A DNA stretch of 64,000 nucleotides, taken from positions 61,730,788 to 61,794,787 of the forward strand of contig CM120640.1 in NCBI GenBank assembly GCA_051362555.1, read 5' to 3'. Positions within the stretch are counted from its first letter, which is position 1, and every line of letters starts with the position of its first letter. The DNA comes from Lingula anatina (lineage: Eukaryota; Animalia; Brachiopoda). Under the pieces are notes generated by a model that saw only the letters and a program-made list of their open reading frames with translations, had not been told where the DNA came from and made no database searches. Positions 1-64,000 of the stretch are shown here, piece after piece. A program made the position numbers and the translations under genes.

Positions 1-72
1 CACCTAGGTAGTTATTGCATAATATGTTTTAGTAATTATGATATGTACAAGCAATTAACTTGTATCATATTT

Positions 73-240
73 CAGGGGCGGATTTAGGCTGTCTTCTGGG
101 TCTTCCGGAAGACGGTCAGATTTTCAAGTTTACATTGGCGGGTATCTAATTTTTTCTGTTGGAAGACGGTCAAAATTGGAGGATGAATCAACAAATATAA
201 TTTGGAAGACTGTCAGTAAATAGCTCTGGATCCGCCTATG
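73..240. mobile_element. MITE family A (CAGGGGCGGAT termini, 5-bp TSD TATTT)
   Basis: Imperfect TIRs; near reverse-complement copy at 46144-46311. Confidence 0.85.
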
Positions 241-358
241 TATTTGCAATTAAACAATTTAAAATACAAAATCATTCTTACATTACTAAGTAGTCTTGGC
301 ATATTAAGTCAATTTCAAATGAAATTCCTTCTCATTTATTCATCATCTTTTGACTCAC

Positions 359-2697
359 TTGGCTGTTCTACTGGCACTCCCAGTTCTATCCTGTTATCCG
401 GTTCTCCTAGGGCACACCCATTGACCACACCCCCTAAGTCTGACACAGTCCCCAGGCATGCCGAGTGGCCACAGTCCCACAGCTTTGCTGTACCATCTCT
501 AGAACACGATATGATGTTCCGTCCTTTTTCCACTATGGCTGTATCTGTTATGCCTGGAAAAATACACACTTTTTCAGAATAGCAGATCAGATTTTCAATA
601 AAGGGTAAGGACCCGAGGTTACCTTTTGGACACTGTGATGGAATAATTACCTATTTTTGAGAATATATCCGTTTTAACCTCACGGTAACAAAAAGATTAT
701 AGTCAAAAATATATACATAAATCACATTCTGGTTACACTGTATTCTATTGGATGACAGAGAATACTTAATTGAGAAAAATTTGGTAATCCCCTTTGAATC
801 ATGCAGCAAGTGATGATACACAGTTAAGAGAAATCAAGCTCTTCAACACCCAACGCAGGGATAGTACCCATCACTGACTTTCAACACCCATCACTGACCC
901 TGAGTATGACCTCTGAGAGTGGCTGCACACTGTCCATTTTCAACAGACCAGATCTTGAGCTGCATGTCAGCCCCGCCAGACAGGACAACCAGTCCAGAAG
1001 GAAAGAAACGGCAGGTATACACATCACCTAGGTGGCCTGTTAGGTCTCTCTGAATTATAATATATTGTATATTAACTGAAAAATAGTGGTCTTTTGTAAT
1101 GAAATAAAATTGTTAAAATCAAATTCAATTTTATTGCAGAAATCAAGGGCGGTATTTGCTGATGAATGCACCCCCCTCCAAAAAAAGTAGTAGTAGTATC
1201 AACATAAATCAAGTTATACCTTATTCACAAATGATATACACTGAAATTTATAATATTCAATCATTTCATTATTTACTTACTGTACAGCATAGCTGTGCTT
1301 GCACACATTAGCAAAATTATAGTTAATAAGTTAATAAAGTTGTACTATAAAGTGAGGAATTAAGTGCTAAATAGCCAACAGACCTGGGAGCCTTACCCTA
1401 ACTTCTCCTGTGTCTGTCTGCCACACCCTTAGCTTTCCCTCTGTATCACTGGACACTGCTAAATCTCCAGAGGTTGCATCAACACAGATAACCTGCAAAA
1501 CAAATAAAGAAGGCGAAGATAATTAACAAAACTTGCATGGAATTCGAACCAATGAAGATAGTGGGGAATTGAGCTGGTTTTATTGTTATAGTATCCTGTT
1601 TGCCAACATGAAAATTCTTACTATATTTTCCTTTAATACCCACACTTTTCTTTGGCCTGTGCACTGTGTTAAAAGTGATATTTGGTGCTTGGAAGTTGCA
1701 TCTGTAACAACTCATCACATCAGTGTATGAAAGGGTTAGGGTTTTCTGTAATGGAAAAAAGTACATGATTCAATATTCAATTTTATTACATTTTATTATT
1801 AATCAGGATGATTTCAACTTTCACAGTGAGAAAAATCATTTTCTGTAGATAGCATTAGATCACATTTGTTTAACACAGATTTTTTTGTGCATATACGTAA
1901 CTTATGTTAAATCAACCAGAGTTGTTGCATGTTCATGACTATGTACATGTAGTAATCACTAGTTTTACCTTTGTTATACATTCCACATTGAAATTATCAG
2001 AAGCAGTAACATAAGGTTGGCCTGATGTAGATAACCCTTCTGTATGAATTTCACTGTGGATTTTCTGTTGGCCTAAAATAAGAGTTAACCTCAATGTTTC
2101 TAAAGTATAATCGGTATATAAACCTGGAGATTCAACTACAGTTTTATAACTAAACTGTCCTGACTCAACTGTTAGTTAAGGAAAGGCTATTTTTACCACA
2201 GTCAAGGATATGTCTCTGGCTATTAAAGACAAATATTCCATGGCTTAATAATTCTTATAAATACAGCATTTATGCAAAATGGAAAAAAAATTAATCATCG
2301 TATTGTAGAAATTGCAATTTGAAAAAAAAAAACGTCAATAAAAATGCTCACCTTGCCTACACCAGGTTACCCAGGCCTTGCCTTCGTTGTCTCTGCAAGT
2401 AGTTGAACTGACGTTACTTTTGCCTTAGAGAACATTGGAGTTTACCTTTCTACTAGCACAATAAGCAACATAACATTAACAGTTACATAACTAGTGAGTG
2501 AGAGTACTACTCATTAACTCACAAAATATACATGTGTACTCTTTTGTATAAGCCTTTCTTAATTTTCAGTTAGTATCATATCATTATTAAACAAGTATAC
2601 AGGTAGGTTTTTAATCATAAATGAGCCCTAGGGACATGCATTACCTCAAAACTTGATCCCAATCACTTTGAACGATCAACCTACAAGGGGCTCCCAT
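359..2697 (-). CDS. PAAF1: Proteasomal ATPase-associated factor 1 (WD40), exons 1-7; 3' end lies left of the window. Exons 2697-2645, 2392-2352, 2072-1969, 1745-1644, 1492-1397, 1049-899, 553-359
   Basis: GT-AG exons join in frame to MGAPCRLIVQSDWDQVLRDNEGKAWVTW...GHLGDVYTCRFFPSGLVVLSGGADMQLKIWS...GITDTAIVEKGRNIISCSRDGTAKLWDCGHSACLG, matching vertebrate PAAF1 as recalled (IQSDWAQALR..EGEAW; CRFFPSGLVVLSGGMDAQLKIWS; DTAIVDRGRNVVSASRDGTARLWDCG). Confidence 0.93.
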
Positions 2698-3478
2698 GAT
2701 GTACCGTCAATGGGTACTGATATACGAATGTCGTACAAGAGCAACATTTTACCCTACGTAAGTTTCGTGAAATTTTGATATGCACCTTTGAATGTTGAAG
2801 ATATATCAATTTATGTGAAAAGATAAAAAAAGAAAAGAAAACAGAATACATTACAAGAGAATTTCCAGAAAGCAGCGAAGGGGATTGACAGCCTACGTGA
2901 AAACTAAGCTCTCTCATCACTCACCCCCATCTTAGGGAGTACTGTTACCAACAGAGGCATGGTTAGCTTCCAGTTATCTCTGTATCTCATGATGGGGGTC
3001 GTCTACCGTGACAGATAAAGTTGCGCGCTACATTACTGGCATTACTATACCCCGTATATAGGCTTACTGGTAGGCCTACTACAGAAGGCTACCTGGGGTT
3101 GAAATGATAACTTATATAGGCCTAGTCTATATAGGCCTATGTTGTTATGTAATGAACTATAGGCCTACTCGGTGAATCGGTTAAAAAAACTTACATTACC
3201 ACCAAAAATTAAAAAAAGTTAAGTGTTTTTATTCTGTATCATATTATAACCATTAAAAGGAGATCTAAAAATGAAAGAACTTTACTGTAGGCCTATTAAC
3301 TCTACAAAAGATTTTAAAAGCATTTAAAACCCATCCTAAGATTCATTTGAAGCGACATGTCAAATGATTGCCACCAAACCCGGCCAAATGCCACCATATA
3401 AAGTTGCAAATAAGATAACTAATAGAAATACGGAAGAGTATCAATGTAGGCCTATATTTCCCGAAAAACTGTATATTT

Positions 3479-3642
3479 CAGGGGCGGATCCAGAATTAGG
3501 CTTATTTGGCGTTGGGTGCGGGGACCGGTGAAGGGCCCCGAAATATTTGGCCTAGGTATTTTAGAGGGCGAACGGTGCCGTTTGATACGGTTTAAAACTA
3601 TGATTCAGCTAGCAAAATTATAATTTCAAAAATCCGCCACTG
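3479..3642. mobile_element. MITE family B (CAGGGGCGGATCC...AATCCGCCACTG, TSD TATTT)
   Basis: TIRs; internal TATTTTAGAGGGCGAACGGTGCC shared with 45133-45299 and, reversed, with 31689-31932. Confidence 0.82.
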
Positions 3643-5698
3643 TATTTGATTTTTTTTTCTGGTTGAAGTGACAGATCTAGGTCAAGTGCTCCCAGTGGTG
3701 TGACGCATAATAAGTTACTGATGTGGAACAAGTAATAAAGTTAAGTTTAAAGCGTATGATACTATCACTGAATTTTGGGAAAGTAAACTGCGGGAGTCAT
3801 GCAAAGTTGGGCAATTTTAAACACAAGAAACCAACTAGACACCTGCATTACAAATAATGTTTTGAAAAACATATCAAAAGGATATAGGCCCTATTTCATT
3901 ATTTCTTCCTTAAAGCAAGGTTTTCCAACCCCATTTTTCCTTAGTCAATGATACACAGAAACCTTGCTTGCTCGAAGTACATTTGTACGCGTTTAAAATA
4001 CAAAATGCAAACTACCACAATTCACGTTTTAGGTTATTATTCTTATATAGGCCCTATCTACTTAATTTATTTATGATTATTTTTCATCTGTGAATTAGCC
4101 CCCTATTCTTCTTCTTATTATTATTATTATTATTATTGCTATCTTTACTGCAACGTGCATGAAGGTAATTTGTTAAAAATAGGCCCTACATATGGCATAA
4201 CGAAGGAGAAATGCATCCTATAAAATAATTAGGGACAAGAAAACGTTTGGTTATGTAAACCATGTTAACCTAAATTTATTTTGGACAGTTTTCAAAATTC
4301 GATACTTCACCCAACCTTAAACAGATTTTTAAAAAGGAAAACGTCGAAAATAGCGATAAAGAAACGGATGTTGCAATATATCAAAGAGCTGAGCACTTTT
4401 CCTGCACTGTGTAGGCACAGACGTGATTCTAACGTCATGTAGATTTACTGGTAGACTTCCGTAGGTCTACCGTCTAACAAGACTTAAATCACGTAATTGC
4501 CCCAAAGTTCACGAATGTCTTGAATGCCTTCACTGAATGTTTTTCATGGTCGGACGCTCCTCATAGGTCTACAGTTAATATGTCTGTGGTATTGTTTTGA
4601 ATGACATACATTCAACAGGATAACAACCCTGTTTTATATAAGTATCGAAACAGCATAATATCATATGCGGTAGGCCTATTTTATGAATAAAAAATACCGC
4701 AAGCCTTAACTAAATGAGTCTTCTTCATCTGTGTCTTGCATTATCTTAAAAGATCGTAAAAAGTTTTATAACGCGATAGGCCGGAATAAAATAGTGAAAT
4801 GAAAATGGGATATTTAAGTGTAAAAAGGTTTATGAGTTTGAGGACTTAATTAAGAACATATGGTACATTTGTTTCATTTGATGTAGGGCTAACAAGAAAA
4901 CATCATTATTATAAATTAATATTTCGATTTGCACTGTTAACCAAACCTCGTTTATCGTTCTAACATATCTAGAATTGCATTACTTTCAATAGCTTTCGGA
5001 GAATTTATATTGCGGTTATGTTGTATGCTTGTCAGCGGAGGTCATCGCTTGAGTTCTAAAAAAAGAGAGCAACTTCACGTCGTAAAAGGTTTATTGCCAT
5101 TTATGCCTGCTGACGCATTTGCTCCCTTCCCCTTAAATATTTATTGAAAGAAAGTGCCCTTCTTCAGGATGATGTGAAAGTCAACTGTGTACAAATGTAG
5201 ACGATTCTTTTTATATTAATTTTTCTCTTATGATTGATTTTAGGCGATACGAACTTGTATGTAGTTTTAAAAAATGCAAGTCAATTAACGTGCGAAGGTC
5301 CAAAGCGATGAAATGTTCAATCATGGGTGTTATACGATGTACACATCCAAACAATGCATCATTGTATAAGTAATACAAAATTCAACCTTGAATTTGTTTG
5401 CTCTAAACTTTTTCTGTTGTACATGTAATCACATGACCGATGAAAATCAAAAGGGTTTGTGAGTAGTCTCGGAAGACATTACCATAACAAACTTAAACGA
5501 GGAAGTGAAAATATGCATTCAGAATAACAACAGCCATGAGCGCACAATGACCCCGATGTCACATCCTAAAAGGGAAATCCATTACGGTTCAACAATACTT
5601 CGCAGGCTCGCCCAGTTAAAAAAAGACGTTTTTTGCCGATATCAACAGACTTGTTCTCAGCCCGTGGTATTCGTGGACCGATCATCGGTATCTCAAAT

Positions 5699-8600
5699 AT
5701 GACTAAGCAGTCGAATACAACTCCAACTCGTATGATGTCGTTGACAAGCATTTTAGTGCTGGTTTTTGGAGTCCTCCAAATCAGAGGAGAGGAAATGTCT
5801 CCTTTTTCAGACTCACTTTCGGACGTTTGTGCCGTCAGACCTGGTGGCAACTTTAGCGCGACTGAGAACCAGGTAGGTGAATGAAATGAGCACTACTGTA
5901 AATCTGTCGCCGTCAAACGAGTAGCTAGTGATGGCTTTAGGTCTTAGTCAGAGAAAAGTTTTAGTAGACTGTGATTTCAGTGCAGTGTCCATAAAGGCCA
6001 ATTTTAAGCTGACCAACTAATTTTCAAAAGGTGACTCATTTCTAGCTACACGCCGCCGTGTGTTCTATGCGTGTCAGACTTACATGCGTAAATATGGGTC
6101 ATCAGTCAGCTAGCTGAATTTCAAATTCGTATTGGCGCCCTGGAATTTTCGAATAGATTCAAGCGAAAATAACATAGGTGGGTAAACAGGCTTACTCATC
6201 ACAATATGTGCCAAGTCTTTACCAGTTTAACAGCATCATATTCAAGGTATCAGGCAGTAAATATGTCTTTTACTCAAAGGCTGTTTTATATTAATTAGAT
6301 TTACCTCTACCATCGAGCATCAGACTATAAAGTAACTTTACAATGCTTTCTCAGGGCAGCAGGCGATTTTTGTGTAATATGGGTCAGCACAAAGAGTTTG
6401 TTCTTATACAGAATCCCTTTAGATATGCCTGTTTCCCGAATTTGACAGAAAAACATCTTTTATGTCGCTTGTTTATCAATGCGCTGTAATTAAGAACTGT
6501 TTTATCTCTTCAAGGGTTAAGTGCTCAATTAGACTTGCTTTTGATGTGAACAGTTATTTATGCAAAATCATTGGCTGCGAAGAATAAATAATGACTATAT
6601 TCCTGACTGTCACAATTACCGACTGACACCTTACAGGTTTCATGATCACGTGCGTGACTGGGTACCGCACAGTGTGAAGACGAAACCTCGCGCTCAATGC
6701 TACAGAAATTATCCTTGAGGTATTAGTTTGGCCCACATAACATAGACAGATAGACATCTTTTTGACCCGTGTTGAAAGTTACGTATGAAAGCACTCCTGA
6801 TTCATAATCATTTTAACGTTACCATTTTTTCTTGAGGGCTGAAATATAAACATCTTAGACACATGTAACATGAGAACTACCGCACACTAAATATTTAAAT
6901 CGCCTTCGTTCAATTAAAATTAACACGTAAGTTTAAAACTTTTTTCACGGCGGTACGCGTGTGACGTGTGTTGTTTTGGTTCGCTTTGCGTTTAACAGAG
7001 GCGGCTCCTTGTAAAAACATATTCTCGAAAGCGCTTCATTTGCTCACCCGGCAAATACGGACTAACCTATTCATGTTTCTAGCAAGATATGAACTCGCCA
7101 AAAAGACAGGAAAATGACTAGAAAATGCAGTTTGCTCTATAAATTATCTCGCGTGTAACTTTATTGGACCAAGGGTACATGCTGTCAAATGTATATGTTG
7201 AAAGGGTGGTGCCATTCTCATATTTATCAGTACATGTGTTGAATTAACAGAACCTGGCGTAAGATTATATCCTTTAAGAATTCCCTTACTTTTTGCGTTT
7301 GACAACGACCCTAAGTCAAATGTATCTTTATGTCAAAATACCGTACATGGTGACATATTTCCTTCTGAAATGTAAGAAAGACGTATGGCGTATAAAGAAG
7401 TTACTTTTAAATAAGAAATGAATTAAAATCAGAAAACCAAATGCGGGGAAATGAATTCCGAGTAAGAGAAAAGTGCTTTTTATCTATATGAATTATTTGT
7501 GAATGACTGGCTAGTCGCTTAGACCGCCATGTCATCCAGTACATATCAGACAGAAAAATCGGCACTGCGTTCTTTTATTTGAGGAGTTCGTCGTTTGTAG
7601 ATCTGAATTGGGTAAGATATGTAGTTTTGCAAGATACGTAAAAAAATATAATTATGCACATTTTGAAACGGAGATGGTATACATTCGATTACATATGATA
7701 CAAAACATCATATCAAAGTACAGGGGCGGGTCCAGCATACCCTGAGCGTCAGAGCAACGTAAAAGCTAGCTTGCTAAATATACCTTGTGGTGGAGTCGCT
7801 TTTATTGCTAGTATGGGTTATATATGAAATCAAGATCGAGCTGGCAATACCGGAATCTAGAACCTAGGGTAGTCCAGCAATGATTCGTGAGAGAAGAAAA
7901 TAGTTTTTTCTCGAGGCAAATTAAGTGAGATATATTTAAAATAATATCTACAATCAGTTGTACCCACCTGTATTACAAAAATAACATTACAATAGCATTA
8001 CAAAAATAACATGTTACGTTTTGAATTAAAAGCTGTGTTTATTTGCAGAAGCTTTTGGTTTGTGATTAGGACTAGTTCTTGTGTTCTACAGAGTGGCGTT
8101 TGAAATTGACGCTGTATAGATTTACACTACTTTGTTTTTCAGCAAGCGTTCAACTTTACTTTCGATCACATTCCAAGTTCCGAAGTCGTCCTCTTCGAGT
8201 CGGTCGCCATCAAAGAAAATTGTAAGGGTTACTGTCTATTTTAGTTTTTGCCTTTTATAGTATACGTTTTGCATTTACAGTTATATTTTCATGTAAAATA
8301 CGGGGAAGGTGGGGAATTTTACGAATATTTGTTCATTTTATGGGTTAGTTTGTGGAATTTCAAACAAAACATCACACAGTACCAACTCCAACCTTTGGTG
8401 TCCAGTTAAAATTAGTCTGTGTGAATAAAAGACTACTTTCCGAGTTTCAGAGAATAGAGTGGACTGTGGAATGATTTGTTTTATTATCTTAATTTTATCA
8501 GGTTCCATGGACGTATACATTCAAACGAACTTCTACCTGCCCATTGTCACCAGTTTGGCACAAGGTGAATGTAATTATCTTTCACCCGGTTTTCAAGGAA

Positions 8601-11600
8601 GCCATTTGCTTGTGTTTAAACTGCTGAAGGGCGCGTCAGTGCCACCGCCTTCCAATGCATCAGCCTACCCATTTTCAGTGGACGTATGGGGGACAAATAA
8701 CGCCCTCTTTCAAGTTGAGGTTCCTTCATTTGGCGTCAACACCCGTGTGAGCTGCACAATAAAACTCGGATTTAATGCGTACGAGGCGTCATTTGAAGTT
8801 GACGTTTTGGGTAAGCATTTGAAAAGCAAACCAATAGAGTGAAAATTATTTATTAGGCAAATAAGAACAAATCTGAGCGATTTAAAATTTAGTTTGGTTA
8901 TTTCACGAACTTCTTAGGTCCCTTAAGTAATACGATGTAATATATTTTTATGATGATACACATTTATACTGTTATTTATTATAGGATGCCCTACAAACAA
9001 ATACGGAAGATATTGCAACAAAGACTGTCCTAAGTGCAGTAACGATGGCTACTGTCATACTTTTTATGGCACTTGTGTCTGTCCTAAGGGATGGAGTGGG
9101 CAATCTTGCGAAACTTGTAAGTATTACTTATATTAAAAACTTGCACTGGAATTTGAATTTTCAAATATTTAAAGGTTAAGTCCGCGTTTTGCATTTCAAA
9201 ATGAACCAAAGTCATGTGCACATTTTTATGTTTTCATGTCCTGCAAACTACTTATCTCTTCCAATTGACATCTTAAAAACAATAAAATCCCTCAAATAAA
9301 AGAACCTGATGTCGATATTTCCTTCTGAAATGTACTGGAAGACATGATCTTCTGATTGACGTATTTTTTTCCTGAATTTAGTGGCACCAGTCTTGACAGT
9401 TAACTCTACAGCAAATGATGTAATTAAACTGAACGAGAGCGTTATATTTGAGTACAACATACTCCCCCTATCTCTGGAGAACAATCTGACAATCAAATGG
9501 TTGATAGACGGAGAAAATATTTCTGAAGTTGGAAATATTATTTATAGGATGAGTAACAGGTGAGACACCTTTAATTGTCCAAGGACAGTCTTAACGCTAC
9601 CGAAGTTCATTTGAAGATTTTTGCATCTTAGCAGCAATTCTTCCATTGCCAACAAATTTTGAAGAGAAGTTATTTTATTGCTCGCTGTAAGTGTCACTTA
9701 TCTGAAATATCAGTGTGGAATGAATGTGCAGAGCACGTCTAAAATCTGAATTTTGCCATTTTGGTTTCCAGGTCCATCGTTTTTTCAAAAGGAATAAACA
9801 AAACAGGGGAACATTATGTTACGTGCATCGCAACAACTAAAACAGGGCATATAGTGTCTGCACGTTATTCATTTTATGTCGAAGGTAAATAGGATATTTC
9901 TGTAATTATGATAATGAAAATTAATACATATTTATTCTGTTAAAATACAATTGTGATTTTGGAAGAGTTTGTTTTACAATAAGACAACTAACCAAGTCTT
10001 TCTTTAGTAGCTAGGTGTTAAATTAAGAAATAAATCGAGAGAAATGTAAAAAAAAAGAGCTTAACAGCGTAGATAGACCCATCATTTCTATGCAACATCA
10101 TAAAGTTCTTTGACAAAAATAGTTCTTTGATGTTTATTTATATTTTTCCGTTCAAGATTATAACAGTACCACGGCTACAATAGTGACAGCTACAGCAATG
10201 ACAACAGTAGTTGGTAAAATTCAACAAAATAACGACGTACTGATAGCCGTTGTGGTCATCTTATTGGTCGCACTAGTTACTGTCATCATCATCGCTGCTA
10301 TTGTCATAACTCACAAGATGCGAGGCTCGGCAACAAGAATATTCAGGCCATCAGATATGTATGCTGAATACCACACATATTTACAGGTATTGAATGTTAG
10401 TTAATTACATATCTTTAATTATTCAATATCCTTCAAACGCTGAATGCTCTTTCAATCCAAGAGAAATGATATGTCAAACAGCCACGTTTTAAGAAACTGA
10501 ATTAACCATATCATACCAACATTGCATTGTACACTAGATATGAAATGGCAAAAGTTTCACAAGTAAATACACACAAACACACACTTACATGACAAATGTT
10601 ATTATATTGCTTCTCTTGGCATGTCTGCGTTAAAAATATTGGTAAAGGGGAATGAAATAATTTTTTCTTCATTCAACAGCTAATATTGAGATTACCTATT
10701 TCGATGTCTATCAGTACATCTTCATCAGGGAATTGGTAAAGGGGGTTTGTGTGTGCGAGAGGGAGACTTCATAACCAGTTAAATGAAAAATATTTTCAGA
10801 ATATTTTCTCTGGTAATGAAGATGCGTCTGCCTTGGATGATCAAGAGTACCTTCTGCAGAAATGGCGAGTACCAAACAACGAACTATTTATGGGTGAAGC
10901 ACTCGGCGAAGGGGAATTCTCCCAAGTATTCAATGCTCACATACAGTGGAAACAAACACAAATGCTGCATGTGGCTGTAAAAATGTTGAAAGGTACCATT
11001 TTTGCTCTTTTTAAAGATACATTTTACTTTAACCAAAAGCATTTTGTACATCGGTTTGATGAAGAATGTAAATCACCTTTAAGTAACGTTGACAGTATGC
11101 TTATTGGGTGACTTGAATTGTTCAGGAAATACATGTACATGTGTATAAGTGGCAGTGCTCGAGAGTGAAGATAGGTGTTCTTATTCGAGTGGTCTTTTAT
11201 TCCAGAATTTTTAAATATTTCTGGATGACAGCATGTTTGTAAGTCTGGCTGCTGCAGATTCCTATCATTACAATTCCTGAAGCTCGTTAAAAAGTGGTGA
11301 AATGCGTGAATTTGTATGAATGTGGCCTTGGCACCAAAAATGGAATTAATACACTTTCCCCTATAGATCCTAAGAACCTGCAGTCACAGAAGGATTTGAT
11401 GGCGGAGTTCCAAACCCTCTCCGAACTCTGTCCCCACCCAAATGTGGTGCAGCTCATAGGCATGTGCAACAGGAGGTTTGGAAATGATGGTAAGCTACTT
11501 CTGTTTATTAAGGATAAAAACAAAGTGATCGTTTTCTTACATATGAGCCGCAATTGTTCTTATTTTAATGCAAATGCGATCGTAGTTAGAGGAATAAATG

Positions 11601-11665
11601 GGGCTTAAGTAAATGGGTTAGAAGTGAATTAAATCAGTTTGTGGGATCCTAGATCTAAAGTCTGA

Positions 11666-11737
<72 letters not shown>

Positions 11738-14555
11738 TGCATGTAAAGCGTAATAAGGAAGTAATCCACACAATTTCCATTAACCAAATTTGCTGTTTCG
11801 ATTGGTCGTTCTGAAATTATCAAATTACTTCCTGATGCGGAAGAGACTTTTTTTCTGTTAATGTCATATTGAGTTAGGAAATAAAGGAAGTAGATGTTCA
11901 ACATACAGTATCATTTTTTTTTTACATTTCGTAATAGTTCCTGCATGTCTGAAAGATGTTTTTAGATGTAAATGTACGTTTTAATGGATACACTATTCCT
12001 GCCTTTGTTTTAAAATTATCAAAATGAATTTGAGCATGCTGGATTTTTAAGCAATTCTCTAATCATGTTTACCGTTGGATCAATTCACTTAATTGACTTT
12101 AACTACAGACTACTGGTGTCTGGTTATGGAAAACATGGCTGGCGGAAACCTGAAAACATTGCTGCAGGACATTAAAGATGGCGTGGAGTTGTCTGTAAAA
12201 CCTAAGAACGTGTCTCGTATTGTGGTGGACATTTTGGCAGCTATGAAACATTTAGAAGAGAAGAAGGTGAATTTCCTTGAATTAAATACGTTTTTATTTT
12301 GATATCTAAAATTTAATATTAATTAGGGCCCAGCACAAGAATTTTGTTCTGTGGAAAGAAAACACAATCTTTCTTTTTTTTCACCTCCTATCTTAACAAA
12401 AATAATGTAATGATTGTCATAAAAGTCGTTAATTATAAGTGTCATAAACGTACAATGACAACAAAAATGATTTTATGTGCTAATTGTTTTCAAACCCCTT
12501 CATTTACAGGTGGTGCATAGAGATTTAGCCGCACGGAATGTTTTATTGACTTCTGACCTGAGAGCAAAAATTGGAGACTTCGGACTGTCCCGAGACACCT
12601 ACCTGTGTGGCAACTACAGAATGGCTGACAGCCACGGAAAGGTTAGTTTTGCATTTCTTCTGGTTTTCAGTTTCACGAGTAAATGCAAATCACTTGCGTA
12701 ACATACCTGCACGATCCTTCATTTATACCTATAAAATTGATGTTCGATTAAAGACATTTGCACGAAGTCGTTCTCGAGTGAAAGAGAAAATGTTTGTATT
12801 ACACGTTGTTTGTATTTTTGTTTGTATTTTTGTGTTGGATTCCCTTTCCCTGCTTTGTGGGACCTTTTCTGTGTGTTTAAACTGAAACTTGTTTTTGCTT
12901 GTTAAGTTAAGAAGCAGGCAGTGAACTGAAACCTCAAGCTTCAGTTGCTGCAAGGAGTTATAACAGACTCCTTGGTTGCTGCTTCTCTCTATTATAAAGC
13001 CTAGCGCGTTTTGTTAAATGTATTTCGTATGAATTGCAGAGGTTGCCTTGGTATTGGATGGCCATTGAATCCATGGAGAAAGGAGAGTTTACATCAAAGA
13101 CAGACGTGTAAGGAGATTTAAGATCAGTGACTTCAACAAAGGAAAGTTTGGCGTAGTCAAACGACATTTTATGGCGACAACAATCCTCAGAGCTTAATTA
13201 CGCACATGTGCATTCTGCACATGCTCAATTGTGCCCTAGAGGGGTAATCTCCATTGAGGCACATGTTGCTACTTATACCATGGGGCATCACTGCCTGGCC
13301 TCATTCTGCTACTGTAGATTACGTATATAACGTAATTATGAAACATGTAATTTCATTTACGCTCATAAGCCTGATATCACATAAGTGTGATAATAGGTCT
13401 AGATATATATTTCATGTATGTATAACACAAGTAGTTTAGAGGGCCTGTAAAATGTACTGAAACATTTTAGTGCTCAATAAATTATAATTATTATTTTTAT
13501 TATTATTATTATTATAAAATCATGTTTTACTCTTTCAGGTATAGCATGTTTATAGAGTGCATAGGCCTAATTCATGCTGTTTGTTTTTTCAGTTGGGCCT
13601 TTGGTGTCCTGCTGTGGGAGATTGGCGCGCTAGGATCTCTGCCATATCCAGGAGTTGATCCGGTGGACCTACTTGGTCTGTTAAATAAGGGATACCGGAT
13701 GCAAAAACCAATTTCCTCTTCAAACGTAAGCTTTCATAGAATTAAAGTCATGTTCTGCGTATGTTGAACTGTTACATTAATACTAAATGTATTTTCACCA
13801 ATTTTTCCCAAAATTTAAAACTTATATTAAATCAGATAAACTATAAATTTAACATTGTACACTATCTATAACACTGTCATTGTCATAAGGAAAAAACGAT
13901 AATTTCTTCTGAGGTACGGGTTATCATAGTACAAGTGTTACGGCATTAAATTCAAAATTGCCAGATTTTATACTCTGATATGTATTTCATAAGTGATTGA
14001 AATAGGTTTTTCATTGTTCACTTACCTGCCCGTGCTATTTTTGTCTACAGGAATGGTTCGCAATCATGTTGGAATGCTGGGAAAAAAATCCGGACGGAAG
14101 ACCAACATTTAGCAGCCTTTATCATCATTTCAAAGAAATGCACACATCCAAAAGAGTAAGCTTGCTATATACAAACTTATATATATATATATATAATGGT
14201 TTTAAATATTCAAATGAACACCAGTCATTTTTATCGTCTTTAAAGTATTTTGTTTTGAGCTTGTTATATATTAAAAAATTCTAAAAAGAGAGCATTAACA
14301 TACGACGTGTCCTGGTTAAACTGTATGCAAGAATTCGGGAGAAATTTCGGTTGTCACCCACAATTAACATAGGTGCATAGAGCCACAGCAAAGTGTGCAT
14401 TGGATAAATAACCATCAACGGTATTAAAATTTATTCTTCTTTTTTAGGGATTTCCGCATCTCACTGCGAGTTCCCCGCAACAGGTTGAAGATTCGTACCT
14501 TACCCTTTTGCCAGCTTCACCAGGCTCCAACATAGGGGAATCACACGAAGTTTGA
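5699..14555 (+). CDS. Tie-like receptor tyrosine kinase, copy 1. Exons 5699-5872, 8143-8221, 8502-8810, 8985-9116, 9382-9559, 9772-9884, 10157-10386, 10800-10992, 11367-11489, 12109-12266, 12510-12641, 13040-13107, 13593-13725, 14051-14155, 14448-14555
   Basis: Hydrophobic signal peptide; EGF exon [44 protein letters not shown] with Tie EGF1-like Cys spacing; [27 protein letters not shown]; kinase motifs [53 protein letters not shown]...P..RPTF; exon phases compatible throughout. Confidence 0.92.
11670..11732. repeat. (TA)n microsatellite
   Basis: Direct reading. Confidence 0.95.
13143..13260. repeat. Dispersed repeat fragment, also at about 18498-18570 (direct) and 18655-18740 (inverted)
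   Basis: CGTAGTCAAACG.CATTTTATGG.GACAACAATC and GCATTCTGCACATGCTCAATT shared. Confidence 0.7.
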
Positions 14556-15547
14556 TGTAATGCGACTGCTATAATAAAATAGCATCCTGAAAAATGCAAA
14601 ATAATGCAAAAGGACTGTAAATAATGAATTTTTCTTATGTAAAAAGTAAACGTTTTTATGGCAATGATTGAATCAATGATAAAAAGATGTAAAATGATGT
14701 ATAACAATACATACTTCAATGTTCAAATACCCATGAGAAAATGTATCCAACAGTTATCAATATTTTGGATGATATGTACATAAATAGGTAGGCACAATAC
14801 AAAAAATACCCGGTGACGTCACTTGTATGCATGTGGTTTTCTTATAAGATAAAACTGAATTATCAGTAACCTTGTTTAGTTTGTAAAGTGCCATATTCGT
14901 TTTGCTTATATTACGTTCCACTAACACTGCCACTGTGGTCCCTTTATTTGCTTGTGGACGGAGGGGGTAGAGATGGGGCGGAAAGAAAGGTTATAAAGAT
15001 AACATACATTTGTTCACTATTGTTGAGATTTGTTTATTGAGAAATAATTAGGATCAATGAAGTAAGTCAATCTGAAGTCATTTTGCATTGAGCACATATG
15101 AGAGTGTGACCTGTTGAACGCACTTAACACAATCCCCGTCGTAGGGCCTACACTTTGTCATCAGACTGTTTACAATATGCATTCAATCCGGTTTCATATT
15201 GCTAACCATTTAGTATAATTATTGACATAGTATGATTATAATTTAACATAATTATTATTTAATAAATTATGTTGAAGATCCAGTTAGGTGGCGATACAAG
15301 ACATTTTGGACAAAAATGGGCTGTTTCTATTAGAGAAAAGTACATCTTTAGAGAAAACTACATTCTCAGCGTAGTGACTTTAGCTAACGGCACACTCGGT
15401 CGTCACCTTGATTGGTTGTTTAACTAGTGTTTTAGAATCGCCATAGAATTAATTAACCGTGGATAAACCTAAAATCTACATAAAATTACTTTAGACTTCC
15501 ATACTAATCTACCATGAAAACCTTCTTTTGTTGTCTCTTTGGTGGTT

Positions 15548-15661
15548 TATAGGGATTTAACGACATTCGATTCAAATGCTTAACCAAAATTGATGTTACT
15601 ATTTTATAGGGATTTAACGACGTTCGATTCAAATGCTTAACCAAAATTGATGTTACTATTT
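15548..15661. repeat. Tandem duplication of a ~57-bp unit
   Basis: TATAGGGATTTAACGAC(A/G)TTCGATTCAAATGCTTAACCAAAATTGATGTTACTATTT present twice. Confidence 0.9.
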
Positions 15662-15899
15662 TATTATTTCTATTTATCATTATTATTTTTGCGTTATGGT
15701 AGACTGGCGATTTCACGACACTCGTTTAGTAGCCAATCAAGGTGGCAGTCTAGCCTCTATGTATATTGTGCCAGTTTTGCTTACTACAGGGCGAAAACGA
15801 AATTATTGTTGAACACATCCGAGATCGTTGCACTAGGTGTGAATTACCTTTTCATTGGGATGACTTACGTAGTGCCCATGAATATCGTTCATGCGACAC

Positions 15900-16083
15900 C
15901 GATGAAAATTGTTTTCTAACAACTAACAATTTTTATTTCCTCTCAACTTAACCCGCTTAGATGTGTCTAACGTCAACGTTCACGTTGCACAACGTCTCCC
16001 GCGCGTGCCGTCACTTCACACCGTCAGCGACACATTTGATTTCAACCAATAACATCCAGACTTAAATCATCGGTAGGTAACAG
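15900..16083 (+). promoter_or_regulatory. Conserved non-coding block upstream of RTK copy 2; putative promoter or 5' UTR exon, with paralogues at about 16720-16880 and 27530-27715
   Basis: TGTTTTCTAACA..ATTTCCTCTCAACTT..CCGCGCGTGCCGTCA..CACACCGTCAGCGACAC; copies at 16075 and 27706 end in GTAG|GTAACA, a donor-like site. Confidence 0.5.
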
Positions 16084-17115
16084 ACGATAGATAACTCAGT
16101 CTTGCATTTACTGTGATAGACTTTAAACAAAATACGGTTCTCGACCTTGTAACCTAAGATCTAATATATCCGTTTATTACATCTTAGTTGTAACGAATGA
16201 CTAAAGAGGAGTATTTTTAAAAGAAATAAAACGGGCCATGGGTTGTGTAATTGATTAAATCCGAATGCGTCTAAGTTACACAGAAGTGAAAGCAAACAGA
16301 ATGTTCACAGACCTGTCACGGAAGCCTGCCGATACGTTGAGTCCAACAAACACAATCTCCGTCCAGTATCATTATTTCACTGGGTTTTTAATTCCTATTG
16401 CAAACCATTCAAATCAGCCTTTCTGCAAACCCACATAATTACTTTGTATGTAACGATTTACCATAAAAATTTTGTCTCGCTATTTTAGTACTCTCATCAA
16501 TCATTGCAGATCAACATCTTCATTAAATTTCGTAAATGATATTACTTATATATAGTAAGCATTAATAAAAGGGCCCTTAACAGGCCAAATATCAATCAGT
16601 CTAGAGAAGTTATTTCGTCAATACATTCTTATACTATAGAATGCATCTTAAGAGAAGACAATAAGGTAGTAATATTTGCTAAGGGCTTTATGCCTATCGT
16701 GTGCTTATGCTCATGAGATACCGAGAACTGTTTTCTAACAGCCAACATCATTTATTTCCTCTCAACTTTACGCTCTTCAGCTGCCAACGTTCACTTTGCA
16801 CAACATCGTCCGCGCGTGCCGTCTACTCACACCGTCATTGACACAGCTGATATCAACAGATAAAATACCAGACTTCGATACATTGCAAAAGAGCCCTGGA
16901 TTTTATAAGTGGTTTTATCTTCTTATTTTAATCTTCCTATCTTAATTTATTATCTATCGAATGCTTCTTTATACGGAAGTGACAGTAAGCAGAATGATAA
17001 AGCATGGCTTATCAAGGACCTGCCACGAGCACCTGTCTACATGTATTTAAAGGGACGTTTTACATGATACTTTTTAGAGTTGTCTTCCGTCTTGTACTGA
17101 CTTATCAACAATCTT

Positions 17116-18167
17116 ATGAACATGGAAAGTTGTCGGGGTGCCAAAGGCCTGTTGTTGCTGACGATTGTTACAGGTTTAGTCCTCACGACTTTTGCTGTAA
17201 GAGGAGAAGAATTTTCTTCTTTTTTTGACTCACCATCGGCAGTGTGTGCCGTCAGACCCGGTGGTAATTTTAGTGCGACTGAGAACCAGGTGGGTAGAAT
17301 GATATATTGTACACTTTGCTGTCAGGGGCATGGATCTACGGACTTTTTTGACAGTCTTTAAAATCCCGACCCAGTGATATACATCTATTTATCGTGATCA
17401 TCATTATTATTATAATAATACCTGTTATTATAATTATCAATATTATATAATTTAATAATATACATAGAAGAAATTAAAAAGGATGAATCCCACAAAACAG
17501 GATTGTAACCCTTGATGAAGGCTTGTCGCGCCGCCCACAGGAGATAATTGCAGTGCGGTAGTCAAACACGCTGTTAGACACGTGACATTTAACGAGCACA
17601 CCCTAATGGTAATTGTGTGTAAATTTGGTGATATTTGGCGGTGTCTTTTTAGTTTAACAGACATTTCTATCCCTCTGTGAAACCACAGTGAAACACCGGA
17701 TTTGAGGGGGTGCATACTTTCAATTTGAATTAATGTTATAAAATATAGATAGGGGAGACCGGGGCTAATTGGACCCCGGGGTAAGTTGCCCCCCCCCCAT
17801 CAATTTATGACAAAGTAAGTATGGGGTAAAAGAATTGATCACATCATTTTGTAAAGTGACCGTGCTAAGAAAGCGTCGGCAGTGAGTCCAAATGAAATAA
17901 TTTAGCATCTTAAAGTAACTATATGAACGATTAATCATGTAAGGTATGGTATCTGGAATAAAAAGCATTGTTGAGAACAATTTGCACCAGTGACGTGATC
18001 ATTTGTAAATAAAAGCACATGGAATTGGGGGTGGGAGAACGTTTTTTACCAATGTTGTACAGTATGCTTACTGTTATGACTTTTAGATTGATTTATTCAA
18101 GTTACAGAGTGGTTACGGCTGTTGAAAGTCGCAAAATTCGAACTACACGTAAACGGTTTTAATATAT

Positions 18168-18215
<48 letters not shown>

Positions 18216-21200
18216 GTTACGGGAGTCATTATGATAATAAAGAGAACTATTTTTATTCCGTAACATGTAGACAAACAAAGTTCTGGGGTTGTTACATGTA
18301 CAAGTCTGTTATTCTCAAGCATAGACGTATAAAAATGAATGGAGGATTCAATGCGGACTTTGAAACAACAGTTTTGTTTGAACTTCTTTTAAGTGGCATT
18401 AAATGATTAATGAATTGACTTTAAATGAAAAGAACATGAAATTGACAACATGTCACATATAACCTTTTGTGCATGTGTCAGTCATCAACATAAGAGAAGT
18501 TTGTCGTAGTCAAACGGCATTTTATGGTGACAACAATCTCTGCACACCTGAGGGGTCGCCTCAATGATAACGTCTTGCTTTATCGTATCGTGCGCGAGTC
18601 AATTGAGCTCACAATGGGATCAGCAGTGATGCCCCCTGATAAAAGTAGAAATTGCCCCAATTGAGACTACCCCTCTCTTGGAGAATTGAGCATGTGCAGA
18701 ATGCGCATGTGCTTAAATAAGCTCTGAAGATTGTTGTCGCTGTGTCCCACAAACTTTCATAGTCCCATTCGCAACAAGAAAAAAGGCAACAAAGAATATC
18801 AATTGTTCGAAATTTGGCCAAACAAGGCCGCTTTTATTATTTAAACCCACTATTCTAATCATTTTAACGATGTAATAAATTGTTGCCTATATTATATGTT
18901 ATGGTCTTAGGGATAATAAACATATTTCAAATTATAATGCAAAAGTTCTTATCTACAACAATTTTTCACAAATTTCGTTTGTGGGCTTGCAAAGAGGCCA
19001 TAACCTTGTCTTAACAGCCCAAGCCCACTGGGCAAAGAAGACCCTACATAAGATATATGAGCGACTACTCATCTTCCAGGAAACATTGAACTTTACTTGG
19101 ACCGATCTTCCCGGCTACAGTATCACGGTCAAAGAATGGGTCGCCATCAAACAAAATTGTAAGGACTTACCTCTTGGTCATTTGCATAGCGTCTTTAAAA
19201 TAAGTACCACCATGAAGTTTGTCTCAATTAACACAATTTCTATATACACTTACCAGACGTTATGAATATCTGCAAACTATTTAAAAGTAGGGGGTAACGG
19301 AGCTAAAGACTCCAGCCCCATCACAGCTGCGTAGAGATAGGCCTACCAGTATTGTTTTTTCAATTTAGATTTAATTAAATTTTTTTAAATAAACTTTCTT
19401 GCGATACAATGAGAGGTAAACGGTGTATTATTTCATTATTTATATATTTCAGGCTCTATGACCGTATACGTACAAGTTGATCAATTTATCCCAGTTGACC
19501 CAGGTTTGTTTGAAACAGTCTGTAATTACACTTCCCCAAGTCATCCAGGTCATCTTGCGCTTCCATTTAAACTATTAAAGGGAAGCTCAGTTAGCCCACC
19601 TCAGAATGCGTCGAACTATCCGTTCCCTGTGAGTTTGTGGGGGTCAAGAAACGCGATCTTTGAAATAACAGTTCCCGTTTTTGGAGTCAACACATTCGTG
19701 GACTGCCCCGTCAAATTAGGATTTACAGCTTTGAGGGGAGCATTTAAGACTCATGTTCTAGGTGAGTTAATATTCGAAATTTAAAAACTCATGTCAGATG
19801 AATGCTCCAGTGGGTGGAATATGCACATTTGATGCGTATACTTATCTTATTTTTTGATAAAGTGTGACATTTTATTAATAAGAATTTTTTCCCCTTGAAA
19901 AACCGTTTTTATTTTTATATTCTCTATAACTTCCTGTCAAACACCATGTGGATATAAGCATACGGTATATTCTAAATAAGATTTACTTTGTTAATTTAGT
20001 TGTTGCTATAACACGATTGCCTGATATGAATTGCTCACAATGAATAAAGAAAACTTAATAGGTAAAAATACACTTAATATGATAAACTTTCAATATAAAT
20101 AGGGTGTCCTGAGAACAAATACGGAAGATACTGCAACAAGAATTGTCCTCGGTGCAGTATCGGTGGTTATTGTCATACATTCTACGGAGGTTGTGTGTGT
20201 CTCAAGGGATGGAGTGGCGCAACATGTGACAGAGGTCTATTCATTTTCCATTGTAGCCTATTGTTTATTTCCATTTTTTAAAAATTTTTAGTGGATGGAT
20301 CTTGTAAAGAAAAATATTTATGTTCTTTATTGCATTGCATTCTAAATTATTATATTCTATCACTTTTTCTACTTTACATGACAGTGCAACTTTATTTGCT
20401 TTTTGATAAATGCTGACAATACTTTTTAATAAGATCCAACAACTTTCCTTGAGAAATGAAATTGGCTAATTTTACTTTCACAGCAAGTATTTATTTTTTG
20501 AATTCAGTGACGCCAATGTTAGAGGTCACATCGTCGGCAAACGGTGCTGTTAAACAGAAGGAACGCATCCAATTTAATTGTAACATTTTCCCATCTTCTC
20601 TTGAGACTAATACAACCATTAGGTGGTTGATGAATAGTCAAAACATGTCTGATGATGCATTCGTTATCCACAAAACGGGTAACAGGTACGGCTTGCTTTA
20701 ATATTGTAACATTTTTAGTTTGTACATTTTTCAATATTGATGAGCTTTAGTGCTCATTATCAAATTGTCAAACTACTTCGTAGACATTTGAAAAATATAT
20801 AGTTTGAATACGCTTTAGTTAGGATATCATTTGGATTTTATTTCCAGGTCTATAATTTTCCCAAAGGGAATACACACAACAGGAGATCAGAATGTCACAT
20901 GCATTGCTTCAACCACTTCTGGACAGATACTGTCTACAACATACGTCGTTTACGTGGAAGGTGAGTATTTTATATTTTTATGCCCCTATATATATGCCCG
21001 GTCAGTATTACCTTAGAAATGATGTAGGTTCCATGAAATTCAACAGGCTATATTATAGTGTGTAATCAGTAGTTTAATAACCATGCAGACATAGGGTATT
21101 TGCTTAACCGACAGGTCATGATCGCCAAAAATGCCATAGAAACTGCAAACTTTTTCGTATTTGTGATATTTAATTAGATTTGGTTGTGCTTTTATTGCTT

Positions 21201-22442
21201 TATTTCGTACAATAGGACACGAGACAACAACTGAAGCAAACACAGTGTTGCCAACGAGTGATGATGTCGCGACAAATGATGGTGTTGTGCCGGCAGAGCC
21301 AGAAGGTGGCACTAGTACTGGCCAGGAAGAGCCAAATTATGGAGTTCGTCAGCAGAACAACGACGTACCGGTACTGATCACATTTGCGATGATTGCATTG
21401 GCCGTACTTATTGTCGCTGCCATCATCACTACTATTGTCGTAACTCACAAGATGCGTGGTTCGACAAAAAGAATATTCACGCCATCAGATATGTATGCTG
21501 AATACCACACATACCTACAGGTATTGAATCTAAGATAATTTTGAATGTTCTACTTGGGACAATGATAGATGCAATAGCGTCTTTTGCGCCTCATTTTAGT
21601 ACATCAAAGGGTTTATTCTAACTGAAGAGTTGACTGACATATAAAAAGTACGTTTCAAGCATCTTTATAATACACTTGAGAATTAGACCCTTTCCATTGG
21701 AGTTCAAACAATTTTTTTAATGTGCAAAATAAAAATGATAATAAAAACAACAATAATTATAATATTGTGAAAGAATTAATGAGTGGGGAGGGGAGAGAAA
21801 AAGAAAAAAAACACGGGAAAGAACAAAAAGGAAACGGGGATATACTACTAATTTTTATCGATCTTTTTTAATTTTCTCAAATTTACAGAACCTTATTTTC
21901 TCTGGTGATGAAGATGCGTCTATCTTAGATAATCAAGAGTACCTTCTGCAGAAATGGCAAGTGCCAAACAACGAACTATTTGTGGGTGAAATACTAGGCG
22001 AAGGGGAATTCTCCCAAGTATTCAATGGCCACATACAATGGAAACAGACACAGATGCTGTATGTGGCTGTAAAAATGCTGAAAGGTACGTTTTTAAGACA
22101 GATACATGACTGCCTTTTTTGATAATCTTCCTCCTCTGTAATAACACGACAGGAAGGACAATCGTACAATCGCGATTTCATGCAAAGGTTCAAACATGCA
22201 GAAATGGTGTTCAATACTCAGTGTTTGTTAACACCTAGGGAAGAAGAACGTGTTAAAATATTCTCAGTTTTTTAAATATGAATGATTATCAGGATAGAAC
22301 AAACTGCGGTTATAACAAGTTATCAATACCGTGCTTATTGCACCATTCTGACATTTTTTCCCAAACGAGCACCGAGTTTCCATTCTCAAAAAGCAATTTC
22401 ATCCAGTCAGTTGCCTCTCTCTTTCTCTCTCCCTCTCTCTAA

Positions 22443-22482
<40 letters not shown>

Positions 22483-25081
22483 TGTTCATGGGGTAGTTAA
22501 AATTGCTCCCGTTGAGAAGTTGTAATTTAAGGTTATTGTAACCCTTTATTATCATCCAAGTACCGAAAAAGAGTTTTTTCCTGCATCTAATTATTCAATA
22601 ATGCATCTTTTTTGTGCTAATTTAAATGATTGAAAAAGCCCTCGAAAATATAAAATATTGGTGTTTATATTTTTTCGCTGTGCAATATATAAGCATAGGC
22701 AACTCAAAGCTTTAATCGTCAATTTAACACCTTTCTATTTTGAGGTGAGACAGTAATCGGTATAGGCCGTAGCTTCATCCCTCAACAAGCTTTTATCACG
22801 AAAAGTGGCAGAGTTGTCCAGGAGAGTATAGATTACAATCCCGTGTCGTCATTTTGGTTTAAACGTATTTGTTATGGAGTTATGAGCCCCTAATTACAGA
22901 TTTTCATAAAACAAAGGCATATTTTGGTTTATCATCGCTAAAATCTGAACTAAGACTTTTAAGAAAAATTGCTGGCAGGGATTTGGAGTACTAAATAGTG
23001 TCATTAAATCGGCGTTGAAACGATGATCGTTGGTGCTCAGTTAAAAGAGAAATTTGAGAAACCGATTTTTCAGTTTTTACCCAAAAATCGAGATTATTAC
23101 GTCACCCGTAAGATGGCGTATATGTCACTGAACACTGAAGATTTATCTATTACCCAAAAGAGTGAATATCCCTAAGTTAGTCAATTAACTGATAAGTCAT
23201 ACTTTTAGATAGTAAATGGCATGTGATTGATAAGAATTAATTGTGTATAATAGAAGTAGGATTACTTAAGATACGGTGCACTGTTTTCATCTGTTAACCT
23301 AACTGTAATACTCCTCAACAGGGAAGCTGTAGTTCAGATAACAGGCTCATATCTAGAAAATGGAAATATTTCAGCCTTACAAAGTCCAACAATTCTTTCG
23401 TCAATCTTTTGATAAGCGTTGCTTCGTATCATATCAAACTTTATTTCTCCCCTGGACAGTATTTGCCTATTTGTAATGGAAAGAGGAAAGTTTTTAGTAT
23501 GAAACATAAGAAAACTACCAAAGATGTGCCTAGTAAAAACGTGTTTCACACACAGGTAACGCTTTCAAAGTTACATAATGAACATTTAAATTTAAAAATA
23601 AATTCAATACCTTCATTCTTTTAAGAATAACCAAGGTTTAACAAACATGAACAGATGAAACTGTTCCTTAAACCTATGTCATAATGTCTATTCTTGTCCA
23701 TAAACGTTTTCCGTACACTTGTCTGTGGGCTCCTCTTGAATGCAAACGAATATTTTCCCCTATAGATCCTAAGAACCTGCAGTCACAGAAGGATTTGCTG
23801 GCGGAGTTCCAAACCCTCTCCGAACTCTGTCCCCACCCAAATGTGGTGCAGCTCATAGGCGTGTGCAACAGGAGGTTTGGAAACGATGGTAAGCTACTTC
23901 AGTTTATTAAGAAAAAAAAAACAAAGTGATCATATTTTTCATATATATACATATATATATTCTAACATATGAGGCACAAGGCAGTACATAATACGCATGT
24001 GGTCTCATTTATGCTAGTTTCTGTTTTCTTGTCTTTGTTTTAAAATCATCAAAACAATGTCGAGCATGCTGGGTTATAAAGCTTACCCTGCTTACCGTTG
24101 CATCAATTCACTCAATTGACTTTAACTATAGACTACCGGTGTCTGGTTATGGAAAACATGGCTGGCGGTAACCTGAAAACATTGCTGCAGGACATTAAAG
24201 ATGGCAGGGAGTTGTCTGTAAAACCTAAGAACGTGTCTCGTATTGTGGTGGACATTTTGGCAGCTATGAAACATTTAGAGGAGAAAAAGGTAAATTTCAT
24301 TGAATTAAATGCATTCTTATTTTAATATTTAAAATGGATGTTAATTAGGGTCCAGGACAAGAATTTGGTTCCTTGAAAAGAAAACACGATCTGTATTTTT
24401 TACCTATCTTAAAACAAACAAATATGACTAAGAGAGAGAGAGTTTTAAGTGTCAAAAACTTACAATGTCTGAAAAAATGAGTTTACATTAAACTATATAT
24501 ATATTTTTAAAACCTTCATTTACAGGTGGTGCATAGAGATTTAGCCGCGCGAAATGTTTTATTGACCTCTGACCTGAGAGCAAAAATTGGAGACTTCGGA
24601 CTGTCCCGAGACACCTACCTCTGTGGCAACTACAGAATGGCTGACAGCCACGGAAAGGTTACTTTTACTTTTCTTCTGCATTGATTTACAGTTTCACGAG
24701 TAAATGGAAAGCGCTTGCGTAATATAACTGCACGATCTTTTATTTATAAATATAAAGTTGTTGTTCATTTAAAAATAATTTCACTCTCGAGCAAAAGAGA
24801 AGAATGTTTTTATCACACATATTTTTTTCATAGCTGTTTATCTTTTGTTTTATGTGCATTTTAGAATGTAATTTATCTGTAATGTAAAGTAATTTTAGAA
24901 TGTATGGGAAAAGGTACATTCTGCTTTTTCTCCAACTTACAACTAGCGGCAGTCCGTATTACAGGTTAAGGATGAATCTGTGCCACATCGAATCATATAA
25001 TCAAACGTTGTGCCGTTTTATATTCTAAACAAGCATTTTGAATTTTTTTAGTTGGATTTTCCTTCCCTGTTTTCCGGGACC

Positions 25082-25141
<60 letters not shown>

Positions 25142-26385
25142 TTGAAATTAAATTTGCTTTTGTCTCAATTTGTATCAATTACAGAGGTTGCCTTGGTATT
25201 GGATGGCCATTGAATCCATGGAGAACGGAGAGTTTACATCAAAGTCAGATGTGTAAGGAGATTTATGATCAGTCAATTCAACTTGATGAATAGATAAATA
25301 AACGGTTGATTAAAATGTAGCAGTAATGTCATATTTCTTTCTATCTGTAATAAAGGAAACCGGTTAAAATTTCTAGGTCCGAGGAAGTATTTTCATTATA
25401 ATCCTGACGTACAGCATTGTTTAGAGTTTTACATAGGCCTTACTCCGTATTCAATGCATACAATTGTAAAAATTTCAGTTGGGCTTTTGGTATCCTATTG
25501 TGGGAGATTGGCGCGCTAGGATCTCTGCCGTATCCGGGGGTTGATCCGGTGGACCTACTTGTTCTGTTAAACAAGGGATACCGGATGCAAAAACCGATTT
25601 GCACATCAAATGTACGCTTTTATTGAACTATAGATGTCATGTCCTGTGCATTTTGAACTGTTATATAAATTTATAATTTTACCATTCTTTTTCCAAAATG
25701 CGAAACGTAGATTGTACCAGATATAATACAAATTTAACCTTGTACTCTACCTGTGACATTTTCATTGTCTAAAGGGGAAGAAACGATTTTTTAGGTACAG
25801 ATTTTTTAAATTTTGTAACATCATAGTACTTGTGTTACAACATCAGAATCAGAATTGTGAATATTTACTTTGACGTCTAAATAAGCGACAGGAATTTGCA
25901 ATTGCAGTTTTTCATTGTCACTGATACTTCCCATGCAATGTTTGTCTACAGGAATGGTTCGCAATTATGATGGAGTGCTGGGGAAAAAATCCAGACGGAA
26001 GACCAGCATTTAGCAGCCTTTATCATCATTTCAAAGAAATGCATTCATCCAAAAAAGTAAGCTTACTATAGTATACAAACTTATAAAACATATATAAAAA
26101 ATGCTTAAAAGAACATTAGCCTCTCACAGGTGTTTTTAACCCAAAATTAAAAACCCCAAAAGAAAATATGAACAAATGACGTGCAAGTGCCCTATGGAAC
26201 ATTAGACTAAATTGTGAAAAAAGGTTTCAAGGGAAATTTCAATATTCACCCACAATAAACTTAGGTGCATGGAAACAACAGCAACCATCGTTTTAAGATT
26301 TATTCTTTTTCAGGGATTTCCGTATCTGCCTATGAGTTCTCCGCAACAGATTGAAAACTCTTACCTTACCATTTTGCCAGAGTGA
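17116..26385 (+). CDS. Tie-like receptor tyrosine kinase, copy 2. Exons 17116-17289, 19080-19158, 19453-19761, 20103-20234, 20508-20685, 20848-20960, 21216-21520, 21889-22084, 23766-23888, 24132-24288, 24526-24657, 25185-25252, 25479-25611, 25952-26056, 26314-26385
   Basis: Same 15-exon architecture and kinase motifs as copy 1; longer acidic/Thr-rich stalk; stop codon 12 codons earlier than copy 1. Confidence 0.92.
18169..18214. repeat. (ATT)n microsatellite
   Basis: Direct reading. Confidence 0.95.
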
Positions 26386-28011
26386 ATAGTCTCCAAAATG
26401 GAGGAGTCACGCAAAATTTGATGTAACGTGACTGATATAATTAAAAAAAAACATTCAAAAAATAATTGCAAAATAATGCAATACTAATTTTTTTATTATG
26501 TGTAAAAAGTATATAATTGCATGGCAAATAATGAATGATCTATAAATACATATTAAATTATGTACATGTATAAACATACTGTATTTCAATATTTAATACC
26601 CCATGAGCAAATTAATCCAATAATTAGCAATATATCTTATTATTGTTTTGAATTAATTGTACAGAAATAGGTGGGCACAGTATAAAAATACCTGGTGACG
26701 TCACTTGTATGCATGTGCTATTGTATTAAGATAAAACTGAATTATCACTAATTGTGTTTTGCTTTAAAGAGCCAGATTAATTTTGCTTTTTTCCCTACAC
26801 TGTGGTCCCTCGATTTGCTCGGGGTCGGATGGGGGGAGGGGGGGGGGGCGAAGAGAAAGGCTATGAAGATGGCATACATTTCTTCACTATAAAGAAGAAA
26901 ATTTTTTGTTTAGAAATAACTTGGATCAATGAACCTGCATTCGTTTTGCATAGGAATGTGATCTTACACAGTACCCGCCCTATACCTCATCAAGCTTTCA
27001 GTCCGGTCTCAAATCGCGATATCCATTAACATGATTGATATTATTTTAAAAACCCATTTAGGTGGCTATACAATACAATGCAATGCAATACAATACAAAG
27101 ATGGGTCGTTCCTCCAAGGGAAAGTGTATTCAGTGTGACGGTCTTTAAAAAGTCGATTATGTGTCACTTGTATTGTGTTTACAAGGCGAAGGTTGCTGAA
27201 AACATCCGAGAGAGGTCTACCATTGCGCTAGGTGTGCATTAAAGGCTACTTCTTTATTAAGACGTTTTTATTAAGACCGGGAAGTGCCTTCACTACCTAT
27301 AAGACTTGTATTTCAACTAAAAAACTTTCTTTCTGACTTTATTATAGTTCAACTAAGCATTATGCCTTATTGCTTAATTTTGTGGCAATATGGCAAGTCA
27401 CCTTACAAAGAAAATTGCGCTCGAACGTATAATACGGTATAAATTATCCCATGTAATTACTAGTATGTAAGTGGCTTTAAGGAACATAAGTTGTCTTTAT
27501 GCTTATCGTTCATGCGCAAGCGACGTCGAAGACAACTGTTTTCTAACAGCCAACACCATTTGTTTCCTCTCAACTTTACCCTCTTAGCTGTGTCTAAATC
27601 ATGTAAATCTAACATTCACGTTGCACGTCGCCCGCGCGTGCCGTCACCTCACACCGTCAGCGACACAACTGATATCAACTAATAAAGTTCAGATATATAT
27701 CATCCGTAGGTAACAGAAATTTCAGTGCTGCACTGATTTTGAAAAATAAGGAAGTTTCCTGGTTCTTGACTATTAAATTTATGATTTAAAAGAGTGTTTG
27801 GAAAGGACCCTGGTTTTGCTTTTATAAGTCGTCTTATCTTCTTATTGATTACTTATTGAGTGTTGTTACACAGAAGTGAAATTAAGTTGAAAGATAAATC
27901 GCTGCCTATCAAAGACCTGCTGCAGAAACTTGCCTATTTAAAGGGGCGTTTACACGACCCGTTTTTACAGTTGTCTCCAGTTCCGACTTGTTTCGACTTA
28001 TGAACAACTCT

Positions 28012-31000
28012 ATGAACATGGATAGTTGTCTTCGGAGTGTCAAAGATCTGCTGTTGCTGATGACCTTTCTAGTTTTAGTCCTCGGGACTTTCGTCGCCGG
28101 AGGGGAAGAAATGTCTTCTTTGTCAAACTCTCCATTAGCAGTTTGTGCCGTCAGACCTGGAGGCAATTTTAGTGCGGCTGAGAATCAGGTGAGTAGAATG
28201 ATATATTTTGTCCGTGTGGTAAGATCATCGTGTGGTATTTAGTAAGATCATGTCGTCGTTCCAAGAAGTGCTGATACGATGATGCCTTATATAGGCCTAC
28301 TGCACAATAAGTCTCAGATGAATCACTTCTTAGCGGTACCCCGAGGTTCAGAGTATGACACTAAGAGAACATGAAACCGTTATTTCGTTCAGAAAAATCT
28401 TTATAATTATGCAGCTAACCCTGATTATTCTATATCATCACATGCCAGTTTTACACATTGTCAAAATGTGCTATTTTAAAAGTGAAATGAAAGAGTAGGT
28501 CCTATGTCACACAAAGTACATCTATCATACTAAGTACATGTATTTTTTAATGTGTCTGAAAGTTAAAAGTAATTAACCTTATCCTCCAGAATACACTGAA
28601 CCTTACTGTGACCAAGCTTCCTAGCAACACGTTCCAGTTCAAAGAGTGGGTTGTCATCAAACAAAATTGTAAGGATGTACGGCTTGTCCGTTTTCATATA
28701 TATTCATTTAAATAAATAAAACCATGAAATGTATCGTAAGCAACGCAATTTTAAGTCCACACACTTGAATATTAAACTCTACAGAATTAATTTAAATTTA
28801 AATTATTGTTTTTCTTTTTATTTAAATGAAACTCTTCTCTCATCTACAGAATTAGTAAATGATTTTTCCTCTTAGAATTAAGTCAGAACAAAACAACATT
28901 TTCTTGTCGAAAACAGTACAATAGGAGGGTTTATGATGCACCCCAGTATATCATTATTTTTGCTTATTTCAGGCTCTATGGTCGTATACATACAAGCTGC
29001 ACTATACATCCCCGTTGATCCCTCTTTAGCACATGGACTCTGTGGTTACGCTTCCCCCAGTCTCCAAGGCCATCTTCCATTTCCATTTCAATTACTTAAG
29101 GGAGGCCCAGTTAGCCCACCTGAAGATGCACTGGCCTATCCGTTCCCTGTGAGTTTGTGGGGGTCAGGAAACTCAATCTTTGAAATATCAGTTCCCATGT
29201 TTGGAGTCAACACACCAGTGAACTGCTCCATAACATTCGGGTTTTCATCTTTTGAGGCGGCATTTACTATTAACGTTCTAGGTGAGTACGTTCTAAGGGG
29301 CAGACCGTGTTCGTTGAACCGACTAATTTGGGTGTCCGATAAGGATTGTTTGGGGAGTCCCCTACCCTGTAATTATCATACGGCCTCTATTGTTCGACCA
29401 TATGGGGCAGGGTTGGGAAACCATACGGCCATTTGGTAAAGGGACATTCCGGCGGCACTGTAGATGTTCGAAAATTAAAAGCTATCTTCAGATTATTGCT
29501 TTAGTGAAGAACAGGGACACAGTTGATATACTTATTTCTTTTTTTATGAAATTCGGTATCAATTAGGAGTGCCTTTTTTCTTTTTCATTAACTGTGAATT
29601 TTTATCAGTACGAATTTTGTGGGTGAAATGATGTTTTTATACACAGTAAATATACATTTACATGTATGTATGCAAAATAATGTTCTAAATATTGTATATT
29701 GTTTAGTCTAGTTTAGTCGATGCTATTTCACGATTGCCTGCAATAAATGATTCTAAATGAGTGGACTCTGTGTGTAATATTTTTTGAGCAACGGGTAAAA
29801 CCCGAAAACGTGTATCAGTACAAAAGATGCTTACATGACACAAAATTAATTAGAGAAGGCTTTGGTGGAATAAATGTCGCTTATCCGGTAATTTGATAAA
29901 CTTTCAACACTGATAGGGTGTCCTGAGAACAAATACGGAAGATACTGCAACAAGAATTGTCCTCGGTGCAGTATCGGTGGTTATTGTCATACATTCTACG
30001 GAGGTTGTGTGTGTCTCAAGGGATGGAGTGGCGCAACATGTGACAGAGGTCTATTGATTTTTTCATTGCATTTCCTGTTCCTTTTCTTTAATTTTTTTAG
30101 TAGACGGTCCTTGTAAAGAAAATAACAATTCTTCATTGCATTGCGACTTAATTTATCATCATATTTAACCACTAACTATATTTTATATAGCAATGCGACT
30201 TAGATTGTTAATTATTGTTGTTAATTCAAAACTTTTTGATAAGGTCGAACAAATATCCTAGAGATTTCAAGTTTTACTTCTACTTTCATAACGGTATTTA
30301 TTATCTGAATTCAGTGACGCCAATGTTAGAGATCAGTTCTTCGGCAAATGGTGCTGTTAAACGGAACGAAAGTGTCCAATTTGATTGTGATATTTTCCCA
30401 TCTTCTCTGGAGACCAATACAACCATCAGATGGTTGATGAACAACCAAAAGATATCAGACGTTACAGACGTTATTCATAAAACGAGCAACAGGTACGCCT
30501 TTTCGAATGTTGTAATAGTACATATCCCTTACTTTTCTGCATTCTTACTATTGATGAAATTTTATGCTCATTGAAAGCTTAACTACTTATCTGGAATTTT
30601 GAAAAATGAGAAGTCGAATATGCTGTAATCTAAACATTAATATTTAATTTTCAGGTCTATAATTTTTTCGAAAGGAATACACACAATAGGAGATCAGAAT
30701 GTCACATGCATCGCTTTAACTGCTTCTGGACAGATATTGTCTAAAACATACGCTTATTACGTAGAAGGTAAAGCTGCGTGAATACGAAAAAAATTCAAAT
30801 AGACTATTTTTGTATTTGCAAGAACAATAATTATTATATACACACCAAATTACCGGAAAAAAAGACCGACAGCTTAATTTTCAATGGCGGATTTAATTTT
30901 GTAGATCATCAGGGGGAGGGGGTAGATTATTCTGTTGCCAGGAGCTTTATTTTCACATTCGTGATGTCAAACAGCACAGATTTGATGGTTGTTCATTGGT

Positions 31001-34000
31001 GAAGTGTCTGACAATAAACACTTGATTGTTACCTTTTCTGTTATAAGTCTATATATAAACATTTCGTTTACATTGAATTATAAATGGATTGAGTCTTTGT
31101 CGTACAATTGTAAAATTCTCTTTTGTACCTCCTTTAATTGAGCCCATTATATATGTATATATTCCATTCAAGATTATAACACTGAGACTGGAATAATGAC
31201 AACTGCAGCAATGGCAACATTTATTGGTGGAGGTCAACAAATTAATAACGCACTCATCACAGTTGCAGTCATCTCATTGGTCGTGCTGATTGTTGTCATC
31301 ATCATTACTGCTCTTTTAACTCACAAGATGCGGGACTCGACTAAAAGAAAATTCACGCCATCAGATATGTACGCTGAATACCACACATACTTACAGGTAT
31401 CAATTTTGAGATAGTTCTGAATGTTCTGTTTGCGACAGTGAAATTTGATTGATATCGTCTTTCCACCTTATTACAATACGCCAAAGAGTTTATTCTGATT
31501 GCATGTGGAGTGTCATTTCTACTTTGCCCATCTTTATAAAGCACATTAAAATGAATTTCTTTCAAAGAATATTGTATTTGCATCTGCAAAAAATAAAAAA
31601 TAACGATAATAGAAAAACAAAAAAGGGCATTACGGTGGAAAGAGAGGAAACATTTGAAGGGAAGTAGGACGTGGATATAGCTACACTGCAGTGGCGGATT
31701 TAGAGGGGGGTCAGGGGGGTCCTGACCCCAACTTCGATTTCTGATCCCCTCTTGTAATTAAAATTTTGACTAGCTGAATCATAGTTCTAAGCCGTACAAA
31801 ATGGCACCGTTCGCCATCTTTAATACCAAAAATTTCGGGGCTCTTCAGCGGGCCCCAAACCCCACCACAAAAGGGGTGGGGGTCGGCTTCGCATCTGCGA
31901 ACCCCCCTTCAAATAATCCTTGATCCTGTATGACTGTTTGACTTTAATCATCTTATTCATTTTTCCATTTTCAGAATATTTTCATAGGTGTTGAAGATAA
32001 TTCGTTCTTGGATAACCAAGAGTACCTTCTTCAAAAATGGAAGGTGCCAAACAACGAACTATTTATGGGCGAAATACTCGGCGAAGGGGAATTCTCCCAA
32101 GTATACAATGCTCGCATTGAATGGAAGCAGAATCAAATACTGAACGTGGCTGTAAAAATGCTGAAAGGTGAGTATTCTTGACAATAGTGCTTATGGTCTC
32201 TTCAAGTATGGAGATTGTGTTTCCTCGGAATACTAGCTATTTAAATGCAAGGGAACCCCCAGAAATACCTTATTTTATTGTATTTCTCGTGGTACAATGT
32301 ACCCATTGTCTTAAAAAAAAAGATGAATTGTAACAGCTTAAGCATTTTAAGAAATTTTTATTCTTTGAAGTATAAAGAGATTATCAGGAGAGAACAAATT
32401 ATCATTTATATTGTAGGATTCTGATTTATTTAAAGATTTTAATAGTTTCCCAAACAGCAATTTTTAAATACAATCTCTTTGTCTCTCACGCACGCATGCA
32501 AAGACATACACATACACGTTCATGTACAATGTTCAAGAACGTTGAACTCCCAAGACGTACGTACATGTACGTTGTGTATATTGATAATGCTGGCATTTTG
32601 TCTCTTTTAGACCAATAAACTTAATATATGCACATACAGTGTACATGCGGTGCCTTTATATCTTGGCTTTCTTCGTTCCAAATGTGCTCATGAAAAATAG
32701 CATAGGTACTGACCTTATGATGTGCCGAGTTAGTTGTGCATCGAAAAACTCACCAAATCGGGGTGAGATGTTTTGTGAAAAAGAAACAACATACCAGAAT
32801 CATCAACCTACTCAGCGTACCGCCGTCCTAGAAGTTCAACCCCCTTGCTCATGGATGGTTAAAATTGCTCTCGTTGAGAAGTTTTGATTAAAGTTGGTCA
32901 CTGAGCTGATTACTGATGAATAGTATATAAGACGAAAAGTACACTTTTGGCAGTTTTATAAACATGGATTACATAGAACTTAAATAGAGACACGGAAGAT
33001 TAAATATGATTATAAACCGATATCATTTGTTACCTGTTTTTATTCTGCAATAAATCACATCCTCAACGAGGAAGCACGACGCTGTAGTTGAGATAAGAGG
33101 CTCGAATTCGTGAACTAACAACTCCTTTTGATCAAGTGCAGAAGTTGTTTTCCTGGTAGGAAAAGATGGAGCTTGTGAAAGTCACTTCGATTTGATTGGT
33201 TGATTTCTCAATAGATTTGCAAGTTTCTGGCACGTGCTAAACACATGCAAACTAAGGGTGGATATGGTCCAAGCATGAGTAATTCAAATAATATTTAAAT
33301 ATTTTAAATTGAAAACAAGTCTTCTAGAAATTACTTAATAAGGAAATATTGAATGGTTGGATGCAACGTGAGAATGGAAAATTCCACAAGACAATGGAGA
33401 GAAAACAATGTGTGATCGGTATCAGAGTAATACAGTATGAATAATTGTGAATTTGCATGAGAGAGTCAGTGAATAAATGTATGAAGCTCTAGATCGTCAT
33501 TATTGTCACTATAACAAATCTTTACTTCCCTGGCCAGTATCTGCCTTCTTGTAAAAGAGAGAGGAAAAATGATACGTAGGCTGGTGTTTTAGAGTGCATT
33601 CCCATAGATTTAGATCGATCTATCCGGATCGACCTAACTCCCTGGAGGTCCACGCTAAATTGCAGTCAGCCTAGCGCGCACGACAGTTAATTACCCCCTT
33701 ACAGCTTTTAGTAGGCGGGACAGGCGCTTAAGCCGGCTAAGCTGACAGTAATCTAGTGAGACTCCCCACAGGGATAGATCGATAAAAAATCTGTGGGAAT
33801 GGGGTCTTAGAAGTTTTATAATGATTAGAGAACCACTTAAGCTGCCTAATATATTGTAAGCTTGTTACAACTCGTTACAAGCTCGTTACAACATGAATGG
33901 CATCAACAAGTAAATAAGCACTTTTTAAAGTTGCACATTAAGCGTTAGACGTGATAACGAAAAAGATAAAAATGACTTTATGGCTTATTTTGATCTGATA

Positions 34001-37000
34001 TAAAATGTACTTGCTTTCTTTCGGCGCATTTGGTAAAGTAGGCCCACAAAGAAAAAAAACTATGATCCGTTAAAAAAATTTTTGATGTTTGATTGAGTAC
34101 TATTTGTAGCAGCATATGTTCTCGGATAATATTTTTTTGTTTTGACAAATGTTATGTAGAACCCTGGCTTTTATTTCGCCTTTGTCGAAGACCAAAGACC
34201 AGGTGGAGGGTCGACCTCCACCACCACCATCTTAGACCCACCTGGCCAAGCCAGGAAGATGACCGTTACCGATGGAGACAGCTCAGGGAGGGATTCCTCT
34301 ACCACGGAGCAACAGTCGGCCCTGGATTGATTGTCATAATGTCTACTTTACCAAATATATTCTATGTGCACTTATGAATAGTCTGTAGGTGCGTCTCTCA
34401 TACAAACATATGCCTTTCTCCCGTAGATCCTAAGAACCTGCAGTCACAGAAGGATTTGATGGCGGAGTTCCAAACCCTCTCCGAAATCTGTCCCCACCCA
34501 AATGTGGTGCAGCTCATAGGCGTGTGTACCAGGAGACTCGGAAATGATGGTAAGCTACTTTTACTTTGCCCTCCTTCATTTAGTAAATAGACCTACAAAC
34601 AAATAATAAAAAAAAAAAAACACACACACACAAAAAAAGCAAGATGGCAGAGCTACATGTACCTTTCTCAGTAAGAATATAACACAACGTTTTAGTTAGA
34701 ATAAATACAACCAAGCTGATCCAAACTTTGAGAAGGTGCTCGTGTATAAACAATGTAAAAGGAAGTATTACGGAATGTCCTGTTGACAAAATTTTGTTTG
34801 CGATGATTCATAAAGGAAAGTCGTGTCAATATTTGTAATTACTTCCTGGTGCAGAAAGTTTGTGAAGTAAATATTATTACTCACTTTGAAAACAACTTTG
34901 AAAACTACTGCTAATGTTAATACATTAATAGGCTTATTTATAGAAATATTTTGTTGGAGTGGTTACTTATTCACATGGCAACACTTTTTGATAAATGCTT
35001 TGTCTTACATTGGTGTATGCATTAAAGCTATCAAACGTATTATTATTATTATTATTATTTTATTTTATTTTATATTATTTTATTTTTATTTTATTTTATT
35101 TTTTTTTTTGTGATCGATGATCACTCATATTATGATAACTAATCTAAACGGATTTTCGCCATGTTTACGACGCAGACTACCGTTGCCTGGTAACTGAAAA
35201 TATGCCTGGAGGTAACCTCAAAGCATTACTACATGACTTAAAAGATGGCAGGGAGTCGTCTGTAAAACCTAAAAGCATCGGCCGCATTGCAGTCGACATA
35301 CTGGCTGCAATGAAACATCTAGAGGATCAAAAGGTGAATTTGTTGAAATGCAAAGTTTATTTTGTGAGAAGTGAACATAATCTCGTTCTTTTTCCCTTTT
35401 TTGTAAGCTTTATATATACTTAACAATTTAAGTTTGCAGGACGTGATCAACATTTCCCCCTCTTCCTTTTTCATCATTTAAGCAGAATGTCGTATCGATT
35501 ATTGTACTTCTTTGTTTAGGCCTGTTTGTTTTTTTAAAAAACATTGCTTGTGGTTCAAGCCCCCCCCCCTTCACCTGAAATATTAAAAAGACAATCTTTG
35601 AACTCCACAGAACCATGCTGAATGTATTGTCAATGGTGAAAAACGGCTCAACCCATATTGATCATCCATGAATATTTATCAGTCTTTACTATGGTTATCA
35701 TTTGCCTGCAAATATTACTTTTTTACGAGAAAAGTGAATCTTTTTGAAAAATGACATAAAACAATTGTATATATAGGTGGTGCATAGAGATTTAGCCGCA
35801 CGAAACGTTTTATTGACCTCTGACCTGAGAGCAAAAATTGGAGACTTCGGACTGTCCCGAGACACCTACCTGTGTGGTAACTACAAAATGGCGGATAGCC
35901 ACGGAAAGGTAATTAATTGGTTGTATTTATCTGCATGTATTCTGTTGAATCCCATATGTGACTAAAAGTAAGGTACTTTGAAATATCTAAATCAATCATA
36001 AATTTGTTTTGCTTTAGATTTGTATTCAGCATGTTTTTCTAGTTTTGTTAAAGTTTTGTCAAATGTATTTAATGTGAATTTCAGCGGATGCCTTGGTATT
36101 GGATGGCAATTGAATCCATTGAGAACGGAGAATTTACATCAAAGACAGATGTGTAAAGAGACTTTTTATTATATAAATCGAGCCTTGTTTGTACATGTAC
36201 ATAGCGTATCATATTAGTCTACAGTAATGAGCAAAAAAAAAAAAAAAAAAAAAAAAAGGCCAGTCATTAAATACGATTAATCATAAATGCTTCTTTTGAC
36301 ATGTTTTCATTAATTTTTTACAAAGCAATATATGTTCAGATTAATACATGGATTACCTTCTAAACCGTGGTCTGCACATTTTTTCCGCCCTCTAAGCCTC
36401 CTTTGTGCATTCTGAAATTAGCTAACGTGACTTAAAATATATCGTTACTGTGATTTCAGTTGGGCTTTTGGTGTCCTACTGTGGGAGATTTGCACATTTG
36501 GATCTTTACCATATCCGGGAGTTGATCCTGTGGACCTACTTGGTCTGTTACAAAAGGGATACCGGATGGAAAAACCGATTTCCTCTTCAAAGGTACGCTT
36601 AAAGTATAAAATTTGTTGTCCGGCAAATCCGTAGTAAGTTAAAATGCACATAGACTTGTTTTTCCACAATTTATCCAAGCGTTTTACTGTTTGTTAATTT
36701 TTAACGTACGTCAAATCAAACATGCATTACCTTTTTTTAAAGGAGTGGTACTTTGTCATGACGGAGTGCTGGGATAAGGATCCAGATGCACGGCCGACAT
36801 TCAGCACGCTTTATCATCACTTTAAGGAGATGTACTCTTCGAAAAAGGTAAGCCGTGAACTAGCTAGAAAATTTGAATCGAAAATTAAGAATATACTGAG
36901 ATAGATCAACCCTGCGAGTACGATAACTTCTTTTCTGAACGCTGCCTACATGTATGTCTACCTCGAAAAATACCGTGCTATATTAACAGAATCAACCCTC

Positions 37001-37116
37001 CTTTTTAGGGATTTCCAAATTTCCCGGGGATTTCTCCACAACCGGGTCAAGCAGCATACCTGAGCATGCAGGCAGATTTATCGGCCGTTGATAAGATGGA
37101 ACCTAATATTGTCTAA
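28012..37116 (+). CDS. Tie-like receptor tyrosine kinase, copy 3. Exons 28012-28188, 28590-28668, 28973-29281, 29917-30048, 30315-30492, 30655-30767, 31173-31396, 31975-32167, 34427-34549, 35176-35333, 35777-35908, 36085-36152, 36460-36592, 36743-36847, 37009-37116
   Basis: Same exon structure; [11 protein letters not shown] and VAVK intact; the start could alternatively be the in-frame ATG at 28000. Confidence 0.92.
31689..31932. mobile_element. MITE family B copy in intron 7 of RTK copy 3
   Basis: CAGTGGCGGATTTAGAGGGGGGTCAGGGGGGTCCTGAC start; internal GCTGAATCATAG..GGCACCGTTCGCC; right end degenerate. Confidence 0.75.
33596..33801. mobile_element. MITE in intron 8 of RTK copy 3
   Basis: TIRs CATTCCCATAGATTT..ATCGATCTATCC / GGATAGATCGAT..AAATCTGTGGGAATG. 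Confidence 0.7.
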
Positions 37117-37488
37117 ATCACTTATGCAATACGATACTTATGCAATACGACGCGATGAATTTTACCATAATTACAAATCCTGATTGGCTGCTCGCTTTGT
37201 AGATGATTGACTGCATCCCTCCTCGCAATTCAAACGTTTTGTTAAACCTGATCTGAACAGTGGTTAAGATGAAGGGATCCAGATGAAATGTACATATTGA
37301 CTGATTCTTACGCCAAAAGTTAATATTATCATAAATTCATATAATGGCAGTATATATATATATGCATCATTATGTTATTACACGTAATTTAACGGTTAAG
37401 ACAAACTTTTGAAGACTTTCCGTGGGATGAAAGATGCAATACGAGGAAAGACTAAGTCAATGCTTGAACTTTTCCAATAGCCCCCTCC

Positions 37489-37491
<3 letters not shown>

Positions 37492-37553
<62 letters not shown>
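37492..37553. repeat. (CT)n(GT)n compound microsatellite
   Basis: Direct reading. Confidence 0.95.
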
Positions 37554-37555
<2 letters not shown>

Positions 37556-38769
37556 TGCGTGATTTAGTTTAGAGTGAATAGTGTATAACCATTTAAGAAT
37601 TATTTTATGATGAGAATATTACCGATATGATTTTAAGACGAAAGTTATGGATATTTGCATATTTGCATTTAAATCATATGGATCTTGGAAATGAGATATA
37701 AATGAAACTTTGACAAATACACTTGTGTGCGTATTTTCAGTATTTATTTTTCAGCTTCTGTACATGTGATATTGTAAATTCGTTGTCCACCGTTTGCGGT
37801 CTAGAACACGTCTGTTAAGATACTTCATGGTATATTACCACTTCATGGGATAAATGCTCTGATTTTACTGCCAAATCGACTTCATAGGATAAATTGCGAC
37901 TTCATCTCCACTTAAGATATTGCCTGCGACTTCATGGAATAATGGTGAAATAGTACCTGTTGTTGGCCCAACGCTATGAGAGAGAGCGTTTTTGAAATAT
38001 AATGTTTTGGTACTGTAAATATTATCCAAAATAGGTAAACTGTACGTTTTGATTCACTTGTATGACTGAATAGGGTTTCTTTAGAGGTATTGGAAGCATG
38101 TTTTGAGTAATTTTTAAATACACAGGCGTATGTAGGTGAGGATTCAGTATTTCTAAAAATCATTACATTATGGGACATTATGGTCAGCGTTGAAGAAAAG
38201 GGGGTTCAGACCCCCTGGGCCCTCCCTTCCCAGATCCGCTTGATGCATAAAACTAATGGATTAGGGAAACCAGGCTATGAAAAGATAATATTACGCGTAG
38301 GTTACTGGATTATAAGATGGATAAATAAACAAATAGGAATCAATTATTAAAGATGAATAAATAGATAATAAAAAGAAGCAGAGAAGGTCGTGTATATAAT
38401 TGTGCTCTACAATTATCTTGATCAAGTCGCGTCCCCCTCTGAAAAGACAAATTTTTCCATGAGGAAAGACACGCGCAAGTGTAATGATTTACATCCCTTG
38501 GTTTCTGAGATGCTCTGTTCTGGTCCTACACCTGTGAATGTCCATCATGGCGTGATCAATGGTGTTCCCGAAATGTGCCCTTGGGTGGCTCTCAATTGAC
38601 CCAAAAGTATTATCTGCGGCACAGTCTGCATTTGGAAACCTGTTAAAAAGGCGTTCGGGAGGGGGGGGGGGGCTACTCGTTGTTTAGTAGGCTTACTAAC
38701 GTAATTGATCTGCGAGATCAACAGGCCTGAAGATTGATATTTATTCAGAATTGTGGTTGATTGTAATTG

Positions 38770-39081
38770 TGGTTGATTGTAATTTTTACATCGTAATTCC
38801 TGCTATCTACCCGTAGACATTTAGTAGTGGGACTTTGCAGTCCTTGGGGGGGTATATATTTTTTATATCGTTGTTACTGGTATCCTCTATCCATTAAAGT
38901 GAGGAACATGAGACGTTGGGGATATTTAAACTTGCCATTAGGGATGTGCACGTGTCCTTCGGATTTTTGCTGACTTTGGTGACCTAGGGGTGGTTGATTA
39001 TTATCTTTAAATTGTATTTTCTGCTATATACCCATAGGTCTTTATGTTGAGGAAACTAAAATTTCGGGGTGTGCATAGGCA

Positions 39082-39120
<39 letters not shown>

Positions 39121-40460
39121 TGACCGGGGGTGTGGCTGTCCCTGGGGATGGTACACGTATATATTACCGTAATTTATTTCATCTCCCCCTAGACCATTCG
39201 AATTAGGAACATGAGTCTTTGGTGCATGGGTGGGCTACATTAGTGTGACTTGGGGTGTGGCCGTCCCTAGGGGGTGGAGTGATTAGTGGTTTGTCAGGCA
39301 ATGAAGCTGATTCCATAGATTGCACTTAAGATTCCTTGCAGAGTTGGACCGACCCAGCTAGTACTACATCCTATGTGTGAATCTGATGGCGGTCTTCGAG
39401 TTAAGAAGGAAGGGGAAATGTAGAGCAAGCAGCAGACAGTACTAAATAACAGACCTTCAGTCGTATTCTTGAATATAGGTCAAGTTAATTAAAACCCATT
39501 CAAGACCCCATACTCTCAGGAATCCTAGGGTCCAAGTCCCAATATTGTTCTTTAACATAAAACACACATGTTTATTACTGCTCTTGGGAAATAAACATTT
39601 TTGATTTTTGTTAAGACACATCAGCAGTTAAACGCTAGGATTCCTGATCGAGTGTGTGGGGCCTTGAATTAGTTTTTAATTGGATTCCCTGACCTATATT
39701 TATGCATATGGCTGGAAGACCATTTAGTTCTGTATGTGCTTCTGCTGTTCTCTACATTTCTCAAGGACCCATGCACATTCATTAAAATGACTGGTTCATC
39801 AATCTCCGTTTCATGTTCATTAAAATTTAAGGGTATAGATGGCAGAAATAAAGTTGTGAAAAATAGAATGAACCCCCCCCCCCCGGGATAGCCACACCTG
39901 AAATATCATACTAACATTCCCGGAAACCTATACATATCCTCAATGGTAAGCTTATCAGCCAGGAAGGTTTCACGTTCTCAACTGTAATGGCGTAAGGGTA
40001 GAAGCACGAATAACGATGTAAAATTTAAAATCAACCTCCCCAGGGACGGCCACACCCAATGTCACAAAAACCCAGAAGGACCCATACACATCCCCAAAGA
40101 CAGATTTTTCAATCCCCATAGCCTTACGTTCCCAGCTTTATTGGTCTAAGGATAGATATAGCAGGAATAACAATGCCAATTAGACTCAACCGCCCCCAGC
40201 CCCCTCCCCCCCCCCCAAAAAAAAAAAAAAAAAAAAAAAAAATCCGAAGTGCCCTTCCAGATTCAAAATAGTATGTAGCCACGTTTCATGTTCCTAGCAT
40301 AAAATACGATGAAAAAATTAGAATAGACCACCCCCAGGGTCGACCACACCCCAAGTCACAATTGAATTCCGAAGAGCCTTTGCAAATGCCTATAATGATA
40401 GGTCTATGAATCCCCGACGTATCAAGTTCCTAACTATGATGGTTTAGGAAGTGACAATGT
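38770..40460. repeat. Foldback-like large imperfect inverted repeat with tandem subrepeats
   Basis: GTGACTTGGGGTGTGGCCGTCCCT units on the left and their reverse complements on the right; core arms about 39417-39530 and 39632-39760; outer limits approximate. Confidence 0.65.
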
Positions 40461-41464
40461 GAAATAGATTATGTATGTATATAATAAATTGTACACCACA
40501 GGGAAAGCTTTACCAATGTAAGCGTACCTAGCCGAGACAACCCCGTCCCCATTCCAATTTTACCTTTATAGAACTTCACACTAGCTATTTATTGACTTAG
40601 AAAAAATTCTGGTTGCAAAATGCGTTCCGGTTGAAAAATTCGTTGTCACGATTTTCTTTGGTTGCAAAATGCGTTGCAGTTGCAAAATGCGGCTCTACAC
40701 CAGTTTTATAAATCCCCAGTATTTCATTCTCCCCATTATCTATCTGGACAGTTGACCGTTTCAAATCATTCAGATTTCAGACTTTCCGACCTAAGCGTTT
40801 TCATTTAGTATATATAGGCCAGGAGGTCAATCTTTTTAAACGACCGAGATATTTTCGAAACATTTATCTTGCATATCAATAGAAAAGCCTATTTTTACAG
40901 CTTGTTATTACAATTCATAACATTTACGTCATAGTTACAAAAAGAGAATACTTCTATAACACGAATAATGGAATAGACGGTTTGTTAAGGATATTAATGT
41001 ACACCTAATGTGGAGCAAAATTAAAACCTCTCTGCCTAGTAGAGTTCTCTACCTACAGTGGAAAGACATACATTCTTGCTACTGTGTACTAGCCACATCT
41101 ATAAACCTGCGCCGCCAATCAAATCACACATGGTCAGTTTTATGCCCTAGTTTAGAGGCAGGCAATGTGTTTATTTATACACTTCGTTTGTCTTATACAT
41201 CTAGTGCCTTAGACCCGCCATGATTCAACGTCCAAATATTGTCAGTTTTTAATCGTCCTGAAATCTGAAAAATCTCAAAACTAAATGGGTAAAACAAAAA
41301 AATAGCTTTATGCTTTCCGTCACTGGACTGGAGCTCTTGAAATAAAGTACATTATTTATAGAAGTTAATCTCACGGGTATCTACGAGAACATCTGAAAAT
41401 AACAGCTTCATTAAACTCCAACGAGATAAAATACGCACTATCATGAGAGTGAGTAATGTTACTC

Positions 41465-41513
<49 letters not shown>

Positions 41514-42330
41514 CATTTCAAATACACGCGTCACTCTGGAAATCATGGTCTAGAATGAAACTTCATATCGACCTTTACGCCTAATTTCCACATCCAACCA
41601 GAACTGAAACATGTTTGGATACAATGTACCATGAAGTGGTAATATACTACGAAGTCTCCTAAGGGTCCTTATTTTTTAACCAATGAAGTCGCCTTCTATC
41701 ACGAAGTAGTAATTCTTATCCTATGAAGTGGTAATATACCATGAAGTATCTTAACACACGTCTTTTAAAGCGATACCCCACCAGTGCTTGAACTGAGTAG
41801 TGATGTTTCGCTATGAATGACGAAATATGAAAGCTACACGACCGTGCCGCAATCAGTCTGTACCAAACAAAGCCTTTCCTTGTTGTTATTATATTGGATT
41901 AATAACAATGTGCTTTTTTTTTCTCCGTTCAAAGTGGTTTGTGAGACATAGACGCCTCTTTGCAACCCCACAAACGAAAATACGTGCACTTTTTTGTTTT
42001 GATATTTATTTTTATGCTATAACATTACGTAATTTTAATTGATGTAACATTATTTAATGCTATATAATAACTAACACCATTTTTTACTAGAGGGACCTTT
42101 CAATAAAAGCAGCCGCTATCGGCCAAATTTCGAACACTACATTTGTGTTTTTCCTTTATTTATTCTTTCGCTTGGGTTAATGAGGAGACAAATACATTTT
42201 CTTGTGATGCATTCCATAAAAATCCTCAGTACGTCTTACAGAATATCTAAAATTCCTTAAATCACTGGTGATTAAACAATTGATTTAGTAACACTGGCAT
42301 TTATAAAAACCAAAATCTCAATACGCAGTA

Positions 42331-42821
42331 CAGGGCCGTAGCCTGAGCAAAATGCCAGGGGGGGGGGGCAGTAAGCGGACACGAGGGGGCGAGGGTTTGG
42401 TAGGGGGTGTCCCCCTCCCACGGTGTGGAACATTTTTAAAAACTGTATGTATAATACTGCATTCTGGTGCACTTTAACTGTTATTTATTGCTCAATCAGA
42501 AGTCAGAAATTGTGTGTTCATTTTGCCATAAGTACAGTCATTTTTTCAACACAACACGCCAATTGGCCTGGGGGATAGCTCCCTAAGGGAGGGTGAGCTT
42601 TTTGGCATGAAGTGAGTTGGCTAAAAACAGTACACCTTTGTAAACAGATTGTTGAATGATTGTCTAGTGGCCATGAGTGCATTTTCTCACGTACAGAATT
42701 GATACCAACTTTGCAATTTTTTTTTTTACCTTTGCGATTATTTTTTTTTTGCACCTCAAATCCCAGGGGGGGGCAACTGCCCCCCCCTGCCCCCCCCCCC
42801 CCCCCGGAGGCTACGGCCCTG
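42331..42821. mobile_element. MITE with CAGGGCCGTAGCC TIRs and CAGTA 5-bp TSD
   Basis: CAGGGCCGTAGCCT at left, AGGCTACGGCCCTG at right, CAGTA on both flanks. Confidence 0.85.
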
Positions 42822-43341
42822 CAGTATAACTGGGTAAAATAGATCCCTATTGTTTTAAGATACTCATACATTTGACCTTTGTACACGTAGACATCTTTAT
42901 GTAAGTTTTCAATTAAGCTTTTTCAACATTTGCCTATCATGTTAATGTATAATTAAGGTTTGATTTCCACCCATTCGTGCTGCAACATATTCTATTTTTA
43001 GTTTCACGACACTTTACTTTCTTCATTTATCATTCCTAACTTAAAATAAAATTTCTTCTAATCGCTGTTAATTATTTTATCACTGTTATGTTAGCCAAAA
43101 ACTAAGTTGACATTGGAGTTTGTCAAGAGGCACATTTTTAGTAAACTAAACTGCATCCTATGTCTAGCTCTTATAGGTATGAGAAATATCTCAAGTAAAC
43201 TAGTGACCGGAGACTATAAGACTTGAAAAAGCGTGCTAAATATAAGTTAGAACATTGCTTGATCGAGTCGGACCATAGCGACTCATTAATTACCAATATA
43301 AACATTTAGATGAAAGCGGCCGTTGAAGTGCTGTTTTTGAA

Positions 43342-44570
43342 ATGAGCAGTGAAGAAGAAGAGGACCGTATTGTCAAGGTACCGGATGGCAATGGACACAC
43401 TATTACCACAAAGGACGTGGATGGATTATATAACCTGCCACCGTTCCCAAGGCTCACGACACGCATGCACAACTTGAAGAACTTCCAGGCCAGGGAAACT
43501 GATGTTGTCGTGTGTGCTTTTCTTAAATGTGGTCAGTACACCTACCGGTATTTCAAAGTGGGCCTACAAACTACATCTTTCTAAATAGTGTGCAGGGCAG
43601 AGAGAGAGAGATAGAAAGAGATAATTTTACCATTAGATATTCATAGATACGTGCACTTCTCCATCTAGTCGTATGCAGTGCACGCCTATCTGTTATGTGG
43701 TCCTGTGTTGAGATGTATATGTAAGATCCGTATGTATAAGGTTGGTAACTAGGCTTATGTAATCATTCAGGCACTGACCCTAGCCGATAGCAATCATGAC
43801 CGTTGAGGGTAAGACCTACTTTTTCCACTGAGCTATATAGATATAGCTATATACCGGGGTATATAGACCCTTGCTTGTTTTGACCTCCCTCCACAAAGAA
43901 AGAAAGACCCTTGTTTATAGTACATTACTTCAGTAGGACTTAAACATTGAGAGTATTCATTCCTTAGCTTTGTCAAATTTTAATCTTAAATATGATTTTC
44001 ACTCCTCATACCGTTGCTTAAACTAATAAAGTTCAATATTGTTGACCCGATCGTCCCGCAGTTTAACGGCTGTGTTATTATGTAAGAGATTTATCTATAA
44101 GGAGCATCCGCGCTCGACGTCCCAAATAGATTTTAACCTTAATCAGACCAAGAATTTTAAAACTCCTTGAGAGGACAAAGTGTAAAAAATTTAACACACT
44201 TTATATATTAAAATATATAAATCGCCGTTTTTAACGTCTATCTACGAAGAGTTATTCTTTTTGACAGATAAATGCCATGAACTAATATCGCCAAAAATAA
44301 TCTATTTTATCATCTCCTCACGTATCTCGCCACTTGTTAATCATCTTGGCACAGTTTTAATATCGCACAACCAGTGCTCGAATGTTTGCGGCATTCGAAA
44401 ACCCCACGCTTACACTCATTCTCAATATATAGGTCCATTTAACATTTTTATTTCATTAAAAGTAAGCTAGCGGAATAATTGTTTGTCCAAGCGGAATTTT
44501 ACTAACATCAGTCTAGCAATTTAAAAAACAAAAATTAATAATAATAAATGCTAGAGTAATCTATTATCGC

Positions 44571-44611
<41 letters not shown>

Positions 44612-47154
44612 AACGACCTTAATTAAAAACCTTTGTTACTGTCGCTTGCAGTGCCATTTTTCCATTTCTACTTTCTCCCTATTCCAGGCACTCATTGGTT
44701 GTGGGAAGTGGTGTCCATGATTATTCACGGCGGGGAAGCCCGCCTATCTGACGAACCTAAGGAGCACTATTTCTTAGAAATGGTCGACATTTCCGCCCTA
44801 GACAAGTCGCCATCCCCACGAGTGCTCAATACTCATCTTCCAGTGGATTGGATACCCCCAGAGATTTTCAAGAAAAAATGTAAAATCGTGAAAATTTTCA
44901 GAAATCCCAAAGATGCGTACACGTCTCTGTATTATCATTTGAAGGGTTTAGCTACACGAGAGTACACGGGCACGTGGGATGGTTACTTTGAACTGATGAT
45001 GAAGATGGAGTCCAAACCCGGTGTCAGGGGTAAATGTCTTTTCCAGGTGTGACAGAAATGATAGTCCTAGGAATGGAAGCCCGGGTCCGATATGATAAGT
45101 ACAGGTTAGGGTTAGTCGGAGTATTGGGGTGACAGGGGCGGATCCAGGTTTATTTGAAGTGGGGGGGGGGGGGGTCTGCGGATACGAAGCTGACCCCCCC
45201 CCCCCCCGTTTTAGTATTTTAGAGGGCGAACGGTGCCATTTGGTACCGAAGGGGGGGGGGAGTCAGGACCCCCCTGACCTCCCTCTAAATCCGCCACTGG
45301 GTTAGTATATGGGACGTATGTCACCTGCACAAAGTAATAGGGGAAGGACTGCGGTTCTTAGCTGACTACCATTCCTGTCACACCTGTTTGATAAAAAATC
45401 TATATATTTTTACTGAAGTGTGTAATTTGGCAGGCACGTCCTTCCTTCCTTCCTCAGAGATTTAAGCGACACATTTTTTTAACATCGTACTTTTATTTAG
45501 AAATTGGGCAACTAATTCGTTTTTTCCGTAACGGTGCGATATACATGTATATTTATAATTGCATATAAAAGTTAATCTAACTAACGGTCATTTACTGAAG
45601 ATATTGTTTTGATTTGTAGATGTTGATAATATTTCCCGTTGGTTTCAGATTATACCAATTGGTTTGAATTTGCTCATGAATGGTGGAAATACTCTAAAAC
45701 GGATTCCAGTGTCCTTACTATCATGTATGAGGAAATGAAGAGGGTGCGTGGGTTTCTTTTAAACTGTCTATTAAATAATCATAAAAGAAAATTATCAAAG
45801 AAAAGCCGAAATATTTTCATACCGTTAGCTTACGGCCACCTGGGTAGATGTTGACACTCACTGACCGCTAGGTGGTATAGCGGGCAGGACCCCCTTATAA
45901 ATGTCATGACATACCAGGGCTCCGTATCTCGAAAGGTTCGCTATGTTGCGCACGTGCAAGTGCGTCTCGATTTCGTGGCCCCGTATCTCGAAATAGAATC
46001 GGTTATGGAATCGAGGCACTAACGTACGTGCGCAACATAGCGAACCTTTCGAGATACGGAGCCCCGCCACCTAGCGATCAGTGAGTGTCAACGTCCACTC
46101 ACATCAGTCTGAAGGCCTTCGCCCAGGTTGGCCGTAAGCTAACCAGGGACGGATCCAGAGATATTTTCTGACAGTCTTCCAAATTATCTTTGTTGATCCA
46201 TCCTCCATTTTTGACCGTCTTCCGACAAAAAACATTAGATGCCCGACAATGTAAACTTGAAAATCTGACCGTCTTCCGGAAGACCCAGAAGACGGCCTAA
46301 ATCCGCCCCTGCTAACGGTATAAAAATATTTCGGCATGTGTTTGATAATTTTCATTTATGATCCAACTACCAACTAATGAACATTTTTGCTCATTTGTCT
46401 ATTAAATTATTATTACGCAGTTTTCCAATGATTGAATCGAAAAAACAATGTCTAAAACACTAAAATGAATGTATATAGAAAAATCATGTCCCCTCACAAA
46501 CCATCTCAGTTTCTTGTCATGATGGGCTCACCATATCCAGCAAAACGTATCGTTCTTGGGGGGAAAGTTGAGCACGTTGTAGATTTCACCGATTAGCTTC
46601 AGCTATGTAAAGGTTTTACATTTTACTTTGGTTGTAAAATGCATTGTAACAAACAATCTGTTTTCCTACAACAAGGACCCTGTAAGCCATGTTCAGAAGA
46701 TATCAGATTTTCTCGGCCAACCTCTGGACCAAGACGTTTGCATGAAAATTGCAAAAGAATGCAGGTTTGAATCCATGCAGGCCAAAAAACACGACTTTTT
46801 AGAGAAGTTTATAGAGAGCTCTGATAAAAACATATGGCGGAAAGGAGCCACTGGCATGTATAGGAAAGGTATCGCAGATGTTTCATGTTATTTAAATTTA
46901 CTTGTACATTACGCGCAGTCGATAAACTCTAGTACATTTTATTTTAAAAATACATATAAAATACACATGCACCTTCAAATTATTGACTCGATCAAATTGT
47001 CAAAACCAGTTTAAACTAAACTGGTTGTGTGGATTTCGTTACAGGTGCTGTTGGAGATTGGAAGAACCATTTCACAGTTTCTCAAAACGAGCGCTTTGAT
47101 GCTTTGATTCGGGAGTGCATGAAAGACTGTGACATGCAGTTGACATATGAGTGA
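43342..47154 (+). CDS. Cytosolic (SULT1-like) sulfotransferase. Exons 43342-43531, 44688-45029, 45649-45743, 46676-46868, 47045-47154
   Basis: DVVVCAFLKCGTHW (5'-PSB loop), PRVLNTHLP (catalytic His), RNPKDAYTSLY (3'-PB), YEEMKRDP, RKGAVGDWKNHFT; in-frame GT-AG junctions (exon 2 donor less certain). Confidence 0.93.
45133..45299. mobile_element. MITE family B copy in a sulfotransferase intron
   Basis: CAGGGGCGGATCC...TAAATCCGCCACTG; flanks GGTGA/GGTTA. Confidence 0.8.
45805..46335. mobile_element. Nested inverted-repeat elements in sulfotransferase intron 3
   Basis: Outer arms GCCGAAATATTTT..TACCGTTAGCTTACGGCCA / TGGCCGTAAGCTAAC..GGTATAAAAATATTTCGGC; middle arms TTGACACTCACTGA.CGCTAGGTGG; inner arms GGGCTCCGTATCTCGAAAGGTTCGCTATGTTGCGCACGT. 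Confidence 0.8.
46144..46311. mobile_element. MITE family A copy (TSD CTAAC), nested in an older inverted repeat
   Basis: Reverse complement of 73-240; CTAAC at 46139-46143 and 46312-46316. Confidence 0.87.
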
Positions 47155-48488
47155 CGTAGTTGTTAATGCAATTAAACAGTCGACATTCATTGTTTTTATC
47201 ATACAAATAAAATCAATTTGAAATGGAGATTTTAATGATATGCCTACGAGAATAGCATTGATAATCGGAAATCCGTTTGATCACACACAAGTTAAAGGTT
47301 ATGTAAAGCGAAAGAATTTACCACAGCATAATACTATTTTTATCAGGCTTGATTTTTTTATAGTAGCAACTTTTTCAGAAGAAAGTCGACAAGCAATTGT
47401 AAAAAGTTTTTAAAAAGAAATACACTAAGAACAAACGTATTTAACAAACGTAATTGTCTCGATACAGTTGTGATTTTAAGTGCAAACTCGTTTTTACTTA
47501 ATAAAATAATTTATTCATACAACTGACATTTTTTCTCTGGTTAAGTCTATAACAATTTTAAGAGACGTAGAAACTGCAATGCTGATGATCTCCTCTAACA
47601 CAATAAGCCATGTTAAAACCTGTGAAAGGAAGATATTTGAAAGTGAGGACGTAGTGGTACGATACAGTGGCCGGTGGACCCGAAGTTGAACAGAAACGAC
47701 AAATGTTTTTACCGCTCAACTGCTCTGTCCTAGTCATACGTGATGGATATTATATGAATGTAGGCCTACATACGTAAACATTCAAGTGTTCACAAAGGTA
47801 GAAAAAATAACTAAATAAATGACAAGTAAATAAACAGATAATCATAATAAGATAACATCTCTGCAGCATTAGCACATCGTTACTCTTTGGATAATGGTTT
47901 TTGTATAAAAAATTAAACTCACAGTAAGCACGATTGGCAACTTAGAATGCTCTTGTTTTCTACTTTTTTTTCTACGTACAATTCTTAGGTCGTACAGTTG
48001 AAAGTTTTATTACATGTACAGTACATTTCTACATAATCTCATCAGTGAAATAAGAGCGTAAAATGTTTCTAAAATTTATACCCAAAGTCGTCCCATGCTG
48101 AATAACGGTATTGGGTTAATCAAATAGACATTTGGGTGACTCTTATTTAAGAGCATTGGGATTTTGTTTTTTTCTGGGAATAGTTGATGCAACATTAGGT
48201 AAATACAAGTACGTATTCTTTATGCTGGACCAAGCGACTGACGCCTTTAGAGGTTAAAAAATGCAAATGCACAACATCCCGTTTGTAACTGTAACTTAAC
48301 GGTTGTGCTTCAATTAGTTGTATGCTTGACGCATTTTAACGTCTCTAATTATTAATTCATGATACATGTACGTATATATAGACACAATATTTACAATAAC
48401 AATACAAAAATAAATTGTATTGCTGAAAATCTTCACCAGTGTAATCCGCAGTACAGCACAGAGAGTTCTTTAAACTTGGATCTTCAAA

Positions 48489-48779
48489 CTATGGAATGAT
48501 CTCAAAGTAATCTCCCCGCCTACATGCTTCCACGTTCTTCCTGACAATGGAGGTGAAAGGAAACACGTCCTTCTTTTCGCGAATAGAATAGACGTTTTCT
48601 TCCCCAGGGAGGGGGTCCAGTATCTGGGCCAGCACTGAGCAGTGATATTCGTCCACAGCCTCGACCCTGGCAAAGCGATGAGCGCCACCTGTAGAGGTCT
48701 CAACAACTACGAACTCATCAGGGACAGCGACGAAGTAGGACGCAACCAGCTCAGGGGGCGGTGGAGGGAGAGGCTCCAT
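48489..48779 (-). CDS. Uncharacterised ~96-aa beta-rich domain exon B, paralogue of 50722-51111
   Basis: GC-rich ORF preceded by a polypyrimidine tract and TAG|ATG; aligns with exon A (PDEFVVVE, FARxEAV, ENxY/F, D..PF..I..K.V.A.RRGD.F). Confidence 0.75.
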   Translation of the reverse strand: MEPLPPPPPELVASYFVAVPDEFVVVETSTGGAHRFARVEAVDEYHCSVLAQILDPLPGEENVYSIREKKDVFPFTSIVRKNVEACRRGDYFEIIP

Positions 48780-50721
48780 CTACAATTGAAAAAAAGAAGA
48801 AATAATGCGTAACCGATGGAATAGAAAAGAATGCCTTTTTTAGTGTTTATAAATATGTAGTTGGCAAACTTAAATTTGTGTATTGCTACATATGCTACGA
48901 GTACCACTAAGCTCACCTTCTAGAAAAAGATTAGTTGGATTATGATAATAGGCAATTGTACGTGTATCTCACTGTGACATTATTGCGTTGGACATGCAAA
49001 GAAAATGACTACGTTACTGTCGGGCCAGCAAGACAGAAGCTTGTTATGTATATACTTATCATCTCTGCTGTTGATGAAATTGATATGACTTTTAATTGTT
49101 ACAATGGCTGATATAATGAAGCGCGGGCAATAAGATAACACCAGTAATGGAAAGTGTTGACATTAATGAGCACCAGACACGGGGAGTAGTTCACAAATTG
49201 ACTTATATGTATCAGTTCATTTAAATTTTAATTACGTGAAATTGTTCAACGATTACATTTTGCTAGGTTTAAAGACGCTTGCTTTTTTGATAAAATACCT
49301 TTTCAAAGATATTAAACTTAAGTTTTCTTCAAAAAACGAATGTACTTTTATGTGCTTTGTAGTTTTTATATATAATATCCTTCTCGAAAGTGTTTCTAGG
49401 CATTTACGAAATCAATGGTCTACACTATCTTAGAAGTAAGTCCTTGGTGAAGGACTGCGTTCACTGAGTGTTTTTCTAGTTCTTCGTGAAATTAATGGTC
49501 TTGATTAGTGGACCCAGTCAATGGACTTGTAGTAACTACCGAGTATCATGCTAACATCGGTGTTACCAATCTTTTACAAGCCAGTGTCATCTTCTTACGA
49601 GACTCATGTTTCTAATCTGCAAATCTGACGACTCTGCTACAACTGTGTAGTTAACTGTCGATGATTTAACTGTTCTTGGTTTATAACTTTTGATTCTAGG
49701 CGTAGATCTACCGGTATATTTGAATCCTTCATGTACATGTAAACTTTCACGTAAAACGAAGTCTCTCTGCCCTAAATATCTGTTTGGACACGCTTAAATA
49801 TTTCTCTGCGAGAATTACAGACAAAATGTTGAGTCACCCGTGTGTCAGAGTGATATATTACGTATGACTGATGAATTCGCCTTGTTTTTTTTAATCATTT
49901 TTGTTATTTATCGTAATGCATGAAACCTTTACTCTGCTGCTACCGGATTATGACTACTACTAACGAAACAAACAGTTTTTTTTTGTCATGCTACATGTAC
50001 TAGTAACTGAAAATAGTTTTTTAGATAAATTTTTCGAACTTTCTTTTTTCTATACGTATGTACGGAATCAGACCAAACTGAAATTACTGACTGTAGTGAT
50101 AGTATAACTGTGTAAGTATCCGCTTATTTCATTAAGAAACGATGAGATTGTTAAAACAATTTATTTTCATTCAGTGGTACATAAAGACGGACAACATTAA
50201 AAAAAAAGAGAACAAGTTTCAAGCAGCATGTATTAAATTGCTCACATTATTGACCTACTACCCTATTTTGAAGAGGGCAAGAACGAGGCCTCTATGTATT
50301 GCACATAATTTAGTTGACGCTTTGAGTTAATACTATAAATAAATTAAAAGAAAATCATAAGCAGCGACAACATCAATACTTTTCATTTTATGTACAGTCA
50401 CCATTGACGCAAAGTGTGCATGACGAGAGGCGTGTTTTATACTCGAGACGGATAATAGACCTTTTATATTGCTCTTGGCACGATATTGTTTCGTAAATGT
50501 CACAAAAGCATCTGCAAACATTCAAAGCACGACGAAACCCACCTCCCCAATATGACATTGGTTCCATTATATTATCAATCTATAACATTTTTATCGGGAT
50601 ATTCTCCCAAAACAAATGATTAAATCACCACAATTAACGTCGGTTTTAAAATTCAGTAGATCTATCAAACTTTCTGTTTGACAAAGCTAGTAACCTGATT
50701 TGGCGTGGAAAGGACTGCGAT

Positions 50722-51111
50722 CTATACTGGAGAGTCTCTTCCGATCAATGCGTCGCTGGTCATTGACATGTTGTCTCCTCGGCTGGGATAGTTCGCTTCG
50801 GACATGTAGTCGGGTATTTCCGGTACTTCCGGTAACACTAACTGGAACTTGTCACCTCTACGCACGGCATCCACTGCCTTGGTGATAATACGCACAAAAG
50901 GCAGAAGATCGACATCATTACTGACTGTGAACAAGTTTTCATCGTTAGAGACGGGGTACAGCATTCTGGCGATGAACCTTTCCTCTCTGTAATTGACAGC
51001 TTCAGCCCGGGCAAATATTTGTTCTCCTTTTGGTCCTTCAACAACGACGAATTCGTCTGGAATACCAACAAACCCTGGTGGAAGTTGTGGGACTCGCGGC
51101 ATAGTGCGCAT
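50722..51111 (-). CDS. Uncharacterised ~129-aa beta-rich domain exon A
   Basis: GC-rich ORF preceded by ttcttttctcccag|ATG; clear protein-level paralogy with 48489-48779. Confidence 0.75.
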   Translation of the reverse strand: MRTMPRVPQLPPGFVGIPDEFVVVEGPKGEQIFARAEAVNYREERFIARMLYPVSNDENLFTVSNDVDLLPFVRIITKAVDAVRRGDKFQLVLPEVPEIPDYMSEANYPSRGDNMSMTSDALIGRDSPV

Positions 51112-51739
51112 CTGGGAGAAAAGAAATTGTTTTTAGAATGTGATGTCAATTGCAAAAATAGAAACATTTTTCAAAAATAGTCTCTGTGCAAAATAAGCAT
51201 TATTTCTGAGTCACTGAGCAAACACATACATGTAGAGCAAGAACATCATTACAATCATTCTGTCACCGACACCACATGGCATCAGCGCGTTTTATTCAGT
51301 TACTCCAAAAACTACGTTTCTATCATTACCCCGTTGTGAAGTTATTCTATTCTATTCTTTCGGCCATACCTGTTATCATGCATGCCGTTCATTTATGTGT
51401 ATAAAAAAGAAATGAGATTGCGGTTACTTACCGCATTTTTTCCCGATGGCTTGGCTAATATAAAAACTGGAGCTGTGTTATCACCTATGGTACCCATCAC
51501 AAACGTGCACCGACTACACCTTGGTTTAGAACTCGCGGAATAGTTTGAAACGCGCTGATGCAATGTTTGCAAGTAATCAAACCGGACACAATCACACAAC
51601 ACGTCACGTTGGAAAACAGCAGAGAGATAAAGAGTTGGTTTCCCTTAATAAATATAAATACATCAAATTTTCAGAGCCTAAGGTTTGAAAAATCGGTTTG
51701 TTAGAATTAACTCAAAAGCAAATCGTAATAAGGTCTAAC

Positions 51740-54700
51740 CTCTGTTCCCTCTGGGCCTTCTTTGGGCACAAGGCTTCTGTTCATAGTGCTTCCTGCTTTG
51801 CCATTCTGGTACAAGAATTTGGCCCTCGCTAGGAACAGACGTTTCTTGTAGTCAAGATACAACCACACGCCATAGATGACCGCAAGGATGGCCAGACAGA
51901 AAAGGCCGATGGCTATGGCTGAGATCTCCCAATGATGTAAACCTAAAAACAAGAAAATCAACTATATTACATCAATACCTATATTTAATGAGCGGAGGGG
52001 CATTGAATCATCGTTAGTTTTGTGCTGATGCATTTTAGTGCGCATTACTTTTTATACCCCTAAAGACAAATGGGGCGGCATTCTTTTGATAAAAATCACT
52101 TGATCTCAATCAAGTGTCAAGAGGCACTATAAAATGGATGTCTTTATGAAATGGGATAATTGTAAAAAGATGACAATGTGCAGTCAATGTGCAGTACTAT
52201 AACCGTTTATTATATAGTATAAGATGATTTCAAGCATCTTGAAAAATGTGGGCTTCAAATGTTGGTCTTCCTAGTATCGGGTGGAGGAGGGAGGGCATTT
52301 CGACTTCATTAGAAATTTTTATCATCATTACATTCTATATTTTTCCAGGTTGGATAATAATATTTTAGTTTCGATTCACTCCATTTATAAACCTCAAGAG
52401 CACCGCTTTAGCAAATGACTAGCTATTTAAATGTGAATATAGTTTCATTGGCTCTTAGTTTTGATAGTCAGAAAGGTTTCATTTATGCTTTCTTGTACAT
52501 CCAAAAGATAAGATAGAAGGCAACAAGAAGTGTGGAGAAGTATATCAAATCGGGTGTGGGAGCTGTGACAGAGTCTATGTTGGAGAGACGGGAAGAAAAT
52601 TAGAAACAAGACTAGAGGAACACAAGAAAGATGTTAAGAAAAATGTAGGTGAGGGAGTTAACACCAGATCCAAATGCTCTATGTCGACAGGAGTTCTACA
52701 CAAATCTGCCATCACAGATCATATGTCAGATAACAACCATGTGCCAAAATGGGACAATGTAAAGGTGCTAACCGGTGAAAATGACTACAGCTAGCGCAAA
52801 GTTTTGGAATCGATCTGGATAAGAAGGAAGAAACACACCATGAACAGAGATGAAGGAGCACACAAGCTGTCCCATGTGGATGACGACATTCTCAAACCCA
52901 CCCTGAGGGGAGGGGGCGAGAGGGGCTAACAAGTCATCATCAAGATAATTACCTGAGATAATTACCTGTTCACCTTCACCTGAACAGGTAATTCAGTTGT
53001 GACCAAGTCTGTCAGAGTGAACAGACGAAACAGTCAAGAGGTAAATCAAATTTCAGGATCTAGCATAAATGAGACCTTTCTGACTAGCTATTTAAACATC
53101 AATTTTCAATATGTTTGAAATAAGTTTTAAATCTTCTGCAAAATGAAAGGCGCGGTTCTTGAAGATGTATATCCTTTCCGGATGCTTGGCCAATTTAGAA
53201 AGCAAGTGAAGTTTTTTCTACCTTGCAAAGAAGGCATCATGTGATGTTTTTTTTTTACTAACAAATAAATGAGCTTCTCATTTATGCTGCTCACGTATAG
53301 ATGTTCACCAAAAGTTTTATTTTTGACAAAAGGGTATGAAGGTTGCTGAATGCTCAAGTAAGACAATAGCCATTATTTTATCAGCCTGCATGTATGACAA
53401 CGTGCCTGTATCTAGGGCAAAGGAGTATAAGAACAAGAGACACCTGTCTCAATGATATATCAGATAACGGCGTAGGTCCCTTTTGGGAACATATATTTTG
53501 ATAAGAAGATATCTGTGACAGCCTTTGTCTTAGTATAAATAAACGACATTGTCCTCCATATGAAGACACTGTGGCGTTGTGTAAATAATGTAAATATAAA
53601 AAGGACAGTGTAGTGGTGATATCGTTGGAAAATAACTTCCATCATAGTCGATTAAACTGTACAATATCTTGTCAGTATAAACATGTATTCTTATAAATGC
53701 TCCTGATTTCTATTCTGGAATATATTTTTTTCTTTAATTATCGTCCGAATAAATCAAATGAATGCATAGATATGGAATTGGACATCTAATACTACCTATT
53801 TCCAGTATGAAATATTATTCTGGTTAAATGGTAGTGCGGGGCGGGATGCCACGTGGGGCATAAATCATATAGCAATTAAGGGTCCCGTGGCAAGATTCAT
53901 TGGCTTGAAGATCTGTTTTTTATCTTTAGCAATTATATATTATTAATGAGATGTTGCTGCATTGGGAAACTCAACTTCCGTTTCTTATTTGTGTGGAACC
54001 TTGAATAGGGAAAATTTCCATGGCAGTATAAAAAACTGAATTTTTTCAATATTTAAAATGTTTATGTTCTTATCTTTTTCTTGTCCAGTTTAACAGATTG
54101 ATATTTACTTGATAATTTGGAAATTTATATTCATACTGTTGTAAGTCGTGATAATCTTCACTACAAATCAACTGAGGTCTGGCTAATTGATATCCTTTCC
54201 TACTTGAAATAATAGGTACAGCTGTTCAAAATTTATGTATAATCCACCTCAGGAAGGCCATGGCAGGACAGACCTCGGCTTATCTTGATACACAAATAAA
54301 CAAACAAACAAACAAAACACACACACCATAATGAAAAAAAAGCCAGATGAAGACAGCTTTTCTTTGTTTGCGTTCTACTTAGATGTTTAACCAGACCGAT
54401 GGAAATATTTTCCCATTATGTTATCGACACGTAGTACTTCCCTGGTCAGTGTTTGCTTACTAAAGATAAAAAAGCTAAAGAGCTTTTTAAATGCCAAGGT
54501 GATATTGTAAACAAAGATACAAGATACTGTGTGTTAATCTTATTCTTGATGGCACTAAATCATGCTGGACATAAAGCAATAGGGGGTAATAAATGACCAG
54601 GAAAGAATTTTAATATATTTTTTTAAAATTAAATTTATATGTATTATATATTGTCTTTTTCCATGGAAAAATTGAAATAACATAACGTATATTTTGCTGA

Positions 54701-54846
54701 TAAATAGAAGACAGATAATTTTTACGTAATTTGATTTTGCTGCTGTATAAAACCATTTATTTTTTACTCATAAGCATGAAGTAAAACATTAAACCTGATC
54801 AAAATTGATACGTAAAATGATATAACTTACCACCAAAATCCACCAT
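51740..54846 (-). CDS. Small single-pass (type III-like) membrane protein, 5' coding exons 54846-54831 and 51942-51740; downstream exon(s) uncertain
   Basis: ATG GTG GAT TTT GGT G|gtaagt spliced to tag|GT TTA CAT gives MVDFGGLHHWEISAIAIGLFCLAILAVIYGVWLYLDYKKRLFLARAKF...PEGTE|gttaga; in-frame stop upstream of the ATG; TM followed by basic KKR. Confidence 0.72.
52432..53080 (+). mobile_element. 5'-truncated Penelope-like retroelement (GIY-YIG endonuclease C-terminus) in an intron of the TM gene
   Basis: From 52492: LVHPKDKI...VYQIGCGSCDRVYVGETGRKLETRLEEHK...SAITDH...NHVPKWDNVKVL...*RKVLESIWIR...MNRDEG; 16-bp TSD TGACTAGCTATTTAAA at 52416-52431 and 53081-53096. Confidence 0.92.
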
Positions 54847-57800
54847 ACTGCCTTCTTAATATCACAGATAACCTGAAACAAGAGACGACCATAAGCATGT
54901 ATTCTTATGAACTCATAACTTTAAAACTTTTGATAACAAATGACATTACAAATGACACAAACGACATTATTCACAAAATGATTCACCATGTCATAAGAAA
55001 ATCATATTTTCTCTAACTATGGCATATGCAGAGTTTCCTACGAAAAAAATATCAACGGCTGACAGTGACAAGTTTGGTCGTCGTCGTAATTCTTCAGGAA
55101 TACTTTAAACATTATTTCGCGTGTGTAATGGTGGTTAAACGTGCTGCAACTTGACATCAAGGAAGAAAATATTTAAGGTGCGTTTTGTAGCGACGATAAG
55201 CGGGTTGTTTATTCGGTTTGGAGAAGTGTGATGGCCTTAAAATATATTGAAGAAATGAAAGTTCACCATAATGCCAACAATTTGTCATATTAACCACGAA
55301 CTACGATTGACATCCTGTTAAGAAACAAACAAAGGATTGTGTTCTTATGAACCTATGATAACACCTAATTATCCATACTTATTATTTAGAAAAATCATCT
55401 AACAAACATTTACCTAGATGTACAAACTAACATCTATTGGCATGATAAATCATACAAATGATCGACTAACTATCATTATGGCAATGCAATACGAGCTCAA
55501 ATGGCCCGTGCATTCGTAAAAATACGAGATAAAATTATCATTTGAACTGCAATAAAACTATAGTCTTTAGCATAGAAAATCCAGTGTCAAGAGTAATTAT
55601 TGGGCTACTTTGTATATTAACTCTTAAAATAAATTGGCATGTGTTCAAAACTGCCGAAGATTCTTAGATTAGGCCGTGATTTCACTCTTAGTACATGTAT
55701 GGCAGCTGTTAGCACACACGTGAACCCCAAACAGGCACGTATGGAAGATATCAGAATGTACAATAGGATGGTTGTACAAAAACAAAGATCCATGGGAATG
55801 CGGAATAAGGGCAATTGTGATTCGTGATAAAGCACCATATACTGGGTACATGCACAAAATGTGGGTTTATAAACGCTGGAAATTGAAACTGTTTGCCTTA
55901 ACATATGTTCCTGAAGACCGTCACCTTGACCACACATAATATCCCAGTATATCGTACATGTACATCGTACTGGGGTAGGTCTGTACCATGGCCGCCCACG
56001 TAACTTGCACAACAAAATCAAATAGAATACTATATCTGACATAATGGCGATGACAAGGTGTTTTCTATATGTCTCCACGCATCTGTGCGTCATGGTCCTT
56101 GAGAATGGATCTCAGATGGAACTGTTTTCTCGGCTTCCATACGTAACGCATTGAAGATGTGTTTTTACATTAACAAAATATCCCACTTTTTCAATATAAA
56201 AGTGAACTAGTTCTTTACTGATCTTCATAAAAAGCAAAAGGCTTTTAATAAAGGGACAAACCTGACATTTTAAAATAGACCTCCATACATCTCTTTTGTT
56301 GCATTTATAAGGCAACTTTCTCAAATTTAGAACTGTCTTTTTTAAGCTACCGTACGAAAGCAGTACTCAAATTCAGAATTCAAAATTCAAACAGCGTTCA
56401 CTGCCATCAAACCTCATCCTCATTGACTACAATGTAGGAATTTAAGCAGAAATGACGCTTTGTCTGGCTTTAGATGTCATTTCAGTCAGTCGTGTTTGGC
56501 ACATACTCTTGGACCGTGGAACACTTTTATATTTCTGAAGGTTGAAAGCAGATGACAGTCACAGTTTGATGGTTGACACCTCCAGTCAACAATATGTTTA
56601 CTCGTATTGACTGAACGAGACCCTTCTCATAGTTAAAAGGAACAATAACGAGAACTGTTTGCGTGATTGTAAACTACTACTACTGATAAAATAGTTCGAC
56701 TTGCATGTAAATATCAACGCCTTTCCTTTTATAAGAAGGGTCACCTTATCAAACCATATAACAAGACAATCAAACACGATTCAGAGGAAAGGGAACCGCC
56801 TATCAAAGTTACTCATCTCAATATACGCTTCTCCACGCCTTACATATTGCACTTACTCAGCCCTCCCATAGAATAACCCTAAGCTGCTTTTAATGCATTT
56901 TGAACATGCGATAAATCTTAAAGGTTCCGTGTATGTTAAAAGTTGGGAGACTTGATGAGCAGCGACAAGGTGCCCTTTGAGTGCTCTGTTCATGACAAAC
57001 GAATGATTTTGTGTAACAATAGATGTTTTGTCTATCTGTATATCGGCCTAATTTGTCTGTCCTATGACGGAATTTCAGCTCTTATTTTTCAGCTCCCATA
57101 TTTGTACATCAATGTGGAACTGTTGAAATGATAGTAATGAAGACTAATACTTAGTAATCTTCTCGGACACCTAAGTTTCAATGGTTGGTGTAAAAATCGT
57201 TTTGAGGGACAAAAACGTTGAAACATTTTAATACACCTTATTAAATCATATATGCACTTGCTTAAAAAAATCTAATGACCTCACTACAAATATGCATTTA
57301 AGAACCAAATATCTCAGGTTCCAGAAATTTCTTACTTTTTACCCACTCCTTGAACTTTATCACCTTTCACTTTGACGACATTTTAAAAACTTCAAATTTG
57401 CCTTCATTGATCATGACTTTCTATTACGTATAGGCACGCAGTATAGGCACGCAACACGGGTGCAGGTTTGCCAAATACTCAACAATGAGAACTATTATTA
57501 TCATTGTTATTATTATTATTATACATATCATGTCTGTTTTATGGCAGCTTAAACCCACTTCTCGTTTATAATATACTTACGTTTTACACAGAGGTTAGAG
57601 ATATGAGAAAAGATGCATATGTTGTGTAAATATTGTGTACAATACTTACATAAGTATAACATGGGGCTTAATATTAAACGAACGACCGATAAACATTGCA
57701 ACATTTGAAACATTATTACTGGAGATCGATCGGCAACCCTAAACTAAAAACTTGATTGCTATAACAGTTATACATTTTAGAACTTGCTTACGTTTTTATT

Positions 57801-60800
57801 TACTACGTATACGCCCCAGCACAATAAATCCAAATACTATATACTAGTAAGAGCATGGAGCCGAAAGTAAGATCAGTAAGACAGAAAAAAAATAGTTAAT
57901 TTTCATCTTGAGTAGTTATGACTTAGTTTGCTTTAAATAAATTCTCTGAACCTATTGTAAATTACCTACTGCTTATTCCCCCAACATTGAATTAGAATAG
58001 AATTTCGGTCCTGAACTAATGACCAAATTTTGTCTTCTTTTTTAACAATTCCTTATGCGCTAGGCTTAACCATACTATCGTCCTTTATGGCAGACGACAT
58101 GCAATGTGGGAAGAGGCGTCCAAACCAAAGTGCTGCACCGCCTATATGAACCCAGTCACTTTGGTGAGCGCTAAAAAGATTAGTATCTTAGTTAATATGC
58201 TACCATCAATGCAAGGATAATCATGGTTTCCCACAGGAGGTTTATATGTCCAAGTAAAACACGCGTTTTATGATTTTTATGCGTTTAATATGCGTGTATT
58301 GAGATCTAAAATAGATTTACAAACCTCTTCCCTCATGTAGTTTTTTCGAATAAAATACGGTGTTATACAGATTGCCATTGTGAAGTTTAAGATAGTGACT
58401 ACTCAGGATTTGGAATGAGTAGACACACAATTGTTTTACTGTCCAAGGAAGAACAAATAATTTTCAAAAGCATATTTTGTTTCGAGTAGAAGCCTAATCA
58501 TACCTTCAATTATAATTTTAATTCGACTTTAAGCGGCACTTGCCAAAAAGTTTTTCTTATTGCAACCGAGGATATAGTTAGTCATTTTTGTACCTAACGA
58601 TGATTTACCTTTTGTTTCTACAACCTTGTAAATGGTTCACACTTCAAAGTGTAATCATGTGATCTTCCTAACAAGGAAAGATACTCTCATTGTAATCATG
58701 CAATCTTGCAAGAATCTGTTCTTATCTCCTACATGTAACGCTTATCTAGGGGCAGACCGCACCTAGGTCGCCCTTATCTCATTTCTTATTGAGATTTTTA
58801 GTCTGTAAAAACACTTATAAAACTTACACAATTCACGTCAGAATAACACTAGTTGCTACTTGCTTCAGTATTGTAATCTCAAAGTTGACTCCATTAAAAT
58901 ATTGTGTGACTGGGTGGCCTAGTGCAATGCTACACGACTTAGTGTGCTCATGAAATACCCGGCCTGTGATATCCCTCTCTAGCTATACGTTTTTCCTTAC
59001 CTCTGACAGTGGGTCGAGATGCGACACCTCACTACATGTACCCTCCCTAGTGGCCGTGGAGACGTTCTCACCACAGAGATATACGCTAGGACTGACTAAC
59101 ACCAGCCTATTTACTCCGTCCAAACGAACGCTAAAAGTCGGCCTGACTCACCCGGCACGGAATGTACAATGCTACCCTGTTCCAGCATATATTAAGTGAA
59201 TCTGATGTCTTGTCTGATTCGCCAAGATTAACATGCTAGTCAGACTTGGTAAATGTCTTCTGTACGCTCATTCGTGCAGCTTTGAGACAGAGTATTGTGG
59301 CGATCACGACACATGCTACAAAGCGTCCAGTCTTAGACTATAGTGTTAATGAAAAGATTGTTGTGCCTTGACATATGCATTTAATAAAGTAACAAGGATA
59401 TTTAATTAAGTAACAAGGACGATGGCCATTGGACAATGGATAAAACAGCTTAGTTGGTAACACTAAGGTTGTATTCGCATCTTTATCATCATTTCTCCCC
59501 CTCCACCGAATATAGTTGTAGCTTAGGGAAAAGATGTTGTACAATTACTAATAAATTTTTGAACTATGTTCATGATTAGTTTATTTCAAGTTCGCAGGTC
59601 ACGCCATTAGTATGAAGAAGATTCACTCCATAGCATTTAAGTTTACTACACTACGCAGTTTTGAATGGATGACGCTCGTAAATTTACAGATTGGCTGCAT
59701 ATCGCTAGAATAAAATACAGGTACTGTAAGTTTGGAAGAACAAGTCAATTTTCTTTTAACAGAAGGAAAATATGTAATTGGAATGAAAAGAACAGAGAGG
59801 CAACTGTTGCAATGGCCACAGCGAAATGACGTTGAAATAAAGGTGAGTACATCATCAACCACAAGCCATTTTTAAATTCTGTTATAGAGATACATTCATC
59901 ACATGCTAGTAGGCCTACCGTGTATATCCATTATATGTTAGTACAGTGTACATGTACATGTGCACTACTTGTGTATGCTTTATTTGAATCATTTTGCTAT
60001 AGATGGTATAGGTGCTTCTATAAAATGTTAGCATGTTAACCACCGTGCGACAATGATATTAGTAGCGTGTAAGTTAACTGTTATTTTTTATTATATTGAG
60101 TTTTCTCTCTTTCTGACAGCATATCCCTGTCACAGAGCAACCGACATTTGGACTCCAATATCCGCTTCCCTCATGCATTCCCTCTGTGCAAGGCTCCTCT
60201 AGCGCATCGGTAGGTTAGCATCGCCCCAACAGCCCTCGGAACATCTAACGCATTTTCATTTTCTATATAAAGAAAAGCATGATCAAGTTAAACTAAATTT
60301 TGGGTAACTGGTGTGGAATGTGATAAACTCCACCGACAACATTTCACCACAAACTGACAAACTTACATATGTGTCTGAGAAGGTCTGCGCTGCTTGTTAA
60401 TGCGTTGAAAGGCGCGTATTCCCAGAGCAAAAATACCAATATTCCAATTAAATTAGGTCAATGTGTGAGTATGAGCAAGAAAAAGTATTACTGTTCAGAG
60501 AGAATTATTATTTCATATATAGATATGTATAAAGTGTATATGAGATACTGTGTTTCCTCCCCTGTGGACGTTGCTCATGCTAAAACACCTGTTGTTCGTC
60601 GTTATATGAACTACATGTACTTACAAATACATAAAAATATATTCACATGCTGTTTTATCATCAATGCTCTCATCAGATCTGGTTTTTCACTCTTTTCTAT
60701 TAAGACATTGGTCATTTTTTATTTTTGTTTTGGTTGCCAGCCAAAGTACTAGCTTATGAATTTCATTATAAAAAAAATCAATGATCTTATAAATCATATA

Positions 60801-63077
60801 CTGTATGTTTTATTTTTTTGTGTATTCTGTTATCAACTAAAAATCACTCCTCCCTATTATTGTGAATAAGTATACTTATCATATTTTATCGAATTAGAAG
60901 AATTTGGAATTTAGAGAACTCAGACTAATGGCCCTTGATTTTGATAAAATTTAAATAAATATATTTGATCAGATTGTGTACATGTATGGGTTGAATTTGA
61001 ATAGGTCGCAATCCTACCTGAAGAAAATTTAGCTATGATAGTCGGATACCAGTTGACAGATGTTTGCAGGTAAATTTCTGTTATGCTTACTGATTTTCAG
61101 AGTCGGAATTGCATACGTTAGACTGATACAAAATGATGTAATTTAAGATGCCTTGATCTGATCCCTCGGCATTAGTACACTTAATTCATTATTTAATTTA
61201 TAATGATAATAAATAACTGAACCATTTGCTCATTTCTATTTTTCCACATACGGTAACGAAAACGGGGTCACTCCTAACCAAAGCACGGAGCTATTTACCT
61301 TTCTTAAACTTACTCTTAATCTGTTTACTTATGATTTCTTTGGTTTTGCGTGTCTTAGTCGTTACCCCGAGAAGAACCTAGCACTGTTTAAGCAAGAGAC
61401 TGTCCGGTACATTTATTGAAACAGCAGTCCGGTGTTTGCATTAAAGCAAACAATGTCAAGCAACAATGGATCACATTAGCTACATGTAACTGGACCTAAA
61501 TAATATCTTTAGACGTTCAGAGGTGAGGTGTGGTTCTTCATATCACACAGTTATGCCGTGACCGACTCCCACACTCCGATGGCAGCCCTCGAACAGGTAA
61601 GTTGTTGCTTTTGATCGCCGCATAGACACCATTATAGCGGTTGTATAGTCTTTGCTGCAAAAGTGAATACGCATAAAATGGCATACGGAGGGTCACGCTA
61701 AATATGAGAGCCAGCTTATGTAGGTACATGTATAACTGATGGGACTGATAGGATGACGTGAATAAAAATTACCCTTCTGTTCTAGATCATGAACACCAGT
61801 GAGAAGAAAAGTTTTGGATGGTTTTGTCTCTGAGCAAGTATATCACTGTGCATACTAGTGGTTTTATATATACTCAGATATCTATCTAGGTTTCTGCAGC
61901 TAGAGCCGATAAGCTGGGCTGTATTATCTCGACTTGCTGAATCTGAACCACCAAACAAATGGTATATTCAGGACATCCACCTTGATTTGTATCAGTCGCA
62001 ACAAGATGATAATTTTATGACAAGGTAATATTTGGGCAGTACGCGATTTTTATTACACGCCCGTACAAACTCTCAAAAGTCCAATTCGTCTGATTGAAAT
62101 GTTTCCATAAGTTGAGGTGTGTCTATGTATTTGGCTCTTTTTTACTGGTAACAGAAAAGACAGTATTATGTCTCACAATGCTGTGTTCTTATAGCTTTAA
62201 AACCAAGTTCAAATTTATAAGGCGTCAATAGGCTTCACCAAGACGAACATGGGTATATACCGGTAGCAATACAATAAGAAATATATTGCAGTTGGTTATT
62301 TTTATGATAAAACTGTTTTATGTGCTGTTAAAAACAGGTGCATACAGGTATGTAGATACATATCTTTTCTGCAGCATTTATGATTTTCGTGCCTGGCATC
62401 TACTGCATAGTTTTAGTAACCGCTTAAGGGTAGCTGTAACTGTTTGCATACCAACGCGCATAATCGTGTCTACAACTAAAATTGCACCTGGGTGTGTTTT
62501 TATACGCAAAGAAGTCTTATATAGATTTAAAACTCATCAACCACTTAAGATAGATGCCATGTGCTTTTCGTCGTAGTAGTTTTCCACTGTACATGTGCTC
62601 TCCATACTTCAGTTCACATTGCGGTTGAACTGCCCGTTTAAGTCCGTTGACGTGGAACAGTAGTAGAATTTTGCCAAAGTAGTAAACGTCCTTCCACTAT
62701 CATGAATACAGATCCACTGTACGTAAACGCTCCCTCCAAATCAAGTTATTCAAGTATTCATTCCAGGCCAGAGTGTTATTAATATGATAAAGTATAAAGT
62801 GGGGGCGTTATAGGGTCACGTCCTCGTCTTTGTCCTGTTTTATTACACCTGTTTTCGCGGGTGGTGGTTGTTAATGTCGAACTGCTTGTCTTTCAAAATT
62901 TAAAAATGAACTACGTAAATCGTCTTTTTTTGACACAATGGCTCTTGGTTACCATTCAACCTAGCTGACAGTTGGTCTAGCCTTATTTCCATGTGGTATT
63001 TTTGCTTTTTTGCTAACATTAAGAAGGGGGTGTGGCCAACATTTACTTGAATCTTGTAGTTTTTGTCGTCGTGTCTT

Positions 63078-63976
63078 CAGGCCTAACCAACTACCAGACT
63101 CGGCACCTACGGATCCAGAATAAACCGGTATATCAGACCACACTACCCGTTTTCAAGGTGTGTGTCAGATCGCATTACAGAGTATCAGCCACCACACCGA
63201 TTTTGCCTGGTGCGCGATGTGATAGCGATGATCGTAGTAATAGATAGACCCCGAATCAGCGAGGGTTATGTGGCATACACGAGTGCGAAGCACGAGTGGA
63301 TGTCACATAACCCTCGCTGACGAGGGATCTATCTTATTTAGACCACGGGTCCATTAGCGGGTTATAACGCATTCATGCGAGACGTGCGGTTATGCGAGTT
63401 ACACCACGTCTGAATCTTTTGTTCTTCACTTCCAACGTGGTCTAAAGCGGGCTTGGAAAGTAGTGCATCTCATCTAGATTCATGCGCTGCTGCAATTTTC
63501 CCTGTTTATGCTAAAAATCTGACAATACCGCAATTTTTAACATAAAATTTAGGTTCGAACATAGCCAATGATGTTTTGTAAATAAGAACTTGCAAACTTA
63601 TATATTCATTTAGAAAAGTAGACCTAATTTTGATAGCGGAAGCATATTCTGTCGGGGGTTAAATATTTTCTGGACGAGATTCAGTGAGTCGTCTGTCGCC
63701 ATGTTGTCACTCGGAACTACTCCGATGTCTCCGCACTCGACAATAGTATGGAGATTGCGGAATGAGCCAAGGATTCCATGTTGTTGTATTCATACGACTC
63801 CAACTTGACGAAAACGAGGCGCGATACCCGGATGACAGGTAGGCTTACAAAATTTGTGATGGGGTATGATACTCTGTAATGCGATCTGACACACACCTTA
63901 AAAACGGGTGGTGTGGTCTGATATACCGGTTTATTCTGGATCCGTAGGTGCCGAGTCTGGTAGTTGGGTAGGCCTG
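63078..63976. mobile_element. Non-autonomous DNA transposon with ~110-bp near-perfect TIRs
   Basis: 63078-63187 is the near-exact reverse complement of about 63867-63976 (CTACCAGACTCGGCACCTACGGATCCAGAATAAACCGGTATATCAGACCACAC...). Confidence 0.88.
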
Positions 63977-64000
63977 GTCTTAGTGCGTAGCATTTGTCAT

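What the first reader, a model, noticed from the sequence alone, without database searches (positions are those of the whole stretch)
5699..37116. Tandem cluster of compact Tie-like RTKs with variable ectodomains and near-invariant kinases: candidate diversified recognition-receptor family
Seen: three intact 15-exon paralogues. The N-terminal ectodomain exons 2-3 differ strongly ([20 protein letters not shown] / [20 protein letters not shown] / [20 protein letters not shown]), while kinase exons 9 and 11 are almost identical at DNA level. Known: vertebrate Tie1/Tie2 have Ig-Ig-EGFx3-Ig-FN3x3-TM-kinase. Here there is one Tie-type EGF, one Ig, no FN3 and a Ser/Thr stalk. Inference: a variable sensor on a common signalling module is typical of immune or allorecognition receptor clusters, and this may be an undescribed lineage-specific RTK family.
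Basis: partly seen in the sequence, partly recalled or inferred. Interest (0 to 1): 0.8.

Follow-up and report, generated by a model that had tools for sequence, protein, structure and literature searches.

The report
Brachiopod kinase trio with hybrid gene
Three intact neighbouring receptor tyrosine kinase genes of the brachiopod Lingula; the middle gene resembles one neighbour in its front half and the other in its back half, likely from an unequal crossover, which explains most of the "variable sensor, fixed kinase" look, although the outermost domain of two copies does change unusually fast and an immune role is untested.

Summary
The three intact 15-exon genes are real and match Lingula anatina RefSeq proteins. 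The immune reading is only partly supported. Gene B is a hybrid: 5' of exon 9 its non-coding DNA aligns only to C (7 of 9 segments), 3' of it only to A (7 of 7). The near-identical A/B kinases are therefore young copies (dS about 0.15, against about 1.4 in the ectodomain), and exons 9 and 11 look like crossover or conversion tracts; C's kinase is 83% identical. One point survives: exons 2-3 of B and C evolve at omega about 0.95 against 0.35 in the second Ig domain (p=4e-5), but positive selection is not shown (p=0.14, 0.16). Exon 3 is likely a second, degenerate Ig-like domain. A chiton protein groups with the trio (100/98) outside RET and FGFR, so the family is likely old; Tie membership stays open. 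A is expressed, B and C barely, in five RNA runs; DNA contigs show little allelic change. Verdict: an apparently undescribed lophotrochozoan RTK subfamily with a small local expansion, not a demonstrated immune receptor family.

The parts
5699..14555 (+). Gene A, 744 aa RTK. Exons 5699-5872, 8143-8221, 8502-8810, 8985-9116, 9382-9559, 9772-9884, 10157-10386, 10800-10992, 11367-11489, 12109-12266, 12510-12641, 13040-13107, 13593-13725, 14051-14155, 14448-14555. The expressed copy.
17116..26385 (+). Gene B, hybrid (5' half C-like, 3' half A-like), 758 aa from the RefSeq start. Exons 17116/17122-17289, 19080-19158, 19453-19761, 20103-20234, 20508-20685, 20848-20960, 21216-21520, 21889-22084, 23766-23888, 24132-24289, 24526-24657, 25185-25252, 25479-25611, 25952-26056, 26314-26385.
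28000..37116 (+). Gene C, 747 aa from the RefSeq start. Exons 28000/28018-28188, 28590-28668, 28973-29281, 29917-30048, 30315-30492, 30655-30767, 31173-31396, 31975-32167, 34427-34549, 35176-35333, 35777-35908, 36085-36152, 36460-36592, 36743-36847, 37009-37116.
8502..8810 (+). Exon 3 of A (B 19453-19761, C 28973-29281): predicted Ig-like beta-sandwich with invariant Cys108 and Cys169; with exon 2 the fast-evolving part in B and C; likely the ligand-binding domain (inferred)
8985..9116 (+). Exon 4 of A: Tie2-EGF1-like module
9382..9884 (+). Exons 5-6 of A: membrane-proximal Ig domain (Z 11.5, rmsd 2.4 over 90 residues to a CEACAM Ig)
10157..10386 (+). Exon 7 of A: stalk, transmembrane helix, juxtamembrane Tyr cluster (Y397, Y400, Y403)
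10800..14155 (+). Exons 8-14 of A: tyrosine kinase with [15 protein letters not shown] and two activation-loop Tyr (Y594, Y599)
23766..23888 (+). Exon 9 of B: inferred crossover site; intron 8 before it aligns to C, intron 9 after it to A
11367..23765 (+). Inferred duplicated unit, copy 1 (3' half of A, spacer, 5' half of B)
23766..34426 (+). Inferred duplicated unit, copy 2 (3' half of B, spacer, 5' half of C)
20099..20241 (+). 143 bp perfectly identical to 29913-30055 (EGF exon 4 plus edges): likely recent B-C gene conversion tract

Best explanation
These are three intact Lingula receptor tyrosine kinase genes (predicted Ig-like, EGF, Ig, membrane helix, kinase) of a likely old lophotrochozoan subfamily, in which the middle gene likely arose by unequal crossover between its two neighbours, so the matching kinases likely reflect recent copying rather than a selected common signalling module. 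History (strongly supported): an old A-C pair mispaired at exon 9 and gave A, C5'/A3' hybrid (= B), C; short conversion tracts later homogenised exon 4 (B-C), exons 7-8 (A-B) and exons 9, 11-13 (with C). Mechanism (inferred from RTK biology, untested): an extracellular protein ligand binds the N-terminal Ig-like domain, which sits where Tie2 has its angiopoietin-binding Ig2 (role of Ig2 recalled); dimerisation drives phosphorylation of the two activation-loop Tyr; juxtamembrane and tail Tyr recruit SH2 proteins for a growth, survival or differentiation signal. A is likely the main working copy. B pairs a C-type sensor and promoter with an A-type kinase and tail, and since the crossover the B and C sensor domains have diverged at a near-neutral average rate, most simply through relaxed or shifted ligand specificity in two little-expressed copies.
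For: Non-coding homology switches partner at exon 9: upstream B-C 7 of 9 segments, A-B 0 of 9, A-C 0 of 9; downstream A-B 7 of 7, B-C 0 of 7, A-C 1 of 7 (32 bp). Coding sites switch too: 70 AB:255 BC before A residue 370, 131:39 after, chi2 143, 0 of 2000 permutations. Intron identity is alike on both sides (0.69-0.80 B-C, 0.67-0.90 A-B). dS, not only dN, falls in the A-B kinase. A-C exons 10+14 have dS about 1.8, exons 9, 11-13 about 0.22. Chiton P0013 aligns end to end (233/772 identities, E 1e-92) and groups with the trio at 100/98, outside RET and FGFR. Catalytic motifs are intact. A is spliced and expressed in X15 and X18; A-type letters dominate the kinase reads of X16 and X19 while B and C ectodomain bins are 0-0.15 and 0-0.84 deep.
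Against: omega near 1 in exons 2-3 of both B (0.94) and C (0.93) while 42-50% of sites stay constrained is also what diversifying selection on a binding surface would give; three sequences give little power to tell. Coding and non-coding break points differ (exon 7 vs exon 9), which needs an extra conversion event. The N-terminal homology with the chiton is weak: not above shuffles by local HMM, 0.1% by hhalign, supported only by global alignment (z 4.6) and four invariant Cys. Both kinase branches are long, so the chiton grouping could be inflated. No Tie sequence was in the tree. Tissues of the RNA runs are unknown and 6-26% of each run was read, so B and C may be active in cells not sampled. 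No ligand is known.
Confidence: 0.65

Rival explanations
1. One reading: a diversifying immune or allorecognition receptor cluster, with sensor domains under positive selection plugged on a shared kinase.
For: B-C exons 2-3 omega 0.92 vs 0.35 in exons 5-6, p=4e-5; best-fit site models hold a class at omega 2.2-3.0 on 17-31% of sites; the domain is likely Ig-like and distal; recombination and conversion are common in immune clusters (general knowledge). Among rows shown for RNA run X18, gene A carries 4 changed ectodomain codons and 1 silent, against 1 changed and 6 silent in the kinase (40 of 212 rows shown). Sea-urchin Tie and Tie-like genes are elevated in coelomocytes and axial organ (PMC6494969, passage).
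Against: Positive selection not significant (M2a p=0.14, branch-site p=0.16). Only 3 copies in the window and none further in three protein searches. DNA run X2 shows 0 coding differences over A exons 1-6 and B exons 1, 5, 6; X7 0 in C exon 2. No ITAM or ITIM. Kinase sameness is explained by recombination.
Confidence: 0.17
2. They are true Tie orthologues that lost Ig1, two EGFs and the FN3 repeats, and act as receptors for an angiopoietin-like fibrinogen-domain ligand in coelomic lining or blood-cell formation.
For: EGF plus the preceding strand match Tie2 Ig2-EGF1 best in the PDB (E 2.6e-7; next, Jagged-2, 0.012). Atlas first hit for the N-terminal part is an echinoderm cluster with EGF_2 34% and Ig_Tie2_1 12% (score 0.81, lead only). 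Ig-EGF-Ig order as in Tie2. RefSeq auto-names two of three as Tie or angiopoietin receptor.
Against: Kinase scores best against RET (200 bits) and FGFR1 (190); no Tie2 chain among the best 60 distinct PDB sequences for either Lingula A or the chiton protein, nor a Tie-named protein among the best 120 database hits. FN3 repeats and EGF triplet absent.
Confidence: 0.22
3. The hybrid is an assembly artefact: halves mis-joined at the near-identical exon 9, or alleles laid side by side.
For: Exon 9 with edges is a repeat of about 150-190 bp at 93% identity; no listed contig spans the whole cluster.
Against: All halves differ far beyond alleles (dS 0.14-0.40, introns 67-90%). Unique B and C sequence is present in DNA runs X2, X6, X7. 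A discordance-free arrangement needs A5' joined to C3', but X16 holds A-type kinase reads with no B5', C5' or C exon 10 depth, and X15 holds A5' and A3' at similar depth.
Confidence: 0.04

Closest known systems
Vertebrate Tie1/Tie2 (TEK) and invertebrate Tie-like RTKs (sea-urchin SpTie1/2; oyster kinome rows classed TK/Tie)
   Same: [quoted passage not shown]
   Different: One EGF instead of three, no FN3 repeats, at most a 45-aa remnant where Ig1 would be, kinase scores higher against RET and FGFR; P+1 loop reads LPWYW (chiton LPWKW) where RET reads IPVKW.
RET and FGFR
   Same: Highest kinase scores; RET-like activation segment with two Tyr and WMAIES.
   Different: No cadherin or RET Cys-rich domains, EGF present; falls outside both clades.
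Chiton Liolophura sinensis 'FGFR3-like' protein (P0013)
   Same: Collinear Ig-like, EGF, Ig, TM, kinase; four N-terminal Cys shared; kinase 127-132 of 290 identical; clade support 100/98.
   Different: Second EGF where Lingula has a stalk; auto-annotated only; N-terminal homology weak by local methods.
Amphioxus EXTK expansion (D'Aniello 2008; seen only through a passage of PMC3342872)
   Same: Lineage-restricted expansion of an orphan tyrosine kinase family with unknown function.
   Different: EXTKs number dozens per lineage; here three. Paper not held, so membership was not testable.
Anti-Lepore hybrid genes (beta/delta globin; recalled, from no call)
   Same: Hybrid lies between two intact parents, 5' part from the downstream gene, 3' part from the upstream gene, spacer duplicated.
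   Different: Here old and diverged (dS 0.15-0.35), seen in three DNA runs, and it swaps a receptor's sensor and kinase halves.
Invertebrate allorecognition and immune Ig receptor clusters (Hydractinia Alr; recalled)
   Same: Tandem Ig-bearing receptors with recombination and a faster distal domain.
   Different: Only three genes, active-looking kinase, no ITAM or ITIM, no sign of extreme allelic polymorphism in the runs laid.

Membership tests
Tie (TIE1/TEK) | Tie-type EGF after an Ig domain | tested here: met
   Best PDB hit Tie2 Ig2 end plus EGF1, E 2.6e-7
Tie (TIE1/TEK) | Three tandem EGF repeats | tested here: not met
   One EGF exon per gene; chiton has two, separated by an Ig
Tie (TIE1/TEK) | Three FN3 repeats before the membrane | tested here: not met
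   25-52 aa between second Ig and TM; no FN3 in Pfam
Tie (TIE1/TEK) | Two N-terminal Ig domains | tested here: inconclusive
   One predicted beta-sandwich (exon 3, pLDDT 65.5, best Z 7.2, Ig vs FN3-like not resolved) plus a 45-aa low-confidence segment
Tie (TIE1/TEK) | Kinase groups with Tie kinases | tested here: inconclusive
   No Tie sequence was obtainable for the tree; Tie2 not among best 60 PDB hits
Tie (TIE1/TEK) | Binds angiopoietin-type ligand | not testable with these tools
   No candidate ligand sequence in hand
RET | Cadherin-like and Cys-rich ectodomain; kinase inside RET clade | tested here: not met
   No such Pfam domains; outside RET clade of 10 rows, 100/99, which includes a chiton RET
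FGFR | Ig-only ectodomain; kinase inside FGFR clade | tested here: not met
   EGF present; outside the cnidarian and spider FGFR group, 92/88 (no vertebrate FGFR in tree)
Active protein tyrosine kinase | VAVK lysine, HRD, DFG, activation-loop Tyr | tested here: met
   All present in A, B, C; third Gly of the Gly loop is Ser; activity not assayed
Anti-Lepore-type hybrid gene | 5' half from downstream neighbour, 3' half from upstream neighbour, both parents intact, spacer duplicated | tested here: met
Diversified immune/allorecognition receptor cluster | Positive selection on the sensor domain | tested here: inconclusive
   omega about 0.95 in B, C exons 2-3; M2a p=0.14, branch-site p=0.16
Diversified immune/allorecognition receptor cluster | High allelic polymorphism or many copies | tested here: inconclusive
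   Three copies; few coding differences in listed contigs of 3 DNA runs, but B exons 2-3 and C exon 3 were not inside listed pieces, and contigs drop variants
Diversified immune/allorecognition receptor cluster | ITAM or ITIM in the tail | tested here: not met
   All intracellular Tyr contexts listed; none fits the recalled ITAM or ITIM consensus
Diversified immune/allorecognition receptor cluster | Immune-cell or challenge-induced expression | not testable with these tools
   RNA runs carry no tissue labels
EXTK (amphioxus) | Kinase inside EXTK clade | not testable with these tools
   Paper and sequences not held

The most novel reading that the evidence does not exclude
A lophotrochozoan Tie-derived receptor family whose distal Ig domain reads fibrinogen-domain proteins (the fold of angiopoietins and of many invertebrate immune lectins), so that coelomocytes signal through a kinase when such opsonins bind; in Lingula an unequal crossover created a new sensor-kinase pairing and the B and C sensors are diversifying under selection.
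Probability: 0.1. Interest if true: 0.75.

Novelty: new variant of a known kind. Interest (0 to 1): 0.36.

Why it matters
It flags an orphan RTK subfamily shared by a brachiopod and a chiton that automatic annotation splits among three wrong or unproven names (Tie-1, angiopoietin receptor, FGFR3). It is a clean natural case of sensor-kinase shuffling by unequal crossover with the break point still readable in the introns. It is also a caution: 'variable ectodomain, constant kinase' in tandem clusters can come from recombination, so dS and introns must be checked before an immune role is inferred. If the distal domain proved positively selected and coelomocyte-expressed, it would be a rare kinase-active innate recognition receptor.

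Tried and rejected
No whole genome was held, so copies elsewhere in Lingula were tested only through protein databases. Ectodomain searches found only the trio: 2 cluster representatives among 1391 and among 3433 candidates; HMMER over 1.84 billion representatives gave 4 hits, P0002 and three bacterial repeat proteins, rejected as summed weak matches. The chiton homologue was missed by all three and found only through the kinase, so these blanks do not show lineage restriction. Of the 25 other proteins scoring above 215 bits, I checked 10 and all held two kinase domains; 15 were not checked. tblastn found no further copy in the window. The full-ectodomain model was poor in the N-terminal part (pLDDT 54.8) and its fold searches reported mainly the second Ig. 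The exon-3 model matched Ig-like, FN3 and filamin sandwiches at Z up to 7.2 with no Foldseek hit at E 0.001; Tie2 was not listed, which excludes nothing. An alignment of exon 3 with the whole chiton protein was misaligned and not used, so the exon-3 fold rests on three close sequences. hhalign and local HMM did not detect the N-terminal chiton homology. No RNA holder was listed in the index; raw runs were laid instead. RNA run X12 showed next to no gene A reads. Seven literature searches (listings only) showed no paper on this locus or subfamily; most subscription papers are not held, including D'Aniello 2008 and Lapraz 2006. The P+1 motifs were not found in a kinase in 12 of 26 Lymnaea supplements; 14 were not searched. 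Look-ups of earlier findings by place and sequence were empty. Pseudokinase reading rejected: motifs intact. No complex prediction was run: no candidate ligand.


Full report
1. What is in the sequence. I built gene models from the window. Three + strand genes, A (5699-14555), B (17122-26385) and C (28018-37116), each have 15 exons, GT-AG at all introns, the same phases and an open frame. Protein searches returned the same products from Lingula anatina RefSeq, auto-named angiopoietin-1 receptor, FGFR3 and Tie-1; A differs from its record at 1 of 744 residues, B and C at none over the compared length. tblastn shows no fourth copy in the window; no whole genome was held.

2. Domains. Exon 4 is an EGF whose best PDB match, with the strand before it, is Tie2 (E 2.6e-7). 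Exons 5-6 fold as an Ig domain (Z 11.5, rmsd 2.4, 90 residues). Exon 3, a phase 1-1 exon of 103 codons, is predicted as a beta-sandwich (pLDDT 65.5) with only generic matches to Ig-like, FN3 and filamin folds (best Z 7.2). Atlas neighbours are mostly Ig families, all under the 0.9 bar. Cys108 and Cys169 are spaced like the B and F strand pair of an Ig (recalled), and the chiton homologue keeps a recognisable Y-x-C F-strand motif there. I read the ectodomain as short Cys-linked segment, degenerate Ig, EGF, Ig, stalk; the Ig call for exon 3 is likely, not shown. The kinase has all catalytic motifs and two activation-loop Tyr. No ITAM or ITIM consensus (recalled) is among the listed Tyr contexts; the tail Tyr reads YLTL in A, YLTI in B and YLSM in C.

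3. The kinase sameness is mostly history. Over exons 8-14 A-B are 92% identical, A-C and B-C 83%; over exons 2-6 B-C are 72%, A-B 53%, A-C 54%. The tree therefore flips along the gene. Synonymous divergence flips with it: A-B dS 1.39 in exons 2-6 and 0.18 in exons 8-14, with omega 0.26 and 0.21. Of 495 coding sites shared by B with only one neighbour, 70 AB:255 BC lie before A residue 370 and 131:39 after (chi2 143; 0 of 2000 permutations). Non-coding DNA is sharper: of 9 segments 5' of exon 9, B-C align in 7, A-B and A-C in 0; of 7 segments 3' of it, A-B align in 7, B-C in 0, A-C in 1 (32 bp). The spacers A-B and B-C are homologous. This is the pattern of one unequal crossover between an old A-C pair, with the break in exon 9, giving A, C5'/A3', C (anti-Lepore type; name recalled). 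The coding break lies earlier (exon 7), which needs a later A-B conversion of exons 7-8. Other tracts: 143 identical bases over exon 4 in B and C (chance about 1e-4 on silent sites alone), and A-C dS about 0.22 in exons 9, 11-13 against about 1.8 in exons 10 and 14. Mis-assembly is unlikely (see rival 3).

4. What survives of the sensor idea. With my own GY94 implementation (not PAML; three sequences; exon sets chosen after seeing the per-exon table), B-C exons 2-3 give omega 0.98, not different from 1 (p=0.95), against 0.33 for exons 5-6 and 0.19 for the kinase; the contrast with exons 5-6 has p=4e-5; branch values are A 0.33, B 0.94, C 0.93. Counting gives 0.82 (CI 0.49-1.36). Positive selection is not significant: M2a vs M1a p=0.14, branch-site p=0.16. 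Relaxation and diversifying selection both remain possible.

5. Expression and polymorphism. Five RNA runs from three studies were laid, 6-26% of each read, tissues unknown. B ectodomain bins are 0-0.15 deep outside repeats in all five; C ectodomain bins are 0 in X16 and at most 0.84 in X19, outside a repeat bin. In DNA run X2 the contigs over A exons 1-6 hold 6 differences, all non-coding, and those over B exons 1, 5, 6 none; X6 none over B5-6; X7 none over C2. B exons 2-3 and C exon 3 were not inside listed pieces, 172 and 175 rows were not shown, and contigs drop variants. RNA run X18 is more divergent; among shown rows it has 4 changed and 1 silent ectodomain codons in A and 1 changed and 6 silent in the kinase, a weak hint of a faster ectodomain among animals.

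6. Relatives. Ectodomain searches found only the trio. The kinase search found chiton P0013 at 261 bits, above every Ret- or FGFR-named single-kinase hit listed after it (215 or less). It aligns end to end with the order Ig-like, EGF, Ig, EGF, TM, kinase. Its EGF matches the Lingula profile at 22 bits (shuffles 7.9); its N-terminal domain is not detected by local HMM or hhalign but is by global alignment (z 4.6, 0 of 3000 shuffles, best of 171 control windows -1.3 against 15.3; limits taken from the alignment itself). In an IQ-TREE tree of 36 of 38 chosen kinases (two split RET domains dropped), trio plus chiton form a clade at 100/98, outside RET (100/99, with a chiton RET) and FGFR (92/88), in the same larger group. 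No Tie could be included. In the PDB the kinase scores best on RET and FGFR, and Tie2 is not in the best 60. So the family likely predates the brachiopod-mollusc split, and only the three-gene cluster is local.

7. Literature. Passages seen: PMC4898815 (Tie/FGFR/RET/VEGFR/PDGFR group; Tie duplications in sea squirt and/or amphioxus); PMC3342872 (EXTK expansions of unknown function); PMC6494969 (sea-urchin Tie and Tie-like genes high in coelomocytes and axial organ); PMC4883820 (oyster kinome, a Tie gene switched on near metamorphosis; two TK/Tie rows of its supplement); PMC8662651 (holozoan classification, no mention of Lingula or molluscs); PMC11589774 (snail RTKs, two unassigned; 12 of 26 supplements searched). 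Seven searches listed nothing on this locus; D'Aniello 2008 and Lapraz 2006 were not held and may bear on the family's name. Two earlier scan notes on Ig pseudokinase clusters describe a different design and were not tested.

8. Verdict. Shown: three intact paralogues, the partner switch in B, expression of A, faster change in exons 2-3 of B and C. Inferred: unequal crossover at exon 9 (about 0.9), chiton orthology (about 0.8), Ig nature and ligand role of exon 3, ordinary ligand-driven RTK signalling. Untested: ligand, tissue, immunity. Best explanation 0.65; Tie orthologue 0.22 and immune diversification 0.17 are not exclusive of the crossover history. Novelty: new variant of a known kind. 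Interest 0.36.

Noticed in passing
window 43327-47014 (+): Multi-exon cytosolic sulfotransferase gene (Pfam Sulfotransfer_1, E 1.1e-21 and 7.4e-8 for two exon ORFs).
   Followed up: partly
window 48489-51961 (-): 3' end of a gene with a transmembrane exon (51707-51961 ORF) and two related terminal exons (in ORFs 50722-51132 and 48489-48779), 34 of 80 residues identical, E 3e-21, each ending in a stop; no Pfam family. Alternative last exons or a duplicated intracellular domain of unknown family.
   Followed up: partly
window 52468-52794 (+): ORF that looks like a GIY-YIG endonuclease fragment of a Penelope-type retroelement (resemblance recalled, not tested).
   Followed up: no
window 9382-9559 (gene A exon 5): Gene A lacks the first Cys of the membrane-proximal Ig that B and C keep, leaving Cys309 without its usual partner.
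   Followed up: no
window 13040-13107, 25185-25252, 36085-36152: Unusual P+1 loop: Trp-Tyr where RET has Val-Lys; the chiton keeps the Trp with Lys, and unnamed Ig RTK P0037 has Trp-Arg. May alter substrate choice.
   Followed up: no
window 37009-37116: Gene C's tail Tyr is a YxxM motif (PI3K p85 consensus, recalled) where A and B have YxxL/I, so outputs may differ.
   Followed up: no
window 7737-7871, 17750-17950, 22600-23160, 31689-31903, 33590-33810: Very high-copy short repeats in introns (contig depth 1e4-3e5), probably MITE or SINE-like; inverted copies at 73-234/46150-46311 and 63078-63205/63848-63976.
   Followed up: no
window 5300-21700, run X18: Most reads are only 90-99% alike to the window, unlike X15: a more divergent population or a cryptic species under the same label.
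   Followed up: no
window 360-2460 (-): Several stretches that look like minus-strand exons of a divergently oriented neighbour gene, seen by eye only.
   Followed up: no
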